Positions 1-53,394 of a stretch of 53,394 nt of DNA are shown here, one piece after another. The notes beneath the pieces are model-generated. The model saw nothing but the letters and a program-made list of their open reading frames with translations. It was not told the DNA's origin and did not search any database. Numbering within the stretch: position 1 is the stretch's first letter; each line of letters opens with the position of its first letter. The position numbers were made by a program, and so were the translations under genes. The stretch comes from an uncultured bacterium (GTDB taxonomy: Bacteria; Electryoneota; Electryoneia; Electryoneales; Electryoneaceae), in the NCBI GenBank assembly GCA_964648415.1, contig CAZYOC010000001.1:1-53394 (forward strand), written 5' to 3'.

Positions 1-4
1 GGAT

Positions 5-56
5 CCCAGCCCCCGATCACAACATTCGAGGGCAGGCTCTTCGCTGGGATGAGATA
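5..56 (+). repeat. ~52-nt element also present in direct orientation at 53228-53279
   Basis: ccagcccccgatcacaacattcgagggcaggctcttcgctgggatgagata versus ccagctcccgttcatagcattcgagggcgggctcttcgctgaaatgagaga, with about 8 mismatches. Confidence 0.8.
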
Positions 57-58
57 CC

Positions 59-96
59 TCTCACATTCTGCGACAGTCTGGAAGGCGGGAATCCAG
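59..96. repeat. degenerate REP family 1 copy
   Basis: TCTCACATTCTGCG...CGGGAATCCAG shares flanks and arm remnants with 53148-53176 but has an enlarged loop. Confidence 0.5.
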
Positions 97-216
97 TAAG
101 AGCGAAAATTCAAGTATATCAACAAGGCTCATATTGTTGAGAGCGAGTATGAAATGATTAGCTTTTGTTAACTGGTCAGGAATTAAGAATTGAGGGCGGT
201 AGGGCTTTTGGAATCG

Positions 217-251
217 TTCTTAATTCTTAATTCTTAATTCTTAATTCTTAA
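217..251 (+). repeat. (TTCTTAA)x5 perfect tandem heptamer abutting the ffh start region
   Basis: Read directly: copies at 217-223, 224-230, 231-237, 238-244 and 245-251. The inverted partner GAATTAAGAATT at 180-191 can pair with AATTCTTAATTC within the array. Confidence 0.9.
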
Positions 252-263
252 TTGGATCAAGAG

Positions 264-1592
264 TTGTTTGGTGAGCTTCAAGACAAGTTAGACGGTTTTT
301 TCAAGAAGCTTCGCGGCCGGGGCAAGTTGACGGAGAAGGATGTCAAGGAAGCCCTGCGGGAAGTGCGGCGGATTCTGCTCGAAGCCGACGTGAACTTCAA
401 GGTCGCCAAGACTTTTTTGAAGAAAGTCGAAGAGCGCGCCGTCGGCGAGGAGGTGATCAAATCGGTCACTCCCGCGCAGCAGGTGGTCAAGATCCTGCAC
501 GACGAGCTCACCCAACTGCTGGGCGGCAACTGGAGCCAACTGCGCCGCAGCAAAGAGCCGCCCACGGTGTACCTGATGGTGGGCCTGCAGGGCAGCGGAA
601 AGACCACCAGCTCGGGCAAGCTGGCGCTCTACCTGAAGAAGCGCGGCATGCGTCCCCTGCTGGCGGCCTGCGACATGCAGCGCCCCGCGGCCATCGACCA
701 GCTCGAACGAGTGGGCGAACAAGCCGGCGTTGAGGTCGTCGTCGACCGTAGCAGCACACCGTTGAAAGTGGCGCTGGAAGCCAAGCGGAAGGCTTCGGTA
801 GAAGGCCTCGACACGCTGATTGTCGATACCGCAGGCCGGCTGCACGTCGACGAAGCCCTGATGGACGAGCTGTCCGAGATCAAGGAGCAGCTCAAACCGT
901 CGGAAGTGCTGTTCGTGGCGGACGGGATGACCGGGCAGGACGCGGTCAACTCGGCGAAGGCGTTCAACGAACGGCTGGGTGTGTCGGGCGTCGTTCTGAC
1001 GAAGATGGATGGCGACGCGCGCGGCGGCGCGGCGCTCAGTATCCGGGAAGTCACCGGCGAACCGATCCGGTTTGTCGGCGTGGGGGAAAAGCTCGACGAG
1101 ATCGAAGAATTTCACCCTGACCGGATGGCCAACCGTATCCTGGGCATGGGCGACGTGGTGTCGCTGGTGGAAAAAGCTCAGGAGTCGATGGATTTAGAGA
1201 AAACGGTCAAGCTGGCGGACAAGCTGAAGAAGCAGCAGTTTGACCTGGAAGACTTTCTGGATCAACTTCACCAGATCTCCAAGATGGGGCCGGTGGAGAA
1301 CCTCTTGAAGATGATTCCCGGCATGGGAAAGCAGCTCAAGGGGGTCGAGGTGGACCCGAAGGAGATGAAGCATGTGGAGGCGATCATCCTGTCGATGACG
1401 CCGGAAGAGCGCCGCAAGCCGAACATCATCAACGGCAGCCGGCGTAAGCGCATCGCGAAGGGTAGCGGAACCAAAGTGCAGGATGTGAACCGCCTGCTCA
1501 ACCAGTTCCAGCAGATGCAGAAGATGATGAAGAGAATGGGCAAGATGGGCAAGAAAGGAATGCCTGCGGGATTCGGCCCCTTGCCGGGATAG
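264..1592 (+). CDS. ffh: signal recognition particle protein Ffh
   Basis: ORF 252..1592. From TTG 264 the product starts MFGELQDKL, matching the canonical Ffh N-terminus (E. coli MFDNLTDRL). GTPase motifs GLQGSGKTT, DTAGR and TKMDGDARGG are present, and the C-terminal M domain is Met-rich (QQMQKMMKRMGKMGKKGM). TTG 252 is an alternative start. Confidence 0.95.
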   Translation: MFGELQDKLDGFFKKLRGRGKLTEKDVKEALREVRRILLEADVNFKVAKTFLKKVEERAVGEEVIKSVTPAQQVVKILHDELTQLLGGNWSQLRRSKEPPTVYLMVGLQGSGKTTSSGKLALYLKKRGMRPLLAACDMQRPAAIDQLERVGEQAGVEVVVDRSSTPLKVALEAKRKASVEGLDTLIVDTAGRLHVDEALMDELSEIKEQLKPSEVLFVADGMTGQDAVNSAKAFNERLGVSGVVLTKMDGDARGGAALSIREVTGEPIRFVGVGEKLDEIEEFHPDRMANRILGMGDVVSLVEKAQESMDLEKTVKLADKLKKQQFDLEDFLDQLHQISKMGPVENLLKMIPGMGKQLKGVEVDPKEMKHVEAIILSMTPEERRKPNIINGSRRKRIAKGSGTKVQDVNRLLNQFQQMQKMMKRMGKMGKKGMPAGFGPLPG

Positions 1593-1606
1593 AGGAGTAA
1601 ACAGAC

Positions 1607-2530
1607 GTGGCAGTTAAGCTGAGATTGACCCGTTTGGGTCGGAAAAAGCGGCCGTACTACCGGATCGTGGCGTTGGACGGCCGGAAACGGCGTGACGGGA
1701 AGTACCTGGAAAAGATCGGTCTGTATGATCCGCTGAGCCGTCCGGCAAAGGTCGAGATCGACTACGAGCTGGCGTTGAAGTGGCTGAACAATGGCGCGCA
1801 GCCCTCAGACACCGTGCGCAGCCTGTTCCGGCGTGAAGGCGTGATGCTGCGTTGGGACATGACCAAACGCGGCTTCGACGCGGAAAAGATCGAGCAGGCG
1901 GTGGAAGAGTTGCGCCAGCGCCATTACGGCACGCTGAACAAGGAAAAGCCGAAGCCGACCGAGAAGCCGGAATTCGACGCGACCCCGCCGGAACCGGAAG
2001 AAAAACCGGCCAAAAAGGAAGCGAAGAAGGACGACGCGAAGGCCGAAGCCAAGGCTGACGAGAAGAAGGCGGACGAGGCGAAGAAAGAGGACAAGAAGGA
2101 AGACAAGCCCTCTGACGACGCCACGAAGGACGCCAAGCCTGAGGCAAAGGCGGAAGAGAAAAAAGAAGACAAACCCGCCGAAGCCAAGGCTGACGAGAAG
2201 GCCGACGAGAAGAAGGCGGACGAGGCGAAGAAAGAGGACAAGAAGGAAGACAAGCCCTCTGACGACGCCACGAAGGACGCCAAGCCTGAGGCAAAGGCGG
2301 AAGAGAAAAAAGAAGACAAACCCGCCGAAGCCAAGGCTGACGAGAAGGCCGACGAGAAGAAGGCGGACGAGGCGAAGAAAGAGGACAAGAAGGAAGACAA
2401 GCCCTCTGACGACGCCACGAAGGACGCCGGGCCTGAGGTAAAGGCGGAAGAGAAGAAAGAAGAGAAACCCGCCGAAGCCAAGGCTGACGAGAAGGCCGAC
2501 GAGAAGCAGGAAGACAAGAAGGCCGAGTAA
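1607..2530 (+). CDS. rpsP: 30S ribosomal protein S16 with ~220-aa Lys/Glu/Asp/Ala-rich repetitive C-terminal extension
   Basis: GTG start. The first ~85 aa (MAVKLRLTRLGRKKRPYYRIVALDGRKRRDGKYLEKIGLYDP...) are canonical S16. The gene sits in the conserved position after ffh. The rest is a low-complexity tail containing 49-aa tandem units. Confidence 0.9.
   Translation: MAVKLRLTRLGRKKRPYYRIVALDGRKRRDGKYLEKIGLYDPLSRPAKVEIDYELALKWLNNGAQPSDTVRSLFRREGVMLRWDMTKRGFDAEKIEQAVEELRQRHYGTLNKEKPKPTEKPEFDATPPEPEEKPAKKEAKKDDAKAEAKADEKKADEAKKEDKKEDKPSDDATKDAKPEAKAEEKKEDKPAEAKADEKADEKKADEAKKEDKKEDKPSDDATKDAKPEAKAEEKKEDKPAEAKADEKADEKKADEAKKEDKKEDKPSDDATKDAGPEVKAEEKKEEKPAEAKADEKADEKQEDKKAE
2042..2506 (+). repeat. 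147-nt (49-aa) tandem repeat inside rpsP, 3 copies plus a partial fourth
   Basis: Units start at 2042 (lacks 12 nt), 2177, 2324 and 2471 (partial). Copies 1 and 2 are identical apart from the 12-nt indel. Copy 3 differs at about 5 positions. Confidence 0.9.
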
Positions 2531-2536
2531 GCGGTG

Positions 2537-2800
2537 ATGGATGACGCCGCCCTGTTGGCTGACCTGGTCGAGCTTATCGTCAAGCATCTTGTCGAACGCC
2601 CCGAAGAGGTGGGCTCGTCTGCCGAGACCCATGGCGACCGGATTAAAATCCTGGTCAGCGTGGCCGAGGGCGAGCAGGGACGTGTGATCGGCAAAGATGG
2701 CCGTACCATTCACGCCATCCGTCAGATCGCCATGATGGCGGCGGCGCGACGGGGCCGGAGGGTCACGGTGGATCTCGCGAAGGAACCGTCCGATGGCTGA
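2537..2800 (+). CDS. KH-domain RNA-binding protein (UPF0109/YlqC-like)
   Basis: ~88-aa ORF with a KH GxxG loop context (RVIGKDGRTIHAIRQI). It occupies the conserved slot between rpsP and rimM. GTG 2534 is an alternative start. Confidence 0.8.
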   Translation: MDDAALLADLVELIVKHLVERPEEVGSSAETHGDRIKILVSVAEGEQGRVIGKDGRTIHAIRQIAMMAAARRGRRVTVDLAKEPSDG

Positions 2801-3323
2801 ACCGATCTGCCCGCCGGCCGGCCGCCGCTTGTTGATTGGCATTATCGGCCGGGTCCGTGGGCTGCGAGGCGATTTGAAGATCGCGCCGCAAACCTGGGAC
2901 ATCACCCGCTTTGAGGAGCTGGAGGGTGTCTGGGTGGACAAGCCCGACGAACCGCCCCGCTACATGACGTTCAAGCGGATGCGGATCGAGGCCGGTTCGG
3001 TCTTTATCCGGTTCAACGAAGCGCCCCTGCGGGATCTCGCCGCACCCCTCGTGGGAGCGGAGCTGTTTATTGACACCGCCCAGCGGCTCGAGCTGCTCGA
3101 CGATATGTATTACGTGGACGATGTCATCGGCTGCTCGGTCGTTGATGAGGAGCAGGGCGAGATCGGCACGTTGACCGGCGTGATCGACCAGGCCGCGCAG
3201 GACATCTGGCAGGTCGAAGGCGAGCAGGGCGAAGTGCTGATCCCGGTGGTGCGGGAGTTCATCCGTGAGATGGACCTGGAGGCGAAGCGCATTCGTGTCG
3301 CCTTGCCGCCGGGATTGCTGTAG
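2793..3323 (+). CDS. rimM: 16S rRNA processing protein RimM
   Basis: N-terminal LLIGIIGRVRGLRGDLKI motif and a PRC-barrel-like C-terminal half (GEVLIPVVREFIREMDLEAKRIRV). It overlaps the upstream KH gene by 8 nt. Synteny is conserved. Confidence 0.9.
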   Translation: MAEPICPPAGRRLLIGIIGRVRGLRGDLKIAPQTWDITRFEELEGVWVDKPDEPPRYMTFKRMRIEAGSVFIRFNEAPLRDLAAPLVGAELFIDTAQRLELLDDMYYVDDVIGCSVVDEEQGEIGTLTGVIDQAAQDIWQVEGEQGEVLIPVVREFIREMDLEAKRIRVALPPGLL

Positions 3324-3407
3324 CCCGAACATGCTTGCCCGGGGATGAACTGAAGTGTCGGGCCAAATTTGTCTGTCAACTTGAGCACATGGCCGGTGGG
3401 CCGAGGT

Positions 3408-3434
3408 GTCATTCCTGCGAAAGCAGGAATCCAG
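3408..3434. repeat. REP-like hairpin family 1 (GTCATTCCTGC-GAAA-GCAGGAATCCAG)
   Basis: Perfect 8-bp stem ATTCCTGC/GCAGGAAT with a GAAA loop. The identical copy is at 48043-48070. Confidence 0.85.
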
Positions 3435-3440
3435 AAGTGC

Positions 3441-3464
3441 AGGACCGGCGCCCTCGCCGGTCGA
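3441..3464. repeat. REP-like hairpin family 2 (AGGACCGGCG-CCCT-CGCCGGTCG)
   Basis: 8-bp stem GACCGGCG/CGCCGGTC. The paralogous copy is at 4827-4850. Confidence 0.8.
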
Positions 3465-3480
3465 GTGACTATTGATGGTC

Positions 3481-3564
3481 CTGTCAGATCGTGAACGAAG
3501 TGGAGATCTGACAGCGCTGAGTTTCTGTGTCAGGTCTCCGCAAACAACGCTAACGACCTGACAC
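3481..3564. repeat. tandem pair of related hairpins upstream of trmD
   Basis: CTGTCAGATC-N14-GATCTGACAG (3481-3514) and GTGTCAGGTC-N18-GACCTGACAC (3527-3564). Both arm differences between the two hairpins are compensated. Confidence 0.8.
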
Positions 3565-3597
3565 GACTGTAGAAACAAACGAAGGGAACCAGAGCCC

Positions 3598-4302
3598 ATG
3601 CGGATTGAAATCGTGACTCTGTTTCCCGACGGCGTCCGCGCCATGCTGAACGAGTCGATGACCGCTCGCGCGCAACGGTTCGGCGTGGCGGACATCGAGG
3701 TAATCAACCTGCGGGACTTCGCCACCGACAAGCACAAGACGGTGGACGATAAACCGTTCGGCGGCGGACCCGGCATGGTATTGAAAGCGCAGCCGATGGC
3801 GGATGCGTTGCGCTATTTGAAAGACCAGCGTCCCGAACCGCAGCCCCTGGTGCTGTACACGAGCCCGCAGGGCGATATGTTCGACCAGGCGATAGCGGAG
3901 GAGCTGGCGACCCACGAGCGGATCATCCTGCTCTGCGGCCATTACAAGGGCCTCGACCAGCGTGCGATTGACACGCTGGTGGACCGGGAAGTCAGCATCG
4001 GCGACTACATCCTGACCGGCGGCGAGCCGGCGGCGGCGGTGATCACCGATGCGGTGGTGCGGCTCCTGCCGGGCGTGTTGCACGATCCGGAGTCGGCCGA
4101 GGGCGACAGCTTTACCCGTGGCCTGCTGGACCATCCGCATTACACCCAGCCCCAGGAATGGGAGGGGCTGACGGTCCCGGAGGTGCTGGTCAGCGGCCAT
4201 CACGCGAAGATCGACGAGTGGCGGTTGGCGCAGGCGGAGGAGCGAACGAAAGCGTTGCGGCCCGAGCTGTACGAGCGGTGGTGCTTGAAAAACAGGAAGT
4301 AA
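3598..4302 (+). CDS. trmD: tRNA (guanine37-N1)-methyltransferase TrmD
   Basis: MRIEIVTLFPD N-terminus, GGGPGMVL motif, and SIGDYILTGGEPAA knot motif typical of TrmD. Synteny with rimM and rplS. Confidence 0.95.
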   Translation: MRIEIVTLFPDGVRAMLNESMTARAQRFGVADIEVINLRDFATDKHKTVDDKPFGGGPGMVLKAQPMADALRYLKDQRPEPQPLVLYTSPQGDMFDQAIAEELATHERIILLCGHYKGLDQRAIDTLVDREVSIGDYILTGGEPAAAVITDAVVRLLPGVLHDPESAEGDSFTRGLLDHPHYTQPQEWEGLTVPEVLVSGHHAKIDEWRLAQAEERTKALRPELYERWCLKNRK

Positions 4303-4403
4303 AGAGAGCGGACGAGGCTCTCGTTTGCAGATAGTTGTAGCATCTGGCGGTGTAGTTGCATACATTGGCGCGTTCTACGAAAACCTAACGATACGGTGTA
4401 GTC

Positions 4404-4760
4404 ATGTCGGACCAGATCATTCAAGAACTGAACCGCCGGGACCTGAAGGACGATCTCCCTGAATTCGGCCCTGGCGATACGGTAGATGTTCATGTGCGGA
4501 TTGTGGAAGGCGGCAAGGAACGCATCCAGGTGTTCCGCGGCACGGTGATTTCCCGCAAGGGCGGGAAGACCGGCAACGCGAGCTTCACGGTACGCAAGGT
4601 GTCGAGCGGGATTGGCGTGGAACGTGTGTTCCCGTTGCACTCCCCTTCCATCGCCAAGATCGAACGGCTGCGGGAAGGCCGCGTCCGTCGCGCCAAGATC
4701 TACTACCTGCGCGACCGGATCGGCAAGGCGGCGCGGATCAAGGACCGGAATCGGGTGTAG
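4404..4760 (+). CDS. rplS: 50S ribosomal protein L19
   Basis: 118 aa. [30 protein letters not shown] and [12 protein letters not shown] are typical L19 segments. Conserved position after trmD. Confidence 0.95.
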
Positions 4761-4826
4761 TTGGCGGTCGGATGCAACTGGCGGTCGGCAGGATGAACGC
4801 CCGCTTCTATCACATTCAACAAGTTT

Positions 4827-4850
4827 AGGACCGACGCCCTCGTCGGTCGC
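4827..4850. repeat. REP-like hairpin family 2, compensated variant (AGGACCGACG-CCCT-CGTCGGTCG)
   Basis: G>A in the left arm is matched by C>T in the right arm relative to 3441-3464. A further GC hairpin CACGGGCG-TCC-CGCCCGTG follows at 4858-4876. Confidence 0.8.
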
Positions 4851-4932
4851 AGCGTAGCACGGGCGTCCCGCCCGTGGGATGAAACCCGAGAGCCAGCTCT
4901 CTGGTCCGCATCTACAGAGTCAGACACAGATC

Positions 4933-4969
4933 AAGCCTGCTTCCCCGTAGGGAGGCAGGCTTGTTGTAT
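4933..4969 (+). terminator. candidate intrinsic terminator after the rplS operon
   Basis: 13-bp stem (one G-U pair) AAGCCTGCTTCCC / GGGAGGCAGGCTT with a CGTA loop, followed by GTTGTAT. It lies between the convergent genes rplS (+) and the CDS at 5011 (-). Confidence 0.55.
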
Positions 4970-5010
4970 GAGGCGCACGTGTGTCTGCTCCCCTCCGTTT
5001 TCTCCCCCGC

Positions 5011-8000
5011 TCACTTGATCAGGAAGCATTTCCGGATGGCGACTTCACCTCCGGCCTCAAGTTTGAAGAAGTAGATACCTGAAGCGAACGATCCGGCGGA
5101 AGCATCCCAGGACACTTCATGTCGTCCCGCATTCACCTTTGTATTGATCAACGTCTCCACCTCACGTCCCAGGATATCCACGACAGTCAACGTCACCCTT
5201 GCTGCGTGTGGAAGGCCGAACGCGATCCGGGTAGAGGGGTTGAACGGGTTAGGGTAGGCGGATTCCAGGGTAAACTCAGATGCTGATGGATCGGTTTCAT
5301 TCACAGATGAGGTCCGGATAGTATCAAAATACGCCTGTGCATAGATGCTCTCATAATCGTACCACCGAAAGGCCGGTGTAAACCCGCTCCAGGCGACCAG
5401 CAGACTGTTGTCCGCCATGGGAACGGCATCGAGCACGGGATGGTCCCAGCTGGTAGCATGATAGGGCTGCTGGGTTACATAGCTCGATATCAGGGTGGGC
5501 TGGGAAACATAGGCGGAATCCTCAGTTTCATGTTCAGCGATCACGTGAACCCACTGCGCCGCTGAATACTTCGTGCTGTCACGATCCACCCAGACACAAT
5601 ACACCCCACCATCTCCATCATCGACCAGGACTGGATTGGCCGAATGTTGCCTGAATCCGTCTGAGATTGGGATGTCAACCTCATACACCAGGGTTATGCC
5701 ACTGTAGTCATATTTCTTGATGGTCATTCCATTTGCACTCGCACCCAGCATCCAGAAATCTGTCCCGCTCTGGCAGCCGGCCACTTTCCAGAGGTTAGGA
5801 TTCGGGTCCTCGATTTCACCTAGTGCGATGTCGGGAATGCCATACCCATCCGCAAAGTAACGAAGACCATCCCGTGTTAATCGCTTGGATGTAATAGCAG
5901 CCCACTGATTGTTTGCGCAAGCAAAAAAAAGGAATACCACTTCATCCTCTCGTGTAGGGACAGCGATGAAGGGGTCGGTTGAATCTGAGCTTTCTGCTAA
6001 ATATTCCGGCTCCTCCCATTGCATTTCGCCATTTTCATCGAACAGGTAGGCGAAATAGCCTGTTTCAGCGCGGGGGGGATTGAAATCAGCGATGATCGCC
6101 AGGACCGCATTGTCATCAAATGTGTGCAGGAAACTCCTCACCGGGTAGCAGGTTCCGTTACCAAAAGGCACTCCCGGCTCACCACCCGTTGTCCACAATG
6201 GCTCACCGGAAGCACTGAAGCGCTGCAGCACCTTGGTGGAATTGTCCACATTGCTGCCCCGCTGGTAGAGGATATACCCTCCTCCATCGGAGTGGGGCGA
6301 CATCGCCATATAGCTGGGCCAGTTGGGCAGCGTTTCGTCCAGTAACGCGCCTGTTTCGCCAAACAGCAACTCCCCATTTTCGTCTACCTTCTGCACACGG
6401 AGATCGGTTACCTGGTGATCGCCATCGTGGTTGATGATCCCGGCCAGCACTCCCCCATTTCCATCCGCAACGAGGTCATAGTGCTTGCAGAACAGGGCGT
6501 GGTCCATTTCCGTCATATACGCGTCATCATCCAAAAGCGGGATACCATTGGCTTCCCACAGGGGGGAACCGTCAGCCGGGTTCAGTTTCTGGAGATAGGG
6601 AATCGTGCGAGACCCATGGACTGTATACGTTCTGTTGCGATTGTCTTTCCAGCCAACGTACAGGTTACCGTCAGAATTGACTACTTGAGGAGTAACAGCA
6701 GCGAAATCAACCCCGTGATTGAGGATGACCGGCTCGTCGCAGCAGACCTCACCCTCTCTGGTCACGACCTGGAACTTGATCTTGCTCTCCTTATCGCCTG
6801 TTTCCAGCCAGGCGACTCCGATATGCTCTTGATCCATCATCGAGAGAGCCAGCGTCAGTTTATTGGTGAGGTCTTCAGCGATTACCACGCCTGCGGAATC
6901 TTCCCACATGCCTCCCTCAGATCCAACTTTCTGAAGGTGCAACACCTCATAGAAATCAGTGTCGGGTTCGCCGGCATTGATCCTGTACATGGAAGTACGC
7001 AGGTGAAAGAATCCACCAGACGGATCCTGCAGAAAGACCGGTCGAAAGGTGTCCTCATGCAAATCAGGAAAGATGCTCATCCCGCCATCCGGTTCCCATT
7101 CGGGTACAAGGCTCTGTGGTGCAATGGAATAGCGTTGCGCAACCAGGGTTGTCCAATCTGGTGGCGAGCTGTTCATGGATACGATTACATCATCGTCAAA
7201 CTCACCGTCCCCGGCATGGAAAACCTGGTTGCAGAGACGGTTTTCACCGAATTCACAATCCTCCAAGCTATATGTACCATCCGCATTGATCACATCCATC
7301 ATATTGCTGTTTGGCTGGCCCTGTTGACCACGAATCACAACACACTTGTTATCAGGAGTGAACGTAAAGCTTCGCATGCCGGACCGGTTTACAGAACCGC
7401 CCCATTGACTCTCTCCGGAGGAATCAATCCAGTTGAGAAGGCTGGTCAAGTCACACCATCCAATGATGGCGCCCCCGGCATTGTCACCCATCAACTTTAT
7501 ACGATTTTCATTTTGAAACGTGTAGGGTGAATAGTTCTCAAAAGCGCAGATGCCATTGTCTGTCCATTGAGACTCCCCGGCACTGTTCATCCGTTGAAGA
7601 TAGACGTTCGAAGGCCCGTAGAAGCTATTCCCCTCAACATGATCATAGTCGCGGTAATCGCACCAGGCGATAATGGCACCACCGTCACCGTCGGGTATGA
7701 TTTCTGGTATGTATTGATAGCCCTCAGCGTTGCAGATGACCAACCCGTCCTGCCATTGGAGGGTACCGTCGGATGTGATTCTCTGTATGTGAATATCATT
7801 TTCCCAGGGTGCGTCTCCTTCCTGTTCCCATACGATGGTCCAGGTATCTTCCCCTGTGTATGCTACGGTCGGGTTTAGCTTGTGGGCGTCGGCACTCGAG
7901 AGCAGAATACCCTCAGATTGCCAATAAGTGACACCCTGGTTGTCAACGAGTTGAGCACGGATATCCAGGTAGGCATTTCGAGAACGGTCAAGCCAGACTA

Positions 8001-8175
8001 CAAGGGCATGTCCCTGTCCATTCCCTGTGATTGACAGGCCGTGTTCGGGATAGAATTTTTCCTGACGCAGGTCCACACCAGTATCTGGATGCCACAGCGA
8101 GTATTCCGCATACAAACCGGTAGAAAAGCACAGAGTAAGGATGGAAACGAGGGAGAGCCGGGCCAGCACATGCAT
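5011..8175 (-). CDS. secreted repeat protein (beta-propeller-like periodicity) with T9SS C-terminal sorting domain
   Basis: ATG at 8175 gives the signal peptide MHVLARLSLVSILTLCFSTGLYAE. The C-terminus AYPNPFNPSTRIAFGLPHAARVTLTVVDILGREV...GIYFFKLEAGGEVAIRKCFLIK matches the T9SS CTD pattern. The ORF track extends to a TTG at 8316, which is judged unlikely. Confidence 0.8.
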   Translation of the reverse strand: MHVLARLSLVSILTLCFSTGLYAEYSLWHPDTGVDLRQEKFYPEHGLSITGNGQGHALVVWLDRSRNAYLDIRAQLVDNQGVTYWQSEGILLSSADAHKLNPTVAYTGEDTWTIVWEQEGDAPWENDIHIQRITSDGTLQWQDGLVICNAEGYQYIPEIIPDGDGGAIIAWCDYRDYDHVEGNSFYGPSNVYLQRMNSAGESQWTDNGICAFENYSPYTFQNENRIKLMGDNAGGAIIGWCDLTSLLNWIDSSGESQWGGSVNRSGMRSFTFTPDNKCVVIRGQQGQPNSNMMDVINADGTYSLEDCEFGENRLCNQVFHAGDGEFDDDVIVSMNSSPPDWTTLVAQRYSIAPQSLVPEWEPDGGMSIFPDLHEDTFRPVFLQDPSGGFFHLRTSMYRINAGEPDTDFYEVLHLQKVGSEGGMWEDSAGVVIAEDLTNKLTLALSMMDQEHIGVAWLETGDKESKIKFQVVTREGEVCCDEPVILNHGVDFAAVTPQVVNSDGNLYVGWKDNRNRTYTVHGSRTIPYLQKLNPADGSPLWEANGIPLLDDDAYMTEMDHALFCKHYDLVADGNGGVLAGIINHDGDHQVTDLRVQKVDENGELLFGETGALLDETLPNWPSYMAMSPHSDGGGYILYQRGSNVDNSTKVLQRFSASGEPLWTTGGEPGVPFGNGTCYPVRSFLHTFDDNAVLAIIADFNPPRAETGYFAYLFDENGEMQWEEPEYLAESSDSTDPFIAVPTREDEVVFLFFACANNQWAAITSKRLTRDGLRYFADGYGIPDIALGEIEDPNPNLWKVAGCQSGTDFWMLGASANGMTIKKYDYSGITLVYEVDIPISDGFRQHSANPVLVDDGDGGVYCVWVDRDSTKYSAAQWVHVIAEHETEDSAYVSQPTLISSYVTQQPYHATSWDHPVLDAVPMADNSLLVAWSGFTPAFRWYDYESIYAQAYFDTIRTSSVNETDPSASEFTLESAYPNPFNPSTRIAFGLPHAARVTLTVVDILGREVETLINTKVNAGRHEVSWDASAGSFASGIYFFKLEAGGEVAIRKCFLIK

Positions 8176-8486
8176 GTCACACTCCGCGATCAAAACTGAG
8201 CGGGGATGCTCATCAATCGGGAATATAGTCATTCTCGAATTTATTCCGTCATCTTCCTTGGCAGAGAGGCAGCAGTCTAGAGTGTCGGTGTAGTCCCTGT
8301 GGGAAGACTGAGTCAAAGTATTTTCACCCCAGCAGGATGGAACAAATAGCTTATGAGCGCATGACGGATTAATAATGGGAATGGCTATACATCTTTTTAA
8401 TATGCGAAGAACGGGGGATCAATGCAACCCGGACTTGTTGCAGTAAAGGTTGCAGTCCCTTTCCCCAGTGGCATTTTCCCACCAGC

Positions 8487-10043
8487 TTACTGATTCAGCA
8501 GTTTTTCCAGCCCGGTCTGTTCGGGTGGCGTGTCCGGGAGCGCCCAGGCGGGGGTGGTGTCCGCTGTGCCGTGCAAGAGCAGCGGCCCGATCACCGTCAT
8601 CCAGAACGTGATCACCACGACTCCCGCCAGGTTCAGCAGAATCCCGGTCTTCGCCATCTGCGCGACACGAATGCGTCCGGTGCCGAAGATGATGGCGTTG
8701 GGCGGGGTGGCCACCGGCATCATGAAGGCGCAGGAGGCCGACAGCGTGGCGGGGACCATGAGGAACAACGGGTTACCTCCGATCGCCACCGCCGTCGCCG
8801 CGAGGATCGGCAGCGCCATCTGGGTGGTGGCGGTGTTGGAGGTCAGCTCGGTCAGAAAGGTCATCAGCGTACAGATGGAGCCGGTCATGGCGACGGGTGA
8901 CAGCGCCGCGAGGCCGTTGAGCTGCTCCCCGATCCACAACGACAGCCCGCTGGCCTGGATGGCCGCCGCCAGGGCGAAACCGCCGCCGAACAGCAGCACG
9001 ATACCCCAGGGCAGTTTGCGCGCCGTCTCCCAGTCCATCACCCTTGCTTTGGGGTTCTTTCTGCTGCGGGCGGGGACCAGGAACAGCAGCAGCCCCATGG
9101 TGATCGCCACGGTCCCATCCCCCACAAATCCCGGCTGCGGCAGCAGTTCCGACCAGCCGGGCAGGGTGAGTGCGCCAAGGGTTAAAGGCTTGCGTGTGAT
9201 CCAAAGAACCGCCAGCAAGATAAATACCGCCAGCACGACTTTCTCCTCGAAGCCGGGTTTGCCGAGTTTCTTCAGTTCGTTCTGGAACACAGCCCGGGTG
9301 GCGCCGGCGGACTGTACGCCTCGCATGTACAGAAAGGTCAGCAGGCCCCAGGTGAGCAGCAGCATGATCACGGTCATCGGGGCGGCGAAGACCATCCACT
9401 CGGCGAAGGTGACCGGCGGCGCTTCCGGGAAGGTCTGGTGAAAGATCTGGGCGAAGGCGAGGTTGGGCGGGGTGCCCACCAGAGTGCCGACGCCGCCGAT
9501 AGACGCAGAGTAGGCGATGCCCAGCAGCAGGCCCACCGAGAGCCGTCCCGCCGCTTCCGGATTCACCATCTGCTCGTAGCGGTGCAGCACGGCCATAGCG
9601 ATGGGGATCATCATCATGGCTGTGGCGGTGTTTGAGATCCACATGGACAGCACTGCGGTGGCGACCATGAAGCCGAAGAGGGTTCGTTTCGCGCCGCCGC
9701 CGATGGCCAGCACCACCAGCAGCGCGATACGCTTGTGCAGGTTCCACTTCTCCATAGCCAGCGCCACCATGAACCCGCCGAGGAAGAGGAACACGACATC
9801 GTTGGTGTACCTGGCCGCCACGGCCTTGGCTTCCAGTACGCCCAGCAGGGGGAAGAACACGAGCGGCAGCAGGGAGGTGACGGGCAGCGGGACGGCTTCG
9901 GTGAGCCACCAGACGCCCATCCATACCGCGACACCGGCGGTGAGTGCGGCCGGGGCACAGACCGCTTTGCCCGGCATCAACAGGTACGTCAGGACGCCCA
10001 GCACCGGTCCCAGCAGCAGGAATACCATGTCCCGTGTCCGCAT
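8487..10043 (-). CDS. DASS/SLC13-family sodium-coupled anion (dicarboxylate/sulfate) symporter
   Basis: Polytopic membrane protein with the two hallmark SNT hairpin motifs (WISNTATAMMMIP and ELTSNTATTQMALP). The start is ambiguous among ATG 10043, ATG 10028 and TTG 10076. Confidence 0.85.
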   Translation of the reverse strand: MRTRDMVFLLLGPVLGVLTYLLMPGKAVCAPAALTAGVAVWMGVWWLTEAVPLPVTSLLPLVFFPLLGVLEAKAVAARYTNDVVFLFLGGFMVALAMEKWNLHKRIALLVVLAIGGGAKRTLFGFMVATAVLSMWISNTATAMMMIPIAMAVLHRYEQMVNPEAAGRLSVGLLLGIAYSASIGGVGTLVGTPPNLAFAQIFHQTFPEAPPVTFAEWMVFAAPMTVIMLLLTWGLLTFLYMRGVQSAGATRAVFQNELKKLGKPGFEEKVVLAVFILLAVLWITRKPLTLGALTLPGWSELLPQPGFVGDGTVAITMGLLLFLVPARSRKNPKARVMDWETARKLPWGIVLLFGGGFALAAAIQASGLSLWIGEQLNGLAALSPVAMTGSICTLMTFLTELTSNTATTQMALPILAATAVAIGGNPLFLMVPATLSASCAFMMPVATPPNAIIFGTGRIRVAQMAKTGILLNLAGVVVITFWMTVIGPLLLHGTADTTPAWALPDTPPEQTGLEKLLNQ

Positions 10044-10607
10044 GACTTGCCCTTGTGTCTCACTCTGGAAACGCAATCAGCCCGGATATTTCATGAGCAA
10101 TGGTTGCTTACCACGATTAACCATGATATGAGCGCAGTTTGGACGCATGGTCCGATATGCCCGACGCGATGCCTTTCACGTCAACCGATGGAAACAATGC
10201 ACGCGAATGCAAGCCCTGCAAACCATCCCGCGATGAGCGTGTCGGGAGTGTCACTTTTGATCCAGTTGACTCGTTGGTCTTCTTTTTGATTCACACGGTA
10301 TTAAACACAAAACTTCTCGCGGCAAAAAGGTAACAGTCACTTTTTCCGTAAGCGTCTATCCCGGCCTGCTTTAATTCTTTACCCGCAGATTCGTCCGGCG
10401 TTATCTATCGCTGCTTGTGATTTCAGGCCGACTTCAAGCGCACAGCAAACCGGGCCATGCTTCCTGTTTCGCGAACTATCCGTGATAGAATAAACCCGGG
10501 TAGCGATCCTCTGTCCTCATGCGATGCCAAGGTATAGTTCATTGCTACTCTTAAGCTGAATTGTGGCATTCCCACAACAAGCTGCCCGGGGCAAATCCTG
10601 AGTTTCT

Positions 10608-11426
10608 CTACAGGCGGATCCTCAAACCCGCAGTATAGTACTGTTTCGTTTCCGGCCACATGCTGCCGGCCCGGATGGGTTCCATGTCCAGCCGGATGTA
10701 GCTGAGGTAGCCGTGCAGGTTCGGCGTGAACCTCACACCGGCCCCGGCGACATACTGGGCGTTCAGAATATCCTGGCTGTCGTGGACCGCCGCATCGAAC
10801 GGCTCCACGTAGTACATGCTTTGACCGGTAGCGTATTCAAGGAACAGGGTGACTCGCCGGGATACCTTGCTCAACGTGGCGAAACGGTACAGGGTGTATT
10901 GCGTACCCTCCACATCCACCACGGTGACGCCCGTTTGAATACGGTGCGGGCCGAACCAGCGGTGCGCCGCGACATCGTATTGTTGAGACTCCTGATCCTG
11001 ATTGAACCCGCGAAAGCCTCTGGAACGACCTTGCGACACAGTCGCGTTGACATGCTTGTGCACCATCGCCAGCTTGTAGCCAATTGCGCCGAAGTCTCCT
11101 TCCAGGGTGCCGCCGACGTAGTATTCATCGGCCTTGAACTTATTGAAAGGCTTCCAGGCGAAGACGCCCGGCCGGACCCGGCTGTCCGCCCACCACACGC
11201 CCCGGACGATCAGGTTCTGCTGTTCGTAATCAGGGCCGTCACCCGTGATGAGAAAGTGCTCGTATCTGGCCAGCAGCAGATCCTTGTTCTTCCTGTCCAG
11301 GCTGACCACCGCGGTTTGTCCGTGGTAGACCAGGTTGTCCCGGAACGTGGCGAAGGTGTAATACCCGCCGGCGTTGAAGTTCCAGGGATACAGCGACAGG
11401 GCCGCCAGCAGCTCGATCAGCATCAC
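10608..11426 (-). CDS. hypothetical protein, possible outer-membrane beta-barrel
   Basis: 272 aa. Its start overlaps the stop of the upstream T9SS-cargo gene by 4 nt (ATGA). It shows an alternating aromatic/polar strand-like pattern and ends ...YYTAGLRIRL. The N-terminal signal peptide is weak, so the function is uncertain. Confidence 0.5.
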   Translation of the reverse strand: MMLIELLAALSLYPWNFNAGGYYTFATFRDNLVYHGQTAVVSLDRKNKDLLLARYEHFLITGDGPDYEQQNLIVRGVWWADSRVRPGVFAWKPFNKFKADEYYVGGTLEGDFGAIGYKLAMVHKHVNATVSQGRSRGFRGFNQDQESQQYDVAAHRWFGPHRIQTGVTVVDVEGTQYTLYRFATLSKVSRRVTLFLEYATGQSMYYVEPFDAAVHDSQDILNAQYVAGAGVRFTPNLHGYLSYIRLDMEPIRAGSMWPETKQYYTAGLRIRL

Positions 11427-12412
11427 TTGACCAGCACCATCGGTCTGCGCAACCGATGCTCGCCGTTGATGGTCACCTCGTAGAAATAGGTTCCCGACGC
11501 GAGCCGCCGGCCTTCGGAGTCGAGACCGTTCCAGTAAAACTGATGGGTTCCCGCGCCAATCGTTCCGCTGACCAGCACGGTGACCTCGCGCCCCAGCAGG
11601 TCGTACACGGTTACCGTCACCTCCGCCCGGCGTTGCAGCGAGATGGGAATCGTGGTGCCCGGGTTGAACGGGTTGGGGAAGTTGCTGTGCAGGGTGATGT
11701 CGCTGGGACGGAAAGCCTCGGTCTCGAGCACGCTCTGCGTGTCGTCGGAATAAGCGATCAGCTTGGCGGTGCTGTCGGAATAACTGTAGATGTTCAGCAG
11801 GATCTCCAGTACGCCGTCGCCGTCCATGTCATCCACATACGGCCCCCGCACGTAACCGCTGAAGACCGAGGACGAAAATTCAACCGCGCCCGTTGCGCCG
11901 TCGAGAACGAAGAACCGGGAATCGTAGTCCTCGTCTTCCGAGACATACAGGTTGGTTCCGAAAAGGACTTCGTCCTGGTTGTCGCCGTCGATGTCGCCGG
12001 TGGTGATATTGCTGACATAGCCGCTATAGGTCAGCGAGCTCCAGCGGGGGTTGTCAGCCAGCAGGTCGTAGGCGTAGATGCGAGTGGAGGCCTGGTCGAC
12101 ATAATCATAGGCGTTGAAGATCGCGACACGCTCGCCGTCCACCAGGTTATCGTAGATGTCCCGGATTTCCAGTTCATCATAGTCGCTTGCCTGGATGGAC
12201 CACAGGACAGAGTAGTCGTCGGCCCCGTCGTATACCGTGACCCAGTTGCCCCACATCTTGGTGAGGTCCACGCTGCCGTCATCGTTGTAGTCGTAGCCCA
12301 GGATCCCGTACTCGTAGAAATCCTGGTTGACCTGCCACTCCTGGGTCAGTTCGGCGTGGGCGAATGCCACCAACAGGGTACACAGTATCGCTGCCATCCG
12401 CAGGGTTCGCAT
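11423..12412 (-). CDS. secreted FG-GAP/VCBS-like repeat protein with T9SS C-terminal sorting domain
   Basis: AGGAG Shine-Dalgarno upstream of ATG 12412. Signal peptide MRTLRMAAILCTLLVAFAHA. DxDxDG-type repeats (YNDDGSVDL, GDIDGDNQDEVL, DDMDGDGVLEIL). CTD NFPNPFNPGTTIPISL...GTYFYEVTINGEHRLRRPMVLVK. Confidence 0.8.
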   Translation of the reverse strand: MRTLRMAAILCTLLVAFAHAELTQEWQVNQDFYEYGILGYDYNDDGSVDLTKMWGNWVTVYDGADDYSVLWSIQASDYDELEIRDIYDNLVDGERVAIFNAYDYVDQASTRIYAYDLLADNPRWSSLTYSGYVSNITTGDIDGDNQDEVLFGTNLYVSEDEDYDSRFFVLDGATGAVEFSSSVFSGYVRGPYVDDMDGDGVLEILLNIYSYSDSTAKLIAYSDDTQSVLETEAFRPSDITLHSNFPNPFNPGTTIPISLQRRAEVTVTVYDLLGREVTVLVSGTIGAGTHQFYWNGLDSEGRRLASGTYFYEVTINGEHRLRRPMVLVK

Positions 12413-12552
12413 GGCGATCTCTCCTGGTCGATTTGGGATCCTGCAATAAGACGCTACACGAGGTCGAGAGTTTAACGGTCTCTGCGTCCCGCCTCTTCTG
12501 TAGTTAGGCGAAAATCAGTGTATGGACAAGGGTTTCAGCGGAGACCGGGAGC

Positions 12553-12565
12553 GTTTTTCGTGTTT
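12553..12565 (-). promoter_or_regulatory. AAACACGAAAAAC motif copy (141 nt upstream of the minus-strand ATG 12412)
   Basis: The plus strand reads GTTTTTCGTGTTT, the exact reverse complement of 12801-12813. Confidence 0.4.
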
Positions 12566-12584
12566 TCAAGCGCCGGGATTCCTC

Positions 12585-12612
12585 TTGACGAGAGCAGGTC
12601 TATTTATTTAAT
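12585..12612 (+). promoter_or_regulatory. sigma70-like promoter candidate TTGACG-N16-TTTAAT
   Basis: The -35 hexamer is at 12585-12590 and the -10 at 12607-12612, in an AT-rich spacer about 80 nt upstream of the terminator-like hairpin. Confidence 0.3.
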
Positions 12613-12693
12613 AGTCAAAAGTTTAAGTGTTGATTGGAGACGTTTTTTCAAATTGTCTCTCCCTGGAGGTCGCCACCAATCCCGTGAAACCCC

Positions 12694-12720
12694 AAAGCGC
12701 CTCGTTGGCGCTTTTCGCGT
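12694..12720 (+). terminator. terminator-like hairpin inside the 12413-12947 spacer
   Basis: AAAGCGCC-TCGTT-GGCGCTTT followed by TCGCGTTT. No annotated + strand gene lies upstream of it. Confidence 0.35.
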
Positions 12721-12800
12721 TTGCGGATGGAACTCCATGGATATGTTGTGAATCTCAGCACTAAGTGTTTAAAAAACAACCTTGGTGTTCGCCGAACCCC

Positions 12801-12813
12801 AAACACGAAAAAC
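12801..12813 (+). promoter_or_regulatory. AAACACGAAAAAC motif copy (135 nt upstream of ATG 12948)
   Basis: The exact 13-mer is also present as a reverse complement at 12553-12565. One-mismatch copies are at 14289-14301 and 14298-14310. Confidence 0.4.
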
Positions 12814-12867
12814 AATGAAAAGGATCATTAAGCTAAACCATTGAAATACAAATATTTACGAAGGTTT

Positions 12868-12906
12868 CACTTGCTATTTGATGAAGGGCCGGGGTATCTT
12901 GATAGC
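12868..12906 (+). promoter_or_regulatory. promoter-like element CACTTGCTA-N18-TATCTTGATAGC upstream of the lipoprotein gene
   Basis: It shares architecture with 14365-14401 upstream of the giant-gene operon. Confidence 0.3.
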
Positions 12907-12947
12907 GAGAGGAAGAAATCCCGGTTACCGGGAGAAAGGAGATCATC

Positions 12948-13892
12948 ATGAAAGCGACGAGAATCGTGCTACTGCTGATGGGGGTGATCGCTTTGATGAC
13001 GATTGGCTGTGATCAGGGCGGCACACTCCTTGGCCCGGATGCTCCGGAAGAGACCGCACAGCAGGCGGATAACGGCAAGGGTGACGTTGATCGGAACACG
13101 AACAAAGTCATGCCGATCGATGATGAAACGTACACTCTGGCTGGTGTAGTGTATGTTGATATCAATGAGAACGGGATTCGTGAACAATCGGAAACCCGTC
13201 TCGAAGGAATCAGTATCGTTCTGAACGACTACCATGAGGCGCAGACAGATGAGGATGGATACTTCGTATTCACAGACTTGCAGGCAAGTGATTACTGGCT
13301 GGCCGTGGATTTGCCGGTAGGATTGACGACGGTTGATGACTATCCGGCCAACGTCGCCGTGGATAATCAGGATGTTTATCTGGAGATCGGTATTACCCTG
13401 TGCGATAGTATTGAGGATTATCCTGTGGAAGGCGAAGGTGGCGGTCTTGGTTTCTGGCGCCACAATATTGAGGGCGCGCTGGAAGGACGCCAGAACGGTA
13501 TCCAGATCGAAGCGCAGCTGTTGGAGCATTTTACCAGTTCCGTCGCGTCATTGGGGATGACCCCGTTTCATGGTCTCAACCTGGCTGTCGCGTATTTCAT
13601 CCTCGATCAGAATGGCCAGGTTCCGGTGAACAACCTCGCCCGCCATCTGCTTGCCGCCGAGTACAACTTCTTCCGGGGTCGTATGATCAATCAGGATCCT
13701 TTGGTGACGTACCTGTTTCTGATGGAAGGTGAGTACATGCTGATGCATTCGGATGAATTCAGTACGAGCGAGCTGCTTGCTATGAAAGATCGCTACGAAG
13801 CCTTTAATGAAGGCGGCGAGGGCAATGGCGGTGGCAACGGGAATGGGAATGGGAATGGTCAATTGGGTGGCCGTGGCAACGGTCGCGGTTGA
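12948..13892 (+). CDS. lipoprotein with SdrD-B/Cna-B-like beta-sandwich domain and Gly/Asn-rich tail
   Basis: AGGAG 8 nt upstream of the ATG. Lipobox LMTIGC. YTLAGVVYVDINENGIREQSETRLEGISIVLND...TDEDGYFVFTDL resembles SD-repeat B-type domains. The C-terminal tail is GGEGNGGGNGNGNGNGQLGGRGNGRG. Confidence 0.75.
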   Translation: MKATRIVLLLMGVIALMTIGCDQGGTLLGPDAPEETAQQADNGKGDVDRNTNKVMPIDDETYTLAGVVYVDINENGIREQSETRLEGISIVLNDYHEAQTDEDGYFVFTDLQASDYWLAVDLPVGLTTVDDYPANVAVDNQDVYLEIGITLCDSIEDYPVEGEGGGLGFWRHNIEGALEGRQNGIQIEAQLLEHFTSSVASLGMTPFHGLNLAVAYFILDQNGQVPVNNLARHLLAAEYNFFRGRMINQDPLVTYLFLMEGEYMLMHSDEFSTSELLAMKDRYEAFNEGGEGNGGGNGNGNGNGQLGGRGNGRG

Positions 13893-13962
13893 TAGGATAA
13901 ACTGGATCAGCGGAGTCGCTTTTTACCACGCGGCAGCGTGATGATGATAACCCCTCCCTCAA

Positions 13963-14000
13963 GCAAAGGACCAGCAAGGTTGCTGGTCCTTTGCTATTCC
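13963..14000 (+). terminator. candidate terminator after the lipoprotein gene
   Basis: Perfect 14-bp stem GCAAAGGACCAGCA / TGCTGGTCCTTTGC with an AGGT loop, 70 nt after the stop at 13892. The T tract (TATT) is weak. Confidence 0.5.
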
Positions 14001-14288
14001 CGGGAGTTGAACTGTGGCAGCTTCGGCCTCCGAGAGCCAAGAAGAGAGCTATTTCAAAGAAAGTGAATCCGTAAAACGTCCCTGTTGTTTTTAGCCTTTT
14101 TGCCGTCTGTGATGATTTACCTATTTCGAGGTTTCAGGCAGATTGGGAATGTATGCGCTCGCTTACAAACAATGTTTCACAACACGTTATGATTGCCTTT
14201 GGAGGTAGAAAAGATTTCCATTTCGATTTTTTTAGGGTTTTTGGGAATGAGTTTTTGTGCGGCATTTGGGATTTTTCTTGATTGACCC

Positions 14289-14310
14289 AAACACAAAAAA
14301 CACGAAAAGC
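14289..14310 (+). promoter_or_regulatory. two overlapping one-mismatch copies of the AAACACGAAAAAC motif upstream of the giant-gene operon
   Basis: AAACACAAAAAAC at 14289-14301 and AAACACGAAAAGC at 14298-14310, 174 nt before ATG 14484. Confidence 0.35.
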
Positions 14311-14364
14311 GGCGAATATGTCAATGTATCCAGTTGTAATCTTTATAGTTAATGTGAGCTTCAG

Positions 14365-14401
14365 CACTTGACTTTCAGTACCGGGTGACTACCTTGCTAT
14401 C
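14365..14401 (+). promoter_or_regulatory. promoter-like element CACTTGACT-N16-TACCTTGCTATC upstream of the 14484/15106 operon
   Basis: Paralogous in layout to 12868-12906. It lies 83 nt before ATG 14484. Confidence 0.3.
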
Positions 14402-14483
14402 AGGAAAAACCTTTTCAACTTCTCTTTGCGAGCGCTAGAGTTTCTTTCGATACAGCGTCCCTTGGGGATGCAGGAGGTGAAAG

Positions 14484-15053
14484 ATGGAACGTAAAGCGAA
14501 CTTTTTGCGACTGTTGCCGGGGCTGCTGATGTTTCTTGGGGGCACGCTGGACGTGGCCGCACGGCCCCCATTGGCGCACGAGGCGCAGGATCCTCGCGCG
14601 CAGGCGCATTCCGACCTGACCGTACTCTCGCATGAAGCCGGCATGACCATGGTGATCGGGGAGGGGCGAGGCCCGACGCCCGACCTGGCTCGCGGCGACG
14701 CCACCATTGTCGCGGAGGACCGTTTGATCGCGGCGCTCCACCAGCGGTTCCGTGAACTGGTTGAGCAAACCTCAAACGTTCTCGCCGGAGACAGCGGCGC
14801 ACTGAACGCGCTGGGTGGGTACGAGGACGCCTTCCAGGTGGAATCGATCCCTTACGAAGTCGTCAACACCAAGGTCTTCGAGGAACGCGGGCAGGTGGTA
14901 TGCTTGAGGCTGCTGGCTCTTTCCGACAGCAACATGGACCGCATCATTCTCGGGCACCTGCAGGGAGAAGACGCCTGGTACGCCCTGGTGAGATATTCCG
15001 AGCCCATCCGTGATCTGGAAGGGCGGGTTGATACGCAGGACAGCAACCATTGA
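14484..15053 (+). CDS. hypothetical exported protein immediately upstream of the giant gene
   Basis: GGAGG Shine-Dalgarno before ATG 14484. Signal-like N-terminus MERKANFLRLLPGLLMFLGGTLDVAA. GC3-rich codon pattern. It ends 52 nt before the giant ORF. Overlapping minus-strand ORFs lack ribosome-binding sites. Confidence 0.5.
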   Translation: MERKANFLRLLPGLLMFLGGTLDVAARPPLAHEAQDPRAQAHSDLTVLSHEAGMTMVIGEGRGPTPDLARGDATIVAEDRLIAALHQRFRELVEQTSNVLAGDSGALNALGGYEDAFQVESIPYEVVNTKVFEERGQVVCLRLLALSDSNMDRIILGHLQGEDAWYALVRYSEPIRDLEGRVDTQDSNH

Positions 15054-15105
15054 CAATCAATCCATGAGGGAGCATTCCAGCCGGATTTGACTGGAGGACA
15101 GGATC

Positions 15106-18100
15106 ATGAGAACATTGAGATTGATTTGTGTGTTGCTGTTGCTGACGGGCACAGCCTGGTCGTTTTCAGATGACTTTGAAACCGACCTGTCGCAATGGAC
15201 CGGGGACTGGGTCCGCACCAACGAGGCGGCCTACTCCGGGACGTGGTGTATTACGGAAAGCCCGGGCGGCGATTACGGTAACCTGGAATACAAGACCATC
15301 GAAATGGTTTCGGGCGAGGATCTCGACCAGGCGATCCTGGGCAGTGAGCTCACCTTCTGGGCGCGGTACGAGACGGAAGAACACTTTGATTTCTGGTATG
15401 TGGATATCTCGTTGGACGGCGGCCTTACCTGGAACCAGGAAGCTGCGTTTCATGGGACCGCCCTGACGTGGACACAATACACCGTTGACCTGGAAGGCTA
15501 CATTGGCAACAATGACGTCCGGGCGCGGTTCCGGTTCGACAGCGACCAGGCTGTGGTGGAGAACGGGGTCTGGATCGATAACGTCGAGATCACCATTACG
15601 GTTGATGATGTCAGCCCGCCCCTGGTGTTGCATGATGCCGTCCCGGTCGATTCCGCCATCGACGGTCAATATGACCCCGTCTTCACCGTCCGTGACCGAA
15701 GCGGCGTAGACTACGTCAACCTCTATTACAGGGTCAACGACAGCGACACCCTCCAGGCTCAGTTCGACTACCTCAACAACGACGATTACCATTTCGATAT
15801 TCCGCCCTACACACCGGGGTATCGTGTTACCTACTGGATAGAAGCCGGCGATAGCTGGACACCACAGAACGAGGACAGTTATGGTCCCTGGGAGTACTAT
15901 TGCGGGACCATGATCAGTTACGACAATGGCGTCAACGACGACGACATCATTGTCAACCAGGGGGCCGGCGGGCGGTTCGCCGTGGAATTCACCGACCCGG
16001 GCGACCCGGATCTCTACCTGGCGGCGGTGCTGTACGGGTTCTACCGCGATCCCGGCCGCACCATCGACAGTGTGGACTGTATTGTTTGGGACGACAACGC
16101 GGGCTGGCCGGGTAACCAGGTCATCGGAGAAATCCCCGTCTATCCGGAAAACACGCTGGCGACGCCGTACGCGGTGACACGGGTTGACATGGTTCCCTAC
16201 GACTATGAAATCAACGGGGACTTCCATGCCGGGTTCGAATACCGCTCCAATCGGCCCTACATCCTGGGCGACAACCCGGCGACACAGAACCGGTCCGAGC
16301 AGTACGACGGGGGCTGGTCCAACCTCAACCGCGATTTGCATATCCGGGCGCTGACCGGCGATATCTACGCCTATCTGCCCAACAACCCGACCGCGTTCCA
16401 ACTCGAGGAACCGGCCGACGAGGACACATCCGATACTGAAAACGTGACAGTCCGGTGGACTCAATCCACTGACAGCGACCCCAACGACTACATCCGGTAC
16501 GACCTGGAATGGTCGGTCAACTCCGACTTCTCGGCATCAAGTACTGTCACTATCACCGATACGTTCTACACCATCACCGGCCTGTCGGACAACACGACCT
16601 ATTACTGGCGGGTGAAATCCCGGGACGCGTTCCACAACGAAGAGTGGGCGGACCCGGGCGATACCGGCTACCAGTTTCATGTGTACACGCCGGAAAACCC
16701 CAACGTGTTCAACCTGACCAGCCCGGCCAATGCGTCGGTCTCCACCACCAGCGATGTGGTGTTGACCTGGGAGGCGGCTACGGACCCCGACCCGGACGAC
16801 GTGCTTACCTACGATGTCTATGTCAGCACCGATGCCGGAAATCTGGGGACGCCGGTGGCGACGGGCCTTTCCGCCACGACCTATACGTTCAGCGGCAACG
16901 ACGACACTCAGTACTGGTGGACGGTGCGGGCGGTGGACAACCACGGCCTCGAGACCCAGGCGATCCAGACCTGGCGCTTCAGCCTGGACATTGAAGATGC
17001 GCCCAATCCGTTTGATCTGGCCTCGCCGGCGGATGGTACCGTCTCGACGTCCACAGCGGTCACCCTTACCTGGAACGCCGCTACCGACCCGGACGGCGAC
17101 GCGCTGGTATATGACGTGTATGTCAGCACCGACGCCGGCAACCTGGGAACGCCCGTGGTCACCGGGATGACTCTGCTCAGCTACACTTTCAACGGGGTGG
17201 ATGACGAGACCTATTACTGGAGTGTGCGTGCGCGCGATCCGAGCAACAACTCCACCATGGCGAACCAGACCTGGAGTTTCTCCATTGAGGTGGAGGATCC
17301 GCCAGGGACGTTTGACCTGGCGTCACCCGCTAACGGGGCAGTTGAAACCGCCGCTACCGTAAACCTGACCTGGGACGCCTCGGTCGATCCCGACGGGGAT
17401 GCGGTGACGTATGACGTGTATGTCAGCACCAACGCCGGCAACCTGGGAACGCCCGACGCGACCGATCTGACGGTCACCAACTTTGCCTTCCCGGGCATTG
17501 ACGACCAGACCTATTACTGGACTGTGGTCGCCAAGGACCCCAACGGCAACGAGACCGACGCCAACCAGACCTGGTCTTTTTCCATCAACATCGGGCAGGC
17601 GCCTGACGCGTTCAGCCTGAGTTCACCAGCCGACGGGTATACGTCGGCATCGGCAACCGTGTCCCTCGCCTGGGACGCCACCACCGACCCCGATCCGGGG
17701 GATGATGTTACCTATTCGGTCTATGTCAGCACCAACGCCGGCAATCTCGGCGCGCCGGTGGCGACGGGCCTGACTGCGACGACCTACGACTTTACCGGCG
17801 TCAACAACAATACTTATTACTGGACCGTGAGGGCGGTGGATACCGACGGCCACAGTACGCAGGCGGACCAGACCTGGTCGTTTGATATCAGTGTCAACGC
17901 CGCGCCCCTGGCGTTCAACCTGACCAGTCCGGCCGACGGCAATACTGAAACCGCCACGGCAGTCGACCTTGATTGGGAGACGACTACCGATCCCGATGGC
18001 GACCCGTTGACGTACGATGTGTATGTCAGCCTGGACGCTTTTGACCTGGGAACGCCGGTGGCGACGGATCTCGGCGCCTCCAGCTACACCTACAACGGGA

Positions 18101-21100
18101 CCAACGGGAACACGTATTACTGGACCGTGCGCGCCAAGGACGACAACGGCAACGAGACCTCGGCGAACCAGACCTGGTCGTTCGACATCTCGGTGAACGA
18201 TCCGCCGACCGCGTTCAGCCTGGCCAGTCCCGCCGATGCGACCACCTCTTCCACAGCATCGGTGACGTTGACCTGGGACGCCTCCACCGATCCCGAGGGC
18301 GGACCGATTACCTACAACCTCTATGTCAGCACCGATGCGGGGGATCTGGGAACGCCGGTGGCCTCCGGCCTGACCGGGACGTCGAACACCTTTAACGGTT
18401 CCGATGACACCCAGTATTACTGGACTGTACGCGCCTACGACAGCGCCGGCAACATGACCCAGGCCGATCAGACCTGGAGCTTTGATGTTTATGTGGAGGA
18501 GAGTCCGGCGGCGTTCAACCTCGCGGCTCCCGGCGACGGCAGCACGATGGGGGCGACCGCGGTCAACCTCTCGTGGGATGCGAGCACCGACCCCGACGGC
18601 GACGCGGTTACCTACGATGTCTATGTCAGCACCGACGCCGGTAACCTGGGAACTCCGGTCGCAACCGACCTGGCGGGGACCAGCTATACCTACAACGGCA
18701 CAGACCTGACCACCTATTACTGGACCGTCTACGCCAGGGATCCCAACGGCAACCAGACCCAGGCCATCGAGACCTGGAGCTTCGATATTGATGTCGATTA
18801 CGCGCCCGACGCGTTCAACCTGCTGACCCCGGCGGACGGGACCGTGTCGAGTACAGTCGCCGTGCCCCTGACCTGGGAAAGCACTACCGACGCCGACGGC
18901 GAAACCATCACCTACGATGTGTATGTCAGCACCGATGCGGGCAACCTGGGGACGCCGGTCGCTACGGATCTCAGCGCTACCAGCTACACGTTCAACGGCG
19001 CGGACAATACCACCTATTACTGGACGATCCGCGCAAAAGACGGGGCCAACGAGACCCAAGCCAACCAGACCTGGAGCTTCTCCACGGACGAAGAGTTTGC
19101 CCCTGATCCGTTTAATCTGACATCACCGTCCGATTTTCACATCTTTAACTCCACTACCACCATCGCGCTGGATTGGGAAGCGACCACGGACCCCGATGGC
19201 GACCCGGTGACCTACGATGTTTACGTGTCCACCACCCAGGGTGATCTTGGTACTCTGGTAGCCGATGATATTGCCGTGTCCAACTACGACTTTTCCGGTT
19301 CGGATGGCGAAGAATACTGGTGGACTGTGTTCGCGTTCGATGACAACGGCAACTCCACCCAGTCCAACCAGACCTGGAAGTTCAGCATCTTTATCCAGGA
19401 AGTACCCGGGGCGTTTGACCTGCTCGATCCCACCAATGGGGAAACCGTTTATACCCTGGATGTGCCGTTGAGTTGGGAAGCCTCTGTCGATCCCGACCCG
19501 GGCGACAACGTGGTCTACGATGTGTATGTGGGAACCCAGATCTGGAACTTGGGGCAGGTGGCTACCGGCGTGACGGGAACCTCGTACACCTACACCGGTA
19601 TTGACGGCAACACGTATTACTGGACGGTGGACGCCCGCGATGCCGTGGGCAACACCACCACCGCCAGCCAGACCTGGTCCTTCACCATCGACTATGAACC
19701 CCCGCCTGCGGCCTTCAACCTGACCAGTCCGGCGGATGGGACGGTGTCCGGCACAAACTCCGTGGACCTGGACTGGGAGACCACGACCGACCCGGACGGC
19801 GGCGCGATTACGTATGACGTCTATGTCAGCACCGATCCCGGAAACATGGGCGCGGCGGTCGCCACTGGTCTGAACACGACTTCGTACACCTTCAACGGCA
19901 GCGACGACACTCAGTACTACTGGACCGTCCACGCTCTCGACCCGGATGGCGGTGAAACCACCGCCAACCAGACCTGGGGCTTCTCGATCTATGTGGAAGA
20001 AGCGCCCGGGGCGTTTGATCTGAGCAGCCCGGCTGATGCGGCGACGGAACCGGCGGCCACGGTCTCGCTGGCGTGGGACGCCTCGGTCGATCCCGACGGT
20101 GATGCGGTGACGTATGATGTCTACGTCAGCACCGATGCGGGCAACCTGGGAACTCCAGTCGCCACGGACCTTTCGGCGACCACTTACGACTTCACCGGCA
20201 GCGATAACACGACCTACTACTGGACCATCCAGGCGAAGGATCCCAACGGCAACGCGACCGACGCCAACCAGACCTGGTCGTTCGATATTTTCGTGGACGA
20301 TCCGCCCGACGCCTTCAGTTTGGCAAGTCCGGCGGACGGGTCCACGCAGGGTGCAGCGACAGTCTCACTGACCTGGAACGCGGCGACCGACCCCGAGGGA
20401 CTGGCGGTTACCTACGATGTCTACGTCAGCACCGATGCGGGCAACCTGGAAACGCCCGTCACCACTGACCTGGCCGCTACAACTTACGACTACACCGGCA
20501 GTGACAATACGACTTATTACTGGACTGTACACGCCAAGGATCCGGCCGGCAACGAGACCCCGGCCAGCGAAACCCGGAGCTTCGACATCTACGTGGAAGA
20601 AGCCCCGGGTGCGTTTGACCTGACCGGACCGGCCGACGGCTCCACGCAGACATCGTTGACCGTCACCATGACTTGGGACGCCTCGACAGATCCCGATGGT
20701 GACGATGTAACCTACGATGTCTACGCCAGCACCGACGCCGGGGATGTCTTCAGCAACCAGGTCGCTTCGGACCTGACCGCTGCGACCTACGATTTCACCG
20801 GCAGCGACAACACGACCTACTACTGGAGCGTCCGGGCGAAGGATCCCAACGGCAACGAGACTGACGCCAACCAGACCTGGTCGTTCGACATCGTGTATGA
20901 CGATCCGCCCGACGCTTTCAGCCTGGATTCCCCGGCCGACGCGAGCACCAGCCCCACGGCGACTGTGAGCCTGGCCTGGAACTCTACGACCGATCCGGAA
21001 GGGCAGGACGTGACCTACGATGTTTATGTCAGCACGGATATGGGGACGCTGTTCGATGCCCCGGTCGAAAGCGATCTCTCGGTTTTGACCTATGACTTTG

Positions 21101-24100
21101 CCGGGCTGGATGATTCGACTTATTACTGGACGGTGCGGGCAAAAGACGAGAACGGCAACGAGCGGCAGGCGTCGGAGACCTGGACCTTCGATATCTACGT
21201 GGAAGAAGCGCCCGATGCGTTTAATCTGCTCTCGGTCGCCGATGGAACCACGTCGAACACCCTGACCGTGGACCTGGCCTGGGAGAGCACGTCCGACCCC
21301 GACGGCGACAACATCACGTACGATGTCTACGTCAGCACCGACGCGGGCGATCTCGGTACTCCGGTCGCCGCGGACCTCAACGTCACGATATATACCTTCA
21401 CCGGCCTGGACGATTCGACCTATTACTGGACCGTGTTCGCAAAAGACCCCAACGGCAACGAGACCCAGGCGACACAGACCTGGAGCTTCGATATTTATGT
21501 GGAAGAAGCTCCGGACGCTTTCAGTCTGACAAGTCCGGCGGACGTTTCCACGCAGACCAGCACAACCGTTACGCTGACTTGGAACGCCAGTGCGGATCCA
21601 GACGGCGATGCGGTGACATACGATGTCTACGTCAGCACCGACGCGGGCAACCTGGGCGCTCCGGTGGCGACGGACCTGACTGTGCTGACCTACGACCACA
21701 CCGGCAGCGACGATGTGACCTATTATTGGACCGTGGTCGCCAAGGATCCCAACGGCAACGAGACCCAGGCGAGTGAGACCTGGAGCTTCGAGATTTACAT
21801 CGAAGAAGCCCCGGGTGCGTTCGACCTGGCCAGTCCGGCGGACGGGACCACGTCGAGCACGGCCACCGTGACCCTGACCTGGAACGCCAGCACCGATCCG
21901 GACGGCGACGCGGTGGTGTACGATGTCTATGTCAGCACGGACGCGGGCGACCTCGGCACGCCGGTGGCGACGGACCTGGGCGCGCTGACCTGGGACTTCA
22001 CCGGCCTGGACGATTCCACCTATTACTGGACGGTTCACGCGAAAGACGGCAACGGCAACGATGTCGCCGCCAACCAGACCTGGAGCTTTGACATCTACGT
22101 GGAAGAAGCTCCGGACGCTTTCAGTCTGGCCAGTCCGGCGGACGCTTCCACGCAGACCAGCACCACCGTTACGCTGGCCTGGAACGCGACAACCGACCCC
22201 GACGGCGACGCGGTAACCTATGACGTGTATGTCAGCACCGACGCCGGTAACCTGGGGACACCGGTGGCGACGGATCTGACCGTGCTGACCTATGACCATA
22301 CCGGTAGCGACGACCAGACGTACTACTGGACCGTGGTGGCGAAAGACCCCAACGGCAACGAGACCCCGGCGAGCGAGACCCGGAGCTTCGACATTTACAT
22401 TGAAGAGGCTCCGCAGGCGTTCGACCTGAGCAGCCCGGCGGACAGTTACGTCAGCCCGGTGACCAATGTAGCGCTGACCTGGGATGCGACCACGGACCCG
22501 GATGGCGATGCGGTGACGTACGATGTCTACGTCAGCACCGATGCGGGCAACCTCGGTACGCCGGTGGCGACGGATCTGAGCGCCCTCACCTACAACTACA
22601 CCGGCAGCGACGACCAGACGTATTACTGGACCGTCGTCGCAAAAGACCCCAACGGCAATGAGACCAGCGCCGCCTCGACCTGGAGCTTCGACATCTATAT
22701 CGAAGAAGCCCCGGGCGCGTTTGACCTGGCGAGCCCGGCGGACGGCTCCGTGCAGGGAGCGACCACCGTAACCCTGACCTGGAACACCAGCACCGACCCG
22801 GACGGCGACGCGGTGACGTATGATGTCTACGTCAGCACCGACGCCGGCAACGTGTTCGGCAGCCCGGTGGCGACGGATCTGAACGCCACGACCTACGACT
22901 TCACCGGCAGCGACAACCAGACCTATTTCTGGAGTGTGCGGGCGAAGGATCCCAACGGCAGCGTGACCACCGCCAACCAGACATGGGACTTCGAGATCTA
23001 CGTGGAAGAAGCCCCGGGTGCGTTCAGTCTGACCAGCCCGGCGGACGGTTCAACCCTCGGCGCGATCACCGCGACCCTGGAGTGGGGTGCGTCGGTGGAC
23101 CCGGACGGCGACGCGGTGACGTATGATGTCTATGTAAGCACCGACCTGGGTACGCTGTTCGATGCGCCGGTCGCCACTGATTTGACCGTGCGCAGCTACG
23201 ACCATACCGGCAGCGACAATACGACGTACCATTGGGCGATCATCGCGAAGGATCCCAACGGCAACGAGACTCAGTCGACGCAGACCTGGAGCTTCGACAT
23301 TTATGTGGAAGAGGCCCCGGTGGCGTTTGACCTGACCAGCCCCGCGGATGCGACGGTGTCCTCCACGACAACGGTTACCCTGAACTGGAACAGCACCATC
23401 GATCCGGATGGCGACGCGGTGACGTACGATGTTTACGTCAGCACTGACGCCGGCAATCTGGGCGCGCCGGTGGCGACCGACCTGGTTGCCTCCAGCTACG
23501 ATTACACCGGCAGCGACGACCAGACGTATTACTGGACTGTCCGGGCGAAAGACCCCAACGGCAACGAGACCCAGGCCAACCAGACCTGGAGCTTCAGCAT
23601 CTACGTGGAAGAAGCTCCCAACGCGTTCAGCCTGACCAGCCCGGCCGATGCGACCGTATCGCCCGCAGTGGATGTCACCCTGAACTGGAACAGTACCACC
23701 GACCCGGACGGCGACCCGGTGACCTACGATCTGTATGTCAGCACCGACGCCGGCAACCTGGGTACGCCCATCGCGTCCGACATAACCGTGACGACCTACG
23801 ATTTCACCGGTACGGATGATGAGACGTATTACTGGACCGTGGTGGCGAAGGACGGCAACGGCAACGAGACCCAGGCCACTCAGACCTGGAGCTTCAGCAT
23901 TTACGTGGAAGAGGCCCCCAACACGTTCAGCCTTGCCGGACCGGCTTCCGGGACGGTATCGGGCGCGGTGGACGTGGCGCTGAGCTGGAACAGCACCACC
24001 GACCCCGACGGCGACGCGGTGACTTATGACGTGTATGTCAGCACCGACGCCGGCAACATGGGGACGCCGGTCGCCAGTGATCTGACCACCACCAACTACA

Positions 24101-27100
24101 CCTTCACCGGCAGTGACAACACGCAGTACTGGTGGACGGTGCGGGCGAAGGATCCCAACGGCAACGAGACCCAGGCGTCGCAGACCTGGAGCTTCAGCAT
24201 TTACGTGGAAGAAGCCCCGAACCCGTTCACGCTTGCAAACCCGCCGGACGGCTCTACGCATGAAAGTGAAAACGTCACGGTCACCTGGAACCTGACCACG
24301 GACCCCGACGGCGACCCGATTTACTACGACATCTATATCTCGACAGATCCGGGCGATATGGGAACGCCGGTGGTCGACAGCCTCCCCGGGCCGTCGTACA
24401 CTTACACCGGCAACGACCTGACGACCTACTACTGGACCGTGGTCGCTTACGATGACAACGGCAACGAGACGCAAGCGAACCAGACCTGGTCGTTCTTCAT
24501 CGACATCGAGCATGAACCGGGCGAGTTCGATCTGGCCGGGCCGAACTCCGGCTGGATCTCGCCCTCCGCCACGGTGACGCTGGAATGGGAAACCTCGGTG
24601 GATCCCGACGGCGACCCGGTGACGTACGATGTCTTCCTCGGCCCAACAGCAGGCAGCTTGACCGAAACCGTTTCGGATCTGACCGATACCACGTATGAAT
24701 TTACCGGCAACGATGATTCTCAATACTGGTGGACCGTCCAGGCCAGCGATGACAACGCCAACGAAGTGTGGGCGGACAACACCTGGAACTTCAGCATTTA
24801 TGTGGAAGAGGCCCCGGGAGCGTTCTCGCTGTCCAGCCCGGCGGACGGTCACACTGCGCCGGACACCCTGGTGGCGTTGTCCTGGACCGCCTCTGTCGAT
24901 CCCGACGGCGACCCGGTCAGCTACGATGTCTACGTCAGCACCGATCCGGGCGATCTGGGAATGCCGGTGGCGTCCGATGTCACCGGCACGACCTACACCT
25001 TCGACGGGGAAGACGATACCCAGTATTACTGGACCGTGACAGCGAAGGATAACAACTCCAACTCGACCCCGGTGGGGGAGACCCGCAGCTTCAGCATTTA
25101 CCGGGAAGAAGCCCCGCAGCCCTTCACCCTCGTCTCGCCGGCCAACGGCGCGGTGATGGGAACGTCTACAGTGACGCTGACCTGGAACACCACCACCGAT
25201 CCGGACGGCGACGCGGTGACCTATGACGTATATGTCAGCACCGACGCCGGGACTCTGTTCGACACGCCGACCGCGACCGATCTGACCAGTGCGACGTATG
25301 ACTTCAGCGGCAGTGACGATACGCGCTACCACTGGGGCGTGGTCGCGAAGGACCCCAACGGCAACGAGACCCAGTCGACCAACACACGCTACTTTGATAT
25401 CTACGTGGAAGAAGCGCCGGGCGCGTTTACCCTGACCAGTCCCGCCAACGGGCAGGTGATGGGTGCGACCTCTGTCAGCCTGCAGTGGAGCGCCTCAGTG
25501 GATCCCGACGGCGACCCGGTGGTGTATGACGTGTATGTCAGCACCGACGCGGGCGACCTGGGTACGCCGGTCGCCGGCGGCATCAGCGCCACGCAGTGGA
25601 CCTTCAACGGCAGCGATGATGTGACCTATTACTGGTCCGTCACCGCTCGCGACAACCACAGCAACTCCACCCCGGTTGGCGAGACCCGCAGCTTCAGTAT
25701 TTACGTGGAAGAATCCCCGCTGGCGTTCAACCTGACCAGCCCGGCCAACGGGACCATTTCCGGCAGCGCCACGGTGACCCTGAACTGGGCGGCGACCTCC
25801 GACCCGGACGGCGATGACGTCACCTATGATGTGTATGTCAGCACCGACGCCGGCAACATGGGGACTCCGGTCGCCAGTGATTTGACCGTCAACAACTACA
25901 TCTTCAACGGCAACGACGACACGCGGTATTACTGGACCGTACGCGCGAAGGATCCCAACGGCAACGAGACCCAGGCGAACCAGACCTGGTGGTTCGAGAC
26001 CTATGTGGAAGAAGCGCCGAGCACGTTCAGCCTGGTCAGCCCCGATAGCGGCAACGTGATGGGCGCCACCGCAGTGACCTTGCAGTGGAACGCTTCCACC
26101 GATCCCGATGGCGACCCGGTGCGCTACGATGTCTATGTCAGCACCGACGCGGGTAACCTGGGCACACCGGTAGCGACCAACCTCACCGGGACATCGTATA
26201 CCTACAACGGCAGCGATGATACGCAGTACTGGTGGACCGTGCGCGCCCGGGACAACAACGGCAACGCCACCAACGCCAGCGAGACCTGGTCGTTCGATAT
26301 TTACGTGGAAGAGCCCCCGAGCGCCTTCAGCCTGGTCAACCCGGCGGACGGTACGGTATCGCCCACCACGGCAGTGGATCTGAGCTGGAACACTTCCACC
26401 GACCCGGACGGCGATGATGTCACATATGACGTGTACGTCAGCACCGACGCGGGCAACCTGGGAACCCCGGTCGCATCCGACCTGACCACCACCAGCTACA
26501 CCTTCAACGGCAGCGACGACACGAGCTATTACTGGACGGTGCGGGCCAAAGACCCCAATGGCAACGAGACGCAGGCCACGCAGACCTGGCAGTTCGAGAT
26601 CTACGTGGAAGAAGGCCCCGACGCCTTCTCGCTGTCCAGCCCCGCAGACGGCACAGTGTCAGGCAGCGCGACGGTAAGCCTTGTCTGGAACACCACCACC
26701 GATCCGGACGGCGACGCGGTGACGTATGACGTCTATGCCGGCACCGACGCCGGTGACCTGCTCAGCTCGCCGGTGGCGACGGACCTGACCGTGGCGAATT
26801 ACGACTTCACCGGCCTGGACGATTCTACCTACACCTGGACTGTGATCGCAAAAGATCCCAACGGCAACGAGACGCAGGCGAGCGAAACCTGGACCTTCAG
26901 CATTTACGTGGAAGAACCGCCGCCGGCATTCAGTCTGCTGACCCCGACTGATGCATCGACCGAACCAGCTACAGATGTCGAACTGACCTGGGAACCAGCT
27001 CCCGACCCGGATGGCGACGATGTCACCTACGATGTCTTTGTCAGCCTCGATCCGGGCGACCTGGGAACCGCGGTGGCGACCGGTTTGACCACCACCAGCC

Positions 27101-30100
27101 ATACTTTCAGCGGTGATGACGACTCGACCTACACCTGGACGGTGCGCGCCAACGACACCAACGGCAACTCCACCGATGCGACCGAAACCTGGACGTTTGA
27201 CATCCATGTGGAAGAAGCGCCGCTGGCATTCAACATGATCAGCCCGGCCGACGGCGCGGTGTCACCCAATGCCGCCGTTACGCTTCAGTGGCAGAACACC
27301 ACCGACCCGGACGGCGACACGGTTGTGTTTGACGTGTATGTCAGCCATGACGCGGGCGATCTGGGAACTCCGGTGGCGACGGACCTGAGCACGACCAGCT
27401 ACACCTATACCGGTGATGACGATTCGACCTATTACTGGTCGGTCTTCGCCAGGGATGGTAATGGCAGCGAAACCCAGGCAAGCAATGGCATTTGGGAGTT
27501 CTCGATTTACGTGGAAGAAGCTCCCGGCGCATTCAGCCTGCTGAGTCCGGTCAACGGCGCCATCCGCTCCACAGCCACCGTAAACCTCCAGTGGACCGCC
27601 TCGGTGGATCCTGACGGCGACGCGGTGACCTACGACATCTTCGTCAGCACCGATCCCGGGAATATGGGGACTCCGGTGCAGACCGGCGTCACCGCCACGA
27701 GCTGGACCTTCAACGGCAACGACGATACCCAGTACTGGTGGACCGTACGAGCCAACGATCCCAACGGCAACCAGACCATGGCGACCAATACCCGCACCTT
27801 CAGCATCTACGTGGAAGAGGCGCCCGAACCCTTTAGCCTGCTGTCTCCGGCGGATGGAACCGTCTCCGGAACCGACGAAGTGACGTTGATCTGGGAAAAC
27901 ACCATCGAGCCCGACGGTGACCCGGTGGAGTACGATCTGTATGTCAGCACCGATCTGAACAACCTGGGTACGCCGATCGCGGATAATATCACCGACACCA
28001 CGTACTCTTTCACCGGCAGCGACGACCAGACCTATTACTGGACGGTTGTTGCTTATGATGATCAGAACAACGACACCCCCGCCGACCAGACCTGGTCCTT
28101 CGAGATCTACATCGAAGAGCCGCCGTCAGCCTTCGCACTGGCGACCCCCGACAGCGGCATCGTGTCGCCCGATACGGTCGTGACCCTGACCTGGGACCGT
28201 TCGACCGACCCCGACGGCGACGCGTTGACCTACGATGTCTATGTCAGCACTGACATGAACAACCTGGGGACGCCCGTAGCCGAGAACCTCACCGACACCA
28301 GCTACACGTTCACCGGGGACGACGATACGCAGTACTGGTGGACGGTGGAAGTGGACGACGGCAACGGGAACGTGGTGCAGGCGGATCAGACCTGGAGCTT
28401 CGATATCGACGTTGAGGACGTCCCCGACACGTTTACGCTCCTGAGCCCGGCCGACGGCAGCACTTCGCCGACCGCTACTGTGGATCTCACCTGGCAGAGC
28501 ACCAGCGACCTGGACAGCGACCCCATTACATACGATCTGTATGTCAGTACTGACCTGAACAATCTGGGCGCGCCGGTACAGACCGGCCTGACCGACACCA
28601 CCGCGAGCTTTACCGGCAGCGACGACACCGCCTACTGGTGGACCGTGATCGCCGATGACGGCAACGGAAATACCGTGGCGGCGACGGATACCTTCGGCTT
28701 CGACATCTATGTGGAAGAGTATCCCAACGCTTTCGCGCTTCTGTCGCCGGACAGCGGGCATGTCTCGCCGGGGACGGACGTGACCCTGATCTGGACCTCC
28801 ACCAGCGATCCGGACGGCGACGCTGTGAGTTACGACCTGTTCATCAGCACCGACATGAACAACCTGGGCGCAGCGGTCGCTACGGACCTGACGGACACCA
28901 GCTACGCTTTCACCGGCAATGATGACACCGAGTATTGGTGGACCGTGGTCGCCGGAGACGTTAATGGGAACGAAACCGCCGCGCCGGATACCTTCAGCTT
29001 CAGTATCTACGTGGAAGAAGGCCCGGGCGCGTTTACCCTGGCCACACCGGCTGATGGCAGTGTGGAGCCGGACACCGATGTGCTACTGATCTGGGACACC
29101 TCGACCGATCCCGACGGGGATGCGGTGACGTACGATCTTTACCTGGCCAACGATGTCGGCGGCCTCGCGACGCCGTACCAGACCGGATTGACAGATACGT
29201 TCTACACCTTCACCGGTACGGACAACACGAGCCGGCTGTGGACTGTGGTCGCCGGCGATCCCAACGGCAATACGACCGCGGCGGCGGATACCTTCAGCTT
29301 TGATATTTATGTGGAAGAGCCACCCGCAGCGTTCGATCTGGTCGCTCCCGACAGCGGCTGGACCTCGCCCTGGCTGGATGTGGATCTGAGCTGGGACTAT
29401 TCCAGCGATCCCGACGGCGATGTGCTGTTCTACGATGTGTACGTCAGCACCGACCAGGGCAACCCGGGCGCGCCGGTGATGACCGATCTGACCGATTCCA
29501 CCTGGACCTTTGCTGCTGTGCATGGCAATACTTACTGGTGGACGGTGGAAGTGGACGATGGCAACGGGAACGTGGTGCAGGCGAGCCAGACCTGGAGCTT
29601 CGAGGTGGACACCAGCCTCGCCGGACAGGCCCCGCTGGCGTTCGACCTCGCCAGCCCGGACAGCGGCGCGACAATCGCGACCGAAGATGTCCTGCTGACC
29701 TGGTTCCCGACCACAGACCCCAACGGCGATGACATTGTCTACGATGTGTATGTCCACCAGGCGCAAGGACAATTGCTGACCACACCGGTCGCCACCGATC
29801 TGACCAACACCTCGTATACTTATACCGGCGTCCACGATACACCCTACTGGTGGACGATCATTGCGCGTGATCCGATTGGCAACCAGACCCAGGCCAACCA
29901 GACCTGGCGGTTCCATGTTCATACCGCCAACCCGGGCAACGCGCCGGGCGCGTTCAGCCTCACCGGTCCCGACAGCGGCTGGGTGTCGCCGAGCACTGAT
30001 GTCCTGCTGAGCTGGGAAGAATCTATTGACGCCGACGGTGACGATGTGCTGTATGATGTGTTCGTCAGCCAGACCGCGGGCGTGATCGGAACACGGGTCG

Positions 30101-33100
30101 CCTCCAACCTGAACGGAACCAGTTATATCCACAGCGGCGGCAACGGCGATACGCTTTACTGGACCGTGCAGGCCAAGGACCCGAGCGGCAACTACACCCA
30201 GGCCAACGAGACCTGGAGCTACTCGATTGACGTGTCGGGCGCCGACCAGCCGCCGACCGCGTTCGGCCTGGCCGGCCCCAGCGATGGGTCTGTGCAGCCC
30301 GTGACGGACGTGCTGCTGAGCTGGGAACCCTCCAGCGACCCGGAAGGGATGGACGTCAGCTATGAAGTCTATGCCTCGACTGTTCAGGGCTTCCTCGGCA
30401 GCCGGGTGGCGAGTGATCTGACAGGCTTGAGCTACACCTTCACCGGCAGCAACAACGAAACCTACTACTGGACCATCATCGCGTACGACGAAGCGGGCAA
30501 CAGCACGCAGTCCGACGAGACCTGGTCCTTCGCTGTCGACACCTCACAGCAGAACAACGCCCCGGCGGCGTTCTCGCTGGTGTCGCCCGACAGCGGCTGG
30601 ACCTCGCCGAGCGCCGATGTGCTGCTGAGCTGGGAAAGCACGACCGATCCCGACGGCGATAACGTCACGTACGACGTCTACCTCAGCACCAGTTCTTCGG
30701 ATATCGGTACTCGAGTTGCAGCCAACCTGACCGGAACCAGCTACACCCACACCGGCGCGGACGGCGATACGCTGTTCTGGACGGTGCGGGCGGTGGATAC
30801 CTACGGCAACCAGACACAATCCAGCGAAACCTGGTCGTTTGACATCGACCTGGGCAACGCCAACCAGCCGCCGGCAGCGTTTACCCTGGCGAGCCCGAGC
30901 GACGGCTACGTGTCGCCGAGCACCGACGTGCTGATGACCTGGGAAACTTCGAGCGATCCCGAGGGCGGAGCGGTGACCTACGATGTCTATGTCTCGACCG
31001 TACCCGGCTTCCTGGGTACGCGGGTCGCCCACGACCTGAGCGGCGCGAGCCATACCTTCACCGGCAGCGACGCCACCAGTTACTACTGGACCGTGATCGC
31101 CGCAGACGCCGACGGCAACACCACCCAGTCGGATGTCACCTGGGCGTTCGAGATCGACCTGACCCAGGCGAACAACCCGCCCAACGCATTCTCGCTGGCA
31201 GCGCCCGACAGCGGCTGGACCTCGCCGAGTACGGATGTATTGCTGAGCTGGGAGAACGCTACCGATCCCGACGGCGATAATGTCACATACGACGTCTATA
31301 TCAGCAGCACATCGTCGGATATCGGTACACGTGTCGCCAGCGGCCTGACCGGAACCAGTTACAGCCATTCCGGCAGCGACGGCGATACCCTGTTCTGGAC
31401 GGTGCGCGCGGTGGACGACAACAACAACCAGACTCAATCGACCGAGAGCTGGTCGTTTGACATCGACCTCGGCAATGCCAACCAGCCGCCGGCCGCCTTT
31501 ACCCTGGCGAGCCCGAGCGACGGCTACGTGTCGCCCGCCACCGATGTGCTGATGACCTGGGAAGCCTCGAGCGATCCCGAGGGCGGAGCGGTGACCTACG
31601 ATGTGTACGTGTCCACCATCGCCGGCTTCCCGGGAACGCGTGTCGCCCACGACGTGAGCGGAACAAGCCACACATACAGCGGCAGCGACGGCGAAACGTA
31701 TTACTGGACGGTGATCGCTTCCGACGCCGACGGCAACACCACTCAGTCCGATGTCACCCGGTCGTTTGAGATCGACCTGACCCAGGCGAACAACGCGCCC
31801 GAGGCGTTCTCGCTGGTCGCACCGGACAGCGGCTGGACCTCGCCCAGCACGGATGTATTGCTGAGCTGGGAAAGCGCCACCGATCCCGATGGCGACGCGG
31901 TGACCTACGATCTGTACATCAGCACGACCTCCGCGGATATCGGAACACGTATCGCCAATGGTCTCACCGGGACCAGCTACAGCTACACCGGCAGCGACGG
32001 CGACACCCTGTTCTGGACCATCCGCGCGGTGGACGCCTTCGGCAACCAGACCCAATCGACCGAGAGCTGGTCGTTTGACATTGACCTGGGCAACGCCAAC
32101 CAGCCGCCGGCCGCCTTTACCCTGGCGAGCCCGAGCGACGGTTACGTGTCTCCCGCCACCGATGTGCTGATGACCTGGCAAGGCACGACCGATCCCGAAG
32201 GCGGAGCGGTGACCTACGATGTGTACGTGTCAACCACGCCCGGCTTCCTGGGGACGCGTGTCGCCAATGACCTGAACGCCACGAACTACACGTTCACCGG
32301 TAGCGACGCGGCGACGTATTACTGGACCGTGATCGCCGCCGACGCCAGCGGCAACACCACGCAGTCGACCGATACCTGGTCCTTTGAGATCGACCTGGGC
32401 AACGCCGACTCCGCGCCGACCGCGTTCTCGCTGGTCGCGCCCGACAGCGGCTGGACCTCGCCGAACACCGATGTCCTGCTGAGCTGGCAGGCAAGCAGCG
32501 ATCCCGACGGCGGCGACGTTACCTACGACCTGTACACCAGCGCCACTTCGGCGGACATCGGAACCCGGATCGCCAGTGGTCTCACCGGAACCAGCTACAG
32601 CTACTCCGCAAGCGACGGCGACACCCTGTTCTGGACCATCCGCGCGGTGGACGCCGGCAACAACCAGACACAATCGACTCAGAGCTGGTCGTTTACCATT
32701 GATATCAGTGTCGCCAACGATCCCCCGGCGGCCTTCACGCTGGTCAGCCCGGCCGATGGCTTCGTGTCGCCGGCAACCGATGTGCTGCTGACCTGGAACA
32801 CCACTACGGACCCGGAAGGCGCGGGGGTGACCTATGACGTGTACGCGTCGACCACGCCCGGCTTCCTGGGGACACGCATCGCCGACAATCTCGCCGGAAC
32901 CAGCTACACCTTCACCGGCAGCGATGGCGAAACGTACTACTGGACCGTGATCGCCTCGGATCCGAGCGGCAACTTCACCCAGGCCGACGAGACCTGGAGT
33001 TTCGAGATCGACACGCCGGTCTCCAACAACGCACCCAACGCGTTCAGCCTGACCGCGCCCGACAGCGGCTGGGCTTCCCCGAGCGCCGACGTGGTGCTGA

Positions 33101-36100
33101 GCTGGGAAGAGACCACTGATCCGGACGGAGAAGAGGTCAGCTACGAAGTCTACATCAGCACGGTGCAGGGCTTCATCGGTACACGTGTCGCCAGCGGCCT
33201 GACCGGCGCGACCTATATCCACACCGGCGTAACAGGCGAGACGTACTTCTGGACCGTGCGCGCGGTGGATCCCAACGGCGACGCCACCCAGTCGACCGAG
33301 ACCTGGGCTTTCAGCATCGACACCGACAACGCCAACGATCCCCCGGTAGCGTTCACCCTGGTCAGCCCGTTGAACGGCCACGTGTCGCCCTCACCCGATG
33401 TGCTGCTCACCTGGAACGGCGCCACCGACCCGGAAGGCGGAGATGTTGAGTATGACGTGTATGTCAGCACTGTGCCGGGCTTCCTGGGCGCACGTGTGGC
33501 GGCGGGCCTGAGCGGAACCAGCTACAGCTATACCGGCGTGGACGGGGAAACGTACTACTGGACGGTGGTCGCGGAAGATGTGGACGGCAACCGGACACAG
33601 GCGGACGAGACCTGGAGTTTCTCCATCGACGAGTCCCAAGCGACCACCCCGCCGACCGCCTTCTCGCTGACCAGCCCGGCCGACGGGTTCGCGTCGACCA
33701 ACTCCCTGGTCATCATGACCTGGAACGAATCGACCGATCCCGACGGCGGGAACGTGTCTTACGATGTCTACCTGAGCACTGTGGACGGTTTCATCGGCGT
33801 GCGGATGGCCACCGGCCTCAGCCTGCCGACTTACGCCTTCAACGGGACACCGGGCGAAACCTACTGGTGGACGGTGCGGGCGGTGGACGACAGCGGAGAA
33901 GAGACCCAGTCCAACGAAACCCGGTCCTTCAGCATTGACAATACGGTCACCGGGCAGCCGCCGGCAGCCTTCAGCCTGACCGCCCCGGACAGCGGCCATG
34001 TGTCGCCGGTGGAGACGGTCACCCTGAGCTGGGACGTCACCACCGACCCGGACGGCGATGCGGTCACCTACGATGTCTACGTGTCGGATGATCCGGTTGA
34101 CTTGGGTACGGCGGATGTAACCGGTCTGGCCGGAACCTCCTGGGACTTCACCGGGACCGACGGCGAGACATATTACTGGACGGTGCGGGCCTCCGACGGC
34201 AACGGCAACGACACTCAGGCAGGCGAGACCTGGAGCTTCAGCATCGACGCCAGCCTGCCGGGCGATCCGCCCAACGCGTTCGACCTGGCCAGTCCGGCCG
34301 ACGGCAGCACCGAGTTCTACCAGGACGTGCAGCTTGTCTGGAACAGCACCGACGATCCGGACGGCGATGCGGTGACGTATGATGTGTACGTGAGCGACGT
34401 GGACGGTTTCCTCGGCAGCCGCATCGCGCAGGATCTGACCGACACCACCGCGACCTTCACCGGCGTGGACGGGACACAGTACTGGTGGACCGTGCAGGCG
34501 GTGGACGCCACCGGCCGCAGCACCCAGGCGAACCAGACCTGGAGCTTTACCATCGACGTGAACTACCCAGTGGAGAGCTTCAGCCTGCTCGCCCCCGACA
34601 GCGGGTATGTCAGCGGCAACGAAGACGTGCTGCTGAGCTGGGAGCACGCGGTCGATCCGGAAGGCGAAGATGTCACCTACGATGTCTATGTGTCCACCGA
34701 CCCGGGCGACCTGGGAACGCCGGTGGCCGATGACCTCGCCGGGGCGTCGTACAGCTTCACCGGAACCGACGGCCAGACCTACTGGTGGACGGTGGAAGCG
34801 TGGGATGGCGATGTGGCGGTAACCCCCGCCGACCAGACCTGGAGCTTCAGTATCGACACCGGTACGGTCCCGCCGGGCAACGATCCGCCGAACGCGTTCA
34901 GCCTCGCCGGTCCCGACAGCGGCTTCGTATCGCCGGTGACCGACGTGCTGCTGAGCTGGGAAGCTTCCGCGGATCCCGACGGCGACGCTGTGACCTACGA
35001 TGTCTACCTGTCCCTCAGCGAGAGCTTCCTCGGTAGCCGCATCGCGAGTGGCCTGACCGAGACCAACTATACCTGTAGCAGCTCCGACGGCGATCAGTGG
35101 TACTGGACCATTGTCGCTTCCGACGAATACGACGCGACCACGCAATCGAGCGAAACCTGGAGCTTCAGCATCGACACCGGCGCCGTTCCGCCGGACAACG
35201 ATCCGCCGAACAGCTTCACTCTGGCTTCGCCCGACAGCGGCTTTATTTCGCCGGAGCAGGACGTGCTGCTGACCTGGAACCAGGCGATCGATCCTGACGG
35301 CGACGCGGTGACGTACGAAGTGTACGTGTCCATGGTGCAGGGCGACCTGGGAACTCGGGTCGCGGCGAACCTGACCGGAACCAGTTACAGCTATACCGGG
35401 ACCGACGGCGCGCTCCACTGGTGGACGGTGCGCGCTCTGGATTCCAACAACCAGGCGACTTTCGCCGATCAGACCTGGCGCTTCGGGGTCAACACCGGCT
35501 CCACGCCTCCGGGCAACGATCCGCCCAATGCCTTCAGCCTGGCGAGCCCGAGCGACGGTTTCGTGTCGCCGGTAACCGATGTGCTGCTGACCTGGAACCA
35601 GGCGACTGACCCGGACGGCGATGATGTGACCTACGAGGTCTACCTGTCCGCCGATCCGGCCTTTGTCGGAACCCGGATGGCGAGCGGCCTGACCGGAACC
35701 TCCTGGAACTTCAGCGGAACCGACGACGAGGAGTGGTACTGGACCATTCGTGCGCTGGATACGGAAGACCAGAGCAGGCTCTCGACCGAAACCTGGTCGT
35801 TCAGCATCGACACCGGCACGGTCCCGCCGGGCAACGACCCGCCGAACAGCTTCGCGCTGGTCGCGCCGGACAGCGGCCATGTGTCGCCGGACTTCAGTGT
35901 CAACCTGAGCTGGGAAACGGCGGTCGATCCGGATGACGATGAGGTGACCTACGATGTCTTCGTGTCCAGCGTCCAGGGCGAATTGGGAGCCCGTGTCGCG
36001 GCGGAACTGACCGGAACCAGCTTCGAGTACACCGGCATCGACGGGCAGCAGTACTGGTGGACGGTCAAAGCTTACGACTCGAACAACCTGCTGACCGACG

Positions 36101-39100
36101 CGGACCAGACCTGGAGCTTCAGCATCGACGCTGCGCAGGCCAACCAGCCGCCGCTGGCGTTCGACCTGACCAGCCCGGCCGACGGCTATCAGTCGCCCAT
36201 GAACAGCGTGGATCTTGCCTGGCAGACCACCACCGACCCGGAAGGCGACCCGGTGAGCTACGATGTCTACATCAGCACCGTGCAGGGCTTCCCGGGCACT
36301 CGCTTCGCGGCGAACCTGACGAATACGAACTACACCTTTGACGGCGTCAACGGCGAGACCTACTACTGGACCGTGATCGCCGCCGATGAGAGCAACAACG
36401 AAACCCAGTCGACCACGACCCGCAGCTTCAGCATCAACACGGATGTGGCCGGCGATCCGCCGGTGGCGTTCGATCTGGCCTCGCCCGACAGCGGGTATGT
36501 GTCGGTGGAGACCGATGTTGACCTGACCTGGAACGCAACGAGCGATCCCGACGGCGGCGCCGTGACCTACGATGTCTACGTGAGCGATGACCCGGCCTAC
36601 CTGGGTGTGCAAGTTGCGCAGAACCTGAGCGGCACATCATACATGCACACCGGCGCGGACGGCGATACGCTGTACTGGACCGTGCGGGCGTACGACGAAG
36701 ATGGTATGTGGACCCAGGCGAGTCAGACCTGGTCCTTCAGCATTGATAGCGACCTGCCCGGCAGCGCCCCGGCGGCGTTTGATCTGGCGGCTCCCGACAA
36801 CAACACTGTCTCCCCGGTGGAGACAGTCACGCTGAGCTGGAACGCGACCAGCGATCCCGACGGCGGCGACGTGACCTACGAGGTCTTCGTCTCCACGCAG
36901 CTCGGTTTCCTCGGTACGCGGCTGGCCTCCAACCTGGGCGCAACCAGCTACGAGTTCGCCGGCAGCGACGGCGACCAGTACTGGTGGACCATCCGCGCGG
37001 TGGACGAGGACGGCATGTGGACGCAGGCGAACCAGACCTGGACCTTCAGCATCGACGCTACGCAGGCCAGTCAGCCGCCGTTGGCGTTCAACCTGGCCGG
37101 TCCCGACAGCGGGTATACTTCGCCGGATACGGATGTTCTGTTGAGTTGGTTCGATTCAGCCGATCCCGACGGCGAAGATGTGGAATATGATGTCTACGTC
37201 TCAACCGTACAGGGCTTCCTGGGCACACGTGTGGCCGGCGATCTCGCGGCTGCCAGCTACACCTATACCGGCAGCGACGGTGAAACCTACTGGTGGACCG
37301 TGCTGGCGGTGGACGGGGACGGCATGCAGACCCAGGCGAACCAGACCTGGAGCTTCTCGGTTGATACCAGCGTTCCGGGCAACGCGCCCAACGCGTTCAG
37401 TCTGGACAGCCCCATCGACGGCAGCGTGGAAACCAGCACGGCGGTGGACCTGGCCTGGGATGCGACCACCGATCCCGACGGCGACGATGTCACCTACGAT
37501 GTTTACGTCAGCCAGGTGCTTGGCTTCCCGGGAACCCGGATCGCGGCCAATCTGACCGATTTGACGACGACCTTCAACGGCCAGGACGGCGAAACCTACT
37601 ACTGGATGGTCTACGCCAAGGATCCCGACGGTCACCAGACGCAGGCAAACCAGACCTGGAGCTTCAGCATCGACGCGGAGCAGGTGGGCGAAGCGCCGCT
37701 GGCGTTTGACCTCGCCGCACCCGATAGCGGATTTGTCGCGCCGGAGACGATGGTGGACTTGAGCTGGAACGCCACCACCGATCCCGACGGCGATGACGTC
37801 AGCTACGCGGTGTATGTCTCCACCACGCAAGGCGTGTTCGGAGCGCCCCTCGCCAGCGGTTTAACGGCGACGTCCTATTCCTTCACCGGGACCAACGGCC
37901 AGGCCTACTGGTGGAAGATCATCGCGTCCGACACCAACAACAACGATACCGAGTCGACTCAGAGCTGGAGCTTCTCCATCGACACCAGCGTACCGGGAAC
38001 CCCGCCGCTGGCGTTCGAGCTGACCGGCCCGGACAGCGGGATGACCTTCGGGCAGGAAGAGGTCAGCCTGAGCTGGCAGACCACGACCGACCCGGACGGC
38101 GGCGCGGTGGGCTACGATGTCTACGTGTCCACGGTCCAGGGCGAACTGGGTACGCGTGTCGCGAGCGACCTGGGCGGCGCAGGCTACGAGTTCGCCGGAA
38201 CCGACGGCGAAACGTATCACTGGACCGTGCGGGCGGTGGATGAAGACGGCATGTGGACGCAGGCCGACCAGACCTGGAGCTTCAGCATCGACATCGCGGT
38301 TCCGGGCGACGCGCCGGGCGCGTTCGACCTGGCCACGCCAGCCGACGGCAGCACCGAGGGAGGCGTGGACGTGGACCTGACGTGGAACGCCTCCACCGAC
38401 CCCGACGGCGACGATGTGACCTACGAGGTCTACGTCAGCGAGATCGAGGGCTTCCTCGGCCAGCGAGTGGCGTCGGATCTGACCGTCACCACCTGGACCT
38501 TCACCGGCGTGGATAACGGCGAGTACTGGTGGACCGTGCACGCGTCTGATCCAAGCGGCCACGTGACCGCCGCCAACCAGACCTGGGGCTTCGACATCTT
38601 CGTGCAGGAGCCGCCGTTGCCCTTCAGTCTGGTATCCCCCGACAGCGGCTACCAGTCCGCCGATACGCTGGTCACGCTGAGTTGGCAGACCACCAGCGAT
38701 CCCGACGGCGATGACGTGCTGTACGATGTCTACGTCAGCGGTGACCCCGGCGACCTGGGCGACGCGGTGGTGACCGACCTCGCGGGGACGTCGTACGAAT
38801 ACGACGCTGAACGCGACACCACGTTGTACTGGACAGTGTTCGCCAACGACGGCGCGGGCAACGAGACCCAGGCGAGTGAGACCTGGAGCTTCAGCATTGA
38901 CGCGGAAGCGGTGGGCAATCCGCCGGCCGCCTTCAGCCTCGCCGCGCCCGACAGCGGTTCCCTGTCGCCGTATACCGACGTGGACTTGAGCTGGTTCGAG
39001 TCGACCGATCCCGACGGCGACGCGGTGACCTACGATGTCTACATCAGCACGGTGGAAGGCTTCCTGGGGCAGCGTGTGGCGCAGGATCTGACCGTCACCT

Positions 39101-42100
39101 CATACACATACACCGGCGTTGAGGGCGAAACCTACTGGTGGACCATCAAGGCGGTGGATGTCAACGGCAACCAGACGCAATCGACCGAAACCTGGTCGTT
39201 TGAGATTGATACGGACGTGCCGGGCTTCCCGCCGGTGGCGTTCGGACTGACCGGCCCCGACAGCGGGTATGTGTCGGCGGTGGAAGATGTGCTGCTGAGC
39301 TGGGCCGCCTCGAGCGATCCGGAAGGCGGCGCGGTGACGTATGATGTGTATGTGAGCACCGACCCGGCGGACCTGGGAACGCGTGTCGCGCAGGACCTGA
39401 CCGGAACGTCGTACGAGTTCACCGGCAGCGACGCGCAGACCTACTACTGGACCGTGCGCGCGATGGATGTGGACGGGCTCTGGACGCAGGCAGACGAGAG
39501 CTGGTCCTTCAGCATTGATACGACGGTTCCGGGCGACGCGCCGGACGCCTTCAGCCTGCTGACCCCGGCGGACAACTTCCAGTCCGCCACGCTCGACGTG
39601 GCGATGACCTGGGAAGCGAGCAGCGATCCTGACGGCGGCGCGGTGACCTATGACGTCTACGTCAGCACCGACCCGCTCTTCCAGGGTACGCGTGTCGCGT
39701 CCGACCTGGCCGGAACGTCGTACCTCTACACCGGCGTGAACGGGCAAGAGTATTACTGGACCGTGCGCGCGGTGGACGAGGACGGCATGTGGACCGAGTC
39801 GAGCGAGACCTGGAGCTTCTCCATCAATACCGGCACGGTTCCGCCTCAGAATGAAGCGCCGCTGGCCTTCGATCTGGCCGGACCCGACAGCGGGTACGTC
39901 TCACTGATCACCGATGTGGACCTGAGCTGGTTCGAGGCGGTGGACCCGGACGGTGATGAAGTCAGCTACGATGTCTATATCTCACCGGTCGAAGGCTTCC
40001 TTGGCGAGTTGGTTGCAGAAGATCTGGAAGGCGCATCCTATAGCTTTGCAGGAACAGATGGTGAGCTGTACTGGTGGACGGTGATCGCGACCGACGAGAA
40101 CGGCCTCTGGACACAAGCGACTCAGCAGTGGAGCTTCAGTGTCGAGGAGACGGTAATCGGCAGCGAACCCAACGCCTTCAGCCTGGTCAGCCCGGCAGAC
40201 GGGGTAACCTTGAACGATCTCGCCGTCACCCTGCAGTGGAACTCGACCACCGACCCGGACGGCGACGATGTGACCTACGAAGTCTACGCCTCGACAGTGG
40301 ACGGCTTCCTGGGCACACGTCTCGCGGCGGGCCTGACCATCACGTCCTACGACCTGACCGCCAGCGATGACACCCAGTACTGGTGGACCATCCGCGCGGT
40401 GGACGAGGACGGCAACTGGACCCAGGCCAACGAGACCTGGACATTCAGCATCTTCGTGGAAGACCCACCGGGACCGTTTACCCTGGCCGCGCCGGACTCC
40501 GGCGACACCGTACGCACCACCACGGCGGAGCTGAGCTGGTTCGAGTCGGTGGACCCGGACGGCGACGAGGTGACCTACAGCCTGTACGTCAGCACCGACC
40601 CGGCCAACATGGGCGCAGCGGTGACGACGGACCATGCGCCGACCTCGTATGCTTACGATGGGACCGACGGGGAAACCTACTGGTGGACCGTAACCGCAAC
40701 GGACGAGAACGCCAACTCCACGGCGGCGACCGATACCTTCAGCTTCACCATCGACGCCACCGTGATCGGCAACCCGCCGGAAGCCTTCAGCCTGGCGGCG
40801 CCGGACAGCGGCGATGTGTTGCCGTATACCCAGATCGACCTGAGCTGGTTCGAGTCGTTCGATCAGGATGGGCAGGATGTCACCTATTCGGTGTACGTGT
40901 CCACGGTGGAAGGCTACCTGGGCACCCGGATGGCGGCCAACCTGACCGTGACTTCCTATACCTTCACCGGCCAGGACGGCGAAACGTACTGGTGGACGGT
41001 GCGGGCGGTGGATGAGGACGGCAACGTCACCCAGGCCGACGAGACCTGGAGTGTCAGCATCGACCTGTCCAACTTCAACGAACCGCCAACGCCCGTCGTG
41101 CTGGCCTCGCCGCAGGACGGCTCGCTGGTCGGCTTCGAAGAAGTGGACCTGACCTGGTTCTCTTCCACCGATCCCGACGGCGGCGATGTTCTTTACGATG
41201 TCTACGTGTCGCTGACCGAGGACAACCTGGGGACACGCTACGGCGAGAACCTGGCCGACACCCTGTACACCTTTGACGGTGTCGACGAGGTGACTTACTA
41301 CTGGACCGTGGTCGCCAGGGACGAGGACCACAACCAGACGAGCAGCGAAAACTGGGACTTCACAATCCATACGGCCGGCGTACCGAGCCCGTTCGCGCTG
41401 CTGTCGCCCGACGACGACGCGCATATCGACGACGACACGGTGACTGTGGCCTGGAGCGAATCTGTCGACCCGGACAATGGCGACCCGATCACGTACCACC
41501 TGGAAGTCTCCACCGATGCCCAGTTCCAGCCGTATGTCACCTATACCACAGCGGATCTGCAATACACCATCGCCAACTTTATGGGCCTCGCCGCGCGGAT
41601 CAACGGTATGAAGGATGAGCAACCGCAGCCGCGCGAGGATGGGCGTGTGGACTTCCGTCCCAGCGGTTCCTTCGGCAGTGTGCGTGTCAGTGGCTTGGGC
41701 GTCGCGTCGCCGGGCGGCGGCGACGAGCTGGATGAACTGCCGGACGACCTGACGCTGTACTGGCGGGTGCGGGCCTACGACAACGACAACCTGTATACCT
41801 ACGGCGATCCGGGCGAAAGCGGCCGCAGCTTCACCACCGACCAGGTGGAAGCGCCGGAAGCGTTCAGCCTGCTGAGCCCGTCCGAAGGCGACACCGTGTG
41901 GTCTTCCGAGACCCTGATGAGCTGGGAAGCCGCCACTGACCCGGACCCGTACGATACGCCTCACTACGATATCTGGCTGGATGACAGCAGCGACATGAGC
42001 GGCGCGTCGCTGGCAGCCGACAGCATCGCCGCCGACAGCTTCACCATGACCGGCCTGCTGGACGACCAGACCTACTGGTGGACGGTCCGCGCGACCGACA

Positions 42101-44400
42101 GCAACACCGAGGGAACCTGGGCGCAGGATACCCTGTCGATGCACGTGTACATCGTGGAGCCGCCCGACGCCTTCACCATGGCGTATCCGGGCGACGGCGA
42201 CACGGTGGACGCGGAAGAGGTGACGGTAACCTGGAACCGGGCAAGCGATCCCGACCCGGGCGACGCGGTGAGCTACGAGATCCAGTGGTCGGCGGATGCG
42301 GACTTCAGCACCGTCAACACCGGCACAACCAGTGACACGTTCTTCACCATCAGCGACCTGAGCGAGCTGATGGTCGCCTCGCAGCCTTGCGCTGACGGGG
42401 AGATCACGCTGCGCGGCGGCATGGAGCTGTTGCGTGACAGCCGTCGAGGCGGCAGTGTGGAGCTTGGTAGCGGACGCAGTCGCGGGCCGGTGGCGGAGCT
42501 GAACGAGCAGCCGAGCGAGGGTGCGACCGGCTTCTCCTCCAGGCAGCGCGAAAAAATCGGACGGACGGAGCGCAGCCGCGGCAAGGGCCGCGCCGCACTG
42601 AACAGCCTGACAGAAGAACGCGGCACAAATCTCGCACCTCACCGCCGTGGCAGCGGCCCGACCGGCGTTACGGGGCTGGATCAGCGTGTCGGCGGCACGG
42701 GCGAGCTGGACGAGCTGCCGGACAACAGCACCATCTACTGGCGGGTGCGGGCGATCGACAGCTTCGACAGCACCACCTGGGCGGACGGCGACAGCACCGG
42801 CCGAGCGTTTGACGTCATCCGCGCCGATGCGCCGAGCACCTTCAGCCTGCTGACCCCGCAGAACGGCAGCAGCCTGGATCAGAGCACGGCCACGCTGAGC
42901 TGGCAGACCTCGAACGATCCCGATCTGGACGGCGCCGTGCCCAGCTACCGTGTCTGGTGGGCCACCGATCCGCAGTTTGACAACGTCGATTCGGCGGACG
43001 TAAACGATACCGAACTGAACCTGGACAACCTGACCGACGACACCGTGTACTGGTGGAAAGTCCGCGCACTGGACGACAACACCGAGGGCACCATGTCGCG
43101 CCAGGTCTGGGCGTTCCAGGTCTTCATCCCCGAGCGGCCGACAGCGTTCAGCTTGCGGCAGCCGGCGAACAACGGTGTCGCCACCGAAGACAGCGTCACC
43201 CTGACCTGGACCCGCGCCAGTGATCCCGACCCGGGCGACAGCCTGCAGTATCGTGTCGAATACTCGACCGACAGCGCGTTCCCGGCCGGAGATACCGAGG
43301 TCGCCACGGTCCGCGACACCTTCCTGCTGATCAGCGGGCTGGAAGCGGACTACGACGACCGGACGCTCTACTGGCGGGTGCAGGCGGAAGACCTGTTCGG
43401 CATGACACGGTACGGCGAGCCGGGCGAGAATGGCCGCCAGTTTGACGTGCGCATCGCTCATCCGCCGCTGCCCTTCGAGCTGGTCAGTCCGTCGGCCAAG
43501 TCCATTATTGCGGACACCGTGGTCTCCTTTAGCTGGGAGAGCAGCAGTGATCCCGACATGGAAGACACGCTGCGGTACGAGCTGTGGGTCAGCACAACCA
43601 ACGACTTTGATGAGGACAACACCACGGTGTATCCGGACATCGCCAACGCGCAGTATGTGTTGACCGGCTTGCTGGACGACCGCGTGTACCACTGGAAAGT
43701 CAAGGCGGTGGACAGCAACACGGACGGTACCTGGTCCACCGATCAGGGCTCGTTCCAGACGTCTCGTCCCGAACCGCCGACCCCGTTCGACCTGGTGCGC
43801 GTCATGGACGGCGACACGTTGAACGCCGACGAGATCCGCAACCTGCTGTTCGAGTGGAAAGCGTCGCACGATCCCGATCCGGGTCAGGAGGTGAAGTACC
43901 TGCTGGTTCTCGACGAGGAGCAGGATTCCAGCGCGACAGAAGAAGCGATTCATCTGGAGCTGACCGTCCGCGAAGCGCCGTCGTTCGTCGTACCGGTGCG
44001 CAGCGAGCTGGAAGACACGTTCTGGGACGAGATGCTGCACTTCACTTGGTACGTGAAGGCGGTTTCGGGCGCGGATACGGTGGAGAGCGGCAGCCGGTTC
44101 AGCTTCCACGTGGCACCGAACCAGAAGGATGTCCCGACCACCTTCAGCATGGGCGCGCCTTATCCGAACCCGTGCAATCCGACCACGCAAGTGAAGGTCG
44201 GCTTGCCGAGCTCGGCGCATGTGCGCATTGAAGTCTTTGACATGCTGGGCCGGCGGGTGGACATCATTACCAGCCGGCAGTACGCCGCCGGTTATCACCA
44301 GTTCTTCTGGACGGCGGAAGGCGCGTCCGGGACGTACATCATGCGGGTGACGACATCCGCCGGCTGGTCGGACATTCGGAAGATTGTATTCTTGAAATAG
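15106..44400 (+). CDS. giant (9,764 aa) cell-surface protein: signal peptide, beta-sandwich head, 89 FN3-like modules, T9SS C-terminal sorting domain
   Basis: A single ORF with no stop for 29,295 nt. GGAGGA at 15093-15098 lies 7 nt before the ATG. Signal peptide MRTLRLICVLLLLTGTAWS. Repeating module: P.AF.L.SP..G......V.L.W....DPDGD.VTYDVYVS...G.LG..VA..L..T.Y.F.G.D..TYYWTV.A.D..GN.T...QTWSF. The C-terminus is YPNPCNPTTQVKVGLPSSAHVRIEVFDMLGRRV...GTYIMRV...IRKIVFLK. Confidence 0.92.
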   Translation: MRTLRLICVLLLLTGTAWSFSDDFETDLSQWTGDWVRTNEAAYSGTWCITESPGGDYGNLEYKTIEMVSGEDLDQAILGSELTFWARYETEEHFDFWYVDISLDGGLTWNQEAAFHGTALTWTQYTVDLEGYIGNNDVRARFRFDSDQAVVENGVWIDNVEITITVDDVSPPLVLHDAVPVDSAIDGQYDPVFTVRDRSGVDYVNLYYRVNDSDTLQAQFDYLNNDDYHFDIPPYTPGYRVTYWIEAGDSWTPQNEDSYGPWEYYCGTMISYDNGVNDDDIIVNQGAGGRFAVEFTDPGDPDLYLAAVLYGFYRDPGRTIDSVDCIVWDDNAGWPGNQVIGEIPVYPENTLATPYAVTRVDMVPYDYEINGDFHAGFEYRSNRPYILGDNPATQNRSEQYDGGWSNLNRDLHIRALTGDIYAYLPNNPTAFQLEEPADEDTSDTENVTVRWTQSTDSDPNDYIRYDLEWSVNSDFSASSTVTITDTFYTITGLSDNTTYYWRVKSRDAFHNEEWADPGDTGYQFHVYTPENPNVFNLTSPANASVSTTSDVVLTWEAATDPDPDDVLTYDVYVSTDAGNLGTPVATGLSATTYTFSGNDDTQYWWTVRAVDNHGLETQAIQTWRFSLDIEDAPNPFDLASPADGTVSTSTAVTLTWNAATDPDGDALVYDVYVSTDAGNLGTPVVTGMTLLSYTFNGVDDETYYWSVRARDPSNNSTMANQTWSFSIEVEDPPGTFDLASPANGAVETAATVNLTWDASVDPDGDAVTYDVYVSTNAGNLGTPDATDLTVTNFAFPGIDDQTYYWTVVAKDPNGNETDANQTWSFSINIGQAPDAFSLSSPADGYTSASATVSLAWDATTDPDPGDDVTYSVYVSTNAGNLGAPVATGLTATTYDFTGVNNNTYYWTVRAVDTDGHSTQADQTWSFDISVNAAPLAFNLTSPADGNTETATAVDLDWETTTDPDGDPLTYDVYVSLDAFDLGTPVATDLGASSYTYNGTNGNTYYWTVRAKDDNGNETSANQTWSFDISVNDPPTAFSLASPADATTSSTASVTLTWDASTDPEGGPITYNLYVSTDAGDLGTPVASGLTGTSNTFNGSDDTQYYWTVRAYDSAGNMTQADQTWSFDVYVEESPAAFNLAAPGDGSTMGATAVNLSWDASTDPDGDAVTYDVYVSTDAGNLGTPVATDLAGTSYTYNGTDLTTYYWTVYARDPNGNQTQAIETWSFDIDVDYAPDAFNLLTPADGTVSSTVAVPLTWESTTDADGETITYDVYVSTDAGNLGTPVATDLSATSYTFNGADNTTYYWTIRAKDGANETQANQTWSFSTDEEFAPDPFNLTSPSDFHIFNSTTTIALDWEATTDPDGDPVTYDVYVSTTQGDLGTLVADDIAVSNYDFSGSDGEEYWWTVFAFDDNGNSTQSNQTWKFSIFIQEVPGAFDLLDPTNGETVYTLDVPLSWEASVDPDPGDNVVYDVYVGTQIWNLGQVATGVTGTSYTYTGIDGNTYYWTVDARDAVGNTTTASQTWSFTIDYEPPPAAFNLTSPADGTVSGTNSVDLDWETTTDPDGGAITYDVYVSTDPGNMGAAVATGLNTTSYTFNGSDDTQYYWTVHALDPDGGETTANQTWGFSIYVEEAPGAFDLSSPADAATEPAATVSLAWDASVDPDGDAVTYDVYVSTDAGNLGTPVATDLSATTYDFTGSDNTTYYWTIQAKDPNGNATDANQTWSFDIFVDDPPDAFSLASPADGSTQGAATVSLTWNAATDPEGLAVTYDVYVSTDAGNLETPVTTDLAATTYDYTGSDNTTYYWTVHAKDPAGNETPASETRSFDIYVEEAPGAFDLTGPADGSTQTSLTVTMTWDASTDPDGDDVTYDVYASTDAGDVFSNQVASDLTAATYDFTGSDNTTYYWSVRAKDPNGNETDANQTWSFDIVYDDPPDAFSLDSPADASTSPTATVSLAWNSTTDPEGQDVTYDVYVSTDMGTLFDAPVESDLSVLTYDFAGLDDSTYYWTVRAKDENGNERQASETWTFDIYVEEAPDAFNLLSVADGTTSNTLTVDLAWESTSDPDGDNITYDVYVSTDAGDLGTPVAADLNVTIYTFTGLDDSTYYWTVFAKDPNGNETQATQTWSFDIYVEEAPDAFSLTSPADVSTQTSTTVTLTWNASADPDGDAVTYDVYVSTDAGNLGAPVATDLTVLTYDHTGSDDVTYYWTVVAKDPNGNETQASETWSFEIYIEEAPGAFDLASPADGTTSSTATVTLTWNASTDPDGDAVVYDVYVSTDAGDLGTPVATDLGALTWDFTGLDDSTYYWTVHAKDGNGNDVAANQTWSFDIYVEEAPDAFSLASPADASTQTSTTVTLAWNATTDPDGDAVTYDVYVSTDAGNLGTPVATDLTVLTYDHTGSDDQTYYWTVVAKDPNGNETPASETRSFDIYIEEAPQAFDLSSPADSYVSPVTNVALTWDATTDPDGDAVTYDVYVSTDAGNLGTPVATDLSALTYNYTGSDDQTYYWTVVAKDPNGNETSAASTWSFDIYIEEAPGAFDLASPADGSVQGATTVTLTWNTSTDPDGDAVTYDVYVSTDAGNVFGSPVATDLNATTYDFTGSDNQTYFWSVRAKDPNGSVTTANQTWDFEIYVEEAPGAFSLTSPADGSTLGAITATLEWGASVDPDGDAVTYDVYVSTDLGTLFDAPVATDLTVRSYDHTGSDNTTYHWAIIAKDPNGNETQSTQTWSFDIYVEEAPVAFDLTSPADATVSSTTTVTLNWNSTIDPDGDAVTYDVYVSTDAGNLGAPVATDLVASSYDYTGSDDQTYYWTVRAKDPNGNETQANQTWSFSIYVEEAPNAFSLTSPADATVSPAVDVTLNWNSTTDPDGDPVTYDLYVSTDAGNLGTPIASDITVTTYDFTGTDDETYYWTVVAKDGNGNETQATQTWSFSIYVEEAPNTFSLAGPASGTVSGAVDVALSWNSTTDPDGDAVTYDVYVSTDAGNMGTPVASDLTTTNYTFTGSDNTQYWWTVRAKDPNGNETQASQTWSFSIYVEEAPNPFTLANPPDGSTHESENVTVTWNLTTDPDGDPIYYDIYISTDPGDMGTPVVDSLPGPSYTYTGNDLTTYYWTVVAYDDNGNETQANQTWSFFIDIEHEPGEFDLAGPNSGWISPSATVTLEWETSVDPDGDPVTYDVFLGPTAGSLTETVSDLTDTTYEFTGNDDSQYWWTVQASDDNANEVWADNTWNFSIYVEEAPGAFSLSSPADGHTAPDTLVALSWTASVDPDGDPVSYDVYVSTDPGDLGMPVASDVTGTTYTFDGEDDTQYYWTVTAKDNNSNSTPVGETRSFSIYREEAPQPFTLVSPANGAVMGTSTVTLTWNTTTDPDGDAVTYDVYVSTDAGTLFDTPTATDLTSATYDFSGSDDTRYHWGVVAKDPNGNETQSTNTRYFDIYVEEAPGAFTLTSPANGQVMGATSVSLQWSASVDPDGDPVVYDVYVSTDAGDLGTPVAGGISATQWTFNGSDDVTYYWSVTARDNHSNSTPVGETRSFSIYVEESPLAFNLTSPANGTISGSATVTLNWAATSDPDGDDVTYDVYVSTDAGNMGTPVASDLTVNNYIFNGNDDTRYYWTVRAKDPNGNETQANQTWWFETYVEEAPSTFSLVSPDSGNVMGATAVTLQWNASTDPDGDPVRYDVYVSTDAGNLGTPVATNLTGTSYTYNGSDDTQYWWTVRARDNNGNATNASETWSFDIYVEEPPSAFSLVNPADGTVSPTTAVDLSWNTSTDPDGDDVTYDVYVSTDAGNLGTPVASDLTTTSYTFNGSDDTSYYWTVRAKDPNGNETQATQTWQFEIYVEEGPDAFSLSSPADGTVSGSATVSLVWNTTTDPDGDAVTYDVYAGTDAGDLLSSPVATDLTVANYDFTGLDDSTYTWTVIAKDPNGNETQASETWTFSIYVEEPPPAFSLLTPTDASTEPATDVELTWEPAPDPDGDDVTYDVFVSLDPGDLGTAVATGLTTTSHTFSGDDDSTYTWTVRANDTNGNSTDATETWTFDIHVEEAPLAFNMISPADGAVSPNAAVTLQWQNTTDPDGDTVVFDVYVSHDAGDLGTPVATDLSTTSYTYTGDDDSTYYWSVFARDGNGSETQASNGIWEFSIYVEEAPGAFSLLSPVNGAIRSTATVNLQWTASVDPDGDAVTYDIFVSTDPGNMGTPVQTGVTATSWTFNGNDDTQYWWTVRANDPNGNQTMATNTRTFSIYVEEAPEPFSLLSPADGTVSGTDEVTLIWENTIEPDGDPVEYDLYVSTDLNNLGTPIADNITDTTYSFTGSDDQTYYWTVVAYDDQNNDTPADQTWSFEIYIEEPPSAFALATPDSGIVSPDTVVTLTWDRSTDPDGDALTYDVYVSTDMNNLGTPVAENLTDTSYTFTGDDDTQYWWTVEVDDGNGNVVQADQTWSFDIDVEDVPDTFTLLSPADGSTSPTATVDLTWQSTSDLDSDPITYDLYVSTDLNNLGAPVQTGLTDTTASFTGSDDTAYWWTVIADDGNGNTVAATDTFGFDIYVEEYPNAFALLSPDSGHVSPGTDVTLIWTSTSDPDGDAVSYDLFISTDMNNLGAAVATDLTDTSYAFTGNDDTEYWWTVVAGDVNGNETAAPDTFSFSIYVEEGPGAFTLATPADGSVEPDTDVLLIWDTSTDPDGDAVTYDLYLANDVGGLATPYQTGLTDTFYTFTGTDNTSRLWTVVAGDPNGNTTAAADTFSFDIYVEEPPAAFDLVAPDSGWTSPWLDVDLSWDYSSDPDGDVLFYDVYVSTDQGNPGAPVMTDLTDSTWTFAAVHGNTYWWTVEVDDGNGNVVQASQTWSFEVDTSLAGQAPLAFDLASPDSGATIATEDVLLTWFPTTDPNGDDIVYDVYVHQAQGQLLTTPVATDLTNTSYTYTGVHDTPYWWTIIARDPIGNQTQANQTWRFHVHTANPGNAPGAFSLTGPDSGWVSPSTDVLLSWEESIDADGDDVLYDVFVSQTAGVIGTRVASNLNGTSYIHSGGNGDTLYWTVQAKDPSGNYTQANETWSYSIDVSGADQPPTAFGLAGPSDGSVQPVTDVLLSWEPSSDPEGMDVSYEVYASTVQGFLGSRVASDLTGLSYTFTGSNNETYYWTIIAYDEAGNSTQSDETWSFAVDTSQQNNAPAAFSLVSPDSGWTSPSADVLLSWESTTDPDGDNVTYDVYLSTSSSDIGTRVAANLTGTSYTHTGADGDTLFWTVRAVDTYGNQTQSSETWSFDIDLGNANQPPAAFTLASPSDGYVSPSTDVLMTWETSSDPEGGAVTYDVYVSTVPGFLGTRVAHDLSGASHTFTGSDATSYYWTVIAADADGNTTQSDVTWAFEIDLTQANNPPNAFSLAAPDSGWTSPSTDVLLSWENATDPDGDNVTYDVYISSTSSDIGTRVASGLTGTSYSHSGSDGDTLFWTVRAVDDNNNQTQSTESWSFDIDLGNANQPPAAFTLASPSDGYVSPATDVLMTWEASSDPEGGAVTYDVYVSTIAGFPGTRVAHDVSGTSHTYSGSDGETYYWTVIASDADGNTTQSDVTRSFEIDLTQANNAPEAFSLVAPDSGWTSPSTDVLLSWESATDPDGDAVTYDLYISTTSADIGTRIANGLTGTSYSYTGSDGDTLFWTIRAVDAFGNQTQSTESWSFDIDLGNANQPPAAFTLASPSDGYVSPATDVLMTWQGTTDPEGGAVTYDVYVSTTPGFLGTRVANDLNATNYTFTGSDAATYYWTVIAADASGNTTQSTDTWSFEIDLGNADSAPTAFSLVAPDSGWTSPNTDVLLSWQASSDPDGGDVTYDLYTSATSADIGTRIASGLTGTSYSYSASDGDTLFWTIRAVDAGNNQTQSTQSWSFTIDISVANDPPAAFTLVSPADGFVSPATDVLLTWNTTTDPEGAGVTYDVYASTTPGFLGTRIADNLAGTSYTFTGSDGETYYWTVIASDPSGNFTQADETWSFEIDTPVSNNAPNAFSLTAPDSGWASPSADVVLSWEETTDPDGEEVSYEVYISTVQGFIGTRVASGLTGATYIHTGVTGETYFWTVRAVDPNGDATQSTETWAFSIDTDNANDPPVAFTLVSPLNGHVSPSPDVLLTWNGATDPEGGDVEYDVYVSTVPGFLGARVAAGLSGTSYSYTGVDGETYYWTVVAEDVDGNRTQADETWSFSIDESQATTPPTAFSLTSPADGFASTNSLVIMTWNESTDPDGGNVSYDVYLSTVDGFIGVRMATGLSLPTYAFNGTPGETYWWTVRAVDDSGEETQSNETRSFSIDNTVTGQPPAAFSLTAPDSGHVSPVETVTLSWDVTTDPDGDAVTYDVYVSDDPVDLGTADVTGLAGTSWDFTGTDGETYYWTVRASDGNGNDTQAGETWSFSIDASLPGDPPNAFDLASPADGSTEFYQDVQLVWNSTDDPDGDAVTYDVYVSDVDGFLGSRIAQDLTDTTATFTGVDGTQYWWTVQAVDATGRSTQANQTWSFTIDVNYPVESFSLLAPDSGYVSGNEDVLLSWEHAVDPEGEDVTYDVYVSTDPGDLGTPVADDLAGASYSFTGTDGQTYWWTVEAWDGDVAVTPADQTWSFSIDTGTVPPGNDPPNAFSLAGPDSGFVSPVTDVLLSWEASADPDGDAVTYDVYLSLSESFLGSRIASGLTETNYTCSSSDGDQWYWTIVASDEYDATTQSSETWSFSIDTGAVPPDNDPPNSFTLASPDSGFISPEQDVLLTWNQAIDPDGDAVTYEVYVSMVQGDLGTRVAANLTGTSYSYTGTDGALHWWTVRALDSNNQATFADQTWRFGVNTGSTPPGNDPPNAFSLASPSDGFVSPVTDVLLTWNQATDPDGDDVTYEVYLSADPAFVGTRMASGLTGTSWNFSGTDDEEWYWTIRALDTEDQSRLSTETWSFSIDTGTVPPGNDPPNSFALVAPDSGHVSPDFSVNLSWETAVDPDDDEVTYDVFVSSVQGELGARVAAELTGTSFEYTGIDGQQYWWTVKAYDSNNLLTDADQTWSFSIDAAQANQPPLAFDLTSPADGYQSPMNSVDLAWQTTTDPEGDPVSYDVYISTVQGFPGTRFAANLTNTNYTFDGVNGETYYWTVIAADESNNETQSTTTRSFSINTDVAGDPPVAFDLASPDSGYVSVETDVDLTWNATSDPDGGAVTYDVYVSDDPAYLGVQVAQNLSGTSYMHTGADGDTLYWTVRAYDEDGMWTQASQTWSFSIDSDLPGSAPAAFDLAAPDNNTVSPVETVTLSWNATSDPDGGDVTYEVFVSTQLGFLGTRLASNLGATSYEFAGSDGDQYWWTIRAVDEDGMWTQANQTWTFSIDATQASQPPLAFNLAGPDSGYTSPDTDVLLSWFDSADPDGEDVEYDVYVSTVQGFLGTRVAGDLAAASYTYTGSDGETYWWTVLAVDGDGMQTQANQTWSFSVDTSVPGNAPNAFSLDSPIDGSVETSTAVDLAWDATTDPDGDDVTYDVYVSQVLGFPGTRIAANLTDLTTTFNGQDGETYYWMVYAKDPDGHQTQANQTWSFSIDAEQVGEAPLAFDLAAPDSGFVAPETMVDLSWNATTDPDGDDVSYAVYVSTTQGVFGAPLASGLTATSYSFTGTNGQAYWWKIIASDTNNNDTESTQSWSFSIDTSVPGTPPLAFELTGPDSGMTFGQEEVSLSWQTTTDPDGGAVGYDVYVSTVQGELGTRVASDLGGAGYEFAGTDGETYHWTVRAVDEDGMWTQADQTWSFSIDIAVPGDAPGAFDLATPADGSTEGGVDVDLTWNASTDPDGDDVTYEVYVSEIEGFLGQRVASDLTVTTWTFTGVDNGEYWWTVHASDPSGHVTAANQTWGFDIFVQEPPLPFSLVSPDSGYQSADTLVTLSWQTTSDPDGDDVLYDVYVSGDPGDLGDAVVTDLAGTSYEYDAERDTTLYWTVFANDGAGNETQASETWSFSIDAEAVGNPPAAFSLAAPDSGSLSPYTDVDLSWFESTDPDGDAVTYDVYISTVEGFLGQRVAQDLTVTSYTYTGVEGETYWWTIKAVDVNGNQTQSTETWSFEIDTDVPGFPPVAFGLTGPDSGYVSAVEDVLLSWAASSDPEGGAVTYDVYVSTDPADLGTRVAQDLTGTSYEFTGSDAQTYYWTVRAMDVDGLWTQADESWSFSIDTTVPGDAPDAFSLLTPADNFQSATLDVAMTWEASSDPDGGAVTYDVYVSTDPLFQGTRVASDLAGTSYLYTGVNGQEYYWTVRAVDEDGMWTESSETWSFSINTGTVPPQNEAPLAFDLAGPDSGYVSLITDVDLSWFEAVDPDGDEVSYDVYISPVEGFLGELVAEDLEGASYSFAGTDGELYWWTVIATDENGLWTQATQQWSFSVEETVIGSEPNAFSLVSPADGVTLNDLAVTLQWNSTTDPDGDDVTYEVYASTVDGFLGTRLAAGLTITSYDLTASDDTQYWWTIRAVDEDGNWTQANETWTFSIFVEDPPGPFTLAAPDSGDTVRTTTAELSWFESVDPDGDEVTYSLYVSTDPANMGAAVTTDHAPTSYAYDGTDGETYWWTVTATDENANSTAATDTFSFTIDATVIGNPPEAFSLAAPDSGDVLPYTQIDLSWFESFDQDGQDVTYSVYVSTVEGYLGTRMAANLTVTSYTFTGQDGETYWWTVRAVDEDGNVTQADETWSVSIDLSNFNEPPTPVVLASPQDGSLVGFEEVDLTWFSSTDPDGGDVLYDVYVSLTEDNLGTRYGENLADTLYTFDGVDEVTYYWTVVARDEDHNQTSSENWDFTIHTAGVPSPFALLSPDDDAHIDDDTVTVAWSESVDPDNGDPITYHLEVSTDAQFQPYVTYTTADLQYTIANFMGLAARINGMKDEQPQPREDGRVDFRPSGSFGSVRVSGLGVASPGGGDELDELPDDLTLYWRVRAYDNDNLYTYGDPGESGRSFTTDQVEAPEAFSLLSPSEGDTVWSSETLMSWEAATDPDPYDTPHYDIWLDDSSDMSGASLAADSIAADSFTMTGLLDDQTYWWTVRATDSNTEGTWAQDTLSMHVYIVEPPDAFTMAYPGDGDTVDAEEVTVTWNRASDPDPGDAVSYEIQWSADADFSTVNTGTTSDTFFTISDLSELMVASQPCADGEITLRGGMELLRDSRRGGSVELGSGRSRGPVAELNEQPSEGATGFSSRQREKIGRTERSRGKGRAALNSLTEERGTNLAPHRRGSGPTGVTGLDQRVGGTGELDELPDNSTIYWRVRAIDSFDSTTWADGDSTGRAFDVIRADAPSTFSLLTPQNGSSLDQSTATLSWQTSNDPDLDGAVPSYRVWWATDPQFDNVDSADVNDTELNLDNLTDDTVYWWKVRALDDNTEGTMSRQVWAFQVFIPERPTAFSLRQPANNGVATEDSVTLTWTRASDPDPGDSLQYRVEYSTDSAFPAGDTEVATVRDTFLLISGLEADYDDRTLYWRVQAEDLFGMTRYGEPGENGRQFDVRIAHPPLPFELVSPSAKSIIADTVVSFSWESSSDPDMEDTLRYELWVSTTNDFDEDNTTVYPDIANAQYVLTGLLDDRVYHWKVKAVDSNTDGTWSTDQGSFQTSRPEPPTPFDLVRVMDGDTLNADEIRNLLFEWKASHDPDPGQEVKYLLVLDEEQDSSATEEAIHLELTVREAPSFVVPVRSELEDTFWDEMLHFTWYVKAVSGADTVESGSRFSFHVAPNQKDVPTTFSMGAPYPNPCNPTTQVKVGLPSSAHVRIEVFDMLGRRVDIITSRQYAAGYHQFFWTAEGASGTYIMRVTTSAGWSDIRKIVFLK
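15163..16380 (+). other. N-terminal non-repeat head of the giant protein (jelly-roll MAM/LamG-like domain plus further beta-sandwich regions)
   Basis: FSDDFETDLSQWTGDW...YSGTWCITESPGG...TFWARYETEEHFDFWYVDISLDGGLTWN...RARFRFDSDQAVVENGVWIDNVEI has the pattern of MAM/choice-of-anchor-type beta-sandwich domains. This call is by eye only. Confidence 0.5.
16696..29319 (+). repeat. type A FN3-like module array: 42 modules of ~300 nt (100 aa), linker ..SF.IYVEE
   Basis: Counted module by module from the translation: 12,624 nt / 42 = 300.6 nt per unit. Confidence 0.85.
29320..41382 (+). repeat. type B FN3-like module array: 39 modules of ~309 nt (103-106 aa), longer linker ..SFSID(x6-9)
   Basis: Counted from the translation: 12,063 nt / 39 = 309.3 nt per unit. 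SPDSG(W/Y/F)xSP and GFLGTR variants distinguish it from type A. Confidence 0.85.
41383..44130 (+). repeat. type C divergent FN3-like modules (7), two carrying large Arg/Gly-rich insertions
   Basis: These modules keep the L.W....DPD and (L/V)YW(R/K)V.A.D landmarks but are much more diverged. They resemble module 1 (16384-16695) at the other end of the array. Confidence 0.7.
44131..44397 (+). other. T9SS C-terminal sorting domain of the giant protein
   Basis: VPTTFSMGAPYPNPCNPTTQVKVGLPSSAHVRIEVFDMLGRRVDIITSRQYAAGYHQFFWTAEGASGTYIMRVTTSAGWSDIRKIVFLK aligns by eye with the CTDs of the CDSs at 5011, 11423 and 50309. Confidence 0.8.
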
Positions 44401-44473
44401 AAGGGACAGCGGTGCCACGGCTTGATTCCGTGGCAGGGCAGTCGTGGCGCCGTCAACGTCCCGGGGAGGACAC

Positions 44474-45619
44474 GTGAAACACGTGCTCAAAACACTTCTT
44501 TTGCTGGGCCTGCTGCTTGGTGCGAGCGCAGCGCCCGCTCAACAGTCTTTCGTGATCGACGTGGTCACCGAAGGCGCCGGCATCTCGCCGCCGGTCAGCG
44601 AGCTGCTCATCGAGGACCCGTTCCCGATGTTCAGCCTGCTTGATCTGCACATGCTGGAACGCTACGACAGGGACTACTTCGGCATGTGGGACCGGGCGGA
44701 GGGCTATCTGCTCAGCGTACACTCGAATACCGTGGCCACCATGTCGCGTTCCTACAGCGCCTGGCAGTTCCCGGCCTACCTGTTCTACAAGGACTGGGTG
44801 TTCGGGCTCACGCTGCCGTTGGTGGAGGGACGCCGGTTCTCATATCGCGGCGACCGGCAGGGAGCGTCCGGGTTCGGCGACATCGCCATGACGCTGGGGT
44901 ACTCCTACCCGTTGCCGGTGGACATCAGCTATGCGGCGGCCATGACCATCAAGTTTCCGACAGCCAACAGCGGAGCCTACCGCAGCCGCTTGAACACGCC
45001 ACTGGGCACCGGCGCGCCGGACCTGATTTTCAGCATCAACCTGCAGCATACCATGACCTTCGGCGATGTACAGGTGCTGGGGCAGTGGAGGGGCAACGGG
45101 GACCGGACCTACGAGCTGATCGCCCATGACCCCAACGACCCCACGCATATCGTGGAGACAGAATACGATGTGCGCAACGGCAACGCCCTGCTGGTGAAAG
45201 CCCTGTACAACCACCGCTTCATCGGGCTGAACTTCTTTGATTACGTGGACCTGGATTTCGACGCTTACAGCGGTCTGCACCTGAAGCACCTCTACGCCGC
45301 CGGGTATACCGAGTGGACCAAACATGACAACCAGACCGGCGGGTTCTCGTCGAGTTTCCCCGGACACCCCTCGCTTACCACGCTGGAGTGGTTCATAGGC
45401 GCCAACTACTTCTACGCTCCCTTCACCGGGCGCGCGCAGCTTGTGCTGCCGCTGGGTGTCAACCACGGCGGCCGAACCGCCGAAAACTACCGAGATGTGG
45501 AGTTTCGCCTGGGCCTCACCTGGTTCTGGGCGATGGATATGAGCCCGCGTCAACTGAGGAACCACCAGTTGAGAGAGCGGATCAAGGAACGTCAATATCG
45601 TGAACGGTCACGCCGCTAA
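44474..45619 (+). CDS. outer-membrane beta-barrel protein (MetA-pathway/transporter-like family resemblance)
   Basis: GGAGGA at 44465-44470. The GTG 44474 start (or 44483/44444) gives the signal peptide (V)KHVLKTLLLLGLLLGASAAPAQQ. GFGD and PTANSG...LGTGAPD motifs and strand-like periodicity are present. The last strand is LGLTWFW, followed by a basic tail. Only 16 nt separate it from the next gene. Confidence 0.7.
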   Translation: MKHVLKTLLLLGLLLGASAAPAQQSFVIDVVTEGAGISPPVSELLIEDPFPMFSLLDLHMLERYDRDYFGMWDRAEGYLLSVHSNTVATMSRSYSAWQFPAYLFYKDWVFGLTLPLVEGRRFSYRGDRQGASGFGDIAMTLGYSYPLPVDISYAAAMTIKFPTANSGAYRSRLNTPLGTGAPDLIFSINLQHTMTFGDVQVLGQWRGNGDRTYELIAHDPNDPTHIVETEYDVRNGNALLVKALYNHRFIGLNFFDYVDLDFDAYSGLHLKHLYAAGYTEWTKHDNQTGGFSSSFPGHPSLTTLEWFIGANYFYAPFTGRAQLVLPLGVNHGGRTAENYRDVEFRLGLTWFWAMDMSPRQLRNHQLRERIKERQYRERSRR

Positions 45620-45634
45620 GGCAGGGAGGAGATC

Positions 45635-48013
45635 ATGATGCGATTCGAGCGCGAAGCGATCCTCAGCCTGCCCCTTGCGGAGGCGATTCGGATCACGCTA
45701 TGGCTGATGCTGGCGGCGGCGCTGCTGCTGCTGGCCACATCCTGCGACAAGGACGGGCCGGTGGAAGTCACCTATGAAACCGGCGGAGTGTCGCTGGAGT
45801 TTGTCCTTCCCGAGGATGCGCCCACTATCCAGGGCAGTATCTCCGCCTGGGTCCGGGTGACACCGCACCGCATGGCGGCCTGGGAGGAAGAACTCATCAT
45901 CACCGACCGTCACGCCAACCGGCCGATCGAAGTCCCGGTGGGAGTGCCCTGTGTCATTACCGTAACGCTGGACTATGAGGGTGTGATGTACCGCGGTTCA
46001 GTCGCCACGCCCGCACTGAATCCCGGCAGCTTCTACACCGCCGGCATCCAGATGCTGGAGCCGGGCGATGAGCCCGCATTCAGTATCCTGACGCCGGATA
46101 CGGTAGCCGCCGGCCGGGAGATCTCACTGGCGCTGTACGGCGAAGGCGCACACAAGATGCGTATCGGCAACGCCATGGCGTTGCCGGACAGCGTGGCGTC
46201 CGACTCGTTGATTCCCGACTCCATCCTGGCTGATACGGTGGACTGGGGCGCGGGCTGGGTGGCGTACGACTCGCTGCCCGACTGGACCCTGACCACCGGC
46301 GCGGACGCGAAAATCGTCTATGCGCAGATCGCTTATCTGAACGGCGATACATCTGCCGTGGTCTCCGATACGATCGGTATTGCGGCGCTGAACGGAACGG
46401 CGGAAATTGCGAATGGCGCCGAGACTACAGCTTCAAAAGACGTCGTTGTCCGTTTATCCTCGAACTACGCGACAGAGATGAAGGTTGTCGCCGTGGGTGG
46501 TGACACAACCATGATGTTAACGGGCAAGCGCGGATCGACCCGGACCGTCGCAAGCGACAGCATTGAGTGGATACCCTTTGAGGATCGCGTGCGAGTTGAA
46601 TTGCCGGATGGACCCGGCGAAAAATGGGTGGAGATCCTTCTGCGGGATGAGTTTCTAGTCGAGTATACCGTACGAGACACCATCGCCACGGCGGAAATCG
46701 AGGGTAGTGTGGCGTTTGCTGCTGAGGGCATGTTCGTCAATGAGTTGTCGCAGGTGGTGACCATTGACGCCAGCGGAGCGTCCCGGATGGCCGTCTCGGT
46801 GTCCGGCGACAGCACAAATCTGACCTGGCGTACGCTTGCGGATCAACATACGGTCGGTTTCTCGCCGCATGATGGTTGGCGTACGGTCTATGTCTGGTTG
46901 CAGAATGATTTTACACAGTTCGGTCCCCTGACCGATTCCATCGGAATTGACCGTTCCGCCGCTATTGATTCATTTGCCTGGAGCGCGTCGACGCTGAACA
47001 ACATTGCGCCCGGCGATACGCTCTATTTTTCCCTGTGGGCCGATTCGGCGTTCTACGGGCCGGAGACCCATGGCAGCGCGTATGTGACCGTGGCAGGGCT
47101 TCCGGACACGATTGATCTGGCGGAAGAGGGCGCCGGCGTTTACAGTGCGTACTATCCGATCTACAACACCACACCGCAGCTGGACAGCGCCGCCGTGACC
47201 GCGTACTTCACCGACCGCGCGGGGAATGTGGCTGAGCCGGTGGTGGCCGATTCGCTTGTCAGCGGCGGTGGGTTGACCACCGGGACCGTGAGGAGCTTCG
47301 AGTTGGGTAACACCGGCAATAACATCCAGATGGTCTGGATCGCGCCGGGCAGCTACGAGATGGGCGCGTTGCCCAACGAGGCGGGGGCGGATCTGGATGA
47401 AACGCCACGGCATACGGTGACCTTCCGCTACGGGTTCTGGATCGCCCGCACCGAGCTCACGCAGTCGCAGTGGGAGGCGGTGATGGGGAGCGGCAACGTG
47501 TTCCCCGAGTTCCCCGGTCCTAGCCGGCCTGTAGAGACGGTGAGCTTCAACGAAGCGCAGCTGATGATCTCCGTGATCAACAGCTCGGAAATGGAAAGCG
47601 TCTGGCGGTTGCCCACCGAAGCGGAGTGGGAATACGCCGCCCGCGCCGGAAGTACCGAGCGGTTCCCGTGGGGTACGGATACGGGCTACAACCAGCTTGG
47701 CGGCTACGCGTGGTTCAACGGCAACAGCAGCAACACCACGCACAACGTGGGCGGCAGGGAGGCCAACCCCTGGGGCCTGGAAGACATGTTCGGCAACGTG
47801 TGGGAGTGGTGCCTGGACTGGCATCACGACAGCTACACGGGCGCACCCGATGACGGCTCGCCCTGGTTGTCTCCTTCGGGAAGCGAACGTGTGATTCGCG
47901 GCGGAAGCTGGAACGATCCGGGCGGGGAGTTGCGCAGCGCCAGCCGTGGCAGCGCCGATCCCGACAGTCGCAGCAGCAGTATCGGTTTCCGGCTGGTGCG
48001 AATGGAGCGTTAG
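45635..48013 (+). CDS. lipoprotein with C-terminal FGE-sulfatase (SUMF1/GldJ/GldK-like) domain
   Basis: GGAGGAG Shine-Dalgarno. N-terminal hydrophobic segment ending LLLLATSC (lipobox-like). The C-terminal ~250 aa read MVWIAPGSYEMG...DETPRHTVTF...WRLPTEAEWEYAARAG...NPWGLEDMFGNVWEWC...RVIRGGSW...IGFRLV, which are classic FGE-sulfatase family motifs. Confidence 0.85.
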   Translation: MMRFEREAILSLPLAEAIRITLWLMLAAALLLLATSCDKDGPVEVTYETGGVSLEFVLPEDAPTIQGSISAWVRVTPHRMAAWEEELIITDRHANRPIEVPVGVPCVITVTLDYEGVMYRGSVATPALNPGSFYTAGIQMLEPGDEPAFSILTPDTVAAGREISLALYGEGAHKMRIGNAMALPDSVASDSLIPDSILADTVDWGAGWVAYDSLPDWTLTTGADAKIVYAQIAYLNGDTSAVVSDTIGIAALNGTAEIANGAETTASKDVVVRLSSNYATEMKVVAVGGDTTMMLTGKRGSTRTVASDSIEWIPFEDRVRVELPDGPGEKWVEILLRDEFLVEYTVRDTIATAEIEGSVAFAAEGMFVNELSQVVTIDASGASRMAVSVSGDSTNLTWRTLADQHTVGFSPHDGWRTVYVWLQNDFTQFGPLTDSIGIDRSAAIDSFAWSASTLNNIAPGDTLYFSLWADSAFYGPETHGSAYVTVAGLPDTIDLAEEGAGVYSAYYPIYNTTPQLDSAAVTAYFTDRAGNVAEPVVADSLVSGGGLTTGTVRSFELGNTGNNIQMVWIAPGSYEMGALPNEAGADLDETPRHTVTFRYGFWIARTELTQSQWEAVMGSGNVFPEFPGPSRPVETVSFNEAQLMISVINSSEMESVWRLPTEAEWEYAARAGSTERFPWGTDTGYNQLGGYAWFNGNSSNTTHNVGGREANPWGLEDMFGNVWEWCLDWHHDSYTGAPDDGSPWLSPSGSERVIRGGSWNDPGGELRSASRGSADPDSRSSSIGFRLVRMER

Positions 48014-48042
48014 AGTAATTCTCGAATGAAATGTCCCATGAT

Positions 48043-48070
48043 GTCATTCCTGCGAAAGCAGGAATCCAGA
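48043..48070. repeat. REP-like hairpin family 1, second copy
   Basis: Same 27-nt sequence as 3408-3434. It translates to the VIPAKAGIQ artefact at the start of ORF 48031. Confidence 0.85.
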
Positions 48071-48312
48071 ATAAACAAGTACTTAAGAATCTTGGTATGT
48101 TCGATTCTTTGCAAGAACCACTCTATGTTGTCAGGCAAGGGTTTACGTGGACCGACAGGGTAAAAAGATTAGGGGAGTTTAAGCTTTCGCTCGGCGGTTT
48201 TCCGGGTTGTAGTTTTCCGTACATTGTGGGGCAAACAAGCGGGGCGTGCAGTCCAGAAGTCATGGCTGACGTACCCCCTACCAACAACCAACGAGAGTTC
48301 TCGGAGGATACG

Positions 48313-48519
48313 ATGGCTTACAGGATCAACGACAACTGCATCAACTGCGCGGCGTGCGAAGACGAGTGTCCGGTGGAAGCGATCAGCGAAGGCGACGATA
48401 TTTATATCATCGACGAAGACGTCTGCGTTGAGTGCGAAGGCTACCACGACGAGCCGCAGTGCATCGAAGTCTGCCCCGTGCAGGAAGAGGATAACCCCTG
48501 CATCGTCAAGGCCGACTAA
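48313..48519 (+). CDS. 2x[4Fe-4S] ferredoxin, YfhL-like
   Basis: GGAGGA 4 nt before ATG 48313. 68 aa reading MAYRINDNCINCAACEDECP...CVECEGYHDEPQCIEVCP (CxxCxxCxxxCP plus CxxCx8CxxxCP), collinear with E. coli YfhL. The longer ORF from 48031 begins inside a REP element and is rejected. Confidence 0.9.
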   Translation: MAYRINDNCINCAACEDECPVEAISEGDDIYIIDEDVCVECEGYHDEPQCIEVCPVQEEDNPCIVKAD

Positions 48520-48541
48520 GCCTGAGCAGAACGATTGTATG

Positions 48542-48584
48542 AAGCGCCCTGTGGGATAAATGCCCGCAGGGCGCTTTCTTGTTT
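48542..48584 (+). terminator. intrinsic terminator after the ferredoxin gene
   Basis: 14-bp stem (one G-U pair) AAGCGCCCTGTGGG / CCCGCAGGGCGCTT with a 7-nt loop, followed by TTCTTGTTT. It lies between convergent genes. Confidence 0.75.
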
Positions 48585-48624
48585 GAAATCCAGAATCGGG
48601 TTGACGTGTTGCTGAATCAATCCA

Positions 48625-49896
48625 CTACTCTACGGGCTGTTTTAGCCGCACAGTAGCTACGAAGCTGATGACCGCCATCAGGATCAGGTACCAGGCCGGC
48701 GCAAGAATATCTCCTGTTTGTTTGATCAGCCAGGTACATACAAGGGGTGCGGTCCCACCAAACAGCGCCATGCTCAGGTTGTATCCTGCTCCGATTCCGC
48801 TGTAACGGGTACGTGGCGGGAACATGCCGACCATGGTGGCGGGGATGGCGGCTTGCACCTTGCTCATCATGACAGCAAACACAAGCTGAGCGCCCAATGC
48901 CAGGCCGAATACACCGTAGTCGGCAAACCGAAACAGCGGCCAGGTCAGCACGATAAAACCGCCCAGGGAAAGCAGCAGGATCTTCTTCAATCCCACTTTA
49001 TCGGCCCAAAGACCGGCGAAGGGGATCAAGATCATCATGACGGCCATGGAAATAGTGTTGGCGGTAAGAGCGTGGGGGACAACCGGTGAAACAATGGTTG
49101 TCAGATAGGTAGGCCACCAGACGAACAGGGTGTAGAACCCGGCTCCCATCAGCATGACCAGCGCCATGACATGCAGCATGGCGGCCGGCTGTTCGGTGAT
49201 TGCTTCTTTAAAGGGATTTTTCCGGACTTGCCCGTCTGCTTTAAGCTTTTCGAACTCGGGTGATTCGTCCAGTCCACGGCGCATCCATAATGCAAATCCA
49301 CCGATCAGACATCCAGCCAGAAAGGGGATGCGCCAACCCCAACTGTGAAGAAAGCTGTCTGAGAACACACCGTGCGCGAGGGCGGCGATTGCAGAGCCCA
49401 GCATCACCCCGCCGATGGTGCTGAACGTAGTCCAGCTGCCGAAGAAGCCGCGCCGATGCGGTGGGGCGATTTCGGTGATGAAGGAGATGGATCCGATAAA
49501 CTCACCTCCTACCGACATTCCCTGCAACAACCGCAACAGAACAAGCAGAAAGGATGCAGCGACTCCAACCTGGGCATGAGTGGGTAACAGACCAACCAGG
49601 GTGGTGGGTATGGCCATCAGGAGCACAGACAACTGGAGCGCCCGTTTGCGCCCGTATTTATCCCCGATATTGCCGAAAAGAATGCCGCCGATAGGACGCA
49701 CGAGATAGCCGATCGCAAAGACGCCGAATGTGGCGATCAACCCGGCAAGCTTGTCTTTCTCCGGGAAGAACTGGGTGGCGATGATTGGTGCGAAATAGCC
49801 GTACACGGCAAAATCGTACCATTCCAGCACATTGCCAAGGGAACCGCCGAAGATGTTCTTCCGCAACGAATTACTCCAGCCACCGCTTGTTGGCAT
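48625..49896 (-). CDS. MFS transporter, metabolite:H+ symporter (MHS, ProP/KgtP-like) family
   Basis: GNVLEWYDFAVYGYFAPIIATQFFP and GGILFGNIGDKYGRKRAL (MFS motif A), with about 12 hydrophobic spans. The ATG 49896 start has GGGAG upstream. The ORF track extends to 50007. Confidence 0.85.
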   Translation of the reverse strand: MPTSGGWSNSLRKNIFGGSLGNVLEWYDFAVYGYFAPIIATQFFPEKDKLAGLIATFGVFAIGYLVRPIGGILFGNIGDKYGRKRALQLSVLLMAIPTTLVGLLPTHAQVGVAASFLLVLLRLLQGMSVGGEFIGSISFITEIAPPHRRGFFGSWTTFSTIGGVMLGSAIAALAHGVFSDSFLHSWGWRIPFLAGCLIGGFALWMRRGLDESPEFEKLKADGQVRKNPFKEAITEQPAAMLHVMALVMLMGAGFYTLFVWWPTYLTTIVSPVVPHALTANTISMAVMMILIPFAGLWADKVGLKKILLLSLGGFIVLTWPLFRFADYGVFGLALGAQLVFAVMMSKVQAAIPATMVGMFPPRTRYSGIGAGYNLSMALFGGTAPLVCTWLIKQTGDILAPAWYLILMAVISFVATVRLKQPVE

Positions 49897-50308
49897 GCTG
49901 ATATACTCCCTTGTTAAACCATGAGTAGAACGCATCACCCGGTGCTGGAAGAGGATCAGGGAGGGAATGCCCGAGTAATGTAAGGATAGAGGGGTGTTTG
50001 ATCGCAAACCTCATCGACAGATAATACAACTATCCCGGATATTTCACGAGTATTCATGTTTCGTCAACATAACCCTTGACATAGAATCGGCTTAATGGGT
50101 TTTCGGCTTTGAATCACATGACGACAGTTTGTTTTCGTTTTATGCAACCCGCTGCCGGGGTTGAAGGATCTGTAAACCTGTCTCCCAAGGTGCGCGCCAA
50201 ACGGACGGCGCGTACCTTGGGCTATGACAGAGAACCACTGCCGTGGTTCATTCGTGAAATATACGGGCTATTCTACCTGTTCCTGGAGCACGGCTGCGCC
50301 GTCCATGT

Positions 50309-52984
50309 TTATCGGAGCAACATCACTCGCTGCACAGCTCGTCCCTTCGGATGCTCCAGCACCACGAAATACACTCCGCTCGCTACCCCTGACGCCTTCC
50401 AATGGTACGCATGCGTCCCGGCGTTCACACGACCGGGCGCCCATGACGTCACCAACCGTCCCAGCACGTCGAACACCTCCACCCTCAGGTCGCCCGCTTC
50501 CGGCAACGCCACCTCAACCGTCAGCGCCGGGTTGAACGGGTTCGGGTAGGCGTGGAGGCCGAACTCCGCCGGCAACGTCGCCGCAGCTGCGGGATCGTCG
50601 CCGATCACATCTGTCTCCCAGCGCAGCCACGCCAGCACGTCCTCGACAAACTCCGGCCGGTCGATCGCCGGGCCTGCGCCGCCCTCGTCCACCAGCTGCT
50701 CGATCTCGAACCCGGCGGTGACGGCGCGGTAGGACGTGTCCGCCGGTTGATAGGCTACCGCCACCGGCGTCGCAGCGTCATCGTTCAGAGTGACAATGGC
50801 CGTGGCGTTGGGGAAGGGAACGGTGGCGTCGAGGGAGTCCCCGAAAGTCGTCAGATCGCCCTCACGCATAATCCCCCAGTGTTCTGTGGACAGCAGGTGA
50901 TAGCTGCCTATTCCCTGCCGCAGACTGTCCATCAGCCCCGCATCGATCCCGAATCGGGTCTCCATGTAATAAAACCCGCCCCATTTGTTCTGGAGTCCGC
51001 TGCCGTGCAGCAGCATGCTGCCGCCGTTCTCGAAAAAGATATCGATCTCGTTGCGCATGTCCGACGGGTAGATGTCATCCTCATAGGACAGGCACGACCA
51101 GATGATGAGCGGGTAGTCGTGGATCAATGTGTCCGGATAGCCCTGCGTCCAGGGCGTCATCGGGCGAAACGCTTCGCCGAGCTGCAGCAGGGATTTCGCC
51201 AGCGGGTTGTCGTAGATCCCCTCAACGCCTTCCTGGATGAACAGCACATCAGCGGTATCCACTTCCACGTCGACTTGCAGGTACGAGTAAGCAGGCAGCT
51301 CGTGAAATCCGGCGTCCAGCGCAGCGTAGTCGCCCTCGGTCGGATAGACTTCCAGGTAGAAGGGCTGCGTTTCGTCCAACCAGGGCAGACGGAAGGCATA
51401 GAAGCCCATACAGTCGCTGTTCGTCACATAATGATAGCCGCCGACCTCGGGATCGTTCCAGAGCAGCAGCTCGGCCTGGACCGGGGCGCCGTCCTCCTCG
51501 GCGGTGACATAGCCGGAGACGAACGATGCGCCGGTCACTTCCAGTTCCATCGTCAACGAGTCGTTGGCGTGGGTGGAGTCGAGGGGATGGAACACGGTCA
51601 GCAGCGCCTCGAACGTCCCGGCTTCGTCGGGAATCCACGCCGGATCGAGGGTTACGGTGGTATCCTGCAACGGCCCCAGGGTGACCAGCGCCGAGGCTTC
51701 ATAGTCCCCGATTTCGAGCTCGACCTCCACGTCTTCCAGCGGTTCCATGCCGGCGTTGCGCACCGTGGCCTCGAACGGGGTAGCCAGTCCGGTGAACAGC
51801 GTGTCCACAGCCGGGTGAGCCAGGCCAACCGGCTCGGCGTCGGGCGGCAGATCCAGCAGCAGCTCCAGGGTGTACCAGGCGAGATAAGCCGTGGTCCAGG
51901 ACTGGTCGTTCTGCCACTGGTCTTCGGTGGCCGGGATGCCGCCGTCATCGTCCGGCTCGTCCTGCTCCAGCAGCCAGTCGGTGATCCAGATGACGTTGTT
52001 GATGCTGGTCGTATCACCCATCACCCGGTAAATTGCGTTCCAGGCGTGGGCGTACCAGACGGTCCAGCTGTTGTTCCAGTTGCCCGGCCCGGAATAGAGG
52101 TCCATGTACTCGGTGTAGTCGGGGATCCATTCCGCGCCGCCCTCCGGGTCGTCGGCAAAGAGCGCGGTGACCACGCCCCACATGGCGGTACCGCCGGACA
52201 TGGCCCAGGTCTCGTGGTCGTTCAGCCGCTCCGGGTCGTATTCAATCCAGCTCTGCACGTCCTCCGCGATGTCCTGCGCGGCGTCGATCCACACGGCGCT
52301 GTCCCGCCAGACGCCATAGAGATACAGCGCCCCCGCGCCGTAACCCGCCGACAGCGGATTGATCCCGGTGGTGGTGTTGGTGATGGTGAGACGGTAGGTG
52401 TCGAGGTAGTCGGCGCACTCGTCACCGTACCACAGCCAGCTCGAGTCGCCGTAAGCGCGGAAGTACTCCATCGCCGCCACGCAACCCCAGCCGGCGTTAT
52501 GCACCCGGTAATAGTTCGGGTTGCCTCCGCCTTCTTCCTGCCAGGCAGGCCACTCCTCGCAGTAGATCCAGGCGTTGGCGATGTACTCGGAGAACGTGGC
52601 GGTGTCGCCGGTGAGGTAACCGTAACGCGCCCAGTCACGCAGCGCTTCCTGGGTGTTGTCGGTCTGGATGATGTTCCAGTCCTGCTCGCCCTCTCGTTGC
52701 CCGCCGAAGTTCGGGCCCTGGTCGTCGACTTGCAGCTCGGGCAGCCAGTTGAGGAGCTGGTCCCAGTCCTCCTCGTACTCGTCCAGTTCCTCGTAGAAAG
52801 GGATCTCCGGGAACGGCGTCGGGGGGACTTGCGGGCCGGGCGGCTGGGTGCGTTGACGCTCTTCCAGTTGCTGTTGCAGGGTTTCGGGCGGCACGTAGGG
52901 AGTGGCGAAGACAACCGTACAGGTCAGCAGTGCGAGGGCCAGTCCGAAGGCAAAAACGGCGGTTCGGCTCATGATGCTCCTCAT
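50309..52984 (-). CDS. secreted multidomain protein of unknown function with T9SS C-terminal sorting domain
   Basis: Signal peptide MRSIMSRTAVFAFGLALALLTCTVVFA. CTD AYPNPFNPALTVEVALPEAGDLRVEVFDVLGRLV...GVYFVVLEHPKGRAVQRVMLLR. The Trp/Tyr/Asp-rich N-terminal half may be an alpha/alpha-toroid fold (weak guess). Confidence 0.8.
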   Translation of the reverse strand: MRSIMSRTAVFAFGLALALLTCTVVFATPYVPPETLQQQLEERQRTQPPGPQVPPTPFPEIPFYEELDEYEEDWDQLLNWLPELQVDDQGPNFGGQREGEQDWNIIQTDNTQEALRDWARYGYLTGDTATFSEYIANAWIYCEEWPAWQEEGGGNPNYYRVHNAGWGCVAAMEYFRAYGDSSWLWYGDECADYLDTYRLTITNTTTGINPLSAGYGAGALYLYGVWRDSAVWIDAAQDIAEDVQSWIEYDPERLNDHETWAMSGGTAMWGVVTALFADDPEGGAEWIPDYTEYMDLYSGPGNWNNSWTVWYAHAWNAIYRVMGDTTSINNVIWITDWLLEQDEPDDDGGIPATEDQWQNDQSWTTAYLAWYTLELLLDLPPDAEPVGLAHPAVDTLFTGLATPFEATVRNAGMEPLEDVEVELEIGDYEASALVTLGPLQDTTVTLDPAWIPDEAGTFEALLTVFHPLDSTHANDSLTMELEVTGASFVSGYVTAEEDGAPVQAELLLWNDPEVGGYHYVTNSDCMGFYAFRLPWLDETQPFYLEVYPTEGDYAALDAGFHELPAYSYLQVDVEVDTADVLFIQEGVEGIYDNPLAKSLLQLGEAFRPMTPWTQGYPDTLIHDYPLIIWSCLSYEDDIYPSDMRNEIDIFFENGGSMLLHGSGLQNKWGGFYYMETRFGIDAGLMDSLRQGIGSYHLLSTEHWGIMREGDLTTFGDSLDATVPFPNATAIVTLNDDAATPVAVAYQPADTSYRAVTAGFEIEQLVDEGGAGPAIDRPEFVEDVLAWLRWETDVIGDDPAAAATLPAEFGLHAYPNPFNPALTVEVALPEAGDLRVEVFDVLGRLVTSWAPGRVNAGTHAYHWKASGVASGVYFVVLEHPKGRAVQRVMLLR

Positions 52985-53147
52985 CAGACAAGTTCAGGAT
53001 GTTATTCATAAATTAGGTCGAGGGGAGGGGGATTCCAAGAGGTGCAGGGCGACGGGACCGCAAGCTACGCTTCGCGGGAATGACGCCTGGATGCACCATC
53101 GAGCAAGATTTTCTAATAACTATACAGGCTGTTGCAGAATTCTGATG

Positions 53148-53176
53148 TCTCACATTCCAGCGAAGGCTGGAATCCA
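53148..53176. repeat. REP-like hairpin family 1, variant with compensated stem
   Basis: ATTCCAGC-GAAG-GCTGGAAT: the T>A change in the left arm is matched by A>T in the right arm. The flanks TCTCAC...ATCCAG are shared with the degenerate copy at 59-96. Confidence 0.8.
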
Positions 53177-53227
53177 GGCATGTCCATATACTACAAAATG
53201 TCAGCTATGGAAACCAACAAGTCTTAT

Positions 53228-53279
53228 TCCAGCTCCCGTTCATAGCATTCGAGGGCGGGCTCTTCGCTGAAATGAGAGA
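53228..53279 (+). repeat. second copy of the ~52-nt terminal element
   Basis: See 5-56. The core CGAGGGC-RGG-GCTCTTCG can fold as a short wobble-containing hairpin. Confidence 0.8.
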
Positions 53280-53394
53280 GGTTCCTGTTATGATACAATC
53301 TGGAAAGCAAAGTACCCCTTTTTCGTACTCAAACCCCCTTATCCTATGTAATCATTCAGAAAATTGGTACAGCTACCTTTTCCGCTATATAATA

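Follow-up and report, generated by a model that had tools for sequence, protein, structure and literature searches.

A giant T9SS adhesin gene beside a candidate autonomous cassette that pairs a FapF-like barrel with a modular lipoprotein and probably serves surface display

When the gene for a giant secreted protein is closely followed by genes for an outer-membrane barrel and a lipoprotein, do these two serve the giant, or do they form a system of their own? The question is raised by a locus within a stretch of 53,394 nucleotides from an uncultured bacterium of the Electryoneaceae (hereafter, the window), in which four ORFs lie co-oriented on the + strand: a small exported protein of unknown family (189 aa; positions 14484-15053), upstream of the gene for a giant T9SS cargo (9,764 aa; 15106-44400), followed by an outer-membrane beta-barrel (381 aa; 44474-45619) and its partner lipoprotein (792 aa; 45635-48013). 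A preliminary description of this DNA had reported the four co-oriented genes, which the ORF list and translations bear out, together with gaps of 52, 73 and 16 nt, the first two of which are right while the third measures 15 nt. It had gone on to propose that they form a self-contained module for the giant's export, anchoring or tracking. The best reading of the locus, in our analysis, is as two separable units, one comprising the giant and the small protein upstream of it and the other a barrel-lipoprotein cassette. At a probability of roughly 55%, we propose that the giant T9SS adhesin has as its neighbour a cassette that is autonomous and undescribed, combines a FapF-like barrel with a modular lipoprotein, and probably serves surface display.

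The giant protein is composed of a signal peptide (signal-like N-terminus MRTLRLICVLLLLTGTAWS), a head of ~430 aa, 89 tandem fn3-like repeats of ~100 aa each (aa 431-9669, nt 16396-44112), which match fn3, SusE and Ig_Rha78A_N, and a T9SS CTD (aa about 9686-9759, nt 44161-44382). As had been claimed, this CTD is of type A, scoring 34.1 bits against TIGR04183 (cutoff 23); its score for PF18962, 22.3 bits, lies under the cutoff of 27. The giant thus combines the CTD and the Sec signal that characterize type-A T9SS cargo, and the general T9SS would export it as a cell-surface protein through this CTD. Cargo with a type-A CTD is anchored via anionic LPS, without a PorP-like partner (PMC9143113). 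Repeats of the giant's family also make up payloads of the partner lipoproteins of four other lineages; the remaining ~270 ORFs of the fetched loci contain none. The 189-aa protein encoded upstream has a hydrophobic signal-like segment at its N-terminus and no match in Pfam or NCBIfam; its sole homologue among 5.8 billion proteins (59% identity) is found in a related genome, again directly 5' of the giant, and it has no counterpart at any other barrel locus.

Conservation of the gene order in relatives had been suggested as a check on the proposed module. Only one related genome (L001) has an orthologue of the giant, and the four-gene order is indeed kept there, but collinearity extends to three genes upstream and to a ferredoxin gene downstream; because synteny spans these unrelated flanking genes too, the shared order says nothing specific about the four. 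The ferredoxin, a small 2x[4Fe-4S] protein with a likely true start at 48313, occupies positions 48313-48577 of the + strand together with a strong intrinsic terminator, lies outside the system and, in the related genome too, is located downstream of the cassette (gap of 203 nt). That terminator (48541-48577, 3' of the ferredoxin gene) is the first strong one of the locus. At the gene junctions, another check that had been suggested, we found no consensus promoter or terminator, as the preliminary description would have it. Between the stop codon of the giant gene and the ribosome-binding site of the barrel gene lies a GC-rich stem-loop (44403-44462, + strand), earlier described as a weak hairpin without a T-tract. 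A T-tract (U-tract in the RNA) is indeed absent, but the hairpin is far from weak: it folds at -36.4 kcal/mol (z -2.7), and an equivalent stem aligns at the same place in the related genome (-34.6 kcal/mol, z -4.6). A strong and conserved hairpin at this position argues for at least partial decoupling of giant and barrel. The window yielded no match to Rfam and no tRNA.

The barrel gene begins with a GTG codon behind the ribosome-binding site GGAGGA (the mechanically called ORF begins at 44444), and its product belongs to a rare family, with 37 representatives retrieved from 1.84 billion proteins by exhaustive HMMER search; against a leave-out HMM of this family, the window barrel still reaches 131 bits (E 1e-41). 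A word-indexed protein search with the barrel found only itself and one relative, and a window-centred alignment against metagenome contigs added none, leaving this single 68%-identical protein as the nearest relative. The AF2 model computed from the 37 sequences reached a pLDDT of 82 (30 from two sequences), and FapF headed its Foldseek matches (E 3e-10, target-normalised TM-score, TMt, 0.6-0.7), the COG4313 channel 4rl8 reaching a TMt of 0.60. Searched against PDB sequences, the family profile likewise matched FapF best (E 0.0018), with 4rl8 at E 0.028; a two-sequence profile returned only noise. The window barrel itself matches neither PF11751 nor PF13557 at E<=1 in Pfam, the two models against which a search had been recommended, nor PorP/SprF in NCBIfam, which rules out PorP/SprF membership. 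Among the 37 family members, PF13557 is matched by eight (best E 1.2e-8), PF11751 weakly by two (E 3e-4), TIGR03519 by one (E 0.0085) and the FapF model NF058560 by just one (E 0.0026). On these profiles, the barrel is a distant COG4313 relative that falls below Pfam's membership threshold for PF13557; profiles and fold together point to a relationship with the 12-stranded barrels of FapF and COG4313, a strand count that the barrel's own model does not itself fix. The earlier characterization of the barrel as MetA/transporter-like, not PorP-like, agrees with this fold and these profiles. An N-terminal segment (TEG...DP) is conserved, and the loop motifs KLPTGD...PLGTGS of the family read FPTA...PLGTG in the window barrel. 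A basic C-terminal tail of ~27 aa is present in this lineage and in no other family member, and neither the window barrel nor its orthologue P0002 has a cysteine.

The downstream gene was rightly described as encoding a lipoprotein of the formylglycine-generating enzyme (FGE) fold: its product carries a lipobox (LLATSC, Cys37) and a C-terminal FGE-fold domain (PF03781, aa 565-789, nt 47327-48001; E 8e-48, 163.7 bits against a cutoff of 23.3). An N-terminal domain (N-domain) begins at the lipidated cysteine (aa 37-140, nt 45743-46054), and aa 141-560 have no assigned domain. Catalytic FGE has an active-site cysteine pair after an RGGS(W/F/Y) motif (Cys336/Cys341 in human FGE). The corresponding C-terminal segment here, RGGSWNDPGGELRSASRGSADPDSRSSSIGFRLVRMER (RGGSW...), has zero cysteines, the domain's only one residing in NVWEWC, and a catalytic formylglycine-generating enzyme is thereby ruled out. 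The closest solved relatives of the domain are PvdO (1e-31), the T. denticola variable protein Tvp1 (3e-28) and PorK (1e-15), and its profile score for PvdO (133.6 bits) exceeds that for GldK (92.4 bits). The recommended comparison with GldJ, GldK and PorK models did not place it among them: the equivalog scores of 92.4 against a cutoff of 350 for TIGR03525 (GldK), 24.7 against 458 for TIGR03524 (GldJ) and 18.6 against 383 for TIGR03530 are so far under the cutoffs that GldK/PorK and GldJ membership is ruled out. From the lipobox cysteine onward, sequences such as CDKDG, CEKNQ and CSEND bear only a loose resemblance to the lipoprotein export signal of Bacteroidota, K-(D/E)2 (PMC5080379).

A barrel gene followed by a lipoprotein gene on the same strand, the two overlapping by up to 11 nt or lying up to 62 nt apart, is found in ~15 of ~16 independent lineages, including Cloacimonadota, Zixibacteria, LCP-89, Bacteroidales, Rikenellaceae and Balneolales (loci L001, L004, L005, L007-L018, L020-L023, L025-L027 and L031 and the P0006 contig); at L006, a lipoprotein gene also follows the barrel gene, with an in-frame stop. 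The sole partner-less exception among loci with enough sequence is L028/L029, whose barrels lack the N-terminal TEG segment and are adjoined by Zur- and ZnuA-like genes. Across lineages, the partner lipoproteins have in common an N-terminal domain of ~105 aa that begins at the lipidated cysteine. An HMM of this domain, built without the window's lineage, matched downstream partners only, at 68-127 bits, and at 22-24 bits those of the window and L001; among 306 proteins, no background score reached 5 bits. The window lipoprotein aligned over aa 37-140 from its cysteine onward with a modest 22.1 bits. A BLASTP comparison between the window lipoprotein and its counterpart at L005 gave nothing significant, and the relationship is visible only by the N-domain profile. 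With its 15-nt gap, same strand, lipobox and N-domain match, the window protein belongs to the barrel-partner lipoprotein family as defined here.

The C-terminal payloads of these lipoproteins vary by lineage and consist of FGE, PKD plus FGE, one to three fn3-like repeats, fn3 plus LRR, Fib_succ_major or nothing at all, as in the 160-aa partner at L016. The FGE domain is missing from most partners and, because their payloads differ among lineages, is one interchangeable payload. The system is thus marked by barrel-lipoprotein pairing, a conserved N-domain and the swapping of payloads. The payload domain types are typical of extracellular proteins. No matches to the DUF560, TonB-dependent or SusD families were found in the barrel family or the partner lipoproteins, and catabolic or transport genes are not consistently linked to the cassette.

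How, then, is the cassette related to the giant? A giant gene adjoins it in only two of the ~16 lineages, the window's own and that of L011, and none lies within 10 kb of it in the other ~14. Adjacency in two of ~16 lineages is above naive expectation. The L011 protein, of at least 2,787 aa and encoded directly downstream of the cassette, is built of beta-helix and PKD domains, a domain type unlike that of the window giant. Because many other bacteria carry the cassette without a giant protein, it is probably no dedicated helper of the giant, and the self-contained module proposed earlier is not sustained by a cassette that recurs so widely with the giant mostly not adjacent. The four-gene order in the only related genome, the short gaps devoid of a consensus terminator, the large protein after the L011 cassette, the recurrence of the giant's repeat type as a lipoprotein payload elsewhere and the lineage-specific tail of the barrel, which recalls the periplasmic C-tail by which SprF attaches to GldK (PMC12635249), would all suit a module dedicated to the giant, for its export, anchoring or tracking, in the manner of SprB-SprF-GldJ/K. 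Such a module is nevertheless unlikely given, besides the ~14 lineages with the cassette and no giant gene nearby, synteny that runs on into unrelated genes, the strong conserved hairpin between giant and barrel, an FGE domain that is replaceable and scores far under the GldK and GldJ cutoffs, a barrel outside PorP/SprF whose lack of cysteines makes a disulfide of the SprF-GldK type impossible, and a type-A CTD, PorP-like carriers being associated with type-B cargo (PMC9143113).

T9SS could also enter in a different manner, with the pair as a diverged PorP-PorK-like paralogue acting as an accessory part of the T9SS machinery. In P. gingivalis, the porP-porK order is likewise barrel, then FGE-fold lipoprotein; moreover, the host lineages are all T9SS-bearing FCB-type bacteria, PorK is among the solved relatives of the FGE domain, and weak PF11751 and TIGR03519 matches occur in the barrel family. 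However, genes like porL, porM and porN do not follow the pair, the FGE domain is nearer to PvdO and Tvp1 than to PorK and absent from most partners, and the window barrel is without a PorP match even at E<=1, all of which makes this reading highly improbable. Less remote, albeit still doubtful, is a role in uptake, with the barrel as a passive channel for small or hydrophobic molecules like the COG4313 protein Pput2725 and the lipoprotein as a surface lid that captures substrate, as SusD does on SusC or BtuG on BtuB, its variable domain setting the ligand. Uptake by a barrel paired with a surface lipoprotein is common in Bacteroidota (PMC10404256), the payloads of the cassette consist of domains of binding type, the barrel resembles COG4313 in sequence and fold, and the Zur- and ZnuA-like neighbours of L028/L029 suggest a solute channel role in at least that branch. 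Yet FapF, a polypeptide transporter, matches the barrel better than COG4313 does in both structure and profile, LRR, PKD or fn3 payloads, or the absence of any in the L016 partner, would be odd for ligand-capture lids, and a consistent linkage to catabolic or transport genes is missing.

We therefore favor the reading of an autonomous display cassette beside the giant gene. The N-domain would be the part of the lipoprotein that works with the barrel and the remainder an interchangeable payload, which in the window would consist of the ~420-aa unassigned region and the FGE/C-type-lectin-like fold. The barrel may dock its partner lipoprotein or help to translocate it, and the payload would then be displayed on the cell surface, serving there as a binding module; physical interaction of barrel and lipoprotein, surface exposure and a binding function are what we infer. 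As for the adjacency of cassette and giant, genes for surface proteins most likely came to lie side by side in this lineage, with the conserved stem-loop between the two units, and two traits of the window lineage, the 73-nt gap without a recognisable promoter and the basic tail of the barrel, could reflect a link to the giant. As a possible but tentative extension, the cassette may be a FapF-related two-partner display system that exports or anchors one cognate surface lipoprotein independently of T9SS across FCB-type phyla, using a fixed N-terminal docking domain and swapped payloads, and that in the window lineage may also be coupled to the giant through the basic C-terminal tail and a shared transcription context.

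If our reading is true, a compact and widespread pair of barrel and lipoprotein, its docking domain fixed and its payloads interchangeable, would offer a tractable candidate for one route by which FCB-group bacteria place lipoproteins on their surface, and the FapF/COG4313 barrel family would gain a new kind of client. The cassette genes are currently annotated as hypothetical because Pfam and NCBIfam hold no model for this barrel branch or for the N-domain. Literature searches, whose negative outcome is not proof of absence, found no account of such a barrel-lipoprotein cassette.

Comparison with known systems begins with a caution: genes in a row for a giant adhesin, an outer-membrane barrel and a lipoprotein of the FGE fold resemble SprB, SprF and GldK, yet every testable defining feature of that system failed here. 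Superficially, the window is arranged like the SprB-SprF-GldK/GldJ system of Flavobacterium johnsoniae, in which the gene of a giant, repetitive T9SS adhesin precedes that of a barrel and a lipoprotein of the FGE fold is involved, and the window barrel, like SprF, bears a C-terminal tail past its last strand. The CTD of SprB, however, is of type B and SprF belongs to the PorP family of barrels, PorP-like carriers serving type-B cargo (PMC9143113), and the periplasmic C-tail of SprF carries a Cys-X-Cys motif that is disulfide-bonded to Cys343 of GldK (PMC12635249), whereas the window cargo has a type-A CTD and the barrel no cysteine, features at variance with an SprF-type carrier. The resemblance to GldJ and GldK is incidental, since other payloads take the place of the FGE domain in other lineages.

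The COG4313/PF13557 Phenol_MetA_deg channels (Pput2725, PDB 4RL8) share the fold and the profile similarity given above, including PF13557 matches in eight of the 37 relatives, but the locus has no aromatic-catabolism context and the window barrel no direct PF13557 match; these channels are not known to depend on a cognate lipoprotein. FapF, the functional-amyloid transporter of Pseudomonas (PDB 5O65/5O67/5O68), is the best match to the barrel in structure and sequence profile. Twin PTG motifs flank an extracellular loop in FapF (PMC5557850), and the barrel has similar twin motifs, an N-terminal extension before the barrel and, like FapF, a gene located beside that of the protein presumably handled. 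The sequence match is weak (12-14% identity), and the neighbouring gene encodes, in FCB-type bacteria, a lipoprotein whose payload domains are folded instead of a secreted amyloid subunit in Pseudomonas; no genes of the fapA-F operon were found in the window or related loci. FapF also has a helical plug and a periplasmic coiled coil; the N-terminal region of the window barrel is modelled with low confidence (pLDDT 49-74), no coiled coil being evident in that model. Slam/type XI, SusCD and BtuBG systems have no sequence relationship that we could find to the cassette, whose barrel is much smaller, and Slam membership was rejected for want of a DUF560 match. The logic is nonetheless alike: a barrel gene adjoins the gene of a lipoprotein that is presented or held at the surface, and the lipoproteins combine one conserved module with a varied remainder, the conserved module of the cassette being N-terminal and starting at the lipid anchor.

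In the window, four co-oriented genes lie on the forward strand: a small protein of 189 aa (14484-15053), the giant of 9,764 aa (15106-44400), a barrel of 381 aa (44474-45619; GTG start after GGAGGA, the mechanical ORF beginning at 44444) and a lipoprotein of 792 aa (45635-48013). The intergenic gaps are 52, 73 and 15 nt, which upholds the closely spaced layout of the preliminary description and corrects its last gap, given as 16 nt. Simple scans of the four-gene junctions found no promoter- or terminator-like sites above shuffled sequence, and the earliest strong intrinsic terminator (48541-48577, forward strand) lies past a small ferredoxin gene. A 162-aa ORF at 48031-48577 (forward strand) is probably a YfhL/FdxA-like ferredoxin of ~68 aa that begins at 48313 (M95) and carries two [4Fe-4S] clusters, and a 67-aa ferredoxin is annotated at the same place in the related genome.

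Directly 3' of the giant gene, a stem-loop (44403-44462) folds at -36.4 kcal/mol (z -2.7), and an equivalent stem occupies the same position in the only related genome (-34.6 kcal/mol, z -4.6). The hairpin had been called weak, which these energies and the conserved stem contradict, but correctly described as having no T-tract; lacking a U-tract, it does not qualify as a canonical intrinsic terminator. Right after a 29-kb gene, such a conserved ~20-bp stem is plausibly a processing, stabilising or attenuating element. The long antisense ORFs overlapping the giant gene (15166-44490, reverse strand; up to 1,502 aa, for example 39982-44490) are most likely artefacts of GC-rich repetitive coding sequence.

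In a 5.8-billion-protein collection, the barrel and the small protein have exactly one relative each (68% and 59% identity, respectively), and both relatives lie on one 5.4-Mb contig. There the gene order is small protein, giant (10,339 aa), barrel, FGE lipoprotein and ferredoxin, with the single homologue of the small protein, itself matching no family in Pfam or NCBIfam, again immediately upstream of the giant. The four-gene order is thus kept, but it is uninformative: collinearity extends to three more genes upstream and to the ferredoxin downstream, and therefore reflects general collinearity rather than a functional module. A lipoprotein gene upstream of the small protein (12948-13892, forward strand; lipobox MTIGC, SdrD_B/CarboxypepD_reg-like domain) has a conserved counterpart at this place in the related genome and belongs to the extended collinearity.

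The window barrel has no Pfam or NCBIfam match even at E<=1, including PF11751 (PorP_SprF) and PF13557. Searched exhaustively with HMMER, 1.84 billion representatives yielded 37 distant relatives (~340 aa), whose alignment displays the motifs N-terminal TEG...T(E/D)L..DP, ASGxGD, KLPTGD, YLVPLGTGSTD, YDIxNGN and a terminal aromatic beta-signal; a family HMM made without the window lineage still gives the window barrel 131 bits. PF13557 is matched by eight of the 37 (best E 1.2e-8), PorP_SprF by two (E 3e-4) and the NCBIfam FapF model by one, and neither Pfam nor NCBIfam has a model for this branch. The AF2 model from the 37-sequence alignment is a confident barrel (pLDDT 82) whose best PDB structural match is FapF (E 3e-10, target-normalised TM-score [TMt] 0.6-0.7); the 12-stranded EspP barrel is also among its best matches, and the COG4313 channel 4RL8 gives a TMt of 0.60. 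By sequence alone, the family profile reaches FapF at E 0.0018 and 4RL8 at E 0.028. In FapF, two conserved PTG motifs lie either side of loop beta5-beta6 (PMC5557850), and the barrel family has the same twin-PTG arrangement. These matches establish the relationship to FapF and COG4313 and bear out the initial impression of a MetA-like rather than PorP-like barrel; as judged from profile and predicted model, its closest characterised relative is the polypeptide transporter FapF. A basic C-tail of ~27 aa past the beta-signal, found in no family member outside the window lineage, is the best remaining hint of lineage-specific adaptation. At aa 356-381 (45539-45619), the normal beta-signal LGLTWFW is followed by a highly basic predicted helix, SPRQLRNHQLRERIKERQYRERSRR, present only in the window barrel and its one orthologue; the other 35 family members stop at the beta-signal.

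The final gene is, as had been proposed, an FGE-fold lipoprotein: its lipobox is LLATSC (Cys37), and its C-terminal region matches the FGE-sulfatase fold (PF03781, E 8e-48, aa 565-789). Assignment to GldK or GldJ was rejected (GldK 92 bits, cutoff 350; GldJ 25 bits, cutoff 458), and among solved relatives of the FGE domain, PorK is more distant than PvdO and the Treponema denticola variable protein Tvp1. Catalytic FGEs carry a cysteine pair within the C-terminal RGGSW... segment, which contains no cysteine in the window lipoprotein. From the lipidated cysteine onward, partner lipoproteins share a domain of ~105 aa for which Pfam and NCBIfam hold no model. An HMM of this N-domain, built without the window lineage, matches only the partners (68-127 bits) and the proteins of the window and the related locus (22-24 bits, Cys37 to residue 140); none of the other ~280 ORFs reaches 5 bits.

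Contexts of distant barrel homologues were drawn from GTDB genomes (L006-L017), metagenome contigs (L018-L030) and single-protein look-ups (L004, L005, L031 and the P0006 contig). Their hosts are Cloacimonadota, Zixibacteria, LCP-89, Bacteroidales, Rikenellaceae, Balneolales and unclassified MAGs; Armatimonadota is the label on two MAGs, but these are 85% identical to the Cloacimonadota ones. In all lineages except one, a lipoprotein gene follows the barrel on the same strand, the two overlapping by as much as 11 nt or lying up to 62 nt apart. What lies beyond the N-domain differs: an FGE fold (L011), PKD plus FGE (L009, L021), two or three fn3-like repeats (L005, L010, L012), one fn3-like repeat with leucine-rich repeats (L017 and relatives), Fib_succ_major (L013, L015), no assigned type (L014, L022, L031) or no payload at all (L016, 160 aa). 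Barrel and lipoprotein N-domain thus form the conserved unit; the FGE fold belongs to a set of payloads that can be exchanged for one another. Among several closely related Cloacimonadota-type contigs, the partner has an in-frame TAG in L006 (11036-12004) and is cut to 156-230 aa in L008 (6503-6973), L018 (1500-2192) and L020 (1503-2195), and the related L009 and L021 retain PKD+FGE, which suggests payload decay or assembly errors. The sole partner-less branch (L028/L029) is high-GC, and its barrel also lacks the N-terminal TEG segment, hinting that this segment is the partner-specific element. There (L028 3310-6173, L029 5874-7302) downstream of the barrel lie a small ORF of 111 aa and genes for a Fur/Zur-like regulator and a ZnuA-like binding protein rich in His, hints of a metal-related channel role for this branch.

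The giant is an ordinary, though very large, type-A T9SS cargo: a signal peptide and ~430-aa head precede 89 contiguous repeats of ~100 aa (aa 431-9669; fn3, SusE and Ig_Rha78A_N matches), and the C-terminal sorting domain is type A, as first thought (TIGR04183, 34.1 bits; cutoff 23). At least three further window proteins end in a T9SS sorting domain (Por_Secre_tail/FlgD_ig; 5011-8316, 11423-12412 and 50309-52984, reverse strand). The organism thus makes heavy use of T9SS; with so much T9SS cargo in the neighbourhood, a cassette beside such cargo is unsurprising. Elsewhere in the window, a ribosomal protein S16 gene (1607-2530, forward strand; PF00886 at aa 9-67) carries a ~220-aa tail of K/A/E/D-rich repeats, with units like KADEKKADEAKKEDKKEDKPSDDATKDAKPEAKAEEKKEDKPAEA, far exceeding usual S16 length.

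Taken together, genomic comparison points to an autonomous cassette, rather than a giant-adhesin module, as the real discovery: a barrel of the FapF/COG4313 family together with its cognate modular lipoprotein, of which we found no description in the literature searched. The barrel would dock or help translocate its partner, displaying the payload at the surface; we infer this from the nature of the payloads, binding modules typical of extracellular proteins, and from the function of the nearest characterised barrel, which transports polypeptides. Residues after the lipobox cysteine are rich in K and D/E but only loosely match the Bacteroidota lipoprotein export signal K-(D/E)2 (PMC5080379). 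The COG4313 relationship would also agree with a solute channel whose lipoprotein acts as a capture lid, as in SusCD or BtuBG, a reading we consider rather unlikely.

The proposal that barrel and FGE lipoprotein form a dedicated giant-adhesin module keeps a small probability owing to their tight linkage to the giant in the window lineage and to the giant's repeat family, which serves as payload in four other lineages and occurs in no background ORF. A second giant neighbour, in L011, also speaks for it: in this Cloacimonadota MAG the cassette, with an FGE lipoprotein, is directly followed by an ORF of at least 2,787 aa (12632-20993, forward strand; beta-helix/NosD and 11 PKD domains) that runs off the contig end without its C-terminus. 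With that exception, genes found within 10 kb of the cassette in the other lineages do not exceed ~900 aa. Together with the swappable FGE domain, this leaves the proposal largely unsupported, and the analogy that inspired it fails at each component tested. Type-B CTD cargo is served by PorP-like carriers and type-A cargo is anchored via anionic LPS (PMC9143113); unlike SprB, the window giant has a type-A CTD. SprF is joined to the track through a C-tail Cys-X-Cys disulfide-bonded to GldK Cys343 (PMC12635249), whereas the window barrel falls outside the PorP family and has zero cysteines, and its lipoprotein is not an orthologue of GldK.

Follow-up and report, generated by a model that had tools for sequence, protein, structure and literature searches.

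In RTX adhesins, which are acidic proteins, a spacer of ~100-aa beta-sandwich repeats (BIg repeats) projects the ligand-binding region, and Ca2+ stiffens the repeats. These adhesins leave the cell by the T1SS; their RTX/T1SS signal is C-terminal and their outer-membrane anchor N-terminal. Proteins of more than 5,000 aa number tens of thousands (PMC11573180). Among T9SS cargo, SprB of Flavobacterium johnsoniae (669 kDa) ranks with the largest adhesins known (PMC9127263), and its partner SprF, a PorP-like protein, is disulfide-bonded to GldK via twin cysteines (PMC12635249). Type A cargo is described as covalently linked to anionic LPS (A-LPS) in Porphyromonas (PMC9143113), and other FCB phyla may possess the T9SS as well (PMC11285876).

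Here we describe a gene of Candidatus Electryoneota (FCB group; the host Ffh is 77% identical to that of Ca. Electryonea clarkiae), the product of which consists of a signal peptide, a MAM-like/Ig/jelly-roll head, 89 FN3 modules and a type A C-terminal sorting domain (CTD), in that order. The gene lies in a stretch of 53,394 nt, hereafter called the window; all coordinates are window positions on the + strand.

Results

The giant gene (15106..44400) starts with ATG and comprises 9,764 codons plus a stop, according to the ORF listing and translation. The translation holds a single, terminal stop and the window contains no N, which confirms the uninterrupted 29.3-kb, 9,764-aa reading frame proposed in a first-pass annotation of this DNA. 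The good Shine-Dalgarno sequence noted there is GGAGGA (15093..15098, direct sequence reading), 7 nt 5' of the ATG. From the translation we computed a mass of 1,052 kDa, in agreement with the ~1 MDa estimated earlier by residue count, and a pI of about 4.05 (D+E 16%, K+R 2.3%). We rejected a salt-in halophilic host as the cause of this acidity, because Ffh (pI 9.2) and two membrane transporters (9.6-9.8) encoded in the window are basic, and because acidity is mostly confined to predicted secreted proteins (pI about 4.1-4.4). In the closest module pairs, dN/dS is 0.08-0.45 at dS 0.36-1.5; this purifying selection, together with 9,764 sense codons without a stop, excludes a chance origin of the ORF. 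Antisense ORFs (up to 1,502 aa) lack a significant family match and were dismissed as shadow ORFs, and no tRNA or Rfam feature was detected in the window. The giant gene is real and intact, and codes for a predicted bacterial surface protein.

The first 19 residues (MRTLRLICVLLLLTGTAWS; 15106..15162) show the n-, h- and c-regions of a Sec signal peptide by eye, and residues 2-12 form a helix in the AF2 model. Inspection and homolog alignment place the predicted cleavage just before FSDDFE, a mature start that is unchanged in about 20 aligned homologs, so that the signal peptide proposed earlier is retained.

The ~400-aa beta-sandwich head that had been proposed is resolved by AF2 into three beta-sandwich domains (pLDDT 83 for the whole head). 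Domain 1 (aa 20-166; 15163..15603) is a MAM-like or CBM-like jelly-roll, modelled with pLDDT mostly of 83-96. Its assignment to the InhA-like MAM family combines a MAM-type jelly-roll fold with a borderline sequence match to Pfam PF20773 (26.9 bits for a cutoff of 26.9). A PDB search with the head-family profile matched InhA2 (4yu5) at 32 bits, and Foldseek neighbours of domain 1 include a reelin subrepeat, RPTPmu MAM-Ig, meprin MAM, InhA2 and CBM16. No catalytic or enzyme fold occurs among the Foldseek neighbours of the head, which are MAM/CBM-like. Domain 2 (aa about 167-266; 15604..15903) is Ig-like, with AF2 strands at 173-266 and residues P172, L173, H176, D197, S199 and G200 conserved in the homolog alignment. 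Domain 3 (aa about 267-433; 15904..16404), delimited from AF2 and the alignment, is a second beta-sandwich carrying GFYRDPGRTID, a degenerate copy of the family motif RNYTD..RPND.

With an HMM trained on 7 modules, 89 modules (1 + 81 + 7) are recovered, the very number counted by the first-pass annotation. Module 1 (aa 434-537; 16405..16716; 34.5 bits) is a divergent FN3-like module at the joint between head and array, and is kept in P0043, an ortholog described below. The 81 regular modules (aa 538-8765) fall into two parts, both delimited with the module HMM. The first half (16717..29340) holds 42 modules of 99-102 aa, whose linker is acidic (IYVEEAP.AF.L) and whose mean pairwise identity is 58%. 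The second half (29341..41400; from aa 4746) holds 39 modules, mostly of 103-106 aa, with a longer Pro-rich linker, and includes a block (aa 5159-5880) in which the duplication period is two modules (618 nt). The first-pass annotation had given a module length of ~100-105 aa. Module subtype and GC content shift near nt 29,340; the transition is gradual in identity and the same module family occupies both sides.

The modules carry the FN3-like landmarks noticed at first reading, with 43 occurrences of YDVYVS, 62 of Y[YW]W[TS][VI] and 61 of TW.F in the giant, and W18, Y31, Y34 and W67 vary hardly or not at all. In a Pfam scan, core modules exceed the cutoffs of SusE (73.6 bits), Ig_Rha78A_N (64.8), Big_9 (38.9) and fn3_4 (31.9), and do not pass PF00041 (fn3) itself, which is matched by C-terminal modules at 61.6 and 37.7 bits (cutoff 25). 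AF2 modelled a module pair with pLDDT 97.4 and pTM 0.77, in an all-beta strand pattern that recurs once per module. The best PDB matches of this pair in Foldseek are the titin A77-A78, neogenin, DCC and LAR FN3 tandems and the CbhA Fn3 domain, and a sequence-profile search of the PDB matched the module to chitinase A1 FnIII (1k85). Modules of this protein thus combine HMM scores above cutoff with a ~100-aa beta-sandwich bearing a strand-B Trp and a strand-F Tyr corner, and the FN3 fold, on which the earlier reading had been made to depend, holds in Pfam, AF2 and Foldseek alike.

All 81 core modules find their best match within their own protein, which indicates that the array grew within the lineage, and the array is maintained by purifying selection. 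A nearly invariant acidic BC loop (TDPDGD) and an FG-loop Asp sit at every inter-module junction; speculatively, they may form a putative Ca2+-binding site that stiffens the rod.

The array ends with seven divergent modules (aa 8766-9685; 41401..44160; Pfam fn3 PF00041), which are 40% identical to the matching region of P0043 over 936 aligned positions. Two of the seven carry an insert between strands E and F. One insert (41581..41748) has 56 aa and ends in ELDELPDD, a motif also present in P0043. The other (42364..42726) is a 121-aa, Arg/Lys-rich, low-complexity segment ending in ELDELPDN, which has a basic equivalent in P0043 and is the sole basic patch of the giant. The confinement of conserved basic inserts to CTD-proximal modules suggests a specialised cell-proximal end.

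The C-terminal sorting domain announced by the first reading (aa 9686-9764; 44161..44397) was recovered with NCBIfam TIGR04183, the type A model, which matches the last 76 residues (residues 321-396 of the final 399 aa) at 34.8 bits (cutoff 23); Pfam PF18962 scores just under its cutoff (25.7 for 27). The protein ends in YPNPCNPTT...SGTYIMRV...IRKIVFLK, with the motifs PNPCNP, FDMLGRRV (beta3-beta4 loop glycine motif), GTYIMRV and a Lys-containing terminal strand, IRKIVFLK. Judged by sequence, FDMLGRRV resembles M-N-G-R-R-V of RgpB, and the motifs match published CTD descriptions (PMC11285876). A type A assignment is thus supported by the HMM score, the Sec signal seen by inspection, and the glycine motif and Lys strand. 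The type B model TIGR04131 had no match in the C-terminal 399 aa, no RTX repeat or T1SS signal was found (Pfam detects only fn3-type domains and the T9SS CTD in aa 8766-9764), and the SprB repeat PF13573 is absent from the regions scanned. None of sprA/sov, porU, porV and gldKLMN was found in the window, which does encode three further TIGR04183 cargo proteins, an indirect indication that this genome uses the T9SS.

Downstream of the giant gene, hyp391 (44444..45619) encodes a signal-peptide protein without family or PDB match and may be co-transcribed with it. Neither hyp391 nor hyp189 matches Pfam at E<=1. As hyp391 has no family match and no cysteine, it was rejected as an SprF/PorP-like partner. 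The next gene, FGE792 (45635..48013), encodes a 792-aa lipoprotein-like product with a C-terminal FGE-sulfatase-fold domain, and a homolog lies directly downstream of P0043. FGE792 is neither PorK/GldK nor GldJ, since it scores far below both cutoffs (92.4 bits for 350 with the GldK model TIGR03525, in a match limited to the FGE-fold part; 25 for 458 with GldJ). A general link between the head family and FGE genes was also discarded, as an FGE gene is nearby in only 2 of 84 loci (L081 and L043). Further downstream are a ferredoxin-like ORF (48031-48519) and the first strong terminator-like hairpin 3' of the giant (48541..48577; 15-bp stem; consensus scan only). Upstream, hyp189 was rejected as a conserved partner: it has no detectable similarity to the 190-aa gene preceding P0043.

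The ortholog P0043 (3,952 aa, about 30 modules; GCA_028278125.1, contig JANQEY010000306.1) was found only by exhaustive profile search. Word-indexed protein searches had missed it, and the conclusion of 'no close relative' that they had suggested was therefore rejected. Identity to the giant is 53% over the 433 aa of the head, 40% in the C-terminal region and 38% in the CTD; head, C-terminal modules and CTD are collinear, and modules are more alike within each protein than across the two. A more distant relative has 818 aa and one FN3 module, so that arrays of 1, about 30 and 89 FN3 modules bear the same head. The first-pass annotation had found no described family to which the protein could be assigned; this no longer holds, as the protein belongs to the T9SS type A cargo, its head falls into a recognisable family and it has a ~30-module ortholog. 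In the closest sequenced relative (Ffh 93% identical), no ortholog with the giant's head was found among the top matches and synteny breaks near the locus, suggesting that the gene is dispensable or variable. The exact giant and hyp391 are absent from a collection of 15 billion proteins, in which ffh of the same contig is present.

The head family consists of T9SS cargo of 530-900 aa (P0001-P0023) at 80 loci in Bacteroidota, Ignavibacteriota, Calditrichia and Cloacimonadota, counted in a genome scan that used the head alignment and two peptide patterns not matching the giant's own head. The giant head is 29-37% identical to this family, with 49 invariant columns including FSDDFE. The module type occurs in about 33,800 representative proteins, many of which are T9SS cargo of 2,000-7,700 aa.

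Discussion

We interpret the giant as a T9SS cargo of extreme length, forming a C-terminally anchored stalk that holds a distal binding head, a reading to which we give a probability of about 65%. Anchoring, adhesion and the head-distal orientation are proposed by analogy with type A cargo of Porphyromonas. The chain would be exported by Sec and then pass through the SprA/Sov translocon under guidance of its CTD. A PorU-type sortase would cut off the CTD and join the new C-terminus to anionic LPS, which would leave the C-terminal modules next to the cell and the head at the far end. FN3 domains are roughly 3.2-4.3 nm long in fibronectin and titin, which would give a stalk of about 0.3-0.4 µm. 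The non-enzymatic head would thereby be kept far from the cell, where it would likely attach to particles, polymers or other cells, and the reach would be set by the number of modules.

The T9SS could instead release the protein after CTD removal, as an extracellular matrix, sheath or biofilm scaffold. Many type A cargo proteins of Flavobacterium and Cytophaga are released enzymes, and attachment to A-LPS has, to our knowledge, been demonstrated only in Bacteroidota. A pI of about 4 and 89 repeats would also suit a cation-bridged matrix polymer, and a secreted chitinase is among T9SS cargo (PMC9127263). We nevertheless regard release as rather unlikely, as a head/CTD polarity kept at 1, 30 and 89 modules is more readily explained by a tether than by a matrix polymer, and as the restriction of basic inserts to the CTD-proximal modules suggests a specialised cell-proximal end.

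A mobile gliding adhesin, moved over the surface by the T9SS/gliding motor, is improbable. Such a role would recall SprB, itself a giant T9SS cargo of 669 kDa, and could draw on the lipoprotein encoded two genes downstream, which has the fold of GldK and GldJ, reaches 92 bits with the GldK model and is conserved beside P0043. However, the sorting domain is of type A and does not match the type B model that SprB does, no SprB repeat was found in the regions scanned, and FGE792 falls far short of the GldK (350) and GldJ (458) cutoffs. There is also no PorP/SprF-like neighbour, hyp391 lacking both cysteines and a Pfam match at E<=1, and Ca. Electryonea MAGs encode flagellar motility (PMC9324843).

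Since the contig was assembled from a metagenome, the array might be inflated or mis-joined, or the gene a chimera of two FN3-array genes, to which the change in subtype and GC content near nt 29,340 and the absence of the exact protein from the 15-billion-protein collection (which holds ffh of the contig) would lend themselves. We consider this very improbable: the longest exact repeat is 47 nt, no 51-mer is repeated within the gene, repeated 31-mers occur in only 24 runs and module DNA identity is just 60-87%. Moreover, the frame stays open through 29.3 kb, P0043 aligns collinearly at the head, the C-terminal modules and the CTD, and the subtype transition is gradual within one module family. 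From the sequence, a collapse of the array during assembly is likewise unlikely. Finally, a decaying or silent gene that makes no functional product, as its apparent dispensability in the closest relative might suggest, is hardly credible given 9,764 codons without a stop, purifying selection on modules with saturated synonymous divergence, and an intact Shine-Dalgarno sequence, signal peptide and CTD.

The preferred reading of an anchored stalk can be extended, tentatively, to a T9SS counterpart of RTX adhesins with reversed polarity, stiffened by Ca2+, hinged near the cell by the conserved basic inserts, threaded domain by domain through SprA and evolvable in its reach. The occurrence of one head on 1, about 30 or 89 modules would make stalk length an evolvable 'reach' parameter, and a rod more than 10 times the periplasm width would imply domain-by-domain threading; if true, this would challenge the view that the T9SS exports fully folded cargo. 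Whatever the fate of this extension, the same module numbers provide a natural series for studying how stalk length is selected, and could reveal how the T9SS copes with cargo whose length far exceeds the width of the periplasm. The locus further shows that the assembly of so large an array can be relied on if its repeats are divergent and share no long exact stretches, and that large protein catalogues may lack such genes.

The giant reveals no new mechanism and no new class of system. Our literature search retrieved no larger T9SS substrate, no paper joining the T9SS with FN3 and giant adhesins or with AABM5-125-24, and no discussion of T9SS cargo in the Electryoneota literature searched. 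The nearest relative, P0043, shares the head, the module family, the C-terminal modules with the ELDELPDD insert, the CTD and the downstream FGE-domain gene, and differs in having about 30 modules instead of 89. MDP8207914.1 (P0046; 3,962 aa; Ca. Electryonea clarkiae), from the same phylum, is built from FN3 modules of this type and its CTD is homologous, but it has a different N-terminal head (no BLAST match) and less than half the length. As it is annotated as 'T9SS type A sorting domain-containing protein', it shows, with similar proteins of 2,000-7,700 aa, that public databases already contain annotated members of the class. Head-family proteins have the three-domain head and type A CTD of the giant; unlike it, they have no FN3 array, and their head and CTD adjoin directly or are linked by PKD or SprB-type repeats. 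We know of no head-family protein that has been characterised experimentally. The head-FN3-CTD class is widespread in FCB bacteria yet unstudied, and the giant is an unusually long example of it.

Titin FN3 tandems, which the module pair resembles most in structure, belong to an intracellular eukaryotic protein. RTX adhesins share with the giant the design of a long beta-sandwich spacer in a very acidic protein, and differ from it in their BIg repeats, in the RTX/T1SS signal that it lacks, and in polarity, which is reversed because they carry a C-terminal T1SS signal and an N-terminal anchor. Ebh of Staphylococcus aureus, a rod-like protein of tandem repeats, is comparable in mass (about 1.1 MDa; PMC11573180), with a different repeat fold, secretion and anchoring route. 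SprB and the giant are both huge, repetitive, T9SS-exported surface proteins, presumed filamentous and adhesive (PMC9127263). In SprB, however, the CTD is of type B (TIGR04131), the repeats are SprB repeats (PF13573) and SprF serves as a dedicated partner; in the giant, the CTD is of type A, the modules are of FN3 type and no neighbouring gene is SprF-like. If real and expressed, the giant would bring from the candidate phylum Electryoneota a protein about 1.6 times heavier than SprB (1,052 versus 669 kDa; PMC9127263), as the first reading had anticipated in calling it the larger of the two, and at about 1 MDa and 0.3-0.4 µm it may be among the longest T9SS-anchored fibrils.

Coding sequence and domain layout

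The ORF at 15106..44400 of the + strand is single, starts with ATG and encodes 9,764 aa; the sole stop in its translation is the terminal one, the window contains no N, and a Shine-Dalgarno sequence (GGAGGA, 15093-15098) lies 7 nt upstream of the start codon. The first-pass annotation had described an uninterrupted ORF with a good Shine-Dalgarno and a product of about 1 MDa, and both points were borne out (computed mass of 1,052 kDa); the gene is real and that reading of it was correct. The product is very acidic (pI about 4.05), with 16% D+E and only 2.3% K+R. This is not a proteome-wide halophile trait, as Ffh and two membrane transporters encoded in the window are basic (pI 9.2-9.8). Long ORFs on the opposite strand of the gene, reaching 1,502 aa, show no significant family match and were rejected as shadow ORFs, and a scan of the window for tRNA and Rfam features found none.

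Segmentation with an HMM built on seven of the protein's own modules yields a Sec-type signal peptide (aa 1-19), a head of three beta-sandwich domains (aa 20-433), one divergent module (aa 434-537), a core array of 81 back-to-back modules (aa 538-8765), seven divergent C-terminal modules (aa 8766-9685) and a 79-residue C-terminal sorting domain (CTD; aa 9686-9764). The total of 89 modules (1 + 81 + 7) is the one counted initially, and all of the landmark motifs reported with it were found, including YDVYVS (43 times), Y[YW]W[TS][VI] (62 times) and TW.F (61 times). Core modules of the first half are 99-102 aa long and joined by the linker IYVEEAP.AF.L, while those from aa 4746 on are mostly 103-106 aa long with a longer Pro-rich linker. 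Their pairwise protein identity averages 52% (range 34-89%).

Two of the C-terminal, presumably cell-proximal, modules carry an insert between strands E and F: one of 56 aa (41581-41748, + strand; aa 8826-8881) and an Arg/Lys-rich one of 121 aa (42364-42726, + strand; aa 9087-9207). Both end in ELDELPD(D/N). The larger insert is strongly basic, although the protein is very acidic elsewhere. Possible roles of these basic inserts close to the CTD are contact with the anionic cell surface or a function as hinges.

Folds of the modules, head and sorting domain

Core modules score above the Pfam cutoffs of SusE (73.6 bits), Ig_Rha78A_N (64.8 bits), Big_9 (38.9 bits) and fn3_4 (31.9 bits), and divergent C-terminal modules above that of fn3 PF00041 (61.6 and 37.7 bits versus 25). 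For two modules, AlphaFold2 produced from 80 aligned sliding module pairs a model (pLDDT 97.4, pTM 0.77) with an all-beta strand pattern repeated once per module. Its top Foldseek matches in the PDB are FN3 tandems, namely titin A77-A78 (3lpw), neogenin, DCC, LAR and the Clostridium thermocellum CbhA Fn3, and chitinase A1 (1k85) was matched, through its FnIII domain, in a PDB sequence profile search. The FN3 assignment, previously proposed as FN3-like, is thus solid.

The head was modelled by AlphaFold2 with 20 homologs (pLDDT 83) as three beta-sandwich domains; the first-pass annotation had described a beta-sandwich head. Domain 1 matches Pfam InhA-like_MAM at 26.9 bits, exactly at the cutoff, and the head-family profile matches InhA2 (4yu5). 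Foldseek neighbours of the model comprise reelin subrepeats, the RPTPmu MAM-Ig module, meprin MAM, InhA2, CBM16 and glycosidase accessory domains, with no catalytic fold among them. As these neighbours are non-catalytic and of MAM/CBM type, the head is predicted to serve in binding and not in catalysis.

The CTD scores 34.8 bits against NCBIfam TIGR04183 (T9SS type A; cutoff 23) and 25.7 bits against Pfam PF18962, just below the cutoff of 27; the same NCBIfam scan gave no match to TIGR04131 (type B). It contains the motifs PNPCNP, FDMLGRRV and, at the C-terminus, IRKIVFLK, and the T9SS sorting domain of the first-pass annotation is supported. The last two motifs fit the beta3-beta4 loop glycine and Lys-containing C-terminal motifs shown to matter in Porphyromonas gingivalis (PMC11285876).

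Relatives and array evolution

Word-indexed searches returned distant relatives only, in which the head (32-37% identity) belongs to T9SS cargo of 530-900 aa and is joined to the CTD directly or via PKD or SprB-type repeats. Bacteroidota, Ignavibacteriota, Calditrichia and Cloacimonadota contributed the 80 genomes in which this head was detected. An exhaustive search of 1.84 billion representatives with a two-module profile retrieved 33,759 proteins at E<=1e-3, of which 2,506 reached E<=1e-30. The best matches are multi-module proteins of 2,000-7,712 aa, and a homologue of the giant protein's CTD terminates at least 32 of the first 150.

The best match (P0043; 3,952 aa) is an ortholog of the giant protein. 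Identity is 53% over the 433 aa of the head, 40% in the C-terminal region and 38% in the CTD; both ELDELPDD inserts are conserved and the next gene downstream is a homologous FGE-domain gene, but there are only about 30 modules. A third relative, from a metagenome scan, consists of 818 aa, with a 42% identical head, one FN3 and a CTD ending in IRKVVLVK. Each of the 81 core modules finds its best match in another module of the giant protein rather than in P0043, and the reverse holds for 22 of 23 modules of P0043; the arrays thus expanded or were homogenised separately in each lineage. The contig of P0043 also encodes, in divergent orientation (1-8483, - strand), a second large T9SS protein (4,635 aa), whose LVIVD beta-propeller head is combined with an FN3 array and a CTD. 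Related organisms thus have several proteins with different heads on FN3 stalks.

The word-indexed search missed the 53%-identical ortholog P0043, which the profile search recovered, and a 15-billion-protein collection that includes a neighbouring gene lacks the exact giant protein. In such catalogues, very long repeat proteins appear to be too sparsely represented or difficult to recover. As the giant protein is itself missing, the lack of longer relatives in the profile search is weak evidence.

Genomic context

The window is chromosomal: ffh, rpsP and trmD are present, and several genes for secreted proteins come after them. Its Ffh shares 93% identity with that of a 5.45-Mb relative and 77% with that of Candidatus Electryonea clarkiae (phylum Candidatus Electryoneota, FCB group). 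Related proteins already carry the label 'T9SS type A sorting domain-containing protein' at NCBI, among them one of 3,962 aa (MDP8207914.1) from Ca. Electryonea clarkiae. The paper describing the phylum mentions neither T9SS nor adhesins; T9SS may be present in several non-Bacteroidota FCB phyla (PMC11285876). Three further genes with a TIGR04183 CTD, all on the - strand and with no other Pfam domain in the body, are found at 5011-8316 (1,101 aa), 11423-12412 (329 aa) and 50309-52984 (891 aa), suggesting heavy T9SS use in this genome.

Comparison of the closest genome (93% for Ffh) with positions 1-10076 shows a shared order ffh-rpsP-...-trmD-...-T9SS (T9SS proteins of 1091/1101 aa). Synteny breaks past the T9SS gene, with a UDP-glucose dehydrogenase in the relative versus a Na/sulfate symporter in the window, and the large FN3 protein of that genome (5,222 aa) is located elsewhere and has a different head. 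The giant gene may thus lie in a variable region. The rpsP ORF (1607-2530, + strand) encodes 307 aa, with the S16 domain limited to aa 9-67; the remainder, about 220 aa, consists of tandem repeats that are highly charged and rich in Lys, Glu, Ala and Asp; S16 of the closest relative has 193 aa.

The giant gene is preceded, at a distance of about 1.2 kb, by the gene for a secreted 314-aa protein (12948-13892, + strand) with an SdrD B-like domain (Ca2+-binding adhesin type) and a Gly/Asn-rich C-terminal tail. Downstream come an ORF with a signal peptide, zero cysteine and no family or PDB match (44444..45619, + strand), a lipoprotein-like protein of 792 aa (45635..48013, + strand) with a C-terminal FGE-sulfatase/GldK-like fold (PvdO 134 bits, GldK 92 bits, both far under cutoffs), and a 2x[4Fe-4S] ferredoxin-like protein. 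The first terminator-like hairpin past the giant gene on this strand, and the only strong one, follows the latter (48541-48577); the giant gene and the genes at 44444-48519 possibly form one operon.

Proposed surface display and its alternatives

The architecture, folds, CTD class, relatives and module selection were observed here; the route to the surface is proposed by analogy with the type A T9SS pathway, which is established (PMC9143113; PMC9127263). The chain would be exported by Sec, guided by its CTD through SprA/Sov and freed of the CTD by a PorU-type sortase, and its new C-terminus would be joined to anionic LPS. Such anchoring would put the head at the tip, with the seven divergent modules lying closest to the cell. 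At the textbook FN3 spacing of about 3.2-4.3 nm, a stalk of 89 modules would span roughly 0.3-0.4 µm. In the module alignment, the BC-loop motif T-D-P-D-G-D is nearly invariant and the Asp opening the FG loop invariant; both map to the N-terminal pole of each FN3, where it meets the module before it, and a putative Ca2+ site stiffening the stalk is plausible.

The protein could instead be released as a matrix or sheath component, which we consider unlikely although deserving some weight. A SprB-like mobile adhesin, which would likewise be a giant T9SS surface filament, is improbable, as the CTD type, the repeats and the search for a SprF-like partner all speak against it.

It is slightly less probable still that the length is an assembly artefact. 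Module DNA is only 60-87% identical, exact repeats in the gene do not exceed 47 nt, no 51-mer occurs twice, repeated 31-mers form only 24 runs, and among the 15 most similar module pairs dS is 0.36-1.5 and dN/dS 0.08-0.45. The duplications are thus old and the copies maintained by purifying selection on the protein, which also argues against a pseudogene and makes a silent gene barely credible. The block at aa 5159-5880 shows a duplication period of two modules (618 nt).

Comparison with known giant proteins

The giant protein would function in the manner of SprB, also a giant T9SS surface filament, and resembles RTX adhesins with their long Ig-like extender regions. It is about 1.6 times the size of SprB, as the first-pass annotation had anticipated in calling it larger. 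Membership in either family was rejected, as the defining features of each were looked for and are lacking. The protein, which the first-pass annotation could not assign to any described family from sequence alone, is nonetheless a T9SS type A cargo and a member of the FN3 superfamily. Giant size as such is no rarity among bacterial proteins: UniProtKB contains >41,000 proteins over 5,000 aa (PMC11573180), and lengths of about 25,000 aa are on record for bacteria (10.1101/2023.11.21.568195). Two features stand out here: the size, which is unusual in a T9SS cargo, and a natural series in which one head is borne on 1, 30 or 89 modules. The protein is an extreme new case in a class already known.

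Follow-up and report, generated by a model that had tools for sequence, protein, structure and literature searches.

Probable layered growth, with pair-wise length change in the interior, of an 89-module FN3 array in a giant bacterial T9SS protein

The giant gene in the window (the whole 53,394-nucleotide stretch of DNA analysed) encodes an array of 89 FN3 modules, which most probably grew in layers. According to this reading, to which a probability of about 0.75 can be given, a frame of type C modules received two expansions, A and B, mostly before the split from the congener, and has since changed in length pair-wise in its interior. The C1 and C2 modules would be the generic module pair of a giant T9SS family and form the ancestral frame beside the head and the secretion tail, with A and B as two gene-specific expansions placed between C modules. 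Nearly all growth would predate the split, so that most modules would now be stable, individually conserved one-to-one orthologues. Post-split length change would be confined to the A centre, the super-repeat M46-57 and M62-65, and to even module numbers. Its likely cause would be slippage or out-of-register recombination between alternate modules, which resemble each other more, leading to birth and death of module pairs, with gene conversion contributing rare short patches only.

The protein (Table 1) is very acidic, with 11.8% Asp, 0.5% Lys and a net charge of about -1,340, and its N-terminus, MRTLRLICVLLLLTGTAWS/FSDD, read by eye, looks like a Sec signal peptide. The head gave a weak InhA-like MAM match (PF20773, 27.5 bits), plus choice-of-anchor J, and no match among PDB sequences. 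It shares 75% identity with its counterpart in the congener's orthologue and 46% with the head of a T9SS protein of 813 aa encoded on contig C28; an AF2 model built from three input sequences was unusable (pLDDT 44). The tail domain, 84% identical to that of the orthologue, matched TIGR04183 with 33.2 bits (cut-off 23) and PF18962 with 24.4 bits, under its cut-off of 27. The SprA/Sov translocon was found in the same genome as a 2,279-aa ORF on contig C55 (TIGR04189, 517 bits), and the conserved 391-aa gene downstream of the giant gene gave no PorP/SprF or other family match at E <=0.001. The array probably serves as the stalk of one T9SS-secreted cell-surface protein; such a stalk, of perhaps 0.3 micrometre, would hold the N-terminal head far from the cell.

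Table 1. Positions of the giant gene and its parts in the window; M, module
Feature	Position	Strand	Basis or detail
Giant gene	15106..44400	+	single open frame, 9,764 aa; putative signal peptide, head, 89 FN3 modules, T9SS type A C-terminal domain
N-terminal head domain, about 405 aa, all-beta	15163..16377	+	weak MAM and choice-of-anchor J matches
Module 1, subtype C1	16378..16686	+	clade with M85 and M87 (support 91) within the C1 half of a split with support 97
Type A array, modules 2-44 (43 modules, 99-101 aa)	16687..29604	+	HMM parse, trees
Turnover zone, centre of A, M18-M26	21493..24198	+	9 modules, 11 in the orthologue
Gene-conversion patch (51 nt), donor side, M40	28333..28383	+	50 of 51 nt identical to 29533-29583
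Gene-conversion patch, recipient side, M44	29533..29583	+	drop in identity to orthologue module O48
Type B array, modules 45-82 (38 modules, mostly 103 aa)	29605..41361	+	HMM parse, trees
Two-module (618-nt) higher-order repeat, M46-M57	29917..33624	+	identity of alternate modules
Super-repeat core M48-M54, youngest copies	30532..32697	+	species-specific clades
106-aa module pair, twice (M62-63, M64-65)	34852..36123	+	one pair in the orthologue
C-terminal type C block, M83-M89, (C1-C2) x3 plus aberrant M89	41362..44112	+	tree, Pfam fn3 82 bits
49-aa low-complexity insertion, loop of M83	41590..41736	+	module alignment
118-aa Arg/Gly/Ser-rich insertion, homologous loop of M85	42361..42714	+	module alignment
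T9SS type A C-terminal sorting domain	44161..44397	+	TIGR04183 and PF18962

Parsing with a module HMM gave 91 hits and, after two modules split by insertions had been rejoined, the same 89 modules as the original prediction. The boundaries proposed there for M1 (16384-16695) and M83-89 (41383-44130) nearly match those of the HMM (16378-16686 and 41362-44112), and type A units of about 100 aa agree with the period of 99-101 aa in M2-M44; the A/B border falls at 44/45 instead of 43/44 because only the assignment of the linker to a module differs. Type B had been given as 103-106-aa units, which holds for most of the zone (103 aa as a rule and 106 aa at M62-65 and M78) but not for M61, M74 and M80, interspersed modules of 100 aa of which M80 groups with the A modules. 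The type A linker is short and acidic (I-Y-V-E-E-A-P), and the type B linker is 3-6 aa longer. Neighbouring modules are 38-78% identical at the protein level. Tandem Repeats Finder detected the array only partly, since it is limited to periods of 500 nt and the copies are of low identity.

With respect to fold, Pfam fn3 matched the M1 region with 53.5 bits and the C block with 82.4 bits (cut-off 25), and an 86-module profile matched titin A77-A78 (1e-7), the FN3 of chitinase A1 (3e-7) and RPTP-delta FN3 domains. The A and B stretches alone matched SusE or Ig_Rha78A_N above cut-off, and other Ig-like models more weakly. An AF2 model of M20 (pLDDT 97.4) displayed eight strand segments by DSSP, and its top Foldseek matches were 3mpc (Fn3-like), 5g56, 1k85 and titin FN3, with TM scores of 0.55-0.70. 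Judged by sequence-model match and a predicted beta-sandwich of about 100 residues, the modules belong to the FN3 class.

The modules cluster by position far beyond chance, as had been anticipated: the three type labels required 4 changes on the nucleotide tree, whereas 200 shuffles averaged 34.6 and none came down to 4. Forcing A, or B, into a single clade did not lead to rejection of the tree (p-AU 0.96 and 0.93), which together with the nucleotide tree is consistent with the two separate expansions originally proposed. The edges are likewise more diverged than the interior, mean nucleotide identity being 0.48 for C-C pairs compared to 0.64 for A-A and 0.61 for B-B. An edge-to-centre gradient was found within A (rho 0.54, p 2e-4), while that within B (rho 0.12) was not significant. 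The closest pairs (M49/51, M51/53, M18/20 and M50/52) all lie in the interior, and their dN/dS of 0.07-0.4 is that of coding sequence under purifying selection.

The proposed homogenisation of the interior did not hold up, since no pair of modules exceeds 86% nucleotide identity (85.7% at most, for M49/M51) and dS between modules, mostly saturated, is 0.37 or higher. The window stems from a fragmented MAG, in which assembly could collapse near-identical copies; the closed genome of the congener has the same 86% ceiling. The A modules differ from one another by a median dS of 1.16 and the B modules by 0.93, no different from the values between types. As a dating tool dS was rejected, given a within-genome plateau at approximately 1.0-1.15 and orthologue dS values of 1.4 or undefined. 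With synonymous sites saturated for most pairs, the ages given here rest on dN, which also reflects constraint.

The only known congener is represented by a closed, single-contig genome (OY769902.1), and the gene was seen in these two genomes only: the scan of genome contigs found the congener alone, and neither a word-index protein search with the head nor a scan of JGI metagenomes yielded further giant orthologues. The syntenic orthologue, the flanking genes of which are conserved, has 95 modules (1+47+40+7, here O1-O95), that is, 47 A modules compared to 43 in the window and 40 B modules compared to 38. The two arrays are colinear module by module, with seventy-odd modules pairing one-to-one, reciprocal best hits between the species for 62 of the 84 position-aligned pairs, and offsets of 0, +2, +4, +8 and +6 along the array for well-supported orthologous pairs. 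Paralogue dN amounts to 0.38 in A and 0.47 in B, compared to 0.18 between orthologues, and most A/B duplications thus predate the species split. None is recent, and the idea of young interior copies had to be given up.

The type C modules (M1 and M83-89), described in the original prediction as mutually similar and strongly diverged, are indeed diverged, but they comprise two alternating subtypes, C1 (M83, 85 and 87) and C2 (M84, 86 and 88), as well as the aberrant M89, and are mutually just 35-46% identical in protein sequence. Alternating C1/C2 modules also make up at least 14 other T9SS ORFs of the same genome. Every C module has a nearer relative in such a paralogue (0.43-0.58) than in its own protein (0.39-0.46); M1, for instance, finds its best match in paralogue C48, in a C1 module (0.48, compared to 0.46 inside its own protein). 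The A and B modules score 0.62-0.90 to each other and at most 0.60 to any paralogue module, and in a 248-module tree a split with support 96 joins all C modules of the window with those of the paralogues. Since they are closer to the paralogues than to their own protein, the C modules would represent an ancestral scaffold common to these proteins, and not, as had been proposed, old copies of their own array.

An alternative explanation is that the contrast between edges and interior reflects functional constraint and not age, the modules by the head and the anchor evolving faster or having other jobs. This is the most serious competitor of layered growth, albeit an unlikely one. Median dN between orthologues is 0.28 (up to 0.51) for C compared to 0.18 for A and 0.19 for B (MWU p 4e-4), and part of the edge divergence is therefore a matter of rate, whereas the original prediction had attributed it to age alone. 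The C block pairs one-to-one with O89-O95 but evolves fast (dN 0.24-0.51), and two C1 modules carry fast-evolving loop insertions; the orthologue, too, has an insertion where M83 carries its own, but the two sequences are unrelated apart from the closing ELDELPD anchor. Synonymous sites, saturated both within and between types, cannot date the copies. However, rate alone is insufficient to bring the C modules nearer to the paralogues than to their own array and to place them beside the former in the family tree. Moreover, M1 evolves slowly (orthologue dN 0.17), yet it is clearly C1, and the count differences between the species are interior whatever the rate.

These count differences all fall inside A (M17-M27; M31/M32) or B (M48-57; M62-63), and the orthologue pairs one-to-one with the window at both ends and over most of A and B, in line with the claim that array length changes in the interior. 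Each net change comprises an even number of modules, and four changes all being even would happen by coincidence about once in 16. At the centre of A, species-specific small clades were found (M18/20/23 and M24/25 versus O18/20/21 and O25/27), flanked on either side by one-to-one pairing with a support of 98-100. Further on, O35 is sister to the orthologous pair M31/O33 (100/96), from which it follows that O32-33 were duplicated to O34-35; on the tree this implies what looks like a clear pair duplication specific to the congener.

The super-repeat in B is apparent from nucleotide identities of 0.81-0.86 between modules i and i+2 versus 0.61-0.65 between i and i+1, and over the whole of M46-57 same-parity identity is 0.726 versus 0.623 (p 6e-11). 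Local i,i+2 peaks exist in A as well, and the orthologue shows the same pattern; neither A nor M58-82 shows a global even/odd periodicity. In the tree with O52-O63 the core modules fall into clades of their own species (98/98 and 97/93), and between the anchors M47 and M58 there are 10 modules in the window and 14 in the congener. One class of the congener's core copies branches with the M47/O51 pair, leaving M49/51/53 outside, which suggests independent amplification of different ancestral pairs. In the duplicated 106-aa pair (identity 0.71 for M62/M64 and 0.73 for M63/M65), M64 and M65 are joined with O70 and O71, respectively, and M62 and M63 diverge immediately outside these pairs. With two genomes and no outgroup, gains are not separable from losses, and individual changes may have run in either direction. 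Unequal recombination would account for these changes; replication slippage gives the same pattern.

The species-specific clades could also be products of ongoing gene conversion that homogenises the interior, as opposed to duplicates, but this appears improbable. In the super-repeat core, within-species identity (0.81-0.86) does exceed that between species (0.70-0.77), and the 51-nt patch from M40 to M44 is a clear case of short post-split conversion: outside it the two modules are approximately 65% identical, O44 and O48 are 63% identical over the same segment, and the identity of M44 to O48 is 0.60-0.67 in the patch segment compared to approximately 0.8 elsewhere. Against this reading, the module counts differ in exactly these zones (10 versus 14; 9 versus 11), and one class of copies in the congener stems from the M47/O51 lineage and not from the positional counterparts. 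A comparison of 3,916 module pairs gave only 7 in-register 45-nt patches with at most one mismatch, several of which coincide with conserved motifs, and the orthologue has 1; the identity ceiling and minimum dS given above argue in the same direction. Identical runs between modules reach 45 nt at most, which is about the minimum that RecA needs and makes them a possible recombination substrate. Long identical runs were mostly rejected as proof of conversion, several lying on conserved DPDGD-TYDVYVS codons. Paralogues are more alike than orthologues only in M48-54, parts of M18-26 and M32/34, and the array as a whole does not appear to evolve in concert.

Slightly less probable still is a chimeric origin, in which a paralogous giant T9SS gene would have supplied the C ends through recombination or fusion. 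The paralogues have C1/C2 modules and the tail domain in common with the array, M85 shares 58% identity with a module of C48 and at most 46% with any in its own protein, and the head also occurs on the short 813-aa protein. Yet with paralogue identity of at most 58%, any exchange would be ancient and indistinguishable from common descent; furthermore, the orthologue has the same C block, insertions included, and M1 (C1) with the M2 that follows it resembles what is left of a C1-C2-like pair at the N-terminus. An error in assembling the repeats, in a short-read MAG of 392 contigs where one paralogue is cut by a contig end and another has a run of N, is a very improbable source of the order or count of modules, considering the 45-nt limit on identical runs, the module-by-module colinearity with a single-contig genome and a frame open across 29.3 kb.

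The layered growth favoured here is a clean example of a known growth mode of repeat proteins. Internal expansion by several domains at once has been described for the 7-domain super-repeat of nebulin and the FN3/Ig super-repeats of titin (Bjorklund, Ekman and Elofsson 2006, PMC1553488). As in those cases, several domains (here two) are duplicated together, a domain resembles its neighbour less than it does the domain one unit away (M46-57), and the closest pairs and the count differences between species are all interior. The present array differs in being encoded by a bacterial, intron-less gene, in having a pair as its unit and in having been checked against a positional orthologue and not by internal similarity only.

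Periscope proteins such as SasG/Aap, Rib and the Sgo_0707 SHIRT protein have stalks in which neighbouring repeats are 82-100% identical in protein sequence and repeat counts change between strains (Whelan et al. 2021, PMC8201768). The giant protein similarly has a head at the distal end of a long stalk, which is made of tandem globular domains that vary in number among relatives. Unlike in periscope stalks, its neighbouring modules are 38-78% identical, DNA identity peaks at 85.7% with identical runs of at most 45 nt, and the difference of 89 versus 95 modules separates two species with saturated synonymous sites.

The giant T9SS adhesin SprB of Flavobacterium johnsoniae (Bacteroidota) is a repetitive filament of several thousand residues, which carries a type B tail and needs the adjacent sprF gene. 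The two proteins are alike in their multi-thousand-residue repetitive make-up and in type IX export, predicted here from the tail and SprA. They differ in that the tail of the giant protein matches the type A model only, not TIGR04131 / CHU_C, and in that its downstream neighbour lacks a PorP/SprF match. Higher-order repeats of satellite DNA, finally, have homogenised cores and diverged edges, and the array resembles them in its diverged flanks and its multi-monomer core with lineage-specific turnover. In contrast to satellites it is coding and under purifying selection, and its core copies, at 81-86% identity, are far less alike.

A more speculative reading, which we consider doubtful, is that the array acts as a slow, pair-wise length regulator. 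Selection would tolerate new copies only as pairs of unlike neighbours, thereby avoiding misfolding between identical adjacent FN3 modules; the idea stems from the identity ceiling of approximately 86% in both species and the two-module turnover. If true, the interior zones would be length-adjusting cassettes of a 0.3-micrometre stalk, in an uncultured lineage with more than a dozen such fibres.

With layered growth, the history of a very long bacterial domain array can be followed in good resolution, from the ancestral frame through the gene-specific expansions to the remaining length change, and the check by positional orthology means that this account does not rely on internal similarity alone. 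Annotation gains a family of C1/C2 FN3 pairs common to many T9SS proteins of the lineage. A giant repeat protein in a MAG need not be a fast-varying array of the "periscope" type; the one described here is old, and the individual conservation of each bead implies that the full length of the stalk is under selection.

A profile hidden Markov model built from the regular repeats gave 91 matches in the giant protein, which resolve into 89 FN3 modules (M1 to M89, N- to C-terminal; aa 425-9669), two of them split by insertions. The count equals that of the original prediction, and the coordinates agree within a few codons. The array is preceded by a signal-peptide-like start and a ~405-aa head with weak similarity to MAM and choice-of-anchor J, and is followed by a type IX secretion (T9SS) type A sorting domain (TIGR04183, 33.2 bits; cut-off 23); the SprA/Sov translocon is encoded in the same genome. 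One module, modelled with 85 others as alignment, folded into a beta sandwich (pLDDT 97.4) whose closest structures were bacterial Fn3-like domains, the FN3 of chitinase A1 and titin FN3 domains, and the module sequence profile also matched titin and receptor FN3 domains. The giant protein is extremely acidic (net charge approximately -1,340; Lys 0.5%, Cys 0.1%), and acidic loops recur in its A and B modules; a calcium-dependent stiffening of the stalk would be plausible.

Features of the window and of related contigs of the same genome (window positions unless a contig is named)
Feature	Location	Strand	Remarks
T9SS type A cargo gene, 1,101 aa	5011-8316	-	Upstream of giant gene
T9SS type A cargo gene, 329 aa	11423-12412	-	Upstream of giant gene
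Tandem repeat, 147 nt	2051-2510		3.1 copies, 97% identity; within ORF 1607-2530; codes for Lys/Glu/Asp/Ala-rich stretch; only truly young repeat in window
Upstream ORF, 189 aa	14484-15053		No family match
Giant ORF	15106-44400	+	Single uninterrupted frame, 9,764 aa
Acidic loop, D-P-D/E-G-D type	16687-41361		Kept in every A and B module
M40/M44 patch	28333-28383 (M40), 29533-29583 (M44)		50/51 nt identical
Loop insertion in M83	41590-41736		49 aa; closes in ELDELPD
Loop insertion in M85	42361-42714		118 aa; same loop as in M83; closes in ELDELPD
Downstream ORF, 391 aa	44444-45619		No family match
ORF, 792 aa	45635-48013		C-terminal FGE-sulfatase / GldK-PorK-like domain (PF03781, 8e-48); TIGR03525 at 92 bits, below cut-off; long N-terminal part without assigned family
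Short T9SS protein with head	C28, ~3068-5506	-	813-aa ORF; head 46% identical, then unrelated domains, no such array
Paralogue-bearing contigs	C28, C22, C48, C67, C43, C95, C126, C148, C62, C68, C114, C5		Outside window

The array comprises three position-bound module families, whose reality follows from the period, tree-label and constrained-tree results. Family A (M2-M44) has a period of 99-101 aa, B (M45-M82) is mostly 103 aa (106 aa in M62-65 and M78; 100 aa in M61, M74 and M80), and C (M1 and M83-M89) is set apart from both. On the codon-alignment tree the three positional labels required 4 changes, compared to a mean of 34.6 when shuffled (0/200 as low), which upholds the predicted block structure. 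Forcing A or B into one clade was not rejected (p-AU 0.96 and 0.93), and the constrained trees outscored a quick free search. One side of a branch holds 35 of the 38 B modules, the exceptions being M45, M74 and M80, the last of which is placed among A modules. Type C, predicted to be a single family, proved to consist of two alternating subtypes, C1 (M1, M83, M85, M87; consensus ..LYWRV..D...G.PG..G..F) and C2 (M84, M86, M88; ..YWW.V.A.D.NT.GT), together with an aberrant M89; C1 is split from the remaining modules by a branch with a support of 97.

Contrary to the proposal of a homogenised interior, the most similar pair of the whole array (M49/M51) is only 85.7% identical, the lowest dS between modules is 0.37, the median dS values (A 1.16, B 0.93, between types 1.0-1.15) are saturated, and the longest identical in-register run of any two modules is 45 nt. 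Within B, M46-M57 form a strict two-module super-repeat (parity p 6e-11), in which modules two apart share 81-86% DNA identity and neighbours 61-65%, a pattern repeated by M62/64 and M63/65. A gradient in similarity from edge to centre reached significance within A (rho 0.54), whereas that within B (rho 0.12) did not.

The gene is carried by two genomes only, which are compared in the following with no outgroup. The second, G001, is the only congener in the collection (single 5.45-Mb contig, OY769902.1), and its syntenic orthologue (~10,350 aa; head 75% and tail 84% identical) has 95 modules (O1-O95: 1 C1 + 47 A + 40 B + 7 C). The 189-aa and 391-aa ORFs adjoin the orthologue in the same positions (64% and 66% identical) and are therefore probably part of one unit with the giant gene. 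The insertion sites of M83 and M85 are also shared; only the (G/S/T)-ELDELPD closing anchor is conserved there, the low-complexity sequence being unrelated and different in length. The arrays are colinear one-to-one over M1-17 = O1-17, M27-31 = O29-33, M32-47 = O36-51, M58-61 = O66-69 and M64-89 = O70-95, with reciprocal best hits for 62/84 position-aligned pairs and a support of 95-100 for many orthologous pairs in joint trees. All differences in count lie within A or B, as expected of interior growth, and each is an even number: 9 modules in the window and 11 in G001 between M17 and M27, 0 and 2 (O34-35) between M31 and M32, 10 and 14 between M47 and M58, and 2 and 0 between M61 and M64. O35 is sister to M31/O33 (100/96). 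We infer a recombination mechanism behind this growth. Collapse of near-identical copies during assembly is argued against by the closed G001 genome, in which the same 82-86% identity ceiling was found. The core copies of the super-repeat form species-specific clades (98/98 and 97/93), which positional conversion might also produce; one class of G001 core copies, however, branches with the M47/O51 pair, leaving M49/51/53 outside, and independent amplification of different ancestral pairs fits better.

Most duplications are older than the species split, because the median dN between paralogous modules (0.38 in A, 0.47 in B) exceeds that between orthologous ones (~0.18 and ~0.19); the one-to-one map requires the same. 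Only hot-zone pairs are younger, e.g. M49/M51 (dN 0.08) and M18/M20 (0.05). Between orthologues the C modules change at a higher rate (median dN 0.28, maximum 0.51; p 4e-4), so that divergence at the edges is partly a matter of rate rather than age. The patch shared by M40 and M44 is real, and the two modules are ~65% identical outside it. Because it is absent from the orthologous pair (63% identical at this segment) and M44 departs from its own orthologue precisely there, it points to a post-split gene-conversion tract, with M44 the likely recipient. Such patches are rare (7 in 3,916 module pairs, several on conserved codons; 1 in the orthologue).

The 90.7-kb contig whose first 53 kb make up the window belongs to a 4.4-Mb MAG of 392 contigs. 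This MAG has at least 14 other ORFs with four or more such modules, most ending in a T9SS type A tail. These paralogues (e.g. 5,251 aa; at least 6,648 aa, truncated where its contig stops; 3,468 aa; 2,518 + 2,429 aa) are made up almost entirely of C1 and C2 modules in alternation, strict in most; a pair on C67 is broken by a stretch of N. In the window, every C module is closer to its best paralogue module (protein identity 0.43-0.58) than to any in its own protein (0.39-0.46), whereas A and B modules share 0.62-0.90 with one another and at most 0.60 with any paralogue module. Since a split with a support of 96 in a 248-module tree also groups all window C modules with those of the paralogues, type C is the ancestral module pair of the whole family, not worn-out copies of the same array as first thought. 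A and B, in turn, are expansions specific to the giant gene, and apparently two separate ones, as predicted.

The giant array is a well-documented further case of an already known pattern, as domain repeats in general expand mid-array and by several domains at once, and neighbouring units resemble each other less than those one period apart (PMC1553488). It differs in the identity of its repeats from Periscope proteins, which are defined by highly identical repeats changing in number at strain level (PMC8201768), and the protein, unlike SprB (type B), is a T9SS type A cargo. The array may work like the stalk of a fibrillar surface protein. The 813-aa ORF carrying the same head lies just beyond the downstream end of the gene for the giant 5,251-aa paralogue and has an 821-aa counterpart in G001. 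Other families have homologues of 640-820 aa, and the giant form is thus known so far only from the window's genus. Occurring on both the 813-aa and the giant protein, the head is a portable module shown on stalks of very different length.
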